In this document: positions 1-38,877 of the stretch, one piece after another
Layout: each line of letters begins with the position of its first letter
How positions within the stretch are numbered: the first letter of the stretch is position 1
Assembly: GCA_011364905.1 (NCBI GenBank)
Contig: RDNZ01000026.1
Span: 1 to 38,877 of the forward strand
Reading direction: 5' to 3'
DNA: 38,877 bases
Origin: Candidatus Thorarchaeota archaeon
GTDB lineage: Archaea > Asgardarchaeota > Thorarchaeia > Thorarchaeales > Thorarchaeaceae
Notes under the pieces: generated by a model
Told to the model about the DNA's origin: nothing
Seen by the model: only the letters and a program-made list of their open reading frames with translations
The model's database searches: none
Program-made: the position numbers and the translations under genes

Positions 1-57
1 ACCAGCACCTGGAGTGTAAATATCGACCTCACTCTACGGTACAACTGGAATCTATAA
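1..57 (+). CDS. 3' end of a CDS entering the window (...TSTWSVNIDLTLRYNWNL*), product unknown
   Basis: Frame 1 is open from base 1 to TAA at 55-57 and is followed immediately by a terminator-like hairpin. Too short to identify. Confidence 0.35.
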   Translation, partial: TSTWSVNIDLTLRYNWNL

Positions 58-68
58 TCGCAATAGTC

Positions 69-104
69 AGTATGGAGAGAACAATCTCCATACTCACACT
101 TTTT
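69..104 (+). terminator. Hairpin plus T-run, putative intrinsic terminator
   Basis: Perfect 10-bp inverted repeat AGTATGGAGA-gaacaa-TCTCCATACT (69-94), then TTTTT at 100-104. Confidence 0.5.
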
Positions 105-309
105 CCTTGAGGAATCTCATGTCAGCTTTTGTGAACATAGAGAATACGTTCTTGCCATATTTCTCACCTAGAACAAATGTCACCACATTTACTGAGTACT
201 TGCTTCAAATACAGAATCTCCTACTTGTATTATGCCGGCTCTAACCCTAAAATCTACTTAATCGGTTAGATTCATATTTCTTCGAGGTGTACCATAATTT
301 TGGAGATGT

Positions 310-1083
310 ATGGTGTCGGATGGGATTGACATACAAACGGAAGGATTGTCAAAGAATTTTGGACCCGTGGTCGCGTTAAACGACCTGAACCTCACAGTTC
401 GCAAGGGAAGTGTGTTTGGATTCTTGGGACCGAATGGAGCTGGAAAAACCACAACAGTCCGTATCTTATCAGGACTTCTGAGACAGACAAGCGGAAGCGC
501 TAGAGTCTGCGGTTTTGATGTCAGTACTCAACGAAATGAAGTAAAAGCACACACAGGGCTTCTTCCTGAGACTCCAGGTCTCTACTCAAAGCTCTCTGCC
601 GTCGAATTCCTTGAATTCATAGGTGCACTGAACGACTTGAGTGGTGAAACCTTGAACAGAAGAATTGACAGTCTTCTTGCACTGATGGGACTTGAGGGGA
701 GGCAGAATGATCTACTTGAGAGCTATAGTAGCGGGATGAAGCAGAAAGTCCTGGTTGCATCAACTGTTTTGCATGAACCTCAACTGGTATTCCTCGATGA
801 ACCGACATCAAGATTAGACCCAGCCGCAAGCGCGCTCGTTAAAGAACTCATCATCGCTATGGCCGAAGAAACCGAAACAACGTTCTTCATCTGTACACAC
901 ATGACCGATTTTGCAGAGGATGTGTGTGAGGTCATCGGGATTCTCAACCAAGGTATTCTCAATACTCTTGGGTCTCCTAACGAGATTGTCAATCAGGTCG
1001 GAGGCAATGATCTGGAGGACGCCTACCTCAAAATTGTCGGCGGTGAGGTTGACAGGACTAAACTCCTCAGCTGGAGGGACTAA
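310..1083 (+). CDS. ABC-2 type exporter ATP-binding subunit (copy 1)
   Basis: Walker A GPNGAGKT, signature YSSGMKQK, Walker B LVFLDE, H-loop CTH; GGAGA RBS upstream. Confidence 0.95.
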   Translation: MVSDGIDIQTEGLSKNFGPVVALNDLNLTVRKGSVFGFLGPNGAGKTTTVRILSGLLRQTSGSARVCGFDVSTQRNEVKAHTGLLPETPGLYSKLSAVEFLEFIGALNDLSGETLNRRIDSLLALMGLEGRQNDLLESYSSGMKQKVLVASTVLHEPQLVFLDEPTSRLDPAASALVKELIIAMAEETETTFFICTHMTDFAEDVCEVIGILNQGILNTLGSPNEIVNQVGGNDLEDAYLKIVGGEVDRTKLLSWRD

Positions 1084-1085
1084 GT

Positions 1086-2738
1086 CTGACCCAAAAATGG
1101 GCAGCAATTGCAAAGACAGAATTCCTTGTACAAACATCAAGACTACATCGGATGCGAAAAGTAGCAACAGTACTCCTCTTACTCTTCGGAATAGTATGGG
1201 CATTATTCATAGTCCCTGAAATTGTGTCGCTTATCTTGCATTCTTTAGGTACTGGCATTGAAGCATTACTTATGGGAAGTTTTCCGGGCTTGATGCGTTC
1301 AGCAATGCTCTTTGTCTGGGTCATCTTCCTTGTATATCCAATCTCATACGCTCTTCAGGAAATCCAGATAGGCCAATGGGAAATCATGCTTAGCAACAAT
1401 GTAAGCACACGCGAAATGATGTTTGGGATGTTCATAGGAAAGATACCTGTCTATGGACTCCTGGTATTATTCGTTGCTCCAATTGTTCTCTCACCCTTTG
1501 CGATATCCTTGCAAGTCGGATATTTGGGTCAAATAATCATGTATCTGACTGTCTTCTTTGTCGCAATCAGTACCTTGTTTCTCTCGACCCTAATCACAAC
1601 TGCAATTCAGGCCAAACTGGGCGAGTCTTCGAGGGGGAATGATATTGCCAAAGCTCTCGCGATGGTTGTTGCTGTTGTGGTACTAATTCCAATGTATGGA
1701 CTGATGTATTTCGCCGATTCAATGTCTGCGGCACTCGGACTGGATGTGTTCCTGCTTTTCCCATTTACATGGGGAGCTGATATCATCTCATGGACTATTA
1801 TTGCTTTCAATGGAATAGGAATCCCGGCTTCTGCATTTCTTGATGTCTTAAAACTGGGGGCGACAACTGACTTAGTGTTGCTTTTATCTTTCACAGGACT
1901 TGTAGTACTTGTGGCCTACAGGTCTGCAGACAGAATCTTCACTTTTGGTGCAGGACCAAGGACAGAGAAGATTACGACAGTCGGTGAGGAGAACCTATTT
2001 TTGAAAGGCGTTCGGAGAGTCTTTACTGGCCCGTTTGGAGCCTTGGTTGCCAATTCCATCAAGGAATTCTCTAGAAAGATGCAAAATGTTTCTAGACTGC
2101 TATATGGCGTTGTCCTCTCTATACTTTTGCCAGTAATCATCAGCTATAGCGTAGGAAATGCACCTGAAGAAATTCCACCCGAATTCAGATGGCTTCTTCT
2201 GATGATTGTAATCATCATGATAGGGATTATGCTCTCTATGATAACTGGGATAACTTTTGGAGGGATAGGATTTCTTGAGTCTAAAGATCAGTTATGGATA
2301 ATCAAATCAGCACCCAATGGAGCCAGAAAATTCGCAAATGCACGACTTGTTGAGTCTTTATTGCTCGCCATTCCCATTGCTATCACACCATCAATCTTTG
2401 CAGCTGTAGTTTTTGGTTTTGGTATTGTAGAAACAGTTGCACTCATAGCTTACGCATACTGGATGACATTCGGATCCGTTCTATTGTGTATCGGCATCAC
2501 GAGCATTAATCCTGCATACGAAAACCAAAAGAGTAGTGCATTTTACATAAACACATTCGCATCCATTTTCCTAATTATACTCTCAATGATGATTTCATTC
2601 TTTCTTTCGTTTAGTATTCTTATGCTTACTAGTAACTTAGGAATGTTCATGGTCGTTATGAGTACTCCATTGGTTATCATTGGTTGTGTGGCTTATCTGA
2701 TAGGTGTATCAAAACTGTCAACAGCTGACATCAGTTAG
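1086..2738 (+). CDS. ABC-2 type exporter permease, multi-pass (copy 1); probable CTG start at 1086 (first ATG at 1152)
   Basis: About 12 hydrophobic segments. Paralogous to 3609..5255 (IGQWEI.LSNNV, RG.DI.KAL, S.DQLWI.KSAPNG, NP.Y). Homology extends 22 codons upstream of the ATG to a CTG preceded by GGAGG. Confidence 0.85.
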   Translation: MTQKWAAIAKTEFLVQTSRLHRMRKVATVLLLLFGIVWALFIVPEIVSLILHSLGTGIEALLMGSFPGLMRSAMLFVWVIFLVYPISYALQEIQIGQWEIMLSNNVSTREMMFGMFIGKIPVYGLLVLFVAPIVLSPFAISLQVGYLGQIIMYLTVFFVAISTLFLSTLITTAIQAKLGESSRGNDIAKALAMVVAVVVLIPMYGLMYFADSMSAALGLDVFLLFPFTWGADIISWTIIAFNGIGIPASAFLDVLKLGATTDLVLLLSFTGLVVLVAYRSADRIFTFGAGPRTEKITTVGEENLFLKGVRRVFTGPFGALVANSIKEFSRKMQNVSRLLYGVVLSILLPVIISYSVGNAPEEIPPEFRWLLLMIVIIMIGIMLSMITGITFGGIGFLESKDQLWIIKSAPNGARKFANARLVESLLLAIPIAITPSIFAAVVFGFGIVETVALIAYAYWMTFGSVLLCIGITSINPAYENQKSSAFYINTFASIFLIILSMMISFFLSFSILMLTSNLGMFMVVMSTPLVIIGCVAYLIGVSKLSTADIS

Positions 2739-2836
2739 TCTGAATTGTATCCTTCAGGTTCTTTCTTGCGTAGATTTTATATTTTATATTCATTCAGAAA
2801 AAAAAACACAATGTGGAAAGCTACGGGGAATTAGAA

Positions 2837-3607
2837 GTGTCTAATGGTATTCAAATTCAGACAGAGAGCCTTTCCAAGAATTTTGGCTCAGTTGTAGCGT
2901 TGAAAAAACTTGATCTTTCTGTGCGTAAAGGTAGTGTTTTCGGGTATCTCGGTCCAAATGGAGCTGGGAAGACAACTACTGTGAGAATCCTATCTGGCCT
3001 GCTGAAACCATCTGGTGGAAGCGCAACAGTATGCGGATACGATGTACGTACACAGCGAAATGCAATCAAGAGTGTTACAGGTCTCCTACCTGAGTCACCT
3101 GGGCTCTATTCAAAGCTGTCAGCGGTAGAGTTTCTTGAGTTCATTGGAGCTCTCAACAACTTAAGTGGAGAATCTCTCCACAACCGGATTGACAGGCTCT
3201 TGGGAATTCTGGGTCTCGAGGGGAGACAAAATGACCTCTTAGAGAGTTACAGTAGTGGGATGAAGCAGAAAGTGCTAGTTGCATCAACCGTGCTTCATGA
3301 ACCCGAGCTTGTATTTCTCGACGAACCAACATCCAGATTGGATCCGGCAGCAAGTGTGCTTGTGAGAGAGATTATACTTGCTATGGCAAGAGAGACCGAT
3401 ACAACCTTCTTCATCTGCACACATATGACTGACTTCGCTGAGGACCTATGTGAGATAATTGGTATTCTGAATGAGGGAGTTCTCACAACCCTAGGAGCAC
3501 CAAATGAAATTATCGAGCAGACGGGAGGCAACGATCTGGAGGATGCCTACCTCAAGATAGTTGGAGGAGAGATAGACCGCGACACACTCCTGAGCTGGAG
3601 GCAGTGA
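2837..3607 (+). CDS. ABC-2 type exporter ATP-binding subunit (copy 2)
   Basis: Same motifs as copy 1, about 80% identical by hand count. GTG at 2837 aligns with the start of copy 1 (ORF track begins at 2813). Confidence 0.95.
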   Translation: MSNGIQIQTESLSKNFGSVVALKKLDLSVRKGSVFGYLGPNGAGKTTTVRILSGLLKPSGGSATVCGYDVRTQRNAIKSVTGLLPESPGLYSKLSAVEFLEFIGALNNLSGESLHNRIDRLLGILGLEGRQNDLLESYSSGMKQKVLVASTVLHEPELVFLDEPTSRLDPAASVLVREIILAMARETDTTFFICTHMTDFAEDLCEIIGILNEGVLTTLGAPNEIIEQTGGNDLEDAYLKIVGGEIDRDTLLSWRQ

Positions 3608-3608
3608 A

Positions 3609-5255
3609 TTGGTCCGAGTCTGGTGGGCCATTGCGAAGGCGGAGTTTCTCGTCCGAACATCCAAACTCCATAGGTCGCGGAAGATTCTATATCCAGCAGT
3701 CATTGGCATTGCATTAACATTTGGGCTTGTAGTAATTCCGCGAATACTTGGATACTTCTTAGCACGGACTGGCTCTGCATTTGAGATGATTTTGGCGACG
3801 TCATTCCCAGGATTTCTTAGAACAATCATGATGGTCCTCTGGATGTTTATACTGATAGTTCCAATCTCGAATAGTCTTGAAAATGTGAAGATTGGACAAT
3901 GGGAGATTCTCTTCAGTAATAATGTAAAGACAAGAGACCTTCTCTTTGGCACATTTGTTGGAAGGATTCCTGTCTATGGCATCTTTGTAATCGCCCTAGG
4001 ACCAATAGTGGTTTCACCATTTGTCTATGCTTACAATGTTTCCATAATTGGACAACTCCTGATGTATCTGGTTATCTTCGTGTTTGCAGTAGTTACAATT
4101 TGGCTATCGACCGTCTTCAGTACAGCAATTCATGCGAAGATAGGTTCATCGCCCCGAGGTGATGACATCGGGAAGGCGTTGAGCTGGGCGATTGTACCTC
4201 TTGTGGCAGTACCTGCTATGGGATCAATGTATTGGATGAATAGTGTAGTATCGCTATTCAATCTGGATGCATCAATGATTCTGCCTTCAACTTGGTCTGC
4301 GGATATCTTAACTTGGATAGCTATGTACACCGGATCGCTCAGGCCTTCATCAATATTGAATCTTGAGCTATACTGGTTTGCAGTTAGCCCAATCGTTGAT
4401 ATGCTACTACTGGGCATCTTTTCCGCAACTGTTCTATTTCTTGGCTTCAAGAGTGCAGACAGATTATTTGCCTATGGAGCAAGTCCAGGAAGTCAGAAAG
4501 TCGCTCGAGCAGGACCTGAGAACTTATTCATCAGAGGAGTACGCAAAGTCTTTGGAGGACGATTTGGGACTATTATTGCAACATCATTCAAAGACTATAC
4601 AAGAAAGCTCCAGAATATTGCAAAGTTATCATATGGACTCTTCTTGGCTTTTCTCATACCCTTACTCATAGGATTCGGGCCATTTGCCACCATAGTTGAT
4701 GACCCAATCTTTTTGCCAGTCATGGCATCCCTAATGACAGGATTGATGTTAGGAATATTCTCAGGAGTCATATTTGGTGGAGTCGGACTACTAGATAGCC
4801 GTGATCAACTCTGGATTCTAAAAAGCGCACCGAATGGAGTTCCGAAGTTCATCACTGCTCGAGTAGTTTCATACATGATGGTGGGGATACCATATGCAAT
4901 GTTACCAGCTTTGTTCACTGGACTATTGCTAAACTTTGCCTTAAACGAGATTCTACTGACGGTGGCCTTTGTCTATTCGATAGTATTGGGCGGCATCTTC
5001 GTTGGGGTTGGTATCACAGCATGTAATCCATCATACCAGGATACATCCAGCGGTGCGTTCGTCATTAACACAATCGCGTCAATTGTCATAATGATGATTT
5101 GCGTAATTGCATCAATAATACCGGGTGTGATGGTCGCAATCAACCAGGGTGTGTTTGCACCTGCTTTAACCATAGCAAGTGTTCCCGCGCCGCTCATTGG
5201 TCTCATTATATTGATGGTTGGAATGATACGACTAACTCTCATGGAGGCAGATTGA
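3609..5255 (+). CDS. ABC-2 type exporter permease, multi-pass (copy 2)
   Basis: TTG start with GGAGG RBS at 3597-3601, directly after the ATPase; many TM segments; paralog of 1086..2738. Confidence 0.85.
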   Translation: MVRVWWAIAKAEFLVRTSKLHRSRKILYPAVIGIALTFGLVVIPRILGYFLARTGSAFEMILATSFPGFLRTIMMVLWMFILIVPISNSLENVKIGQWEILFSNNVKTRDLLFGTFVGRIPVYGIFVIALGPIVVSPFVYAYNVSIIGQLLMYLVIFVFAVVTIWLSTVFSTAIHAKIGSSPRGDDIGKALSWAIVPLVAVPAMGSMYWMNSVVSLFNLDASMILPSTWSADILTWIAMYTGSLRPSSILNLELYWFAVSPIVDMLLLGIFSATVLFLGFKSADRLFAYGASPGSQKVARAGPENLFIRGVRKVFGGRFGTIIATSFKDYTRKLQNIAKLSYGLFLAFLIPLLIGFGPFATIVDDPIFLPVMASLMTGLMLGIFSGVIFGGVGLLDSRDQLWILKSAPNGVPKFITARVVSYMMVGIPYAMLPALFTGLLLNFALNEILLTVAFVYSIVLGGIFVGVGITACNPSYQDTSSGAFVINTIASIVIMMICVIASIIPGVMVAINQGVFAPALTIASVPAPLIGLIILMVGMIRLTLMEAD

Positions 5256-5259
5256 AGCA

Positions 5260-6765
5260 ATGCGAGTTTCAAAACCATTCCTATTCATCCTCACTATTAT
5301 GCTAATGTCTATGACAGCAACGCCTGTCGAGATGTATGGAATTACGAATGATTATTCCCCGAGATTCACTATGGCCGAGAACAAAGAGATTACAGGAGTC
5401 CCATATGTTTGGCAAGAGGCCAATGGATTCTGTGTTGCATCTGCATTGTCTATGGTCCTGCAAAGCATGGGACTTGACCTTGACCTCTATGACACTCTCG
5501 CAGCATCTGGATCAGGGTTTTCTATGGTTTCCATTAGCGTTGACGAGGCGATGACATTCTACCCTGGGGTTATGGTCCGCCAAATACCATGGATCGAATT
5601 CTTCACAGACCTCTATGGTTTGAAATTTCAATTCTATCTGGACTCAAGTACTGACTATGGTGGGAATGCATTACTGACAGTAGGACAGACATGGGATATT
5701 GAAGTAAATGACTATGCAGATTCTTCTTTATTAACACCCCTGGGAGTGATACGTGATTCTATTGACTCTGGATATCCGCTAGCAATCGCTGTTGACACGT
5801 ACTACCTTCCACCAGTTGACTGGGACATCGTCAGAAACTATGTTGGACCAATGCAACCTGGTGGGATTAGTCATGCGATTGTGATTGTTGGTTACAATGA
5901 CACCTCTCAGACTGTGCGAATTTATGATCCAGGTGTCGGTCTACTTGAACCATATGTTGGATATCCTGATGATGGCCGCTGGAACTATACAATGTCCTAT
6001 ACAGAATTTGATAACGCGTGGCAAAGCGCAGGTTATGTTACATTCAGACTTTCAAACGGAACCGGTCCTGTAACAGACTTTGAAGAACGTCTTGCCTCAC
6101 ACATCACTCAGAGATTGCTTGGAAATCGAACTTCGTACTTTGAAGGGAATGAGAACTTTTTCTACCTGGGTACGGGAGCTAATGCATTCAGGGGAATGGG
6201 ACTTGACATGACTCTTGAGGTAATTCGGGATTATTGCTTCAATTATCGAGAGGTGGACAAGCCCAATGCGATTAGACTTCTCGGACAGAACCTTGAGGTT
6301 ATGATGACTATACAGTATCTTGCATTTCGGAGTTCATTGCAATCCATACCTGACCTTCTCCCATCAAAGAATTTACAGCCATTCCTTGATGCAGCATCAG
6401 AGGCGTTACCTCACATGGAATCTCTTAGTCATAATGCATCAATCACAAGTGGGATCAATGTCATTCCACGAGACACCCTGCTATACAATACGTTCTTTGA
6501 GATGGCAAGCACCTTTGAAGTTTCACATGATTTGGATTATTCAATTAATGAGTTCACTACCCAATTGGAAGAGATATCCTCACATTTCTTTGCTATTGCT
6601 GATGCATGGGAAGCGGCTGGAAATGCACTCTCTCTGGAACTGGAAAGATCTGGAACCATTCTTGATAACAACTTGTCTATAATCATTGGCGGAGGAGGCA
6701 CCATATTGATAGTTGGAGTGATTCTGGTCGTTTGGAGGAGGAAACCTGTTCAGAATGACAATTAG
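5260..6765 (+). CDS. Secreted, C-terminally anchored papain-fold cysteine peptidase (C39-like/BtrH-N-like)
   Basis: N-terminal signal peptide; VPYVWQ...FCVASALSM (oxyanion Gln and catalytic Cys); HAIVIVGYND (His); YDP (Asp); C-terminal TM helix with basic tail WRRK. Confidence 0.75.
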   Translation: MRVSKPFLFILTIMLMSMTATPVEMYGITNDYSPRFTMAENKEITGVPYVWQEANGFCVASALSMVLQSMGLDLDLYDTLAASGSGFSMVSISVDEAMTFYPGVMVRQIPWIEFFTDLYGLKFQFYLDSSTDYGGNALLTVGQTWDIEVNDYADSSLLTPLGVIRDSIDSGYPLAIAVDTYYLPPVDWDIVRNYVGPMQPGGISHAIVIVGYNDTSQTVRIYDPGVGLLEPYVGYPDDGRWNYTMSYTEFDNAWQSAGYVTFRLSNGTGPVTDFEERLASHITQRLLGNRTSYFEGNENFFYLGTGANAFRGMGLDMTLEVIRDYCFNYREVDKPNAIRLLGQNLEVMMTIQYLAFRSSLQSIPDLLPSKNLQPFLDAASEALPHMESLSHNASITSGINVIPRDTLLYNTFFEMASTFEVSHDLDYSINEFTTQLEEISSHFFAIADAWEAAGNALSLELERSGTILDNNLSIIIGGGGTILIVGVILVVWRRKPVQNDN

Positions 6766-6810
6766 ATGAGTTCATATAAAATAGGAATATCATTCACTAG
6801 TTAACGGAAT

Positions 6811-6832
6811 ATTTATAACACATTGTGTCTAG
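6811..6832 (+). promoter_or_regulatory. TATA box with adjacent palindromic operator candidate upstream of the ArsR-GyrI gene
   Basis: ATTTATAA (6811-6818) directly followed by ACACA-T-TGTGT (6818-6828). Confidence 0.4.
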
Positions 6833-6856
6833 GCTCAGAAAGGTGTTGCGTTCAGG

Positions 6857-7720
6857 ATGAACAGCCAGAGTGATGAAGGGAAGTCAGTGAAGATATCACT
6901 GTCAGCTGAGTCTATAGCTAACTACTTTCTGGCAGTATCTCATCCAAAGAGAATCGAGATTCTGAATCTTCTCGCAGAAGAAAGCATGGATTTCGCTGAT
7001 CTGCTTCGTGAAACTGATTTACGAAAGACTGCTCTCTCAAATCAGCTCACCACTCTCACTGACAGGCATCTCGTCAAGAGGGTGAGCCATGGACATTATG
7101 CTCTCACGACGGACGGCAAGAATGTGCTCCGAGTGATTATTGACACATACAAGAAATCCAGACTTAGAAAAGAAGAGGAGAGGGAGAGAATCCTTGAACG
7201 CTACTCCTATAGAAGTGATGAAACAATGACCAAGGATATACAGGTGGAGATTGTCCAACTCGAACCTATGACCGTAGCCAGTGTTCAAGCGATTAGCAAG
7301 TCTCCTGAGGATGATGCATGGAAGAAGATGGTATCTTTTGCTGAACCTCGGGGATTGTTGAAGGACCTCAAAAAGAATCCTATCTTCGGTTTCAATAGTC
7401 CAGATCCATCTCCAGAGAGCGGGAAATACGGATACGAGTTCTGGATTCGTATCGATCCGGATATGGAGCTGGATGAGGGTGTGACTAAGAAGAAGTTCGA
7501 TGGGGGGCTTTATGCAGTAACTAGATGCAATCTCGCAAAGGAAGTCGCATCCACGTTTATGCAAGAACATGGTATGCTAGAGAGCTGGTTCAAACTCGGC
7601 GAGTGGTTCAAGGCGAGTGGATACAAGATGGGAACGCATCAGGGTCTAGAGAAGTCAATCAATCCGAATAAGCCGGATGAGGACCTCTTACTAGATCTAT
7701 ACTGGCCTATCAAGAAGTAG
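6857..7720 (+). CDS. ArsR-family wHTH regulator fused to a GyrI-like small-molecule-binding domain
   Basis: N-term: AVSHPKRIEILNLL...ALSNQLTTL...HGHYALT. C-term: VEIVQLEPMTVAS...IFGFN.P.P....YGYEFWI...F.GGLYAV...W..L.EW...SGY...HQGLE...LDLYWPI. Confidence 0.85.
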   Translation: MNSQSDEGKSVKISLSAESIANYFLAVSHPKRIEILNLLAEESMDFADLLRETDLRKTALSNQLTTLTDRHLVKRVSHGHYALTTDGKNVLRVIIDTYKKSRLRKEEERERILERYSYRSDETMTKDIQVEIVQLEPMTVASVQAISKSPEDDAWKKMVSFAEPRGLLKDLKKNPIFGFNSPDPSPESGKYGYEFWIRIDPDMELDEGVTKKKFDGGLYAVTRCNLAKEVASTFMQEHGMLESWFKLGEWFKASGYKMGTHQGLEKSINPNKPDEDLLLDLYWPIKK

Positions 7721-7848
7721 CACTTAAAGTGTGGAACAGAGATGCTCTCACCCGTCGGCATGAAGAGTGCAGGGCTTCTATGCTCCACACGTCCTTTTTT
7801 TCTCCTTCGTACTTGTATGTTTCTACTCATCATAGGGGATTTAGGCAT

Positions 7849-8751
7849 ATGGAGAGTTCACTAGAGGATAACGATGCAAATGTTATAGCTGACCTCGAAA
7901 ACCTCGTAGGGATGAAGATTCCTAAGCTACGAAGCATAAAAGCGGGCATCACAGGACTCTATAGTTTTGGATTTGAGGAAGAAGAGCATCAAGTTATAGC
8001 TTTGAGTTTAAGAGGCAGGAATATATCATCATTGCCTTCTTCTATTCACAAATTGAAACATCTTCAGAGGTTATATCTTAGAGACAACGAGCTAAGAACG
8101 ATTCCCGAAGGTGTTTGTAAACTTCCAAATCTTTTGGATCTTGATGTGTTCAACAACAAAATTGAATCCATTCCTGATTCTATTGAACAACTCCAAAAAC
8201 TGGAGAGATTCGACCTCTCTCGAAACTTCACTAGTCAGATTCCAGACACCATTGGTAATTTGAGAAACCTGAAACGGCTCGGACTCATGGATGTGCAGTT
8301 GGAGTTGTTGCCTGACTCTATTGGTAAGTTGAAGAATCTCTGGGACCTAGCTGTTTTCATTAACAAACTAGATACACTTCCAGATTCTATTGGCGAGATG
8401 TCTGGTTTAATCCGTCTTGCAGCTCATAAAAACAACCTTTCGGAAATACCCGATACAATTGGTAGTCTTTCAACTTTGAAGGAGTTGTACCTTGCTGACA
8501 ACAAAATGACTTTGCTTCCAAATAGTATTGGACAGCTCAAAGAGCTAGTGAGCCTGAGGCTTGATGGAAACCAACTCACCACTCTTCCAGACTCTATAAC
8601 CAATCTTTCTCACATCAAAGGTCTTAACCTCACGAGGAACAAATTCACATCTTTTCCTGTTGGCATGAAAAGATGGATAGAGAGATTGGAGAAGGGTGGT
8701 TGCAGAGTAAGGATGGACAAGAAACAGAAACAAAGAAGAACTACTCGATGA
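7849..8751 (+). CDS. Leucine-rich repeat protein (about 10 repeats of 23 aa)
   Basis: Repeating LxxLxLxxNxLxxLPxSIGxL pattern. ATG at 7849 has an AGGGG RBS-like element; the ORF-track start at 7729 is probably too far upstream. Confidence 0.9.
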   Translation: MESSLEDNDANVIADLENLVGMKIPKLRSIKAGITGLYSFGFEEEEHQVIALSLRGRNISSLPSSIHKLKHLQRLYLRDNELRTIPEGVCKLPNLLDLDVFNNKIESIPDSIEQLQKLERFDLSRNFTSQIPDTIGNLRNLKRLGLMDVQLELLPDSIGKLKNLWDLAVFINKLDTLPDSIGEMSGLIRLAAHKNNLSEIPDTIGSLSTLKELYLADNKMTLLPNSIGQLKELVSLRLDGNQLTTLPDSITNLSHIKGLNLTRNKFTSFPVGMKRWIERLEKGGCRVRMDKKQKQRRTTR

Positions 8752-8887
8752 ATCCGAAACTCAATCAGATAGGATGGGAACTATCACGACTGTGGTTGGC
8801 GGTGGCTTTGCAATCATTGCCATTGGTGGCGTCATACTTGTATGGCAACGGAAGAGTCCAATAACGCAGGATGATTCACCAACCTGA
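8732..8887 (+). pseudogene. Orphan C-terminal membrane-anchor coding fragment (or a 37-aa ORF at 8774..8887)
   Basis: Reads KEELLDESETQSDRMGTITTVVGGGFAIIAIGGVILVWQRKSPITQDDSPT*, resembling the peptidase tail SIIIGGGGTILIVGVILVVWRRKPVQNDN*. The frame is closed upstream by TAA at 8708. Confidence 0.45.
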
Positions 8888-9218
8888 GTTTTAGGAAAGC
8901 GAGGCCCTCTGGCCAACTTTTCCATGTTCAATGGCAAACAAAATCCAATCTAATGACCCATGGAGAAGTTCCACCCATTATTGGAATAAGACATAGACGC
9001 TGAATTGATTTTTCAAGACGACTATTTCTCGGTAGGTACAATTGACTGCCATCGTTACGTTTCTATTTGATTCTAGAACAGTTCAGAGCGCATTATAGTT
9101 ACAATTCGAAATATGTGTTAAACTGTTCAATATCGTTCATCAAATGTCCTTATTCATACATGAAAATGAAATTAGTGTTTGATAAAAAAGTGACTAAGAT
9201 TATTACTATTTTAGTGTA

Positions 9219-9225
9219 TTATATA
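9219..9225 (+). promoter_or_regulatory. TATA box for the microprotein operon (leaderless geometry)
   Basis: TTATATA about 20 nt upstream of ATG 9245 in an AT-rich intergenic region. Confidence 0.4.
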
Positions 9226-9244
9226 CGTGAACATTGAATCATTA

Positions 9245-9382
9245 ATGCGTCAAGTTACTAGGATGTTCAAAAGCATCTTTGAAACCATGACGCCCATGGG
9301 CAATCATACGGATAATGAAAAGCATCGCTGGGTCCAAAAAAGAAAATCCGAAACCAGTCTTTGGTTCGGATCTTATGATTGA
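9245..9382 (+). CDS. Hypothetical microprotein, 45 aa (MRQVTRMFKSIFETMTPMGNHTDNEKHRWVQKRKSETSLWFGSYD)
   Basis: Hand-translated; follows a TATA box and precedes three coupled ORFs on the same strand. Confidence 0.35.
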   Translation: MRQVTRMFKSIFETMTPMGNHTDNEKHRWVQKRKSETSLWFGSYD

Positions 9383-9404
9383 GAAATCAACGAGGTGATG
9401 CGGA

Positions 9405-9554
9405 ATGAAAAGAAAGAATCCGTATGACTCACGGACCATGGATAGCACCATACTTTTGAACTCTCAGCTCTTGATGCTGGAAAGTGCCGAAAGCACCTCT
9501 ATGGACATTTCTTTTCACCCCATGTTACCGAATGGAGAAGATGATAAAAAATGA
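9405..9554 (+). CDS. Hypothetical microprotein, 49 aa (MKRKNPYDSRTMDSTILLNSQLLMLESAESTSMDISFHPMLPNGEDDKK)
   Basis: Hand-translated; strong RBS GAGGTGA at 9392-9398; stop overlaps the next start (ATGA at 9551-9554). Confidence 0.55.
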   Translation: MKRKNPYDSRTMDSTILLNSQLLMLESAESTSMDISFHPMLPNGEDDKK

Positions 9555-9844
9555 ATGAAATAGTTAGTGGAAACCAACATTCCTTCAAGGTCGTTCTACC
9601 AAAGAGAGTAAGTGATCACACAGATGGCGAACTCAGACTGATGCTCGTGACACTGAAAAACGCAATCGTTGCTAGCTCAGTCCACATATCAAAGATTGAA
9701 CATGAATTGAAGAAACGGAATGCAAATCCGAGGATTCTAAGTGGTCCCAGACTAGAGCTCTTGAGTGGAATCGAGATTGATGAGGATATTGGCGATATAG
9801 AATGGGAAACCCAACTCAATGAGGACAATTCAGTGGCAACATGA
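9551..9844 (+). CDS. Hypothetical small helical/coiled-coil protein, 97 aa
   Basis: GGAGA RBS; ATGA overlaps at both ends; shares a gapless 37-aa domain with the next ORF. Confidence 0.7.
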   Translation: MNEIVSGNQHSFKVVLPKRVSDHTDGELRLMLVTLKNAIVASSVHISKIEHELKKRNANPRILSGPRLELLSGIEIDEDIGDIEWETQLNEDNSVAT

Positions 9845-10035
9845 TTCAAGAAGATGAACTCATAAAATACTCTGATGTTGACCTCAATAGAATGCTGAGT
9901 TCATTGACTGAAACTGTAGAATCATGTATGACGCAAATTGCATTAATTGATTGGGAGATCAAAAGACGCGGCACCAAAGCCTCGGGAAAACTGAGATTCC
10001 AAGTATCGGACGAGATGGGAAGTGAGCCGCAATAA
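9841..10035 (+). CDS. Hypothetical small helical/coiled-coil protein, 64 aa (paralog of the preceding ORF)
   Basis: ATGA overlap; the segment SDxDLxxMLxxL...IxxIDxEIKRR aligns with the preceding ORF. Confidence 0.7.
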   Translation: MIQEDELIKYSDVDLNRMLSSLTETVESCMTQIALIDWEIKRRGTKASGKLRFQVSDEMGSEPQ

Positions 10036-10087
10036 TTTTATCATGAGTTGCATATTGATGATAGTCTTCATTTGACTTGACTTATTT

Positions 10088-11299
10088 TCATTTCAAATGT
10101 ATTTTTCCTGTCACATAATGACTTACGAGATAGCAAATGAAGACTCCCAGAGGAAAAACTAGTCCAATTTTTAGGATAGGGTCAAATTCAATGAATGCAA
10201 TGCTAAGGGAGATTGCAACGAGAATGGGCGGATGGACTAGATACATATGATACGCACTAGTGGAAAGATTCCGCAACAAGGGTCCTTGCTTGTTGAACTT
10301 CGCATAAAAGACCTTAATCAGGATGAAAATGACGCCCATGCAAACGATGTTATCAACTAAAGCAAAAAGGAGCGCATGGACATTAGCTCCTCCTGAGAAT
10401 ATAGCGAGATCTGCGTCAATTCCTAAAACGAGGAAGTAATCGAGATAAATCGCTATTACGCAAATGAATACCGTGACTAACCAGATTTTGACTTGTCTTC
10501 TGGTCATCTTTTCGAACCAACGATAACGAACACTGATAATTCCCACGCCAAACATCATTAGATATTGAATGAGCTGACCCCATGGTATTTCCAGTGGACG
10601 GTCGTCTATGGGCAGGACAATCCGAACAAGAAAGGTAAGACATCCAAGGACAACAGCTAGCAGCAGTAAAAAGAGATATCGTGGAATGGGTAGTTCCTGC
10701 GGAATCCTTCGCTTTAACGAATCTACTTTGGTCATCTGACGCCATATGGTATAGACTGCTGTCAAAATCAGCAAGACCCTAAGAAACCACATGGGTCCAC
10801 CAAATGATATGAAGTCGATGAATTTACTCCACGATTGGAATCCATTGTTGTAGTAATTTAGAATAGATCCCTGCAAAACAGGGTTTGCACTCCAAGGTTC
10901 GACTCCTAGGCTGGATAGAATGTAGATCATAACAGGGTTGACGAATAGGATGTATAGAAAGAGAGGAACCCCAAGACGAAGGAGGCGTTCCTTCCAGAAA
11001 CGGTATCCGCCCTTGCGATCATAGCTTTTAGGAGTAAAATAACCCCCCAGCAGGAAGAATAGTCCCAATAGCGAGGTTTGAAATATGCCTCCAATCGATG
11101 CTATTAGGAGAAGGAATACATAGCTCACAGGACCAGTTGGATTGGATTCTTTATAGTACCACCAACCAATATCCACATATGTAACCATCACGTGCCAGAA
11201 AATAATCAGGATGGCAAAGAGAACCTTAATGTTGTCAAGGAAAAGATACCTCTGCTTTTTGGACTCAGTGGTCCATCTGTTTTCATCAGATAGAGTCAT
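10088..11299 (-). CDS. Acyltransferase family 3 membrane protein (OpgC/MdoC/OafA-like)
   Basis: RYLFLDNIK...H, LFFLLGGYF...SYDRKG...F.KERL.RLG.P, GPMWFL, SAYHMYLVHPP; about 10 TM helices. Confidence 0.9.
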   Translation of the reverse strand: MTLSDENRWTTESKKQRYLFLDNIKVLFAILIIFWHVMVTYVDIGWWYYKESNPTGPVSYVFLLLIASIGGIFQTSLLGLFFLLGGYFTPKSYDRKGGYRFWKERLLRLGVPLFLYILFVNPVMIYILSSLGVEPWSANPVLQGSILNYYNNGFQSWSKFIDFISFGGPMWFLRVLLILTAVYTIWRQMTKVDSLKRRIPQELPIPRYLFLLLLAVVLGCLTFLVRIVLPIDDRPLEIPWGQLIQYLMMFGVGIISVRYRWFEKMTRRQVKIWLVTVFICVIAIYLDYFLVLGIDADLAIFSGGANVHALLFALVDNIVCMGVIFILIKVFYAKFNKQGPLLRNLSTSAYHMYLVHPPILVAISLSIAFIEFDPILKIGLVFPLGVFICYLVSHYVTGKIHLK

Positions 11300-11381
11300 C
11301 CTTTATTTTCAAAAAGCATCTATTTTATGAGCTCTGATTTAAACATGCTTGTTCAAAGAGGAGGCTTCCGAAGGCGACATT

Positions 11382-13643
11382 CTAGTTCCTTCTGTTAATT
11401 ACAGCAGCTGCAAAAACAGGGAATGGGAATTCCCAATCCGCCACGAAACTCGCTGTCCATGATGGGAGTGCAGGTTCAGTCCCTTGAGCAATCATGTCTT
11501 GCCATGCCTCATCTGTGAGTCTATCATTCATTGGCCAGGTGAACTCATAGTAGGAGAAAACTGCGCCTCTTGTCAGAATGACCTGACCATCAATCGGAAC
11601 AGCCACAAGAATGACCATTGGATGTCCAACGCCTTCCTCCAAGACGCTCCCTGTATTTGCATCAGTGTGTACATCTGCAATCACAGCCATGTCTTTATCA
11701 GCATCAGATGATGTTTCACTATCAGTTGAAAATGTGACTATGGACTCAAGTAGATTGCCACTGTTCTGAATTAGACGGAACTCATCCTCTGTAAGTGGTG
11801 TTCCTTCCAACTCCTTAATTGAAATGGTCTGGAAGGCAAGCAGGAGATCCTGCAATTTCTGGAGCTTGTCTTGGATGAGAGATGAAAGAAGACAGCGTGA
11901 GTCGAGACCAGTCATCATCATTTGACACAGCGATGCTAGTCGAGCGTATAGACGCGGAATTGGCTCTACATAGCCTTTGACTTGAGGAGGAAGACCTGCG
12001 AGCACGGTGTAGGGTTGTTTTGCATAGAGAATCGTGTCATGACGAAGCTCGGTCCATGAAGCTAGTGCAGTAGACAACTGCTTGTCGACCCAGGCTTCGC
12101 TTTGCATAAAGAATGGATACCCTTCCCCAGGATCAGTCAATAGAGGAAGAAGTGAATAAAGCCACAGATAATACAGGTTCTGAGTCCATTCGTTTTCGGT
12201 AAGATTCCCGATCATATTCCAGAGCATTTCCATTTGTGAAACATAGTTAACGTAGTCCTTTTGGTCTTCAAGAAGTTCCCACGCACGACCAGACCCAAAA
12301 GCCGCCATGACATCGAGGCCCATCGGCATCAATCGCGGATTTAGAAGAGTGCCAACATTATCATAGATAAGTTGACCAAGTATGTAGCTATCAGGAATGT
12401 ATCTTTGACCCATGAAACGAAAGCCCATGGTTTGATTCAGGTTTTCTCCATCAGAAATTGGATGGCTCAGAATGAGTGGCTCTCTAAGGAGCAGTGCCTC
12501 ATCTATGAAATGTTCAAGGAGAACCTCATTGTTCAAGTCAGCAATCTGAACATCAGTTCCATAAATCTCTCGGATGAGTGTCAGGTACTCGGATGGAACT
12601 AAATCGTCAGCCGCCCCGACAAAGAAAGCGGTTGGCTCATAGAGTGCATCCCAAACATCAAGTCCCACGGGAGCGCCTGAAAGACCTGGGACATTCTCTG
12701 TGAGCGCAAGACAAATGAGGATGGCTTGAGCAGTGTTGTCCTCGCCACTCTCATTTGGAGATGGTTCGGCGTCTGGTTGTAATCTAAAGGACACTCGACC
12801 ATACCACATCATTGCTTGGAAATATCTCTGTAGAGTTTCACTTCTGGTGTAATGACCTCTTGGGACAAACTGTGTGAAGTCCTCTAAATAGTTCATGAAC
12901 CAAGAGGAGGTGATTGCTGAGTGGGCCTCAATTAGAAGAAGGACATTTTCCACTTGCGTTTCAACCTCAGAGGAGAAGGCGGCGGGGATTGTCCAGTCAT
13001 TATCGATCAACTTCATCGCAACTGAAAAGAACATCAAGTTCCTAAGAGCCGCATCCTTCCATCGTCCTGCAGAAGCTACCTGATACTGATTGAAAGACAC
13101 ATCAAGTAGAGCAGCAGTGAGATTGCTGAGTAGGTCCCAGAAGGAATAGACTTCAATCTCTCTCAAAGCCATGTCATAGAGCACGTGGTATGCATGCAGG
13201 ACTGAGTCAGAGGTAACAAAACTCGGTATTCCTCGTTCGTCATTTTCAGAGAGAATATCATAGATTTGTTTGTATTTCGATTGAGAAACCACTGCAAATC
13301 CATTGCTCTGAATCATGGACGAAACGTCGCTTGGAAGCGTTGGATAATCATTGAGATTCACGATGTTAGTCAGTCCGGGATTAACAGTATACGTTGGAGC
13401 ATTGGGACTGAAAGGCTCCTCATATGGAATGAAATCGGCAAAATCCCCTGTCACTATGTTATTGATCGTGTAGGTAGGCGCAATGGGATGCCCTGAGGGA
13501 TGGATGAAGAATGCCCCGGATAGAAATCCAATAGTGGTAACAAAACTCACAGCGAGTAAGGCTGATGCGATACCAGCAGCCATTATTTTTCTTCTCGTCT
13601 CATTATCGAGTGCCCTGACTATCACCGAATACATAAGAATCAA
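11382..13643 (-). CDS. DUF3160 family membrane-anchored extracellular protein
   Basis: Motifs FVTSDSVLHAYH, DFTQFVPRGHYT, YFQAMMWYGR, FRFMGQRY.PDS, LASWTELRHDTILYAKQ, GYVEP, IADVHT, GAVFSYYEF; N-terminal TM. Exact start uncertain. Confidence 0.85.
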   Translation of the reverse strand: MILMYSVIVRALDNETRRKIMAAGIASALLAVSFVTTIGFLSGAFFIHPSGHPIAPTYTINNIVTGDFADFIPYEEPFSPNAPTYTVNPGLTNIVNLNDYPTLPSDVSSMIQSNGFAVVSQSKYKQIYDILSENDERGIPSFVTSDSVLHAYHVLYDMALREIEVYSFWDLLSNLTAALLDVSFNQYQVASAGRWKDAALRNLMFFSVAMKLIDNDWTIPAAFSSEVETQVENVLLLIEAHSAITSSWFMNYLEDFTQFVPRGHYTRSETLQRYFQAMMWYGRVSFRLQPDAEPSPNESGEDNTAQAILICLALTENVPGLSGAPVGLDVWDALYEPTAFFVGAADDLVPSEYLTLIREIYGTDVQIADLNNEVLLEHFIDEALLLREPLILSHPISDGENLNQTMGFRFMGQRYIPDSYILGQLIYDNVGTLLNPRLMPMGLDVMAAFGSGRAWELLEDQKDYVNYVSQMEMLWNMIGNLTENEWTQNLYYLWLYSLLPLLTDPGEGYPFFMQSEAWVDKQLSTALASWTELRHDTILYAKQPYTVLAGLPPQVKGYVEPIPRLYARLASLCQMMMTGLDSRCLLSSLIQDKLQKLQDLLLAFQTISIKELEGTPLTEDEFRLIQNSGNLLESIVTFSTDSETSSDADKDMAVIADVHTDANTGSVLEEGVGHPMVILVAVPIDGQVILTRGAVFSYYEFTWPMNDRLTDEAWQDMIAQGTEPALPSWTASFVADWEFPFPVFAAAVINRRN

Positions 13644-13749
13644 TGGGAACTATTTCTACTTAGTACCATGGATTAGAACACTTTGTCCAGAATTTAGAAC
13701 ATGCAAATAATAGGAATAGATTAATTGCGAATGCTGCCTCCAGAAATAT

Positions 13750-14211
13750 GTGGATGGGATGAGAGATAGTTCTGATGAGAATGCAATTGAGTCGGAACTC
13801 AGAGGCAACACCTTACGGGTCTACTGGTATATGCTTTCGCAGAATGAGCCAGTTGGTGTGCGGCAAGTGCAGAGAGCTATTACAATGTCTAGTCCATCCG
13901 TTGCCAGCCACCACTTGTCCAAGCTTGTGTCTCTAGAACTAGTTGAGAAACTTCCAGATAACTCCTATCAAGTGAGTAGAGTAGTCAAAGTGGGAGTTCT
14001 GAAGAACTTCATTGAGTTCCGTGGTCGGTTTCTCCCACGTTATGTATTTGTTGCCATCTTCTTTTCTGCCTACACAATTGCGTATCTTGCACTGACTCTC
14101 ATTGCGAATCCAGGGATCTACGATAGACTCATAGCAATCGCCATTGGGCTTATTGGCGCAGCATTTGCATGGATTGAGAGCATTAGGCTATGGAAATTGA
14201 AACTCAGTTAG
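13750..14211 (+). CDS. Archaeal wHTH (ArsR-like) regulator with two C-terminal TM helices
   Basis: LRGNTLRVYWYML...GVRQVQRA..MSSPSVASHHLSKL..L.LVEK, followed by two hydrophobic helices. Confidence 0.75.
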   Translation: MDGMRDSSDENAIESELRGNTLRVYWYMLSQNEPVGVRQVQRAITMSSPSVASHHLSKLVSLELVEKLPDNSYQVSRVVKVGVLKNFIEFRGRFLPRYVFVAIFFSAYTIAYLALTLIANPGIYDRLIAIAIGLIGAAFAWIESIRLWKLKLS

Positions 14212-14244
14212 AGTTCAGTAAACCTCTTGAGTCTATTCTACTGA

Positions 14245-15048
14245 GTGTTGTTCATGACAGATAGCTCAACTGCAGACATCGTTTTCAGAGTCATTCATAA
14301 TAGAAGATCAGTCCGGAAGTACTTAGACAAAGAAGTTAGCAATGAAATTCTTTTCAAAATCCTCGAAGCTGGATTTAGAGCCCCTTTCGCTGCTCAGCTT
14401 TGTTCGGCAATCTACACACGGAGTCGAGAGAAGATGAAGGAAGCGGGAATCTCAGTTTATTCCACAGCCCCAGTCCATCTAATCTTCTTCATTGACTTCT
14501 GCAGACTAGAGAAGATAATGACACATCGCAGTCACGAATATGGCTATGACGATATGATGGCAATCTGGTTAGGAATGCAAGATGTTTCGCTGATGATTGA
14601 AAACCTGACAATTGCTGCCGAATCCTTAGGATTGGGTTCTGTTCTGTATGGTCTCGCACCATTGAAGGCAGACTCAATCGCAAAAACATTCAAAGTTCCT
14701 AAGCGTGTCTTTCCCGTTGTAGGTATGAGTATTGGGTATCCTGACCCATCAGAGAACACAGAGATACGCCCAAGGTTCCCATTAGAGATGGCTGCGTTTG
14801 AGGATGAGTATCGCAACCATACTGACGAGGATGTCAAGGCCTGCATGAAGGTGATGGATGAGGGCTACATCGCACAGGGATACTACATCAAGGACCGCAC
14901 AAAGGTGGAACTCGTTGACAAAGAGGACACAATCGGATTTGACAAATACTCTTGGTCAGAGCATATCTCAAGGAAGTTCAGGAGTGCATTTCGAAGCGGA
15001 GACCCTCTACTAGACATCCTCAGAAGGCATGGATTTGACCTGAAATAA
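14245..15048 (+). CDS. Nitroreductase family FMN oxidoreductase (NfsA/FRP-like)
   Basis: RRSVRKY, AGFRAP, IAAESLGLGSV, VFPVVGMSIGYP, RPRFP. Confidence 0.9.
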   Translation: MLFMTDSSTADIVFRVIHNRRSVRKYLDKEVSNEILFKILEAGFRAPFAAQLCSAIYTRSREKMKEAGISVYSTAPVHLIFFIDFCRLEKIMTHRSHEYGYDDMMAIWLGMQDVSLMIENLTIAAESLGLGSVLYGLAPLKADSIAKTFKVPKRVFPVVGMSIGYPDPSENTEIRPRFPLEMAAFEDEYRNHTDEDVKACMKVMDEGYIAQGYYIKDRTKVELVDKEDTIGFDKYSWSEHISRKFRSAFRSGDPLLDILRRHGFDLK

Positions 15049-15102
15049 AGTGAAAAAGGTTGTTTCACTAAAAGAATACAGCGAGTTAGGGTTTGAAGAG
15101 AA

Positions 15103-15945
15103 ATGAGTATTGAAATTTCGGAAGCACACATTATCGCTGAACAGATGACAACCGCACTTCTTGACAAGAAGGTAAAGTCAGTCGCCCTCTATGATTATGA
15201 GAAACTGCAAAAAGTTGGTTTCATTAACAAGAAGATAAAGGATTTCGACAATCTAATCGGCTGTAAGATCAAATCTATCGACCATCGCGGAAATGTCATA
15301 CGTGTCCATTTCAATAAAAAGATGAATCTCGTTCTTTGCGGTGATTACGGAGCGAAGTATCGTTTCTTCAGTAGTGATGAAGACCTGCCAAAGAAGATTC
15401 ACTTCAAAATGGGATTCACTGATGGATCGTTCCTGACCATAAGACAAATAGGAATGGGTTCAATCAATGCTGCCGAAGACAGCCAAGTCCCGAGTCTCTA
15501 CGTAATTAAGCGAGACTTCTCAGATACTCCATCTCCTATTGGAGACCATGACTTCACTTCAGAGAGGTTCTCTGAATTGCTTGTGGGAAAGAAACAGAAT
15601 ATCAAGGCGGCCCTTGTTGGAAAAACTGCTGTTGTGGTTGGTCTGAGTAATTCAGCATTTCAAGAGATCATCTACAAAGCAGGCATACATCCCAAGAGAA
15701 ACACTGGAACCTTGACTGAAACAGAGAGAAACAGTCTATATGATGCATTGAAACAGATTCTCAATGAAAGAATATGCGCCGGAGGAAAGAATCAATTCGA
15801 AGACCTCTATGGAAAACCAGGGCGACATGTCCCTGTCATGGGTCCGAACATGAAGGATCAGAGTTGTCCACAGTGCGGTGCAGCCATAGAGAAGATTGCT
15901 CATGGGGGAGGACAAGTTTACTTCTGCCCACACTGTCAAAGATAG
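15103..15945 (+). CDS. Fpg/Nei (MutM)-family protein with H2TH and C4 zinc finger; canonical catalytic residues absent
   Basis: IKAAL......GLSN....EI.YKAGIHP.R (H2TH) and CPQCG...I.K......YFCPHCQ zinc finger. N-terminus is MSIEISEA rather than MPELPEV. Confidence 0.85.
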   Translation: MSIEISEAHIIAEQMTTALLDKKVKSVALYDYEKLQKVGFINKKIKDFDNLIGCKIKSIDHRGNVIRVHFNKKMNLVLCGDYGAKYRFFSSDEDLPKKIHFKMGFTDGSFLTIRQIGMGSINAAEDSQVPSLYVIKRDFSDTPSPIGDHDFTSERFSELLVGKKQNIKAALVGKTAVVVGLSNSAFQEIIYKAGIHPKRNTGTLTETERNSLYDALKQILNERICAGGKNQFEDLYGKPGRHVPVMGPNMKDQSCPQCGAAIEKIAHGGGQVYFCPHCQR

Positions 15946-16130
15946 TCCTGATTTTTCATTTTGAAAAACAAACATATTCAAAAGATTATAAGAAGGCAGT
16001 TAGGCCAAGGAATGTGTTATTTGTTAAGAGAATTCGCTTCCTGAATCGATTGATGCGATTTCCTGGTATTTGGGAACCACAGGATACATTCTCAGGAGTG
16101 CTCTGCTTCTGAAAACTGTATGGTTACGAT

Positions 16131-16946
16131 GTGTATTATGCAAAAAGGGTGTATGTGTTGCCAAATCGAAAACGACTAATCAACTCGCTCATAATCATTG
16201 GAATAATACTCTCAATGGGAGTGATTGCTGCTTTTAATTTACCAAATCTATTGACTAATCGGCAGCTCGTGGGAGTTTCCAGCATCGAGTCATTTGTTCC
16301 CATTTACATTGTATATGATCCTCCAGGTAATGGTAGTTTTAGCGAGATTACCACAGCCAACGAAGGACAAGTCGTGGCATCTTTCAGGAGTATGGAAAAG
16401 AGCTTGGTTGTGATAGGGGAGTATGATGTTAGTCTTGGATTCGGTTCTGCTGGTGGTCCCAAAGATGAGAGGATGCATTTTGTTCTCTGCGAAGAACTGA
16501 ATATGACATGGTCCCTTTGGCATTGCCAACTCTTTGCATCAGAATGGTATGAAGCAATTCTAGAATCTACTAGTCATCTTGGAGACGGTGTTTTGAGGTT
16601 TGATAATCTAGCTAGCTTTGGATTATGGGTACAAGACCTCACAGGTACATCTGGTTCGTTCATGTATAATGTGAGTTTCTCGAGTAATCAAACAGAAAAG
16701 CTGACACTGTCTTATAGCAAGTCAAGATTTGACGATATCAAATCTGGATTCAATATGACCCTCTTTGATGTTAACTTCGTAGTTCATGTCTTTGTCAATA
16801 CGGGTACAAGACGAATTCTGCTCAATCAGACCTACTTTGATATGAATGAAGACCTAAGTTTCAGTCTAGTGTCAAATGGAAATATGGAGGAAGTGTCACC
16901 TGGAATTGTCCAACTGGACGACTTGCTTGTTTGGTTTAGCAAATGA
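16131..16946 (+). CDS. Hypothetical N-terminally anchored extracellular protein
   Basis: Basic N-terminus and one TM helix, then a beta-rich domain with several N-x-S/T sequons. Likely start is TTG 16158. Confidence 0.65.
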   Translation: MYYAKRVYVLPNRKRLINSLIIIGIILSMGVIAAFNLPNLLTNRQLVGVSSIESFVPIYIVYDPPGNGSFSEITTANEGQVVASFRSMEKSLVVIGEYDVSLGFGSAGGPKDERMHFVLCEELNMTWSLWHCQLFASEWYEAILESTSHLGDGVLRFDNLASFGLWVQDLTGTSGSFMYNVSFSSNQTEKLTLSYSKSRFDDIKSGFNMTLFDVNFVVHVFVNTGTRRILLNQTYFDMNEDLSFSLVSNGNMEEVSPGIVQLDDLLVWFSK

Positions 16947-17128
16947 TTTCTCATTAACCTGAAGGTCAGTCCTGCTATCTCCGTTTGTCAATCCCGTTTA
17001 AAAGTCTGCAAGAACGGAACAATTCATAATTATAGACACTTTTTTGGGTGTAGACACAAAAGAATTAGACAGCTTTCCCGTTCATACTGGCAGAACAGCT
17101 TATTCCAAGTTTTCAGGAGGCCCAATCT

Positions 17129-18034
17129 ATGTTCGATTACCATGCCACACAAAAAACGTTACAAATAGGCAGTGTTAGAATAGGAGGTGCACCCGGTAGA
17201 GTTCCAACGGTCCTCATCCCTTCAATATTCTATACAAAGGACCGTCTTGTAAAGAATGCTGATGTGGGAGAAATAAATCAGTCTGCGACAGAGAAGCATC
17301 TTGCAATGTTAGCTGACCTGACAGAGAGAACTGGACTCGGGACCATGTTGGATGTTGTCGCAACCACAACAAAAGCCATGGAGAAGTACTTGGAGTTCCT
17401 TGTGGAAAGGACAGACTTCCCTCTCCTGATAGATGGTTCAGACTCCTTAGAAGTAAACACTGCGGGAATCAGATACGCAAATGATGGCGGTTTTTTGGAC
17501 AGAGTCGTCATCAACTCCCTAACTCCGGACACCAATGACAGTCTCTTTCGAATTGTTAGAGAAACGGGTCTATCTAATGCAATTCTACTGGCATTCAACT
17601 CTGCATCAATGTCTTCCAGCACCAAAAGAGTTGAAATCGCAGAAACTCTAATCCAGAAAGCCAAGTCAGCAGGAGTGACCAACATTCTAATCGACACTGG
17701 AGTCATGGATCTCGCAACCTTGGGAATTGCATGCAAGACGCAACACATGCTGAAGGACAAGTTTGGCTATCCTGTTGGGAATGGCGCCCATAACGCTATC
17801 AGCACATGGAAAGGGCTCGTCCCAAAATTCGGGAGAGAAGCAAAGAAACCAGCTATGGTGGGATCAAGCTTAATGCCAGTAGCTTTAGGGGCGGACTTCG
17901 TGCTGATTGGTCCGTTGAAGAATGCGGCTCTTGTGTATCCATCTGTAGCCATGATTGATGTTGCCCTCTCAGGAATGTTGATTGAGGAAAGGATTCGTCC
18001 TGAGAAACCACACCCAAGATATCTTGTTAATTAG
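17129..18034 (+). CDS. mtrH: Tetrahydromethanopterin S-methyltransferase subunit H family (pterin-binding methyltransferase)
   Basis: Q....IG.V.IGG.PG..PTVLI.SIFY, PLLIDG, VINS, NILIDTGV, K.KFGYPVGNGAHNA.STW, GADFVL.GP..NA..VYP.VAM.D, HP; CAGGAGG RBS. Confidence 0.9.
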   Translation: MFDYHATQKTLQIGSVRIGGAPGRVPTVLIPSIFYTKDRLVKNADVGEINQSATEKHLAMLADLTERTGLGTMLDVVATTTKAMEKYLEFLVERTDFPLLIDGSDSLEVNTAGIRYANDGGFLDRVVINSLTPDTNDSLFRIVRETGLSNAILLAFNSASMSSSTKRVEIAETLIQKAKSAGVTNILIDTGVMDLATLGIACKTQHMLKDKFGYPVGNGAHNAISTWKGLVPKFGREAKKPAMVGSSLMPVALGADFVLIGPLKNAALVYPSVAMIDVALSGMLIEERIRPEKPHPRYLVN

Positions 18035-18161
18035 ATAGAATCAATCCTTTTCTCAGATTGATTAATGGCACAAGTTGTTTGATACAAAGCGATGAGGGCA
18101 ATCCAAACTGAAACTGTTCAGATAAACAGGACAACAATAATGAAATACTACAAAATTCAAT

Positions 18162-18914
18162 GTGATATCGTCTAAGATGGTGGATTTAGCTTTTGGGGAT
18201 CTAACCCCACTTGACATTGGCATGGCTGTGGCAACAGGCTTGATCATATCAGCGGTCCTGACAGCTGCATACTATATGGCAGCTTCCGGCATGCCACATT
18301 GGAAACCGAGAAAGCTAGTCCACATAGTTATAGGCACAGTCATTGCCTTGTCAATAGTTTCGTATTCTAGTCTAAGCGGTCCAGCCTTGGCCATAGGTAT
18401 ATTTCTGACGATTTTGATGTATGCCTGGGCACACAAGAGCGAGTTGGTCTGGGAACTACTGATCGCTGGAAGCCGAGAGGAGGAATCACGGCTCAATACT
18501 TTCGCGTCCGGTTTCATGGGACTTGTCTCATTCATTACGGTGTTCTTTGTGTTCTTTTCGAAACCAGCGATATTCGTAGCTGCTATTCTTGCAGTTTCGT
18601 GGGGGGATGCAGCGGGCGAAGTGATTGGCCGACCCTTTGGTGGGAATCTAATCAGTCGAAAGTACAGAAACAAATCCATAGAAGGAGGGATTGCTGTACT
18701 CATATTTACAGCACTAGCTGTGATAACATCATTGATACTATTCTCACAAGAAACTATTGTTCTAAATGTACTGCCTCAAATCCTGCTGATAGCCGTCTTT
18801 ACGACAGTTGCAGAACTATTGAGTGTGGGCTGGACTGATAATTTTCTAATTCCTATGGTCACTGCTCTAACTATGTGGTTACTTCTGTTTCCGGGCATGG
18901 CTTTGCTTCTCTAA
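18162..18914 (+). CDS. CTP-dependent polyprenol/phytol/dolichol kinase family membrane protein (SEC59/VTE5/DGK1-like)
   Basis: RKLVHI..G, SWGDAAGEVIGRPFG, KSIEG, AELLS...TDNFLIP; about 7-8 TM helices. Confidence 0.85.
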   Translation: MISSKMVDLAFGDLTPLDIGMAVATGLIISAVLTAAYYMAASGMPHWKPRKLVHIVIGTVIALSIVSYSSLSGPALAIGIFLTILMYAWAHKSELVWELLIAGSREEESRLNTFASGFMGLVSFITVFFVFFSKPAIFVAAILAVSWGDAAGEVIGRPFGGNLISRKYRNKSIEGGIAVLIFTALAVITSLILFSQETIVLNVLPQILLIAVFTTVAELLSVGWTDNFLIPMVTALTMWLLLFPGMALLL

Positions 18915-18923
18915 TAAGGCGAA

Positions 18924-19826
18924 CTATCCCCAATCACTAATTCTTTCAATTCCGGACTCGCCCAACTCACAGACAAGCTTGAGCTCAGCAAGGATACCAG
19001 ACCACCCAATGTCATAGCCCACTACAGCCTCAGGAGACCTGAAACCAAGGTGGTGGAGGGTCACTAAGGTGTGTTCATCGACCTCTTCAAACCGTACATT
19101 GACAATAGTTTCAGGTTCATTACCATGAACCCATGAGAACTCTAATTCCCTATCTTGAATCATTTTTTTGAAGACAACAGGTCCTCGCCCTTCAGCCCAC
19201 CAAGTATAGATGCCAGCATACTGGCGATCCACTACAGGATGATCAGCACGAATGAAATGTTTTAGCTTTTCAGGATTTGTCCATACATCAAACGGTAATG
19301 ATGGAGGTGTTTTACAGAGAACGCTTAGCCTCACATCAACCGGATCGTAGCGAGTGATGCGAAGCGGATGATAGTTCGAGTAATTGAAACGAATAGCAGG
19401 AGCACCAAGCTCGACTGCTGCTTTGAAATTGGCAAGCAAGAGGTTCCAATGCTCAGGTAAGTGATAGGCTCGAGCGGATACAGGAACAGCTCCGTGGTTT
19501 ACCTGTATCATTGTCCCTGGACCAATGGGATTGAATCTGATGACAAGCAGTGTGTCGACACCCATGATTCTCCAACTCAAGAGAAGGACTCTTCCCTCTT
19601 TCACCTCTTTAATGTCCCAGTAATTTGCGAGTTCAGGAGTCGTCGGAGCGTTAGGTCCAAGAAATCGGATAGTGCCTCCCGCTCTCACATCTGCACTGAT
19701 CTCATCACCAAGCCACTGAAGCATAATGATGGGATCCAGAAACTTCTCCCAAACCTCCTCTATCGGTCGGGAAACTCGAATCCGAAGATGAATGACAGGA
19801 AGGACCTCTTCTTTTTGCTCCGCCAC
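18924..19826 (-). CDS. Tandem SRPBCC (AHSA1/CalC-like, START-fold) domain protein
   Basis: Two repeats: RPIEEVWEKFLDP...QW.G...TMIQVNH...HWNLLLANFK and PPSLPFDVWTNPEKL...TLVTLHH...GWSGILAELK. Confidence 0.8.
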   Translation of the reverse strand: MAEQKEEVLPVIHLRIRVSRPIEEVWEKFLDPIIMLQWLGDEISADVRAGGTIRFLGPNAPTTPELANYWDIKEVKEGRVLLLSWRIMGVDTLLVIRFNPIGPGTMIQVNHGAVPVSARAYHLPEHWNLLLANFKAAVELGAPAIRFNYSNYHPLRITRYDPVDVRLSVLCKTPPSLPFDVWTNPEKLKHFIRADHPVVDRQYAGIYTWWAEGRGPVVFKKMIQDRELEFSWVHGNEPETIVNVRFEEVDEHTLVTLHHLGFRSPEAVVGYDIGWSGILAELKLVCELGESGIERISDWG

Positions 19827-19909
19827 TATCCTTGACCTCGTACAGTTCGTATTTGTTATCGCGCCTTATGTTTCTGATGGTTACCAAGAAATAAAACTCT
19901 CGTTACAAT

Positions 19910-20332
19910 TCATGATACTTTCATCAATGTTACAAGAGCCTCTCCGTCCATGACTACCTTGTCTTCCTGATTAGTGCAAGTTGTCTTCAAAGTTATTCTT
20001 TCTTTTTCATCATTCAACATGACTACTTCTACTCGAGCAGTGATTGTATCACCAATTCTCACAGGGCCCAAGAAGCGCATGCTCTGACTCATGTAGATTG
20101 TTCCGGGTCCAGGCAAATGCATACCGATTGCAGTGCTAATGAAAGCAGCTGTCAGAATTCCATGAGCGATACGTCCGCCAAACATGGTCGTCTTTGCCCA
20201 TTCTTCGTTAAAGTGCAATGGGTTGTAGTCTCCGCTGAGGTCTCCAAAGACCTGAATATCCTTCTCGGTCACCGTATGAACGACCTCGGCCGATTGACCC
20301 ATCTTGATATCTGAGTATTTTGTAACTTCCAT
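19910..20332 (-). CDS. MaoC-family (R)-specific enoyl-CoA hydratase (PhaJ-like hot-dog fold)
   Basis: Hydratase-2 motif FGDLSGDYNPLH...FGGRIAHG, LPGPGTIYMSQ; ATG at 20332 follows a GGAGAAGTGA RBS. Confidence 0.9.
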   Translation of the reverse strand: MEVTKYSDIKMGQSAEVVHTVTEKDIQVFGDLSGDYNPLHFNEEWAKTTMFGGRIAHGILTAAFISTAIGMHLPGPGTIYMSQSMRFLGPVRIGDTITARVEVVMLNDEKERITLKTTCTNQEDKVVMDGEALVTLMKVS

Positions 20333-20337
20333 TTGAT

Positions 20338-21366
20338 TCACTTCTCCTTTCCCCATTTTATGGTCATTGCATTCCAAGACCAACCAATACCAGCTGCTGT
20401 GAGAACCACAATATCCCCATCTTTAATCTTGCCGTCTTTCAAACCCTCTTCGAGGGAAACAATGGAGTCGTTCTGTCCCATATGCCCCCATTCTGTGAAG
20501 TATGTAGCCTGCTTATAGGGATCGACACCAAGTTCATTGGCGACATACTCGAACGCACTTCGCTTCATTCGAATAAGTCCGAGATAGTCTATGTCTTCCC
20601 GATTGTAGCCACTGCGCTCTAGAGATTGGTCGACAACAGCGACGAAATTCTTCATTGAGAGTTTGTCTAGGCGTTGTTTGAGACCCTCGGGGTCAGTGAC
20701 ATCCAAATATATGAGCCCTTTTTCAATTGCCTCGCAGGAAATAGGCATCACGGTCCCACCTGCGGGGACGTAAACATCTTCAGAGAACTGACCATCAGAG
20801 ATCACACTTCCCTCCAATACTACGTTCCTGTCATAGTCGGCTTTGAGGATCATCGCAACACCACTAGCAGCCAAATCATGCATGAATCGAGTTCGTATGT
20901 TTCCGTAATCGATAAGATCAGAGTTACGGTAGCCGCTTCCAATAATAACACGCTTATACCCCTGTGTCTGCATGAGCGATTTTGCCAGCATCATGGCAAC
21001 GACAATGGTGCCACATCTCTGATTCACATCAAACGCCCAAGCACTGGTCGCTCCTATATCACCTTGAAATTTGATTGCATAGGTCTGCATAGGATGTTCA
21101 GCATATACCTCGCCAGCCCAGATGACAAGGTCGATATCCTTTGCAGGATCGATCCCTGCTCTCTCAATAGCTATCTTTGCAGCCTTCACTCCCATTGCTA
21201 CAGTGTGGTCATCTTTTCCGGGAACGGCTTTACTGATCATCCCTATCTTCGTCTTGATTATATCAACGGGCGTTCCAGATTTACTCGAAATATACTCGGC
21301 TGTGTGGCGTTCTTTCGGGATATAGGTGCCAATGGCCTCAACACCGACATTGATGTCTTTCATCAT
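20338..21366 (-). CDS. FabH/KAS III-like thiolase-fold enzyme A (non-canonical active site)
   Basis: IGTYIP, AFDVNQRCG (Cys), YVPAGGT, DYLGLIRMK, WGHMGQND, KDGDIVVLTAAGIGWSW. Confidence 0.88.
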   Translation of the reverse strand: MMKDINVGVEAIGTYIPKERHTAEYISSKSGTPVDIIKTKIGMISKAVPGKDDHTVAMGVKAAKIAIERAGIDPAKDIDLVIWAGEVYAEHPMQTYAIKFQGDIGATSAWAFDVNQRCGTIVVAMMLAKSLMQTQGYKRVIIGSGYRNSDLIDYGNIRTRFMHDLAASGVAMILKADYDRNVVLEGSVISDGQFSEDVYVPAGGTVMPISCEAIEKGLIYLDVTDPEGLKQRLDKLSMKNFVAVVDQSLERSGYNREDIDYLGLIRMKRSAFEYVANELGVDPYKQATYFTEWGHMGQNDSIVSLEEGLKDGKIKDGDIVVLTAAGIGWSWNAMTIKWGKEK

Positions 21367-21379
21367 CTATCAACCTCTC

Positions 21380-22912
21380 TTAATCTACTAGTTCTCGTTT
21401 CAAAATCTTCCCAGCAGCACTCTTTGGAAGCTCCTCTCTGAATTCATAGTACTTTGGTATTTTGTAACGTGCAAGTTTTTCACCAAGATACTCAAGAATC
21501 TCCTCTTGAGTCAAGCTCTTCCCTGGTTTTAGCACAATGACAGCTTTCCCAACCTCTCCCCACTTCTCGTGGGGGACTCCCACCACTGCTGCTTCCAATA
21601 TGGATGGGTGTTTATACAGAATTTCCTCAATCTCAGTTGGATAGACATTCTCGCCGCCAGAGATGAACATGTCCTTCTTTCGGCCTGTGATGAAGTAAAA
21701 TCCCTCTTCATCTCGCATAACAAGATCACCCGTGTGAACCCAACCATCAAGCTCAATTGTTTTGGCTGTTTCTTCAGGTTCATCCCAATAGCCAGAGAAA
21801 GAGTGGGGACCACGGAGCATCAACTCCCCAACAGTTCCAGTTGGTACTTCAATGCCATGGTCATCAGCCACTTTCATATCGCAGTGGAAGACTGAGAATC
21901 CGACCGACGATGGCTTTCGTTTGACATCAATCTCGGGGAGATAGAAATTGTTTGGACCAACCTCTGTGAGACCGTAGCCCATCTTCAGTATTTTCCCTCG
22001 AGCCCAGTACTTCTCCATGATAGCAACAGGACAGGGGGCGCCTCCAGAAATGAAGACACGAACACTGTCGAAGTTAGCCTTGGCGAAGCTGGGAGATTCA
22101 GACATCATGTTGAACATTGTGGGGACACCAATGACAATCGAGCATTTCTCATCCTCAATTACACTTAGAGTTTCATTAACATCGAAATCGCCCATGATTA
22201 TGGACTTAGCCCCCAAATGAATGAAGGGAATCAAAAGCACATTTATTCCGCCGGTATGAAAGAGTGGAAAAAGCAGTGGCTGGATGTCGTCAGGCCTGAG
22301 TCCCCATGAAACAATCGTATTCACTGAGTTCCAGAAAACTAGACCATGTGAGAGCACTGCGCCCTTGGGGAGTCCTGTGGTGCCACCGGTAAAGACGATG
22401 AGATAGGGATCGTCTAATGTGATAGAGGGTCGCTCTACGCCGCTTGACGACTTCTTCTTCATTAAGGAGTCGAGATCTGAGTTTCCGTCAGTCGATTTCT
22501 CACCCAAGACAACGACTGGCTTTTTGTCAAGCGAGGAACGAAATCCGTCAAACTGACTCTTGAGGGCAGGGTCATAAAAGAACGTGGTGGGACTAGTTTT
22601 GTCAATCAGGTATTCAAGTTCGGGCACAGTAAGTCTGACATTGAATGGCGTAAGGATGGCCCCAATTTTTCCACATGCAAAGAGAACATCCAAAAAGTCG
22701 AACCTGTTCTTGGAGTAGATTCCCACACGGTCCCCCTTTTCTACACCGAAATCAAGCAATACTCTCGCTACTTGATTTGCACGAGAATCCAAATCCTCGA
22801 ATGTGTACTTCTTCTTCTGAATATTATCAATCATTGCTTCCCTTTTTGGGGTTAGTAATGCTCGTCTTGCGGTCCAATCGCCAATCCAAGACCAATCTTT
22901 CTGGGCCATCAC
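21380..22912 (-). CDS. Acyl-CoA synthetase / AMP-binding ligase A (FadD/MenE-like)
   Basis: FTGGTTGLPKG, PLFHTGG, GYGLTE, WVHTGD, GRKKDMFISGGENVYP, PKSAAGKI. Confidence 0.93.
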   Translation of the reverse strand: MMAQKDWSWIGDWTARRALLTPKREAMIDNIQKKKYTFEDLDSRANQVARVLLDFGVEKGDRVGIYSKNRFDFLDVLFACGKIGAILTPFNVRLTVPELEYLIDKTSPTTFFYDPALKSQFDGFRSSLDKKPVVVLGEKSTDGNSDLDSLMKKKSSSGVERPSITLDDPYLIVFTGGTTGLPKGAVLSHGLVFWNSVNTIVSWGLRPDDIQPLLFPLFHTGGINVLLIPFIHLGAKSIIMGDFDVNETLSVIEDEKCSIVIGVPTMFNMMSESPSFAKANFDSVRVFISGGAPCPVAIMEKYWARGKILKMGYGLTEVGPNNFYLPEIDVKRKPSSVGFSVFHCDMKVADDHGIEVPTGTVGELMLRGPHSFSGYWDEPEETAKTIELDGWVHTGDLVMRDEEGFYFITGRKKDMFISGGENVYPTEIEEILYKHPSILEAAVVGVPHEKWGEVGKAVIVLKPGKSLTQEEILEYLGEKLARYKIPKYYEFREELPKSAAGKILKRELVD

Positions 22913-22921
22913 ACTATCTCC

Positions 22922-22971
22922 TTACATCATTGCAAGAAGACTTAGTCTAGTATTAGTCTTCCTGAATGTAA
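22922..22971 (-). promoter_or_regulatory. Long inverted repeat abutting the RBS of ligase A
   Basis: Minus strand: TTACATT-CAGGAAGACT-(12 nt)-AGTCTTCTTG-CAATG-ATGTAA, then GGAGA RBS. Confidence 0.35.
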
Positions 22972-23002
22972 ATCACGCCATTCTCTCAAGATGTGAGTCT
23001 AG

Positions 23003-23030
23003 CTCCATGGAGTTCCAAAAGATATATTAT
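23003..23030 (+). promoter_or_regulatory. Palindrome plus BRE/TATA-like element in the divergent promoter region
   Basis: Perfect palindrome CTCCATGGAG (23003-23012), then CAAAAGATATATTAT. The same AGATATAT core lies upstream of the binding-protein gene (31972-31979). Confidence 0.35.
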
Positions 23031-23098
23031 TCGCCTGAGCGGTCCTCACTGGGGAAATCCAGTTTTAGGAACAAGATGAGAAGGAAGTTGAACTGACC

Positions 23099-23887
23099 TT
23101 GGCAGATGATATTATTCTAAGTACAGAGGAGTTGACCAAATCGTTTGGTGGACTCGTTGCTGTTAACGATGTTAACATCGATGTCGAAAGAGGGGCAATC
23201 AAAGCTATCATCGGTCCCAATGGTTCAGGAAAGACAACTTTCTTCAACTTGATTACTGGCGTCTTCCAGCCTTCGTATGGAAAGATTTTCTTTGAAGGGA
23301 TGGACATAACACGAACTTCATTGCATCAGCGGGCCCGATTGGGCATTTCACGGTCATATCAGATCACGAATATTTTTCCCTTTCAGACGACTTTTGAGAA
23401 TATTCGATTGGCTGTGCAGGGCTGCAGTGGCTCCAGAGTGAATTTCATGGGGATGCTGAAAAAAGCCAGCTCATACGAAACGTTTCATGAAAGGGTTCTC
23501 GATATAGCCTCTGTTGTGGGTTTGGATCCTATGAGGCTCTACGTTCCAGCTGCTCTTATACCACATGCAGAACAAAGGAAGCTTGAAATCGCTATGGCTC
23601 TAGCCACCGAACCGCGACTTCTTTTGCTTGATGAGCCCGCCGCAGGGATGGCCATTGAGGAAATCCCAGAGGTGATTGATGCCATTTTGCGTGTCAAAGA
23701 ATCGTACGGTGACCAACTAACGCTCTTAATAGTCGAACACAAAATGGACATTGTGATGAATCTTAGCGAAGAGATTCTTGTCCTATCAGAAGGAAGGCTC
23801 ATAGCAAAAGGGCCGCCGGATGAAATTCGCGAAAATGAACAAGTATTGACAGCATATCTAGGTGGTACAGATGAAGAACTTGCTTGA
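23099..23887 (+). CDS. livG: Liv/HAAT-family ABC importer ATP-binding subunit
   Basis: FGGLVAVNDV, GPNGSGKTT, RARLGISRSYQ, LEIAMALA, LLLLDEPAAG, VEHKM, AYLG. Confidence 0.92.
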   Translation: MADDIILSTEELTKSFGGLVAVNDVNIDVERGAIKAIIGPNGSGKTTFFNLITGVFQPSYGKIFFEGMDITRTSLHQRARLGISRSYQITNIFPFQTTFENIRLAVQGCSGSRVNFMGMLKKASSYETFHERVLDIASVVGLDPMRLYVPAALIPHAEQRKLEIAMALATEPRLLLLDEPAAGMAIEEIPEVIDAILRVKESYGDQLTLLIVEHKMDIVMNLSEEILVLSEGRLIAKGPPDEIRENEQVLTAYLGGTDEELA

Positions 23888-24590
23888 AATACAGGATGCT
23901 CACGTATATATCGGTTCCTTCTACATCCTGCAAGGAATATCACTAGTCGTACCAAAGGGAGAGGTCACACTTTTACTAGGCAGAAACGGAGCTGGTAAGA
24001 CTACTACCATGAAAACAATACTAGGCATATATCCGCCTAAAGAGGGAAAGATCATTTTCAGGGAAGAGGAAATAACAAATCTTCCAACTCATAAAATCGT
24101 CAATAAGGGAATCGGATATGTACCTGATACTAGAAGGATATTTGGAACACTGACTGTCGAACAAAATCTTATCGTGTCCAGAAGAAAAGCAACTTCTCAT
24201 TCTGAAATGCAAGAGCGGTTGGAGCTCATATTTGATCTGTTCCCGGATATACGGGGATTTTTGAAACAGAAAGCAGGAACCTTGTCGGGAGGACAACAAC
24301 AGATGTTGGCTGTCGCCCGTGCTTTAGTGAATAACAATGACCTATTACTGATAGATGAGCCCACAGAGGGATTGAGTCCTTTATTGGCAAAGAATCTAAT
24401 CGCCTCTTTAAGCCGATTGAAAGAATTTGCTACTATCCTTTTGGTGGAACAGAACTTCCGTGCTGTTTCAAAACTGGGAGATAATTACTATATCATCGAT
24501 AGTGGAAAGATTGCCCATGAGGGAAACAACATGAGTGAATTAATAGAAGACAAGGTCCTCTTGGCAAAATACTTGGGGGTCAGCATATAA
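23871..24590 (+). CDS. livF: Liv/HAAT-family ABC importer ATP-binding subunit
   Basis: GRNGAGKTT, GIGYVP..RRIF..LTV.QNL, AGTLSGGQQQMLAVARAL, DEPTEGL.P, LLVEQN, YLGV. Confidence 0.92.
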   Translation: MKNLLEIQDAHVYIGSFYILQGISLVVPKGEVTLLLGRNGAGKTTTMKTILGIYPPKEGKIIFREEEITNLPTHKIVNKGIGYVPDTRRIFGTLTVEQNLIVSRRKATSHSEMQERLELIFDLFPDIRGFLKQKAGTLSGGQQQMLAVARALVNNNDLLLIDEPTEGLSPLLAKNLIASLSRLKEFATILLVEQNFRAVSKLGDNYYIIDSGKIAHEGNNMSELIEDKVLLAKYLGVSI

Positions 24591-25699
24591 TGCAAAGAGT
24601 GACATTCACCATCAAGGATTACTTGGATGATAATCCACGTGTCAAACAAATCCTGAAGTATTGCGTGTCAATTGCATTGATCATTGGAGCAGGCTTATTG
24701 GTCAAAGTCGCGATAGATGTCTATACTTGGAATGGATTCATTATAGGAGTAAGTAAATCACTGGTTAATGGTCTTGCGCTCAGCATGTTACTCTTTTTGA
24801 TGGTTTCTGGATTTTTCTTAATCTTCGGTTTATGTGGTGTAATCAACTTCGCTCATGGGGCTTTCTTTATGTTAGGAGGTTTTATGGGCTTTGTAATCTA
24901 TCTCGCAACTGAATCTGTTTTCCTAGACCCAACCCTGCCATTCTTTCTTATTTTTGGATCAAATCACCTCGCGCTGTCAATCACTGCGTTCATTGTCAGT
25001 GCTCTTGGTGCAACTGCAGTCATGGCTCTCATCGGGGGAGGGATAGAGTTCTTTACTATCCGAAGACTTTATGGAAATCCCATTGCCCAAATCCTGCTGA
25101 CAGTTGGTTTTATGTTCATCATCACACAAGTTGCGGAACTCATTTGGGGTCCTCCACAGATTAGCTACTTTATCATTAACAATTCGCAAATTAGCTACTT
25201 CTTCATTAGCGGCACCCTCGATCTCGGCGGTGGGATGATTTTTGTTTGGTACCGTATTTTCTTGATTTTTCTAGGTCTGTCTGTTGCAGGACTAATGTTC
25301 GTAGGATTCAGAAGGACTCGTATTGGGCTTCAAATTCAAGCAGGCATAGAAGATTCAGAGATGGTGGAAGCCTTAGGGACAAATATCAGAAGATTGTTTA
25401 CAATTGTGTTCATGCTAGGTTCTGGTCTTGCTGGATTTTCTGGCGCTGTGCTGGTACCGTGGATTGGAGCAAACTCAGGCCATGGATTAACATATCTCAT
25501 ATATGCATTTGTCATAGTGGTAATCGGGGGTGCTCATTATGGGCGCTTTGAAGGCACTTTCTTTTCTGCGCTCATTGTTGGTCTATCAATGCAATTTGCA
25601 TCGTATTTTGCTCCGGGGATTAAAGATGTCATTGTATTCATTATAATGGCAGCCATTCTAATTTTGCGACCAGGAGGATTGACAGGCCATGGACAATGA
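24590..25699 (+). CDS. livH: Liv/HAAT-family ABC importer permease
   Basis: NGL......L...GF.LIFG...VINFAHGAFFMLG, TRIG..I.A..ED.EM..ALG.N, AFVIVVIGG, RPGGL.G. Confidence 0.9.
   Translation: MQRVTFTIKDYLDDNPRVKQILKYCVSIALIIGAGLLVKVAIDVYTWNGFIIGVSKSLVNGLALSMLLFLMVSGFFLIFGLCGVINFAHGAFFMLGGFMGFVIYLATESVFLDPTLPFFLIFGSNHLALSITAFIVSALGATAVMALIGGGIEFFTIRRLYGNPIAQILLTVGFMFIITQVAELIWGPPQISYFIINNSQISYFFISGTLDLGGGMIFVWYRIFLIFLGLSVAGLMFVGFRRTRIGLQIQAGIEDSEMVEALGTNIRRLFTIVFMLGSGLAGFSGAVLVPWIGANSGHGLTYLIYAFVIVVIGGAHYGRFEGTFFSALIVGLSMQFASYFAPGIKDVIVFIIMAAILILRPGGLTGHGQ
25157..25208 (+). repeat. 22-nt imperfect direct repeat with 30-nt period inside livH
   Basis: CAGATTAGCTACTTTATCATTA / CAAATTAGCTACTTCTTCATTA, encoding QISYFII...QISYFFI. 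Confidence 0.7.
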
Positions 25700-27608
25700 A
25701 AGCAATATCAAGGGGAGATTCAGAGGTTCTAATCGTACGATAAGTTCATTTCTGTCAAACAATAGAACAATAATAGCTGCTGTTGCGTTTTTGTATTTAC
25801 TCCCATTGGGGACAGCTGCAGCTACATCTCCCACTCGAACTCTACTTTCCTTGATGACTCAGATAATGATTTTTGGTCTTCTTGCAATGTCTTTTGATCT
25901 ACAACTAGGACGCTCAGCACTTCTCAACTTTGGACAGGTTGCACTTTTTGGTGTTGGAGCTTATACTATGGCATTCACTTTGAATTCTGACATTTTGCCG
26001 CCTCCCTTCAATCTTATTGCTGCGATTCCGTTTCCTCTTACGATAATTGTGGCAATGATGATTGGAGGTTTTCTTGGGCTTATAATGGGATTGACAACTA
26101 GTCGACTAAGAGGCACAGCCTTTGCATTTATTGCCTTGGCGATTGCAGAGTTCATTTACAATTTCTTCAATGAGAATCCTGCTATTTCTGGGGGAGAAAC
26201 AGGACTCCCTGTACCAATTCCTGGAATCATTAGAACTGGTCCTTTCTACCTGTTCTTTGTTGTAATTGCATTTGCTTTTCTTGCAGCCTTTATTGGAATG
26301 GTCATCCTATACTTGAAGAAACGAACAGAGAGAATAGGATTAATCCTTGTCACTCCAGTCATGGTAGTCCTTACGACTGTTCTATTTGTCTTTGGAACAA
26401 ACATCTTGGGGCCCTTAGTAGTAATCGTAGCTTTTCTTCTGCTGATTCTACTCTATTGGTTTGAACGAAGTGAATCCATCAGTGATCCCCTGCAATATTC
26501 TAAAACCCGAACAAATGGAAGTGAAGAGGAACGAGCAGATATTTTGACTGACTATATGCTACCATTCGCCATCGTAGTGTTGTTTCTATTAGGTGTGGGT
26601 CTTGCATTCGGAAGTAACATTGCCGGATTGTGGGCGTTATGGGCTGAGGGTGGTTCCATCTTTATACTTAAAATTCCAGTGCAATACTATTTGGTATTGA
26701 CATGTATCACAATAATCTACTATTTCACTAGGCGGCTATTATCTTCACCCTTCGGAAGAATGATAACTGCGGTTGCTCAGAATGAAGGACGCGCTGAAGC
26801 TCTGGGGTACAATAGCTATCATGCCAAAATAGTTGTGCTTTTTATAAGTGGTGCAATTGCGTCCCTTGCAGGGGGATTGTATGCACAGTACTTTGGAACC
26901 ATTGATCCAAACTCAGTGTTGGGAGTTGATTTGACTATAAACGCAATGCTGTATACTATCATCGGAGGACTCGGAACACTATTCGGACCAATACTTGGGG
27001 CAGGAGTCGTGGAGTACTCTACATTAAACCTAAACATAATCTTTCAAAGTATTGGTCTAAATCCAGGATTGTGGTTGCTTGGTTTAGGAGTCGTCTATGT
27101 GTTCATTGTCCTCTTCATGCCACATGGCATAGTAGGAACAATCGGAAAAAGGTCGGTCTCTATCAAGGACAAACTTCGTCGATTCAAATTAGGCAACCTT
27201 GAGTTTGGATTGAAGGATGCTGATTATTGGATTTTGGGGCTTCTAGGTACTATGGGATTTTTCCTTTTGTTGACAGAAGATGCTGGGTTCACCCTCATTA
27301 TTACTGGGATTTTTGCATTTCTTGATGCATTCGTTCTGTTCGTAGTTTATTATTTCGTATTGTCAACAAAAGATAGCAGAATCCTTCTTAGCATCACTGG
27401 GATTTTTGGAGTTCTCACTGTATTCGGTCTGCTCCAAATGTACAATTCGATATTGTTGTTAGGAGGAATCTGGATCCCTCTTCTTATCATTACTGTAATT
27501 TCTGGAGTTCTTACTGCATATAATCTGGTCCTAATCAATCGTTTCAGAAAGGAGATTAGGTCGTATTTAGCAGGCGGCATTAGAAGAATCTTCAGAAGGG
27601 GGAGGTGA
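25689..27608 (+). CDS. livM: Liv/HAAT-family ABC importer permease, enlarged (639 aa)
   Basis: IFGLLAMSFDL.LG....LNFGQ.A.FG.GAY, SGGETG, SPFGR...A..QNE.RAEALGY, IIGGLGTLFGP.LGA, FMP.GIVG; extra internal and C-terminal TM segments. Confidence 0.88.
   Translation: MDNESNIKGRFRGSNRTISSFLSNNRTIIAAVAFLYLLPLGTAAATSPTRTLLSLMTQIMIFGLLAMSFDLQLGRSALLNFGQVALFGVGAYTMAFTLNSDILPPPFNLIAAIPFPLTIIVAMMIGGFLGLIMGLTTSRLRGTAFAFIALAIAEFIYNFFNENPAISGGETGLPVPIPGIIRTGPFYLFFVVIAFAFLAAFIGMVILYLKKRTERIGLILVTPVMVVLTTVLFVFGTNILGPLVVIVAFLLLILLYWFERSESISDPLQYSKTRTNGSEEERADILTDYMLPFAIVVLFLLGVGLAFGSNIAGLWALWAEGGSIFILKIPVQYYLVLTCITIIYYFTRRLLSSPFGRMITAVAQNEGRAEALGYNSYHAKIVVLFISGAIASLAGGLYAQYFGTIDPNSVLGVDLTINAMLYTIIGGLGTLFGPILGAGVVEYSTLNLNIIFQSIGLNPGLWLLGLGVVYVFIVLFMPHGIVGTIGKRSVSIKDKLRRFKLGNLEFGLKDADYWILGLLGTMGFFLLLTEDAGFTLIITGIFAFLDAFVLFVVYYFVLSTKDSRILLSITGIFGVLTVFGLLQMYNSILLLGGIWIPLLIITVISGVLTAYNLVLINRFRKEIRSYLAGGIRRIFRRGR
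27294..27516 (+). repeat. Three imperfect repeats (93/96-nt period), each encoding a TM helix, in the livM tail
   Basis: Units start at 27294, 27387 and 27483 and encode LIITGIFAFL / LSITGIFGVL / LIITVISGVL, with matching DNA (e.g. ACTGGGATTTTTG, TGGAGTTCT.ACTG). Confidence 0.65.
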
Positions 27609-28444
27609 TTAGTATGCCATATGCGAAAATGGAAGACATCGAGATTTATTATGAGACCTACGGACGACCTAGTGCACCGCCCCTTGTGCTAATTGGGGGA
27701 TGGGCAAGCTATCGCTGGGTCTGGTTTCGACAAGTCCCGACATTCAAGGAGAAATATCGAGTTGTTGTCTTTGACAATCGAGGAGCAGGAAAGAGCTCCA
27801 AGCCAGATTATCCATACACAATAAAAATGATGGCTGCTGATACAATTGGTCTGATGGATACGTTGGAGATTGGTGATGCACACATTTTGGGAATTTCAAT
27901 GGGAGGACTGATAGCTCAGCAGATTGCTATATCCTATCCTGAAAGGGTTCGAAGTCTAATCCTTTCATCAACACACTTTGGTGGATCCAACCAAATACTA
28001 ATGGACGATAGAACAATGGCTTTGCTAATCGCATTACCAACGGAAACAATTTCGAAGGAGCAAGCCAGGGAGATGCGGTATCGAGCCACCTTCAGTCCGC
28101 AGTTCATTGAGAAAAACAGACCTATACTAAATCAGATAGATGAATGGGCGGAGAAGCTTCCCACGCCACTATACGCACAAGTGCATCAAAGCTCAGCAAC
28201 GGGTGAGTTTGATTCCGAAGCAGAGCTGAATAAAATAACTGCACCTACACTTATCCTCCATGGAGCCAATGACCGTGCCGTACCAACGAAGAATGGAGAG
28301 CTACTCGCTGAGCGAATTCCCAATGCAAGATTGAAGATCATAAAAGATGCCGCGCATTTTGTAATAATCGAAAAGTATGAAGAATTCAACAATGAGGTAA
28401 TGAACTTCATAGACAACGATGTAGAGGGACCACAGATTTCTTAG
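27605..28444 (+). CDS. Alpha/beta hydrolase A (enol-lactonase/esterase-like)
   Basis: FDNRGAGKS, nucleophile elbow GISMGG, Asp (GANDRAVP), His (AAHF). Likely ATG at 27614 after GGAGGTGA. Confidence 0.9.
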   Translation: MISMPYAKMEDIEIYYETYGRPSAPPLVLIGGWASYRWVWFRQVPTFKEKYRVVVFDNRGAGKSSKPDYPYTIKMMAADTIGLMDTLEIGDAHILGISMGGLIAQQIAISYPERVRSLILSSTHFGGSNQILMDDRTMALLIALPTETISKEQAREMRYRATFSPQFIEKNRPILNQIDEWAEKLPTPLYAQVHQSSATGEFDSEAELNKITAPTLILHGANDRAVPTKNGELLAERIPNARLKIIKDAAHFVIIEKYEEFNNEVMNFIDNDVEGPQIS

Positions 28445-28503
28445 TCAGATTGAAATGTAATTTGGCGAATAGAAGAAAGTCTCGCTCATGAGAAACTCAG
28501 AGG

Positions 28504-29523
28504 ATGTGGCAGATGGTTCGTTCAGCAAAAGTCACAGGTCTTGGAATTTACATTCCTGAAAAGATGTTGACAAACGAAGATATTGAGCGGATGCTCAACC
28601 GACCTGGCACTGCAGATTGGTTAGTTGCGAATGTAGGCGTCAAGGAACGCCACATCATGGCAGAAGACGAGGTGACATCAGATCTTGCCTTTCATGCAAG
28701 TACACAAGCACTGGAAAACGCAGACCTCAAAGCAGAAGACCTTGACCTTATTATTTTGAGCACGGATACGCCAGACTATCTTTCCCCAGCAACTTCCGTT
28801 GTAGTGCAGTATAAACTCGGAGCGAAGAACGCTGGTACATTTGATGTTAATTGTGCGTGTGCAGGCTTGGTCACTTCCTTGGATATAGCCTCACGATATA
28901 TTAGGACTGATTCAACGATTAATAATGTCTTAGTCATTGGTGCCTATGGTATGACTAAATTTGTGGATTGGACTGACCACTACACTTGCACACTGTTTGC
29001 GGATGCAGCAGGAGCTATGGTTCTGCAGACAAGTGATGAACAAGAGGGATTCATTGCATCGAAACTAATTGCTGATGGCTCGTTTCATGACCACTTGGGT
29101 GTGTATGTAGGAGGCACCGCTGAACCACCAACCATTGAAGCAATTCAGAATAACAGGCATCATCTGGCGTTTCGCAAACGCTTTCCAGCGGATACGAATC
29201 TTCAGCACTGGCCAGTTCTAACCAGGGAGTGCGTGGCAAAGGCAAATCTGACCATGAAGGACATAGATTGGATCTTCTTCACTCAGGTGAATCTACGTAC
29301 AATTGAAGCAGTGATGAAAGAACTGAATATGCCTATTGAGAAGACGCACAATGTAATGGACAAATGGGGATACACCGGATCAGCCTGCATTGCGTTGGCA
29401 ATGTATGACGCTGTGGACCAAGGCAAGCTTCCACCACCTGGCGAGGGGAGCGGCGAGAATATTGCACTGTGCTCATCGGGGGGAGGATACAATATGGCCG
29501 CTGCCGTTTTAAAATGGTGGTAG
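28504..29523 (+). CDS. FabH/KAS III-like thiolase-fold enzyme B (non-canonical active site)
   Basis: TGLGIYIPE..LTN, G..ERHI, STDTPDYLSPATS, FDVNCACAG (Cys), LFADAAGA, FFTQVN, WGYTGSA, SGGG. ATG at 28513 is an alternative start. Confidence 0.9.
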   Translation: MWQMVRSAKVTGLGIYIPEKMLTNEDIERMLNRPGTADWLVANVGVKERHIMAEDEVTSDLAFHASTQALENADLKAEDLDLIILSTDTPDYLSPATSVVVQYKLGAKNAGTFDVNCACAGLVTSLDIASRYIRTDSTINNVLVIGAYGMTKFVDWTDHYTCTLFADAAGAMVLQTSDEQEGFIASKLIADGSFHDHLGVYVGGTAEPPTIEAIQNNRHHLAFRKRFPADTNLQHWPVLTRECVAKANLTMKDIDWIFFTQVNLRTIEAVMKELNMPIEKTHNVMDKWGYTGSACIALAMYDAVDQGKLPPPGEGSGENIALCSSGGGYNMAAAVLKWW

Positions 29524-29577
29524 GGGATTTTTATCTTAGTTTTGCCTGATATAGCCTAAGGAGAAACAATAGAATTC

Positions 29578-31146
29578 TTGTCGAGGCGACATCAGATGGT
29601 CAATCAGTTTGATTATTTATCTAAGAGAAACGTTTACTCACCGGAAGCGGAGGCTCTAGTAGATGTGGAAACTGGGAAAAGGTATACTTATGGAGAGTTC
29701 AACAAACGAGCCAATAAAGTAGCGAATTTTCTTCAGCAGAAAGTTGGATTGGAGAAGGGGGATCGTTTGTGTGTTCTCGCTCAGAACAGCTTGGAGTTTT
29801 GGGAAGTATTTTTTGGGTGCCAGAAATGCGGAGGGATCTTTAGTCCTCTTAACTGGCGATTAGTAGCCCGAGAATTGGCTGGTTTAGTGAATGATTTAAC
29901 TCCGTCAGTACTATTCTATGATGCAGACTTAGCCAAAGTGGCATCTGATCTCAAGAAAGAAGGTGCTGTTGACCATTGGGTCTCCTTGAGTTCGGGAGGA
30001 ACAGAAATTGATGGCTCCTTTGTTTATGAGGAGGAGATGAAGAGCGTAGAATCTAGCTCACCGAAAGCAGTGAGTCTGGCTTACGAAGATCCGATGGGCA
30101 TTGTATTCACCGGAGGAACAACCGGTCTACCGAAAGGTGCAATGATTACCTATCGCCAAGTGGCATTCAACACACTTACCACCATCAGGGACATACTCCC
30201 TGGCGATGTGTACATCAATCATCTTCCCCTTTTTCATGTGGGCGGACTGTATGTTTATGCCATTCCACTTTTCATACTCGGAGGAAAAGTGATCCAAATG
30301 AAAAGATGGGATCTTGACACTTTGATACAAGTCATCAATAAAGAGAATCCAAACTTTTTCTTTGCCGTGCCTACACAATACAGAATGCTAATGAATCATC
30401 CAGATTTTGAGTCTATCAACTTCAGTAATGTTCGATTCCTAACATCGGGCGGCGAACCTTTGCCATTGGACATCATCAAGACATTCCGAGAAAAACATGG
30501 TGTCAAATTCAAACAAGGATTTGGCATGACCGAAGTTGGACCAGGGTGCTTTGCTCTTGATCCATGGGATGCTGAACGGAAAGTTGGTAGCATTGGCACT
30601 CCAAACTTCTTCATAGACGCAAAAGCGGTTGATCCAGAAACCGGAAAGGACTGCAAGGCAAATGAAGTTGGCGAACTTCTATTCAAAGGACCAACTGTGA
30701 CCATAGGTTACTGGAACCGACCAGAGATGAACAAGACGCTCTTGGATGATGAGGGTTGGTTTAGAACAGGAGATATGGTATACTTTGATGATGAGGGCTA
30801 TTACTATGTAGTTGACCGGGTGAAAGACATGTTCATCTCTGGCGGCGAGAATGTCTATCCAAGAGAGATTGAGAAGGTTCTGGAACAGCATCCAAAGATT
30901 GCAGAAGTACAAGTGATTGGTGTGCCCGATCCAAAATGGGGTGAGGTGGGACGCGCAGTCGTTGTGCTGAAACAGGGACAAGAAGCATCGGAGGAGGAAA
31001 TACTCAACTTCTGCACTGATAAGCTAGCAAAATTCAAGATTCCCAAGTCAGTGGTCTACGTTGATAGTTTTACTCCTTATATTTCAGGAGCAGGAAAGAT
31101 TCTGAAACGCAAACTAAGGGAAGACTTTGGAAAGGAGGAAAAATGA
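29578..31146 (+). CDS. Acyl-CoA synthetase / AMP-binding ligase B (paralog of ligase A)
   Basis: FTGGTTGLPKG, PLFHVGG, GFGMTE, WFRTGD, DRVKDMFISGGENVYP, GAGKI. Probable ATG at 29596. Confidence 0.93.
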   Translation: MSRRHQMVNQFDYLSKRNVYSPEAEALVDVETGKRYTYGEFNKRANKVANFLQQKVGLEKGDRLCVLAQNSLEFWEVFFGCQKCGGIFSPLNWRLVARELAGLVNDLTPSVLFYDADLAKVASDLKKEGAVDHWVSLSSGGTEIDGSFVYEEEMKSVESSSPKAVSLAYEDPMGIVFTGGTTGLPKGAMITYRQVAFNTLTTIRDILPGDVYINHLPLFHVGGLYVYAIPLFILGGKVIQMKRWDLDTLIQVINKENPNFFFAVPTQYRMLMNHPDFESINFSNVRFLTSGGEPLPLDIIKTFREKHGVKFKQGFGMTEVGPGCFALDPWDAERKVGSIGTPNFFIDAKAVDPETGKDCKANEVGELLFKGPTVTIGYWNRPEMNKTLLDDEGWFRTGDMVYFDDEGYYYVVDRVKDMFISGGENVYPREIEKVLEQHPKIAEVQVIGVPDPKWGEVGRAVVVLKQGQEASEEEILNFCTDKLAKFKIPKSVVYVDSFTPYISGAGKILKRKLREDFGKEEK

Positions 31147-31943
31147 CGATGCCACTTGTCAAAGTGAATGGAGTGAATCTCTATTATGAGGTCCATGGAG
31201 AAGGCGAACCGGTGATCTTTGGAAACGGAATTTTTTCAAACACATTAGGATGGGTCAACCAACTCCCAGTTTTCTCCAAGTACTATCAGGTGGTTCTGTA
31301 TGATATGCGCGGGCAAGGGCAGAGCGACAAACCAGATGGACCCTATTCTTTCGAAATGCATGCTGATGATCAGAAGGCACTACTCGATGAACTTGGCATA
31401 GACAAAGTGCATCATGTCGGAATAAGCTATGGCGGCGAACTAGGTCTTGTCTTTGCTCTGAAGTATCCTGATATGTTGAGAAGCCTTGTTGCCTGCAGTT
31501 CTGTGTCCTTTGTTGGCCCGTTGCTCTATAACATGTGTCAACTGTGGAGGTCAGCCTGTGTGCTTGAAGATCCAGAAGTTTTCTACTATGCCACAGTTCC
31601 GCTGAATTTTGGTGAGACCTTCATTCGAGACAGCACAGCTATTCTAGAGCAAGCCAAGAAACGCTACGTTGGGCTAGATTATCCAGCGCTCGTAAGGTTA
31701 CTTGATGCCTTTTTGATGATAAACATAACAGACCAATTATCAAAAATCGAAGCGCCCACTTGCATTATTGCAGGTGAAAAAGATATCCTGAAACCAGCTG
31801 ACCCATATTCGAGAGTGATTCACAATAATATACCAAACTCGGAGATGGTCATAGTTCGTGATTCCGGACATGCTATTACATTTGATAGACCTGATGAGTT
31901 CAACAGCATAGTTCTGGGATTCCTACGAAAGAAACAGCAGTGA
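31143..31943 (+). CDS. Alpha/beta hydrolase B (enol-lactonase/esterase-like)
   Basis: YDMRGQGQS, GISYGG, GEKDIL, SGHA. Confidence 0.9.
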   Translation: MTMPLVKVNGVNLYYEVHGEGEPVIFGNGIFSNTLGWVNQLPVFSKYYQVVLYDMRGQGQSDKPDGPYSFEMHADDQKALLDELGIDKVHHVGISYGGELGLVFALKYPDMLRSLVACSSVSFVGPLLYNMCQLWRSACVLEDPEVFYYATVPLNFGETFIRDSTAILEQAKKRYVGLDYPALVRLLDAFLMINITDQLSKIEAPTCIIAGEKDILKPADPYSRVIHNNIPNSEMVIVRDSGHAITFDRPDEFNSIVLGFLRKKQQ

Positions 31944-32068
31944 AAAGCAGCTCAGTTTAGGTTTCCTTAAGAGATATATAGCAGGATGCCTCCTTTTTAG
32001 GGTTAGACATAGAACAGTCTATGTTCTTACTTTAACAGGACACGGAATCTGTTATTGGAGGAGAGCAA

Positions 32069-33571
32069 ATGAAAAAAATGAAAATTATTTCTCTATCCAT
32101 TTCATTGCTAATGCTATTCTCCCTCTTCGCACCTGTTTTCATGGTTAAACAGGTTGATGCTCAAACCACTCCAATCAAGATTGGAATTTTTGCTCCTTTC
32201 ACCGGAGGTGGTCTGCAGCTATACGCACCTTGGACAAAACAGGGATTCGAGTTGGGAATGATATATGCAACGACAATGATGGGATATGATAATGAGAATA
32301 TGACCCAAGCCGGTCGACCCTATGAGCTTCACTACTATGACACCCAGAGTTCAACAACCGTTGCCTCAAACTTAGCTACACAAGCTTTCGAAACGGATGG
32401 TATCGACATTCTTGTCGGAGGAACTTCTAGTGCAGTTGCCTCAGTACTGTCAGCAAAAGCTGAAGAATATCAGAAACTGTATTTCATATCTCCAGCTGCT
32501 TCTTCGTCACTGACTGCTGAAGAATTCAATCCATATGTTTTCAGGATTGCTAGAAACAACTGGCAGGATGCTTATGCAGGCGTTAATTACGCAATGGACA
32601 CGCTTGGCTACACCAAGTTTGCGTTTCTTGCCGCTGATTATTCCTTTGGAAGATTCGGTGTAGACGCTATGACGCAAGCAATACAGGACAAGGGAGGAAC
32701 AGTGGTCACTGCACTGTATGCGTCTCTTGCTGAAACTGATTTCCAGCCAACGATTGATGCGCTCATAGCTGCCGATGGTGTAAACGATATTGAGTATTTG
32801 TTTGTAGTATGGGCGGGTAACTTCGTCTATCTATACAATGATTTATTCACATACAACCTTGCATCGTACATGGAGCTTGCTGGGGCGTGCATTGATATCT
32901 TTTCAATGAATGCCATTGAAGCAGGTCTAACACCTCCGGCTACCTACATCGGTTCCACTGGACTCTGTCTATATGGCTATGAGCTGCCAAACAATACAGT
33001 CAATGATTGGATGGTGGCTGAACATGTCGCCAGACACATCAAGCCAAATGGACAATATGGACTCCAATATGAAGTTCCGGAGCTATTTACTGCAAGCGGG
33101 TTTGCCACAGCCCAGTTTCTGGTGGATGCGACGAATGAAGTCGCCGATCTTAACACTAACGCGATGATCAACTATCTTGAAAGTGGAATCACAATAGACT
33201 GTCCGAAGGGACCCACATACTTGAGACCTGATGATCATCAGGGGCTTGCAGAGATGTATATCGCAACAGCTGCGAATGATACTGATCCGGCATCTGAGAC
33301 ATACAATCTCATTATTGCTAAACTGAATCAAACTTTGGATCGTAACACAGTTGCACCTCCAATTGAGTCTGTCTGGAATGGTGAGCCATATGTTCCAGGT
33401 GGATTCGCACCACCGCCAACGACGACAACCTCACCTACAACTACAAGCACAGGTACGGGTACTGGGACCCAACCCACCGGAGGTTTCGATATGCTCACGG
33501 TCGGTGTGATTGCGATTGTTACACTGTTTGTGGGCTTTATCATAGCAGCAGTGATTTTCCGGAAAAAGTAG
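32069..33571 (+). CDS. livK: Liv-type ABC substrate-binding protein with Thr-rich linker and C-terminal TM anchor
   Basis: Signal peptide, IKIG...P.TG, DILVGGTSS.VA, FNPYVFR, ADYSFG, TDFQP, PKG....R..DHQ; PPPTTTTSPTTTSTGTGTGT linker followed by a TM helix and RKK. Confidence 0.88.
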   Translation: MKKMKIISLSISLLMLFSLFAPVFMVKQVDAQTTPIKIGIFAPFTGGGLQLYAPWTKQGFELGMIYATTMMGYDNENMTQAGRPYELHYYDTQSSTTVASNLATQAFETDGIDILVGGTSSAVASVLSAKAEEYQKLYFISPAASSSLTAEEFNPYVFRIARNNWQDAYAGVNYAMDTLGYTKFAFLAADYSFGRFGVDAMTQAIQDKGGTVVTALYASLAETDFQPTIDALIAADGVNDIEYLFVVWAGNFVYLYNDLFTYNLASYMELAGACIDIFSMNAIEAGLTPPATYIGSTGLCLYGYELPNNTVNDWMVAEHVARHIKPNGQYGLQYEVPELFTASGFATAQFLVDATNEVADLNTNAMINYLESGITIDCPKGPTYLRPDDHQGLAEMYIATAANDTDPASETYNLIIAKLNQTLDRNTVAPPIESVWNGEPYVPGGFAPPPTTTTSPTTTSTGTGTGTQPTGGFDMLTVGVIAIVTLFVGFIIAAVIFRKK

Positions 33572-33579
33572 AACTCTAG

Positions 33580-33614
33580 AGTAAGGGGCTAACCCTTACT
33601 TTCTTCTTTTTTTT
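33580..33614 (+). terminator. Hairpin plus poly-T terminator closing the liv/acyl-CoA operon
   Basis: AGTAAGGG-gctaa-CCCTTACT followed by TTCTTCTTTTTTTT. Confidence 0.7.
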
Positions 33615-33714
33615 CATTTGAAAGATATAGTAGGTTCCAGGTTGTCCTAGCTAAGCGACAAAGAAACATAAGCAGTTAATTCAAGTTTGGAGCACCTCGC
33701 CAGGAGGGAATATC

Positions 33715-35952
33715 ATGAAAAACCACCTTAAGCTGCTAGGAATTATATTTACACTTCTTTGGCTCATGCCACTGGCAAGTCCGATATCTGTGACTAATCA
33801 AAATCACTCTGTTGCCTTTACTTCTGCAGCAACAGACACAAACCGTGTAGAATGGAAGACAAACAGGTTTCCGAATCCGGGATTCGAGCTATGGTCTGAT
33901 GATACAAGCCCCAATGACTTAGGCAGTGATTTCACTAGGGAACACTATTCATACTATAACACCAATCCTTTGTATGTCAATGAGGGGACTCGCTCATTTG
34001 TCATCCAAGCTCGAGCGGACAATCCTGTTGATTACTCTGAAGCATTGCTAAGAAGGTCAAGTTGGAGTTCATGGAGCAATCCGACAAACCTAACTCTGAA
34101 GTTCGATTGGTTTGTTGATGCGTTGCCCAGCGCGGTTGATAATAACTATTTGCGTATGCAAGTGCGTTTTGCTGCGCCTGGACAGAGGAACCTTTTCTAC
34201 TACTTCGAGAGTCAAAATACTGGTCTCGGAAATGACACGTTCAACTGCTACTTCGAAGTCTCAGCCCCGCTACAATCTTGGAACACATTCAACAGGAATC
34301 TGACAGAGGACTATTTCGAAGCGTTCGGCTCATACCCCACCTATCAATTCTATACCTTTGAATTCCAGCTTCGCAGTTACACTAATGCTTACTGTAGAGC
34401 TTACTTCGATGACCTCTGGTTGGTGAATGGTACAACATTCATAGGCGGGTCTATTTCAAATGGCAACTTCGAAACAAACGGCATTTGGCAAACTAATCTC
34501 AACAGTGATCAAGGTTTGGTCAGTAAATCCACGACCCGCCTAGAAGGAGATTACAGTCTCAACGCAACTGCAACATCGAATGGAAATGTCAGCTACGCGC
34601 GTTTACAAATCTATGACAATATACGAGCGTCGTCTTTGAATCCAGATCAGCTCACTCTAAAGTGGAGAATCGATGAATTAGTATCGCCTTCGGAGAACAC
34701 ATACGCCTATATCAGAGCGACCTGCATGAATGGCTCTGATGAGGGCGAATTCTATCTCACATATGGACTGTTCTTCATCGGTGATTCCGCACCATATGAA
34801 ACCTATGGGGGGCAAGATTTGCGTGCGACGGGATTCAATGTGACCGATCAGTGGCACTCATTCGAAACAAGCTTTTGGGATGAAATTGCTTCTGTAGCAT
34901 CGCCAGAGTTCATCATCCTTGAGGATATCCAAATTGAGGTATACTCACGGGATCCAGGAGCACGCATCACGATTCTCTTCGACGATGCCTCGCTCACTAC
35001 AGCAGCTCTATGTGATATGGGATACGAGGATCAAGGCCAAGTGGGCGATGAGATCTGGACATGGAACCTCTGGGACAATCCAGCACCAAACTATACGGTC
35101 ACTGATAATGCCCATTCAGGGTCCCGGGCAGCCAGACTTGCCTTGGAGAATGGTGAGTATTTCTATGGAGAGCAATATCCGAATCTCCATCAATTGAATG
35201 AGAACACCGATCTCTGGTTGGACCTCTTTTGGCGCATTGAAGATTGGTCCGCAGATGCTGGAAACTTTCTCTATATAGCAGTCTATTTCGATGAGAAATC
35301 GATTGCATATATATTCGCCAACAATTCCGCGGTTCCAAGCGAGGATGGGTTCGATGAATACATCCTGGTGTCCGGGTACAACACTCAAGGTGTATGGAAC
35401 AATCTGCAAAGAAACCTATATGATGACTATGAGTCAGCTTTTGGCGTTGCACCAGACACATATGTATACGACATTACACTGTTTGGAGAAACAGACGCAG
35501 CTGGGAATCTTGAGGTGCTTTTTGATGATGTTTACCTTTACAATGACCCAGCACCAGAGATTTCTGGAATATCGTTTACTCCAACAATCGTCAATACTGG
35601 GGTAAATGTATCAGCTCAAGTGTACGACCCAAGTCTTGCAACCGTAAAGCTTGTCTATCAAGTAGACGGAGCAGCATGGATGGACATCAGTATGGTTGAC
35701 ACTGGGAATGGGTATAATGGCACCATCCCAGGTCAGGCTGTTGGTACTTCGGTTCTGTTTTACGTCGAAGCGACTGATGCTTTCGGACAGACATCTCAGA
35801 TCACTCCAATCGGATATGAAGTGACGGAGGGATATGTGCCTCCTCCTCCGAATTTGCTTCCGTTGCTCATTGCGGTCGGTGTTGGAGGAGCAGCTGTAAT
35901 TGTGATTTTGGTATATGTTCTATACATAAAACCAAAGCAATCCGGAAAATGA
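33715..35952 (+). CDS. Cell-surface protein: three CBM-like beta-sandwich repeats, Ig-like domain and C-terminal TM anchor
   Basis: Signal peptide; three repeats running from N.GFE/NGNFE/MGYE through EG..S/SG..A to FDD[LAV].L; then an Ig-like segment, PPPP linker and TM helix; CAGGAGG RBS. Confidence 0.7.
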   Translation: MKNHLKLLGIIFTLLWLMPLASPISVTNQNHSVAFTSAATDTNRVEWKTNRFPNPGFELWSDDTSPNDLGSDFTREHYSYYNTNPLYVNEGTRSFVIQARADNPVDYSEALLRRSSWSSWSNPTNLTLKFDWFVDALPSAVDNNYLRMQVRFAAPGQRNLFYYFESQNTGLGNDTFNCYFEVSAPLQSWNTFNRNLTEDYFEAFGSYPTYQFYTFEFQLRSYTNAYCRAYFDDLWLVNGTTFIGGSISNGNFETNGIWQTNLNSDQGLVSKSTTRLEGDYSLNATATSNGNVSYARLQIYDNIRASSLNPDQLTLKWRIDELVSPSENTYAYIRATCMNGSDEGEFYLTYGLFFIGDSAPYETYGGQDLRATGFNVTDQWHSFETSFWDEIASVASPEFIILEDIQIEVYSRDPGARITILFDDASLTTAALCDMGYEDQGQVGDEIWTWNLWDNPAPNYTVTDNAHSGSRAARLALENGEYFYGEQYPNLHQLNENTDLWLDLFWRIEDWSADAGNFLYIAVYFDEKSIAYIFANNSAVPSEDGFDEYILVSGYNTQGVWNNLQRNLYDDYESAFGVAPDTYVYDITLFGETDAAGNLEVLFDDVYLYNDPAPEISGISFTPTIVNTGVNVSAQVYDPSLATVKLVYQVDGAAWMDISMVDTGNGYNGTIPGQAVGTSVLFYVEATDAFGQTSQITPIGYEVTEGYVPPPPNLLPLLIAVGVGGAAVIVILVYVLYIKPKQSGK

Positions 35953-35960
35953 ATTTCGTG

Positions 35961-35995
35961 CCCAGTCGTATGACTGGGTGTTCTCTCTTTTTTTT
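35961..35995 (+). terminator. Hairpin plus poly-T terminator
   Basis: CCCAGTC-gtat-GACTGGG followed by TGTTCTCTCTTTTTTTT. Confidence 0.65.
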
Positions 35996-36115
35996 GCTGA
36001 TGACAAGAGGACTGTATAATGACAAGTATAATATCTGAAAGATTGCATTTCAGAACACAATAGCAATTAGTCATTGTGTCTAGTGGAAAGATACTGTAAC
36101 CGAGGTAGAGAGGAA

Positions 36116-37441
36116 TTGAAGATACGAGTCCTAGTAATCGATGATGATGAGGACTTGTTGTTCCTTGCTGGTAAATTCCTCACACGCGAAGATGAGAGAA
36201 TCCAACTCGTATCTGCAACTACTGATCAAGAAGCCCTACGCTTAATTGAAGAAGAGGCGTTTGATGCCATCGTTTGCGATCACTTCCTTGGTCAGGGTAG
36301 TATGACCGGGCTAGAGCTGCTTGAATGGGTCAGAGAATTCAATCCGCATATTCCATTCATCATTTTCACTGGACGAAGCCAAGAAGCTGTAGCAATCAGA
36401 GCGCTGAATCTTGGCGCCGACTACTATCTGAAAAAAGGAACAGAAGAATTTCGAGAACTATTCTCACAGCTAGCCAGTAGGATAGTATCTGAAGTTGAAG
36501 AAAGAAGACAAGCGGAAGCACTTGAATCTGCATTAAATGAAATGGAAAAACGTGTTGAGGAAAGGACTACCGAGCTTACAAAAGCCAATGAACAGCTTAA
36601 TCAAGAAATCACAGAACGCAAAAAAATGGAAGAGTCCCTGATATTACAGAGAGACCTAGGAAACACATTGTGCAATACGGAGAATCTGATAGATGCATTA
36701 GATAGAATCCTGAAAGCCACTGTCCAGTTGGAAGGAATTGACACGGGAGGAATCTTTCTTGTAGACTCGGATACTGGTGATTTTGATCTCTCGACAAGTC
36801 AGGGGATGTCTGCTGAGTTTCTCAAAAGCATTCTTGATCAAAAAGAAATACCAGTGATTTCTGAGCCCCTCTATGTTTCCAGTTCAGAGATAGATGAGAC
36901 TCTCAAAAGAAAGAGTGATTTTGAAGATCTATCCGCAATAGCCATCGTACCTATTTTACTCGATGGAAAGCCTGTTGCAATTCTTAGTCTCGGTTCACAT
37001 TCTCATGAAGAAATACCACTTACGGATAGGCATACACTAGAGGCGATTGCCATTCAAATCAGTGCATATATGGCTAGGATGAAATCACAGCAATCAATTG
37101 CTCAGTCCCAACGTGAAATAATACGTGTTTTTGATGAGCTTCGGGATATGCTATTCATAATTGACAAAACTGGTCTTATAGTTCATACAAACGACTTAGC
37201 AAACACTAGGTTGGGAGGGAAGCAAGTAGCTTTGGATGGCGATAGCATTTTAGAGTTTTATATTCAAGAAGATCAAGAAAAGATCAGCCAGATTCTTCAA
37301 GATGTCATGAACGGACAAGTGGTCATGTCGACTGCACCTCTGAAGACAGTGAATGGGCAGCTAGTAAAAGCTAGTACTAGGTTCGTGAAGAGCTATTATT
37401 CAGGGAAAGATGTTGTGTTCATGGTTAGCCATGAAGATTAA
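36116..37441 (+). CDS. Response regulator: REC, coiled coil, GAF and PAS domains, no output domain
   Basis: VLVIDDD, phospho-Asp in IVCD, FIIFTG, GADYYLKK; RVEERTTEL..AN..L..EITERKK helix; GAF (AIVPI...G..VAILSL); PAS (DMLFIID..G.IV.TN). TTG at 36116 follows GAGG (ORF track begins at 36074). Confidence 0.85.
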   Translation: MKIRVLVIDDDEDLLFLAGKFLTREDERIQLVSATTDQEALRLIEEEAFDAIVCDHFLGQGSMTGLELLEWVREFNPHIPFIIFTGRSQEAVAIRALNLGADYYLKKGTEEFRELFSQLASRIVSEVEERRQAEALESALNEMEKRVEERTTELTKANEQLNQEITERKKMEESLILQRDLGNTLCNTENLIDALDRILKATVQLEGIDTGGIFLVDSDTGDFDLSTSQGMSAEFLKSILDQKEIPVISEPLYVSSSEIDETLKRKSDFEDLSAIAIVPILLDGKPVAILSLGSHSHEEIPLTDRHTLEAIAIQISAYMARMKSQQSIAQSQREIIRVFDELRDMLFIIDKTGLIVHTNDLANTRLGGKQVALDGDSILEFYIQEDQEKISQILQDVMNGQVVMSTAPLKTVNGQLVKASTRFVKSYYSGKDVVFMVSHED

Positions 37442-37559
37442 AAGACCCAGTTCTATTAATCTGGAATTCTCCAATAATCATATATAGATTGGAGAAATTA
37501 ACAAAATGGGAGCAAGGCTTGAGCCATAAGACCACAAAAGGAACGACAGGTGCGAATTA

Positions 37560-38054
37560 ATGGGAGATGACGACGGATTCCTCAAGGGACCAATAACACG
37601 GCTCTTTGAGAAAGTGGCAAAATGGATAGGACTATCCTCGAATGCGGGACCGGTATTGGCGGCACTTTTCATTGAAAACTACGAAACTGGAAATCGTATG
37701 AGTTCTGATGACATCTGCAAAGCCACAGGCTATTCTCGAGCGAATGCCGGATTGATTATCTCACAACTTGAGGCATTAAGAATCATTGAAGGCAATAGGG
37801 ATTATGATCAGACTGGTCGTGGAAGAAAACGAGTTCTTTATGCAATTAAGGGTGATTTTAAGGAAATATTCAACCTCGGAGTAATGAGTTTGATGGACAG
37901 ACTCGGCACCATGATGAAAGACATCCAATCTATTCAGGATTTGAGAAGTGGGCGTGACGATGCGTTGGGCCCAATGCTAAGAGACATTAAGAAAGTAATC
38001 CAAGAACGAATAGATTCGCTTGAAGCAGTTTCATCTGCAGAAGTGACTCTTTGA
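37560..38054 (+). CDS. GbsR/MarR-like wHTH transcriptional regulator
   Basis: GLS..AG.V.A.L......MS.DDI...TGYSRA.....I.QL.....I.......G.RK..Y pattern followed by a dimerisation helix. Confidence 0.7.
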   Translation: MGDDDGFLKGPITRLFEKVAKWIGLSSNAGPVLAALFIENYETGNRMSSDDICKATGYSRANAGLIISQLEALRIIEGNRDYDQTGRGRKRVLYAIKGDFKEIFNLGVMSLMDRLGTMMKDIQSIQDLRSGRDDALGPMLRDIKKVIQERIDSLEAVSSAEVTL

Positions 38055-38191
38055 CCTTAAGTGATACAACAAATCATCGTTCTGCATTGGCGTAGTTGGT
38101 AGTACAACATTCAAGGGCAGCAGTTCTTGATTCTTCTGAACAACGTGTGTCTATAGAAAATGTCCAGTTTTGTACACAGAGTGAGCCAAAA

Positions 38192-38877
38192 CTACAGAGC
38201 GGCGGGGAGTGATACGATAAATACAGAACCCTTGGAATAATCGTCCTCAACCCGATCTTCCACACTAATGGATCCTCCGAATACCTCTGTCAGTGTTTTT
38301 GCAACTGAGAGACCCAAACCGGTACCTTTTGCACCTGTCATAAAACGATTGAAGAGATTAACTCGACTACTCGGTTCTATCCCTTGACCAAAGTCAATGA
38401 CTCGAGTTGTCCAAAAAGAGGCATCCTGAGTTTCAGCATAGCCAATTTCTATGTCAATACGCTTTTTGTCAGGAGAGTATTTGATTGCGTTTCTAAGCAG
38501 ATTCGTGAATATGCCCTCAATCAAAGCGTTTGCCAGAACGTAGCATTCCCCAACATTACGATTAATAGTAAACTCGATGCTTTGTTGATGAATTAGAGGG
38601 ACTGCATTTTCATAGGAGTTCCGTATGCTTTGAACAAGATCAATTCGTTCGAGATTTTGAAGACTAACTGTTTCAGACATGCCTATTTGCCTTACATTTC
38701 GAATAAGTTCATCAGCACGCTTCAATTCTGACTGGGCATCTTTAATGGCCTGCTCTCTAACTCCTTGTTGTAATCCATCAACATCAAGAAGACCTAATGA
38801 AATGAGAATTGCTTGATGGTAGTTTGATATATCGTGAACAAGCAAATCGGAGTAGACAGCAGATCTCTGATGTGCGT
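38192..38877 (-). CDS. Sensor histidine kinase, C-terminal part (5' end lies outside the window)
   Basis: H-box HDISN, N-box FTNLLRNAIKYS, G1 DFGQGI, F-box FNRF, G2 GTGLGL; the frame stays open to the window edge. Confidence 0.92.
   Translation of the reverse strand, partial: AHQRSAVYSDLLVHDISNYHQAILISLGLLDVDGLQQGVREQAIKDAQSELKRADELIRNVRQIGMSETVSLQNLERIDLVQSIRNSYENAVPLIHQQSIEFTINRNVGECYVLANALIEGIFTNLLRNAIKYSPDKKRIDIEIGYAETQDASFWTTRVIDFGQGIEPSSRVNLFNRFMTGAKGTGLGLSVAKTLTEVFGGSISVEDRVEDDYSKGSVFIVSLPAAL

What the first reader, a model, noticed from the sequence alone, without database searches (positions are those of the whole stretch)
9219..10035. Hidden four-gene microprotein operon with a duplicated, unrecognised 37-aa helical domain
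Seen: after a TATA box come ORFs of 45 aa (9245-9382), 49 aa (9405-9554, RBS GAGGTGA), 97 aa and 64 aa. The last three are chained by ATGA overlaps, and the first two are missing from the ORF track. The last two align without gaps: SDHTDGELRLMLVTLKNAIVASSVHISKIEHELKKRN vs IKYSDVDLNRMLSSLTETVESCMTQIALIDWEIKRRG (10/37 identical by hand count, with a conserved heptad-like hydrophobic pattern and an E[LI]K[KR]R end). Such paralogy argues that both are real genes. Inference: a coiled-coil heterodimer pair plus two peptides, for example a regulatory, toxin-antitoxin-like or signalling module. The [ST]DxELxxML start loosely recalls SARAH or uL29 helices, but I cannot assign a family.
Basis: partly seen in the sequence, partly recalled or inferred. 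Interest (0 to 1): 0.7.

Follow-up and report, generated by a model that had tools for sequence, protein, structure and literature searches.

The report
Cut-down Thorarchaeota helix and Fe-S operon
The four small ORFs are a rearranged copy of a two-gene operon found only in one family of Thorarchaeota (Asgard archaea): a small protein with an uncatalogued helical domain plus an iron-sulfur protein that starts with a copy of that domain, and here the iron-sulfur part has been lost.

Summary
The ORFs, ATGA overlaps, RBS, TATA box and 10/37 gapless match are all as described. The shared helical domain is real. A profile built only from relatives of the 97-aa protein ranks the 64-aa ORF third of 54,526 ORFs in this genome. 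The same profile matches the N-termini of all 234-242-aa orthologues tested.

"Four-gene microprotein operon" is not what is there.
- **ORF1 (45 aa)** is not conserved as a reading frame. It lies on a conserved 5' leader that may fold to hide the ribosome-binding site.
- **ORF2 (49 aa)** is a conserved leader peptide, fused in frame to the next gene in several relatives.
- **ORF3 (97 aa)** is a real gene under purifying selection.
- **ORF4 (64 aa)** is a remnant of a ~235-aa gene. Sister genomes continue it with a 2x[4Fe-4S] ferredoxin domain and C-terminal helices. Here homology stops after codon 43, next to a relocated acyltransferase gene.

The helical domain has no Pfam, NCBIfam, PADLOC, PDB or Atlas match. 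It has 37 cluster representatives among 1.84 billion proteins and occurs in one archaeal family only. All 18 iron-sulfur genes found follow or are fused to a helical-domain gene. Function is inferred: a partner or dimerisation module for an orphan ferredoxin-like protein. Interest is moderate to low.

The parts
9191..9206 (+). Invariant 16-mer TGACTAAGATTATTAC just upstream of the TATA box. Candidate operator or promoter element.
   Evidence: Identical in all six orthologous loci, where flanking DNA is about 60% identical. Single exact copy in the genome.
9217..9225 (+). TATA-like box TATTATATA of the operon promoter.
   Evidence: Read directly and conserved in the orthologues. Promoter function is inferred.
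9245..9382 (+). ORF1 (45 aa, P0001). A window-specific ORF lying on the conserved leader, most likely not a gene.
   Evidence: No codon periodicity (25/43, 26/42, 28/43). 1- and 2-nt indels relative to the orthologues. G010 and G026 read the conserved block in another frame. G017 and G006 stop after 5-8 codons.
9318..9410 (+). Conserved 5' leader, 87% mean column identity. Predicted anti-SD GCATCGC (9322-9328) pairs with GTGATGC (9395-9401) of the SD. The stem encloses hairpins at 9346-9371 and about 9378-9392.
   Evidence: RNAalifold consensus with 22 pairs, few of them covarying. Single-sequence fold z-score -2.3. No Rfam match. The covariance model finds only the six orthologous loci in 86 genomes.
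9405..9554 (+). ORF2 (49 aa, P0002). Leader peptide or N-terminal extension of gene 1, ending in an ATGA overlap with gene 1.
   Evidence: The start, SD and N-terminus MKRKIPYEAWSRxCAK are conserved, with dN/dS 0.04-0.17 and variable sites 2/2/9 of 20 by codon position in four relatives. It is fused in frame to gene 1 in G010, G026, G006, P0010, P0011 and P0014. The window copy has diverged.
9551..9844 (+). ORF3 (97 aa, P0003), gene 1. Small protein with the orphan domain: extended FxVxLP segment, 31-residue helix, then an RIL motif.
   Evidence: dN/dS 0.10-0.16 against orthologues and variable sites 36/18/56 of 66. Paralogue in the own genome at C32. 37 cluster representatives in 1.84e9 proteins. 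AF2 pLDDT above 94 for residues 10-60, helix 25-55.
9841..10035 (+). ORF4 (64 aa, P0004). Truncated remnant of gene 2. Codons 1-43 (9841-9968) are the paralogous helix. The last 21 codons (9969-10032) have no counterpart in the orthologues.
   Evidence: Orthologues are 234-236 aa with a 2x[4Fe-4S] domain. DNA homology to G005 ends at 9968 and resumes at 11428. P0004 nests inside the clade of gene-2 N-termini. No other short stand-alone form was found.
10088..11299 (-). Acyl_transf_3 membrane acyltransferase gene, occupying the place of the lost 3' three-quarters of gene 2.
   Evidence: Pfam PF01757 at 8.9e-27. In G010 and G027 its orthologue (70-72% identity) sits elsewhere, after the nitroreductase and Fpg/Nei-like genes.

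Best explanation
The locus is a rearranged, partly degraded copy of a two-gene operon confined to one family of Thorarchaeota.

**Intact form (as in the SMTZ1-45-like genome G005).** A conserved promoter and structured leader drive, in order:
- a short leader peptide;
- gene 1, a ~95-aa protein made of an extended segment and one long helix;
- gene 2, a ~235-aa protein with a diverged copy of that helical domain, a 2x[4Fe-4S] ferredoxin domain and C-terminal helices.

**In this window.** A rearrangement that brought in an acyltransferase gene removed everything in gene 2 after codon 43, leaving the 64-aa ORF4. ORF3 is an intact, selected gene 1. ORF2 is the leader peptide, translationally coupled to gene 1. 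ORF1 is a chance ORF on the leader RNA.

**Inferred mechanism.** The helical domain is a protein-protein association module. Through it gene 1 pairs with the Fe-S protein, either with its own N-terminal copy or with its C-terminal helices. Together they form a lineage-specific electron-transfer or redox-sensing complex.

**Consequence here.** No Fe-S partner was found in the 81%-complete assembly. Gene 1 may therefore act alone or with its solo paralogue, and ORF4 is probably a recent remnant.
For: **Shown**
- Synteny and breakpoints. HTH-GyrI, leader, gene 1, gene 2 and DUF3160 are collinear in G005. Window homology runs 9153-9968, then resumes at 11428.
- The acyltransferase orthologue lies elsewhere in G010 and G027.
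- Gene-2 orthologues carry two CxxCxxCxxxCP motifs and Fer4 Pfam hits.
- A gene-1-only profile detects P0004 and all gene-2 N-termini.
- P0031, P0032 and P0103 are direct fusions of a gene-1-like domain to the Fe-S protein.
- All 18 Fe-S genes in 17 genomes sit directly downstream of, or fused to, a helical-domain gene.
- P0004 nests within a clade whose other members are all full-length Fe-S proteins.
- Coding signatures are present for ORF2-4 and absent for ORF1.
- The own genome has no Fe-S family match at E 1e-25.

**Inferred**
- The association role, from the fusions, the strict adjacency and a predicted 31-residue amphipathic helix.
Against: - No transcript or protein data exist.
- P0004 still has an intact frame, an ATGA-coupled start and 43-59% identity to orthologous helices, so it may be retained by selection rather than being a dead remnant.
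- The genome is only 81% complete, so an Fe-S partner could lie in the missing part.
- AF2 of the full 235-aa orthologue was poor (pLDDT 52). No structural support for docking of the helix on the Fe-S protein was obtained.
- Solo subfamilies of the helical protein exist in 18 genomes with no Fe-S family match, so the domain does not strictly need the Fe-S partner.
Confidence: 0.75

Rival explanations
1. ORF3 and ORF4 form a functional coiled-coil heterodimer of two microproteins in this organism. The truncated ORF4 is kept as a stand-alone helix, for example as a decoy or regulator of gene 1 protein.
For: Real paralogy. ORF4 is intact with an ATGA-coupled start. Codon-type variation 15/17/34 of 43 and pN/pS 0.35-0.40, similar to the values among orthologues.
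Against: No other stand-alone short form was found among 5.8 billion clusters or 1.84 billion representatives. ORF4 has lost the N-terminal ILP segment, carries a novel 21-residue tail and changes the conserved IERE motif to IDWE. It sits on a long branch. The substitution statistics mostly reflect time before the truncation.
Confidence: 0.2
2. The helical domain is a DNA-binding module loosely like a ribbon-helix-helix. With the Fe-S protein it would form a redox- or oxygen-sensing transcription factor that autoregulates through the invariant 16-mer next to the TATA box.
For: A basic N-terminal FxVxLP strand-like motif followed by helix. Fusion to an Fe-S domain. The invariant 16-mer. Neighbours are regulators and stress or repair genes: HTH-GyrI, double-HTH fam7, nitroreductase, Fpg/Nei-like, DinB, AlkZ-like.
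Against: AF2 gives one continuous helix at 25-55, not helix-turn-helix. No RHH or other DNA-binding Pfam model matches any of 51 members in a consistent way. No fold match. The neighbour themes are weak and variable.
Confidence: 0.15
3. The whole window locus is dead: all four ORFs are pseudogene debris of the ancestral operon.
For: Gene 2 is truncated. The ORF2 peptide has diverged more than in relatives. No Fe-S partner was found in the genome.
Against: ORF3 is full length, 51-68% identical to orthologues, with dN/dS 0.10-0.16. The promoter, 16-mer, leader and both SD sequences are intact.
Confidence: 0.08

Closest known systems
2x[4Fe-4S] bacterial-type ferredoxin domains (Pfam Fer4 clan; nearest solved: the HdrA C-terminal ferredoxin domain, FwdF polyferredoxin, RnfB)
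   Same: Gene-2 orthologues carry two CxxCxxCxxxCP motifs and match Fer4 models (2e-12) and these PDB chains (to 6.5e-19) over about 55 residues.
   Different: Only the cluster-binding core matches. The N-terminal helical domain, the conserved LDPxExAL(L/V)SxIEVR segment and the 85-residue C-terminal helical region match nothing. The window's ORF4 has no Fe-S domain at all.
Ribbon-helix-helix proteins (Arc/MetJ/CopG type)
   Same: Small size, an N-terminal hxhxLP strand-like motif with basic residues followed by helix, likely oligomeric. This is a resemblance from my own knowledge.
   Different: The prediction is one 31-residue helix rather than two helices with a turn. No RHH Pfam model matches.
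Upstream leader peptides and translationally coupled uORFs, and SD-sequestering leader RNAs of bacteria
   Same: ORF2 has its own SD and ends at or just past the start of gene 1 when it is not fused. The leader is predicted to pair an anti-SD with that SD.
   Different: There is no Rfam family. Only six sequences are known, with little covariation. The peptide is fused in frame to gene 1 in several species, which ordinary leader peptides are not.

Membership tests
4Fe-4S dicluster ferredoxin domain (Pfam Fer4 / Fer4_7) | Two CxxCxxCxxxCP cluster-binding motifs | tested here: not met
   Present in the orthologues P0005 and P0015-P0078. Absent from the window's ORF4, which ends 21 residues after the helix.
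Ribbon-helix-helix (Arc/MetJ/CopG) | Beta-strand followed by two helices joined by a short turn, with a match to RHH profiles | tested here: not met
   AF2 predicts one helix at 25-55 with pLDDT about 95. No RHH Pfam hit for P0003 at E up to 10 or among 51 members at E up to 5.
Toxin-antitoxin or defence modules | Match to a known toxin, antitoxin or defence protein family, and a conserved two-gene toxin-antidote pairing | tested here: not met
   No PADLOC, Pfam or NCBIfam hit. The conserved partner is a ferredoxin-like protein.
SARAH domain / ribosomal protein uL29 | Match to the Pfam profiles of these helical families | tested here: not met
   No Pfam hit of any kind for P0003 or P0004 at E up to 10. 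Neither family is among the weak hits of 51 members.
Known cis-regulatory RNA families (Rfam) | Covariance-model match | tested here: not met
   No Rfam match at E up to 1 in 8700-10150.
Parallel or antiparallel coiled-coil dimer | Heptad a/d hydrophobic pattern over at least 4 heptads, and a dimer interface | tested here: inconclusive
   L28, L32, L35, I39, (S42), I46, I49 and L53 give a 4-3 spacing on a predicted 31-residue helix. No multimer prediction was possible with these tools.

The most novel reading that the evidence does not exclude
A Thorarchaeota-specific redox module built from parts not yet catalogued. These are a strand-helix domain that recruits or dimerises an orphan 2x[4Fe-4S] protein (possibly a redox-sensing regulator), expressed from an mRNA with a conserved leader peptide and an SD-sequestering leader RNA. 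In this genome the truncated gene 2 would survive as a stand-alone microprotein that modulates gene 1 protein.
Probability: 0.12. Interest if true: 0.6.

Novelty: new variant of a known kind. Interest (0 to 1): 0.33.

Why it matters
- **Annotation.** Two of the four "hidden genes" should not be annotated as independent genes. ORF1 is non-coding and ORF4 is a remnant.
- **A defined family.** The work gives a small uncatalogued domain family a clear genomic signature: always next to or fused with one orphan ferredoxin-like protein, in one Asgard family only. That gives a testable partner for an otherwise anonymous Fe-S protein.
- **Regulation.** The conserved leader peptide and leader RNA are candidate cis-regulation in Asgard archaea, where such elements are, to my knowledge, barely charted.
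- **Limits.** It does not bear on a long-standing open question, and the function remains inferred.

Tried and rejected
- Pairwise BLASTP of the two ORFs gave no signal. Profiles were needed.
- Pfam, NCBIfam, PADLOC, PDB sequence search, ESM Atlas and Foldseek on the AF2 model gave no match for the helical domain.
- The AF2 model of the 235-aa orthologue was too poor (pLDDT 52) for a fold search.
- A covariance model of the leader found no further copies beyond its six training loci in 86 genomes, so covariation could not be strengthened.
- The metagenome scan returned only two loci, both from species already in hand.
The locus of the closest relative, P0008 (68% identical to ORF3), therefore could not be examined and the truncation could not be dated.
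- The Archaeoglobus polyferredoxin P0079 shares only Fe-S repeats.
- One literature search found nothing specific.
- I considered a palindromic operator in the promoter, but the ACTAA...TTAGT repeat is not conserved.

Full report
**1.

The four ORFs exist at the stated coordinates. P0002/P0003 and P0003/P0004 overlap by ATGA. GAGGTGAT lies 5 nt upstream of the P0002 ATG. TATTATATA lies at 9217-9225. The gapless 37-residue match between P0003 and P0004 has 10 identities. None of the four proteins matches Pfam at E up to 10. BLASTP between P0003 and P0004 sees nothing.

**2. Organism and relatives**

The window is contig C22 of a 3.08-Mb assembly that is 81% complete.

P0003 has:
- a 44%-identical paralogue in the same genome (C32:3147-3323, an 89-aa ORF);
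- homologues in 14 of 27 genomes of its genus, often several per genome.

With a 51-sequence profile the family appears in 34 of 85 other genomes of the same taxonomic family (five genera). It appears in none of 315 genomes from other families of the phylum. An exhaustive HMMER search of 1.84 billion cluster representatives finds only 37. It has no PDB, Atlas, NCBIfam or PADLOC match.

**3. The intact operon in sister genomes**

In G005 (identical to a protein labelled Thorarchaeota SMTZ1-45) and its metagenome twin L047, the gene order is:
- an HTH-GyrI regulator (287 aa);
- the leader;
- a 47-aa ORF;
- gene 1 (94 aa);
- gene 2 (235 aa);
- a convergent DUF3160 gene.

Gene 2 has three parts. 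It begins with SVILPSELRNYTDSDLSKMLSSLRDNVEVFVAQIAMIERELKRR, the counterpart of P0004. It continues with a 2x[4Fe-4S] ferredoxin domain (Fer4, 2e-12) and about 85 residues of predicted helices. G010 and G026 have the same pair.

**4. ORF4 is a remnant**

blastn of the window against L047 gives three blocks:

| Window | L047 | Content |
|---|---|---|
| 6839-7832 | 2355-3348 | HTH-GyrI regulator |
| 9153-9968 | 3608-4418 | leader to codon 43 of P0004 |
| 11428-13700 | 5092-7364 | DUF3160 |

- Window 9969-11427 holds the last 21 codons of P0004 and an Acyl_transf_3 gene. It replaces the Fe-S domain and the C-terminal part of gene 2.
- In G010 and G027 the orthologous acyltransferase (70-72% identity) lies after the nitroreductase and Fpg/Nei-like genes. 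The region has therefore been reshuffled.
- Window 7833-9152, most of the LRR gene, is a second lineage-specific segment.
- In a tree of the domain, the gene-2 N-termini form one clade. P0004 sits inside it on a long branch. Every other member is a 234-236-aa Fe-S protein.
- No other short stand-alone protein like P0004 was found.
- The own genome has no member of the Fe-S family at all, though the assembly is incomplete.

**5. The duplicated domain is real**

- A profile built from 25 gene-1-type proteins only was searched against all 54,526 stop-to-stop ORFs of the genome. It ranks P0003 and its C32 paralogue first and P0004 third (E 0.031).
- With the same database size, it scores the N-termini of the 234-242-aa Fe-S proteins at E 1.8e-28 to 0.046.
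- The full-length orthologues also keep the preceding hxILP segment that P0004 has lost.
- P0031, P0032 and P0103 (239-242 aa) are outright fusions of a gene-1-like domain to the Fe-S protein.

**6. Linkage with the Fe-S protein**

The Fe-S family occurs in 17 of 86 genomes. Each of its 18 copies lies immediately downstream of, or is fused to, a helical-domain gene (coordinates).

The helical family also has solo subfamilies. One is ERKxSFKCCIPR...TDDELRLS, typically next to DinB-like genes and either AlkZ-like or unannotated neighbours. Another is HQRHLKF...KYIIHQ.

Split and fused modules in other genera usually sit beside a ~350-aa double-HTH regulator.

**7. Coding status of each ORF**

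| ORF | Variable sites by codon position (1/2/3) | dN/dS or pN/pS |
|---|---|---|
| Gene 1 (P0003) | 36/18/56 of 66 | dN/dS 0.10-0.16, window vs orthologues |
| P0004, homologous part | 15/17/34 of 43 | pN/pS 0.35-0.40 |
| P0002, first 20 codons | 2/2/9 of 20 in four relatives | dN/dS 0.04-0.17 in relatives; 0.14-0.46 for the window |
| P0001 | 25/43, 26/42, 28/43 | not applicable |

- **P0002.** The conserved N-terminus in relatives is MKRKIPYEAWSRxCAK. The ORF is fused in frame to gene 1 in G010, G026, G006, P0010, P0011 and P0014. Where it is split, it ends within a few nucleotides of the gene 1 ATG. Gene 1 keeps its own GGAGG motif in all. I read it as a translated leader peptide or N-terminal extension.
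- **P0001.** Besides having no periodicity, it has 1- and 2-nt indels relative to the orthologues. G010 and G026 read the conserved block in a different frame. G017 and G006 stop after 5-8 codons. Spurious ORFs of 40-70 aa are common in this window.

**8. What lies under ORF1**

The DNA is strongly conserved: an invariant TGACTAAGATTATTAC at 9191-9206, the TATA box, and a 93-nt block at 9318-9410 with 87% mean column identity.

RNAalifold pairs (A/G)CATC(A/G)C with the GTGATG of the SD, enclosing two hairpins. A few pairs covary: G-C, A-U and G-U at one pair, and C-G and U-A at another. Two sequences break the latter pair. The window sequence folds with z -2.3. Rfam has no match. A covariance model finds only the six orthologous loci. 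This remains a candidate SD-sequestering leader, not a demonstrated one.

**9. Structure**

AF2 with 51 sequences gives pLDDT above 94 for residues 10-60 of P0003. The model has an extended segment at 10-24 and a single helix at 25-55, followed by a poorly ordered acidic tail. Foldseek finds nothing. Hydrophobic positions L28, L32, L35, I39, I46, I49 and L53 follow 4-3 spacing. P17, L28 and N37 are invariant.

The 235-aa model was poor. Sequence matches of the Fe-S core are to the HdrA, FwdF and RnfB ferredoxin domains only.

**10. Reading**

- **Shown.** The gene family, the paralogy, the truncation, the strict adjacency or fusion with the Fe-S protein, and the non-coding nature of ORF1.
- **Inferred.** The helical domain mediates association of gene 1 protein with the Fe-S protein, in an electron-transfer or redox-sensing role.
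- **Rivals.** A DNA-binding, RHH-like role with the Fe-S domain as sensor; a retained microprotein role for ORF4; death of the whole locus.

Noticed in passing
window 9318-9410: Conserved 93-nt leader predicted to pair an anti-SD (9322-9328) with the SD of ORF2 (9395-9401) around two hairpins. No Rfam family. Known from six species only.
   Followed up: partly
window 9191-9206: 16-mer TGACTAAGATTATTAC, invariant in six species, directly upstream of the TATA box. Possible operator, with the adjacent HTH-GyrI regulator or the operon's own product as candidate binders.
   Followed up: partly
window 7729-7832: The first ~100 nt of the 340-aa LRR ORF (GTG at 7729) are homologous to DNA downstream of the HTH-GyrI gene in G005, which has no LRR gene. 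The real LRR start is probably further downstream, for example near MESSLEDND.
   Followed up: no
L007 (G026:C237), about 1000-1036, minus strand: Gene 2 of G026 carries an in-frame TAA at codon 12 (MMESRIERRKP*VSEILP), where G010 has a sense codon. This may be a second, independent erosion of the N-terminal helical domain or a sequencing error.
   Followed up: partly
window 7833-15945, compared with L060, L061 and L047: The neighbourhood is a rearrangement hot spot. The LRR, DUF3160, 153-aa, nitroreductase, Fpg/Nei-like and acyltransferase genes occur in different orders and subsets in G000, G005, G010 and G027. G027 has LRR directly next to DUF3160 with no helix/Fe-S operon.
   Followed up: partly
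G000:C32:3102-3374 (L002:1456-1722, minus strand): The solo paralogue of ORF3 in the same genome (89 aa, CC...C-rich ERKISFKCCIPRECSNCTDDELRLS subfamily) sits between a DinB-like gene and an AlkZ-like DNA glycosylase gene. This subfamily has conserved cysteines that the window's type lacks.
   Followed up: partly
L011:2045-3085, L063:5186-6286, L064:1666-2739 and 4810-5850: A ~350-aa protein with two weak HTH matches (LNVELLRLICSGxGVEINISELS...) is the recurrent neighbour of the split and fused helix/Fe-S modules in several genera. No good Pfam or NCBIfam assignment.
   Followed up: partly
P0016-P0030, residues about 175-200: The gene-1 profile gives a weak second match to the first C-terminal helix of the Fe-S proteins (HEAILEAQAALRTIEGILSHR) in 12 of them. 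This may be a further degenerate copy of the helix or just compositional similarity.
   Followed up: no

Follow-up and report, generated by a model that had tools for sequence, protein, structure and literature searches.

A two-arm gene cluster of a Thorarchaeota archaeon with a probable role in the uptake of an organic acid or its ester and its processing as CoA thioesters

Uptake of an organic acid or its ester, followed by processing in the form of CoA thioesters, is the most likely role of the cluster described here, from a Candidatus Thorarchaeota archaeon (contig RDNZ01000026.1, a window of 38,877 nucleotides). In our preferred reading, to which we give a probability of about one half, two joined modules bring in an esterified or (R)-3-hydroxy acid and break it down in a CoA-dependent manner: module B comprises a Liv-type importer, two Ser esterases, a ligase and the condensing-enzyme homologue KAS-B, and module A a second ligase, KAS-A and a MaoC-type hydratase. 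KAS-A and KAS-B constitute two uncharacterised FabH-like families, and a literature search returned no paper giving the cluster a function.

The gene order was verified gene for gene from open reading frames and Pfam/NCBIfam matches (Table 1), and the two divergent arms, their order and the 186-bp spacing described in an earlier note on this DNA match exactly. Overlaps of 11 nt (livH/livM) and 4 nt (livM/hydrolase A and ligase B/hydrolase B) link genes of the right arm; the annotated KAS-A and MaoC genes also overlap, and the true MaoC start is probably Met10 (20356) or Met18 (20332). The divergent region presumably holds putative promoters for both arms, with a TATA-like AT-rich stretch legible at about 23019-23034.

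Table 1. Features of the cluster and its left-hand neighbour, with positions in the window
Feature	Position	Strand	Basis or remark
Multi-pass membrane protein, 250 aa, motif GDAAGEVIGRPFG	18162..18914	+	beyond the cluster as first described
Double AHSA1/SRPBCC protein, 300 aa	18924..19826	-	PF08327, 1.6e-25, two stretches
MaoC-type (R)-specific enoyl-CoA hydratase/dehydratase	19910..20383	-	PF01575, 1.7e-26
KAS III-like A (KAS-A), PRK06840 family	20338..21366	-	NF005308, 409.8 bits vs cut-off 315
Acyl-CoA ligase A, 510 aa	21380..22912	-	AMP-binding, 4e-80, plus C-terminal domain
Divergent intergenic region, 186 bp	22913..23098	.	between ligase A and livG
livG-like ABC ATPase	23099-23887	+	PF00005 and PF12399 (livG/livF)
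livF-like ABC ATPase	23862-24590	+	PF00005 and PF12399 (livG/livF); overlaps livG
livH-like permease, 369 aa	24590-25699	+	PF02653
livM-like permease, 639 aa, enlarged	25689-27608	+	PF02653
Alpha/beta hydrolase A, Ser esterase/lactonase type	27605..28444	+	PF00561, 3e-35
KAS III-like B (KAS-B)	28504..29523	+	alignment to Aquifex FabH 2ebd
Acyl-CoA ligase B, 522 aa	29578..31146	+	AMP-binding
Alpha/beta hydrolase B, Ser esterase type	31143..31943	+	PF00561, 5e-27
Liv-type substrate-binding protein, Peripla_BP_6	32069..33571	+	PF13458, 3e-42
Terminator-like hairpin then T-run	33581..33614	+	direct sequence reading

The "twin" genes of the earlier note are indeed present as pairs, but at identities of only 22% (KAS-A/KAS-B), 41% (ligases) and 32% (hydrolases) they are ancient paralogues rather than duplicates. 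In line with the earlier claim, none of the window's open reading frames of at least 110 aa contains a domain of an ACP, FabD, ketoreductase, acyl-CoA dehydrogenase or thiolase, and a search of the entire assembly (80.8% complete) in all six frames found no PP-binding domain. The suggestion of a CoA-based system that works without ACP and is tied to an importer is upheld. Elsewhere the genome encodes six acyl-CoA dehydrogenases, four to five thiolases and three 3-hydroxyacyl-CoA dehydrogenases.

Both KAS proteins retain the general architecture of FabH and its CoA-using relatives PqsD, BioZ and NphT7, namely a common fold on a dimeric thiolase-superfamily scaffold and the acyl-accepting Cys (KAS-B aligns with Aquifex FabH 2ebd at 1e-54, and the KAS-A model matches FabH structures at TM 0.80-0.82), but the His-Asn pair with which FabH decarboxylates malonyl groups is absent from both alignments. 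In KAS-B it is replaced by Thr260 and Tyr290, in a site completed by Asp88, Cys119, Asn232 and Cys295; these six residues are invariant or almost so in the family, are kept in 18 of 18 orthologues from the fetched loci, and are found in 0-1% of the 109 FabH representatives of canonical type that were compared. KAS-A has Ile-Arg or His plus His instead, its site here consisting of Glu86, Cys118, Arg266 (His in other lineages) and His295, and a census of 76 sequences found Glu86, Glu90, Cys118 and His295 invariant. Relative to FabH, the new invariant residues are thus Asp88, Asn232 and Cys295 in KAS-B and Glu86 and Glu90 in KAS-A, and the genomic setting is one of import and catabolism instead of FAS II.

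To judge from these sites, neither family can perform FabH chemistry. Because the His/Asn pair is lost and an acid stands at the position of the HMG-CoA synthase Glu (in alignments with the HMG-CoA synthase of this genome, Asp88 of KAS-B falls on that Glu and Glu86 of KAS-A within one position of it), we infer, from residue changes alone, a non-decarboxylative reaction. The resemblance to HMG-CoA synthase (Glu-Cys-His) includes the retained Cys and an LHMK motif of the KAS-A family that corresponds to FHMP in the synthase, and a thiolase/DUF35 pair, known from the archaeal HMG-CoA synthase/thiolase/DUF35 complex, is also present in some bacterial KAS-B clusters. However, HMG-CoA synthase models cover the N-terminal half only and score far under cut-off (65.8 vs 244 bits), and a fold search ranked FabH first, with no HMG-CoA synthase among the 50 matches listed.

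Its sequence shows the binding protein to be extracellular and surface-anchored, with a signal peptide, a Thr/Pro linker and, at the C terminus, a membrane anchor. Its closest PDB matches are Rhodopseudomonas palustris 3nnd/3n0x (2e-41), and it reaches no LivJ/K or UrtA equivalog in NCBIfam, so that orthology to either was rejected. Liv-type binding proteins of R. palustris seldom take branched-chain amino acids; their ligands are aromatic, fatty and dicarboxylic acids, and their genes adjoin those of CoA ligases (PMC3223731). The R. palustris systems CouP/CouB (coumarate) and RPA3723-3725, beside pimFABCDE, come from the same source as that closest solved relative and combine a COG0683 binding protein and Liv-type uptake with an acyl-CoA ligase and a hydratase, as here, but they have neither KAS III-like enzymes nor paired esterases, and the archaeal C-terminal anchor is likewise a difference.

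All catalytic motifs of the enzymes around the importer are intact. The catalytic sets of hydrolase A (GISMGG, Asp and His) and hydrolase B (GISYGG, Asp and His) are intact; Est1 (6eb3/8v16) is the closest PDB match of the former (1e-44), which is under cut-off for all NCBIfam equivalogs, and matches the latter at 5e-35. Against the PHA-depolymerase, PcaD and BioH models the hydrolases score far under the cut-offs. Core motifs A3-A10 are complete in both ligases, including the A10 Lys (within SGAGK in ligase B). The closest PDB matches of ligase A are the feruloyl/fatty-acyl-CoA synthetase 8wev/8weu and FadD13, feruloyl-CoA synthetase being the nearest solved relative of both ligases (1e-103 and 5e-97), and the two look like ordinary CoA ligases. 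The MaoC protein has an intact catalytic D..H motif (DYNPLH).

Beside the left arm, the double SRPBCC protein is likely to bind a hydrophobic ligand, and the adjacent membrane protein, which has no Pfam match, is a weak but consistent candidate for a distant CdsA/CarS/phytol-kinase-like protein. The ESM Atlas clusters closest to it bear the names phosphatidate cytidylyltransferase or phytol kinase; the top four Foldseek matches of its model (pLDDT 85) are to TmCdsA 4q2e/4q2g (prob 0.98-0.99, E 0.013), and VIA places 4q2e first (Z 7.5), with CarS 5guf at Z 6.0. In at least 12 loci the gene stays next to AHSA1. An MtrH-type methyltransferase gene at 17129-18034 is retained only among very close relatives.

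The arrangement goes far beyond what chance would produce: the gene set is found again in dozens of genomes. Co-occurrence of the genes, which the earlier note had proposed to check by a synteny search, is thus confirmed. Ligase A adjoins KAS-A in 67 of 69 loci, MaoC does so in half of the informative ones (33/66) and is absent from Loki-type loci, and the SRPBCC gene follows MaoC in 14 Thor-type loci. Module A (ligase A and KAS-A, with or without MaoC) is present across Asgard lineages. Where the two modules adjoin, three gene orders are seen: a divergent one in Thor and Heimdall LC_3, and two distinct single co-directional operons in Hodarchaeota. Within the genus, at least seven species have KAS-A and KAS-B on one contig with about 8 kb between them, and about nine, roughly a third of the congeners searched, lack both; the cluster is accessory.

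Module B extends to Thermofilum, Caldisericia, Chloroflexota, Bacteroidota and Myxococcota-like genomes, and the KAS-B/ligase pair recurs in Anaerolineales, Thermofilum, Chondrinema and the Myxococcota-like genomes. KAS-B, a ligase or CoA-transferase and one or more alpha/beta hydrolases are found next to varied uptake systems: a Liv ABC importer in Thermofilum, Caldisericia, Anaerolineales and one Chloroflexota plasmid, a Na+/solute symporter with a TonB receptor in Chondrinema, and a signal-peptide beta-barrel-like protein with TetR in large Myxococcota-like genomes. In bacteria the set is enlarged by a FabG-type reductase, a CoA-transferase of the butyryl-CoA:acetate type and a thiolase/DUF35 pair, often with TetR; these additions are a toolkit for breakdown to acetyl-CoA.

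Several steps can be envisioned for uptake and breakdown. The importer and its anchored binding protein would take up an organic acid or small ester, the esterases of module B would cleave the ester, and ligase B would convert the freed acid to its CoA thioester, while module A, with the SRPBCC and CdsA/CarS-like proteins nearby, would handle a second acid. MaoC would interconvert (R)-3-hydroxyacyl-CoA and enoyl-CoA, the latter passing to beta-oxidation enzymes encoded elsewhere. The most plausible guess, in our view, places the substrate among (R)-3-hydroxy or 3-acyloxy alkanoates (PHA oligomers, for example, or hydroxy-acid esters derived from lipids); hydrolysis of these gives two acids, which would account for the presence of two ligases. 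The KAS proteins might form or, more likely, split a C-C bond beside a 3-oxo/3-hydroxy group in a non-decarboxylative, thiolase- or retro-aldol-like manner, or they might transfer acyl groups between ester and CoA. Some observations run contrary to parts of this scheme: the FabG-type reductase, CoA-transferase and thiolase of bacterial versions are absent from the Asgard cluster; an (R)-specific MaoC and a condensing-enzyme fold also suit ACP-free synthesis (10.1101/2024.07.05.601840); the character of the neighbouring SRPBCC and CdsA/CarS-like proteins hints at the handling of lipids instead of small-acid fermentation; the nearest solved relatives of the ligases, feruloyl-CoA synthetase and FadD13, do not suggest short hydroxy acids; and the hydrolases stay far under the PHA-depolymerase, PcaD and BioH cut-offs.

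The earlier note had favoured the joining of two acyl partners into a lipid, signal or storage oligomer, with import and dismantling as its alternative. Head-to-head biosynthesis, in which the ligases activate two acids, the KAS III-like enzymes condense or esterify them in the Ole/Lst or Pqs manner and the hydrolases act as decarboxylase or thioesterase-type finishing enzymes, is unlikely, though the foremost of the rivals. The families are those of the OleABCD olefin and LstABCD/NltABCD beta-lactone pathways (with an SDR in bacterial versions), the KAS III-like genes are paired like LstA/LstB, and the lost decarboxylation residues are compatible with the non-decarboxylative Claisen condensation for which those pathways use this fold. 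The likeness to OleABC and PqsABCD proposed earlier stands at the family level and goes no further: OleA retains Cys-His-Asn and a Glu from its partner subunit, and its similarity to KAS-B (5e-13 over residues 24-145) and KAS-A (about 3e-5) is weak and partial; OleC forms beta-lactones, unlike the plain CoA ligases seen here; and an obligate KAS-A/KAS-B heterodimer is unlikely because the two occur independently in most genomes. Ole clusters also have no importer, whereas this module always comes with uptake genes, with esterases and with either a CoA ligase or a CoA-transferase, and is not tied to export, and its TetR, thiolase and CoA-transferase partners typify catabolism. Dismantling, which also suits the esterases, the FabG-type partners, the fermenter hosts and the accessory status, is the better fit, and biosynthetic joining the less likely.

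Two further proposals concern the chain itself. Shortening of the side chains of plant hydroxycinnamates or methyl-branched isoprenoid acids, also unlikely, would run from esterase to ligase to MaoC hydration of a 2-enoyl-CoA and then to an HMG-CoA-synthase-like KAS that cleaves the product in a retro-aldol or thiolytic reaction, yielding acetyl-CoA and an aldehyde, ketone or shorter acyl-CoA. It draws on the feruloyl-CoA synthetase relationship, the acid at the HMG-CoA synthase Glu position in both KAS proteins, coumarate uptake in R. palustris by a Liv-type system beside a ligase and hydratase/lyase (PMC3223731), the phytol-kinase/CdsA-like neighbour with the SRPBCC protein, and the MtrH-type gene. 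That last neighbour is limited to very close relatives, however, the binding protein is only distantly related to solved aromatic-acid binders (1e-5 to 1e-6), and plant phenolics are an unlikely common substrate for hot-spring Thermofilum, Caldisericia and predatory Myxococcota-like bacteria. Least probable of the three is ACP-independent fatty-acid elongation or synthesis, in which KAS-A, with or without KAS-B, would condense acyl-CoA with acetyl-CoA on imported acids as primers, MaoC would serve as (R)-3-hydroxyacyl-CoA dehydratase, reductases would come from elsewhere, and the SRPBCC and CdsA/CarS-like proteins would hand products to membrane lipids. The precedent is the Sulfolobus fatty-acid synthase, which works without ACP and combines a MaoC dehydratase with a condensing enzyme that depends on CoA (10.1101/2024.07.05.601840); the overlapping, persistently adjacent KAS-A and MaoC genes, the conserved neighbours related to lipid handling and the FabG-type reductases that accompany bacterial KAS-B agree with it. 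The S. acidocaldarius system (thiolase/DUF35, SDR, MaoC-HCD and enoyl reductase) is likewise CoA-based, with an (R)-specific MaoC beside a thiolase-superfamily enzyme, yet that enzyme is a true thiolase with DUF35, and the system has its own reductases and no importer, ligases or esterases, the reverse of the cluster here. Moreover, a de novo route needs neither ligase nor importer, condensation without decarboxylation is thermodynamically uphill, and the cluster is accessory, with no reductase in its Asgard form and no MaoC in Loki-type loci.

The bacterial derivation suggested earlier is supported for the right arm at least, which looks bacterially derived: in the KAS-B tree the Asgard sequences form one clade, sister to Anaerolineales, and Thermofilum gained module B separately. 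Of the similar clusters named in the earlier note, those of Chloroflexi are real, and those of Bacillus and Thermus were not confirmed, no match in the B. subtilis and T. thermophilus controls exceeding the cut-off. Module B, whose carriers include small-genome fermenters and whose uptake partner varies to suit the cell envelope, is in our preferred reading a horizontally mobile catabolic cassette.

Each gene that the earlier note had read from the window, which belongs to a 3.08-Mb Thorarchaeota (Asgard) assembly of 80.8% completeness, was recovered at the same coordinates by ORF listing and by Pfam and NCBIfam scans, and the gap between the two divergent arms is indeed 186 bp. The plus-strand genes mostly overlap by 1–26 nt or are spaced by less than 60 nt, the exception being the binding-protein gene, which is preceded by a gap of 125 nt. 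The ligases, KAS III-like enzymes (KAS-A and KAS-B) and hydrolases had been described as twins, and each type is present twice, but the members of each pair are old paralogues from different subfamilies rather than duplicates (pairwise identity is 22% for KAS-A and KAS-B, 41% for the ligases and 32% for the hydrolases). The GC profile contains no compositional island that would signal horizontal transfer. No ORF of at least 110 aa in the window encodes an ACP, a FabD, a reductase, an acyl-CoA dehydrogenase or a thiolase domain, in agreement with the note, and a six-frame search of the assembly gave no match to the PP-binding domain (PF00550), an absence left unproven by 80.8% completeness. An ACP-free assembly agrees with the report that ACP is missing from nearly all archaea (10.1101/2024.07.05.601840). 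Genes for beta-oxidation lie elsewhere in the genome: six acyl-CoA dehydrogenases, four to five thiolases and three 3-hydroxyacyl-CoA dehydrogenases.

Features of the cluster and its flanks in the window
Feature	Coordinates	Strand	Basis or remark
Large DUF3160 protein	11382-13643	-	1.7e-197
271-aa ORF without family	16131-16946		beside the MtrH-family gene
MtrH-family methyltransferase	17129-18034	+	3.5e-66; just upstream of the cluster
250-aa multi-pass membrane protein	18162-18914	+	no Pfam match; outside the coordinates of the earlier note
Protein with two AHSA1/SRPBCC domains	18924-19826	-	ORF, Pfam/NCBIfam
MaoC	19910-20383	-	ORF, Pfam/NCBIfam
KAS-A	20338-21366	-	PF08545 and PF08541
Ligase A	21380-22912	-	ORF, Pfam/NCBIfam
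livG, livF, livH, enlarged livM	23099-27608	+	ORF, Pfam/NCBIfam
Hydrolase A, KAS-B, ligase B, hydrolase B, Peripla_BP_6 binding protein, in this order after livM		+	ORF, Pfam/NCBIfam
Hairpin and T-run closing the plus-strand arm	33581-33614		
745-aa protein with DUF3047 segment	33715-35952	+	
Response regulator with GAF and PAS domains	36074-37441		
Histidine-kinase ATPase fragment	38192-38845		

The two KAS III-like enzymes keep the fold of FabH and have rebuilt its active site in different ways. KAS-B has both ACP_syn_III domains (PF08545 and PF08541) and the KAS III fold, and aligns end to end with Aquifex FabH (1e-54); the HQAN motif of FabH has become TQVN, and GNTS has become GYTGS. A search of 1.8 billion representatives places KAS-B in a discrete clade: Cys/Thr/Tyr is common to its 18 clusters at 50% identity, against Cys/His/Asn in every one of the 109 canonical neighbours. 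The residues that define the clade (Asp88, Asn232, Thr260, Tyr290, Gly292, Cys295 and Ser325) each occur in 0–8% of the canonical set, and Cys295, a second invariant cysteine that might correspond to the acid/base Cys of two-Cys thiolases, is Ser or Thr in canonical FabH. Asp88, Cys119, Thr260, Gln261, Tyr290 and Thr291 are kept in 18 of 18 orthologues from the fetched loci.

KAS-A also contains PF08545 and PF08541, and its model has the FabH fold, with only FabH-type structures among the matches listed by a fold search (TM 0.80–0.82). It belongs to NF005308 (PRK06840, an uncharacterised "3-oxoacyl-ACP synthase") by its score of 409.8 bits (cut-off 315), a family that excludes KAS-B at 189 bits. 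At the FabH His and Asn sites, KAS-A reads LIRMK (LHMK in other lineages) and GHMGQND. Across 76 Asgard sequences Glu86, Glu90, Cys118, Met267, Lys268, His295, Gln298, Asn299 and Asp300 are invariant, and position 266 is Arg in 41, including the window, and His in 35. Bacterial relatives read LHFK or LHMK. In one bacterial phylum, the PRK06840 relatives are only 34–39% identical to KAS-A and lack a ligase neighbour; they lie instead among SDRs, a cytochrome and a luciferase-like oxygenase, an uninformative setting. In one bacterial locus, L084 (G147:C223:1-3272), a KAS-A-like gene (39%, LHFK) lies beside a KAS-B-like gene (43%, GYTGSAC) on the opposite strand, the sole adjacency of the two families seen outside Asgard.

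What, then, might these enzymes catalyse? The catalytic His and Asn of FabH, both present in 109 of 109 canonical representatives, are absent from KAS-A and KAS-B, and the acyl-accepting cysteine is invariant in both (Cys118 in 76 KAS-A sequences, Cys119 in 18 KAS-B orthologues). In an alignment with the HMG-CoA synthase of this genome, Asp88 of KAS-B coincides exactly with the catalytic Glu (S-E-S) and Glu86 of KAS-A lies within one position of it; an acid occupies that column in 2 of the 109 canonical FabHs. The FHMP motif of HMG-CoA synthase is likewise matched by the LHMK of the KAS-A family. The models for HMG-CoA synthase, however, score 65–70 bits against cut-offs of 244–353. OleA chains in the PDB match KAS-B at 5e-13 over residues 24–145 only and KAS-A at about 3e-5, and identity with OleA was rejected, the His and Asn being absent here. 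Synthesis of a biotin precursor by a BioZ/BioH-like pair is unlikely: BioZ depends on decarboxylation residues that are missing from KAS-B, and both hydrolases fall far under the BioH cut-off. An obligate KAS-A/KAS-B heterodimer of the PqsBC kind is also unlikely, as each family often occurs without the other: most Loki/Hermod-type loci have KAS-A alone, KAS-B stands alone in Thermofilum, Caldisericia and most bacterial genomes, and 3 of 12 KAS-A genomes in one bacterial phylum have both. The cluster falls outside FabH proper, OleA and the Sulfolobus ACP-free synthase, and probably outside HMG-CoA synthase and thiolase. To judge from their active-site residues, KAS-A and KAS-B are probably acylated on cysteine and would be unable to use malonyl decarboxylation, and the most economical reading is an acid/base-assisted, non-decarboxylative reaction, which could be thiolase-like, an aldol or retro-aldol step at a C–C bond, or an acyl transfer.

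Within Asgard, the scan for KAS-A loci used alignment-derived patterns that were too specific, and hence returned almost exclusively Asgard genomes: 76 loci from species-representative genomes, all but one Asgard, at 57–90% identity, spread over Thor-, Loki/Prometheo-, Hod-, Hermod- and Heimdallarchaeota. A tblastn census found ligase A adjoining KAS-A in 67 of 69 informative loci and MaoC in 33 of 66; a different, convergent alpha/beta hydrolase takes the place of MaoC in 28 of 66 (the Loki/Hermod type), and Liv genes with KAS-B lie within 8 kb of KAS-A in 12 of 47. Where module A (ligase A, KAS-A and, in some loci, MaoC) and module B (importer, hydrolases, ligase B and KAS-B) are joined, they are joined in three arrangements: as divergent arms in the window's genus and in Heimdall LC_3, as livK-ligA-KASA-MaoC-livGFHM-hydA-KASB-ligB in one Hodarchaeote, and as livHM-hydA-KASB-ligB-hydB-ligA-KASA-MaoC in another. 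At least seven species of the window's genus carry KAS-A and KAS-B on a single contig, separated by about 8 kb; about six more genomes have the two on separate or short contigs, about nine lack both, and this patchy presence marks the cluster as an accessory island. In a complete Thorarchaeota genome (L004, CP070761, 14687-16087), a 466-aa gene with weak Condensation/PapA_C matches lies between module A and module B genes, and its product may be a wax-ester-synthase or acyltransferase-like enzyme. A MAG titled Deltaproteobacteria (locus L067, genome G041) has a KAS-A 60% identical to the Asgard proteins beside a divergent ligase (43%), a pairing that could stem from gene transfer between Asgard and bacteria or from an error in binning.

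Module B extends well beyond Asgard, with a variable set of partners. In Thermofilum adornatum a ligase and two hydrolases are encoded with livGFHM, KAS-B and the binding protein, just downstream of a thiolase and a FabG-like SDR; Caldisericia combine two hydrolases, KAS-B, a FabG-type SDR, the binding protein, livGFHM, TetR, a CoA-transferase and a thiolase; Anaerolineales have KAS-B, ligase, hydrolase, SDR, ligase, hydrolase, binding protein and Liv; and a Chloroflexota plasmid carries a reductase, KAS-B, a CoA-transferase, a thiolase with DUF35, a hydrolase and a Liv system. In Chondrinema litorale (Bacteroidota), the genes are fabG, KAS-B, a Na+/solute symporter, a ligase, a hydrolase, a hypothetical gene and a TonB-dependent receptor. 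KAS-B is also present at 50–54% identity in about 39 of 201 sampled genomes from the phylum of the Deltaproteobacteria-titled MAG; all but one of these genomes measure 8.4–12.7 Mb, and the large ones are inferred to be Myxococcota. One unpublished genome is counted in this tally, and none of the conclusions depends on it. Their operon comprises TetR, KAS-B, a ligase, a 552-aa signal-peptide protein (beta-barrel-like, ending in an aromatic residue, with no Pfam match) and an alpha/beta hydrolase. The SDR partner of KAS-B is of the FabG type, above FabG cut-offs in two cases, and FabG-type SDRs act on 3-oxoacyl thioesters. Across these genomes the enzyme core is constant and the uptake system changes with the type of envelope, which is the strongest sign that the module handles a compound from outside the cell. 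A maximum-likelihood tree of KAS-B, the one family for which transfer was tested by tree, unites the Asgard sequences in one clade (100/99) sister to Anaerolineales (97/92) and places Thermofilum apart, with Bipolaricaulota; these separate positions imply at least two transfers into archaea, and the tree, whose root is not fixed, fits the bacterial source that the note had thought probable.

The remaining enzymes look functional. Both ligases have the core motifs of adenylate-forming enzymes, including the catalytic Lys, and feruloyl-CoA synthetase and FadD13 are the solved enzymes closest to them. The hydrolases both have GxSxGG, Asp and His, and are akin to alpha/beta hydrolases of the esterase/lactonase type (Est1 6eb3/8v16, Est816 5egn and PcaD). 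They share the fold and Ser-Asp-His triad of PHA depolymerases, reach no curated NCBIfam cut-off, and fall outside the PHA depolymerase and 3HB-oligomer hydrolase families (TIGR02240, 98 against 250.6 bits; NF050089, 81.8 against 300 bits). MaoC retains its Asp/His pair. The binding protein has a signal peptide and a Thr/Pro-rich linker, and a transmembrane segment anchors its C-terminus, so that it sits at the surface of the archaeal cell. No equivalog for LivJ/K or UrtA is matched, the urea-binding models being far below threshold (61.7 against 494.8 bits), and the best PDB relatives of the binding protein are 3nnd and 3n0x from R. palustris (2e-41), whose entry titles name no ligand. The livM-like permease (25689-27608, plus strand) has 639 aa, far above the usual length, the surplus being made up of transmembrane segments added at the N-terminus and a charged insertion around residues 260–285; its Heimdall and Hod orthologues have about 510 aa.

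In R. palustris, binding proteins of the Liv type rarely bind branched-chain amino acids; their ligands are aromatic, C7–C14 fatty and dicarboxylic acids, and their genes lie beside CouB or PimA (PMC3223731). By this precedent, a Liv-type binding protein beside a CoA ligase would be an organic-acid importer, and the cluster would work like the Cou and Pim uptake and CoA-ligase clusters; with the Ole and Lst pathways it shares protein families. Once a compound is imported, both esterases would hydrolyse the ester, the ligases would activate the freed acid or acids, and the (R)-3-hydroxyacyl-CoA would enter beta-oxidation, in Asgard through MaoC and in bacteria through a FabG-type reductase followed by thiolysis. 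The substrate class favoured here is that of (R)-3-hydroxy or 3-acyloxy alkanoates (PHA oligomers or esters of lipid-derived hydroxy acids), because these would account for the (R)-specific enzymes, the esterases and the two ligases. Against this choice, the hydrolases score well under the PHA-depolymerase cut-offs, and the ligases are closest, among solved structures, to feruloyl-CoA synthetase and FadD13. Full-text literature on Asgard FabH, archaeal KAS III, 3-hydroxybutyrate oligomers, phytol ketone, Thorarchaeota beta-oxidation and the structures 3N0X, 3NND and 6EB3 yielded no paper assigning a function to the cluster. Overall, the cluster is real but not a new kind of system: an operon for uptake and CoA processing that includes two uncharacterised enzymes of the thiolase superfamily.

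A link to lipids arises from the 250-aa membrane protein, whose gene is always paired with that of the SRPBCC protein and adjoins it in at least 12 loci. It has a motif of the GDxxGExxGRxFG type, and its ESM Atlas neighbours point to the CdsA/CarS/phytol-kinase superfamily. The best four Foldseek matches are TmCdsA, with a probability of 0.98–0.99 but an E value of 0.013 and a TM of 0.35, and a further structural comparison (VIA) gave Z 7.5 for 4q2e and 6.0 for CarS 5guf, a range common for helical bundles. Sequence and model thus point weakly but consistently to that superfamily of lipid enzymes, and together with the SRPBCC protein this neighbour keeps a lipid-related role for module A open. 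In the Loki-labelled locus L003, two copies of the membrane-protein gene flank the SRPBCC gene. A far bolder proposal, which we regard as quite improbable, is that KAS-A and KAS-B each represent a new class of reaction in the thiolase superfamily (Cys with Asp/Glu, catalysing non-decarboxylative C–C cleavage or formation, or ester-to-CoA acyl transfer), and that Asgard module A would, with the SRPBCC protein and the CdsA/CarS-like enzyme, feed fatty or hydroxy acids taken up by the cell into its membrane lipids. If true, the closest archaeal relatives of eukaryotes would have a way to acyl-containing lipids that needs no ACP. Further out, corrinoid-dependent methyl transfer is possible for the MtrH-family gene, whose synteny with the cluster is confined to very close relatives (L009 and L010).

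The label "ketoacyl-ACP synthase III" is given throughout to two large and widespread families that in fact have rebuilt active sites, one of which travels with an uptake system across at least six bacterial and archaeal phyla. An experimental test is feasible because there are cultured carriers of module B (Chondrinema litorale, Thermofilum adornatum and Myxococcota-like genomes of 9–12 Mb). Working out the KAS reaction would put thousands of annotations right and pin down a probably common way to scavenge an acid or ester from the environment. It also bears on the "lipid divide", namely whether ACP-free condensing-enzyme folds in Asgard archaea serve catabolism alone or lipid-related chemistry too.
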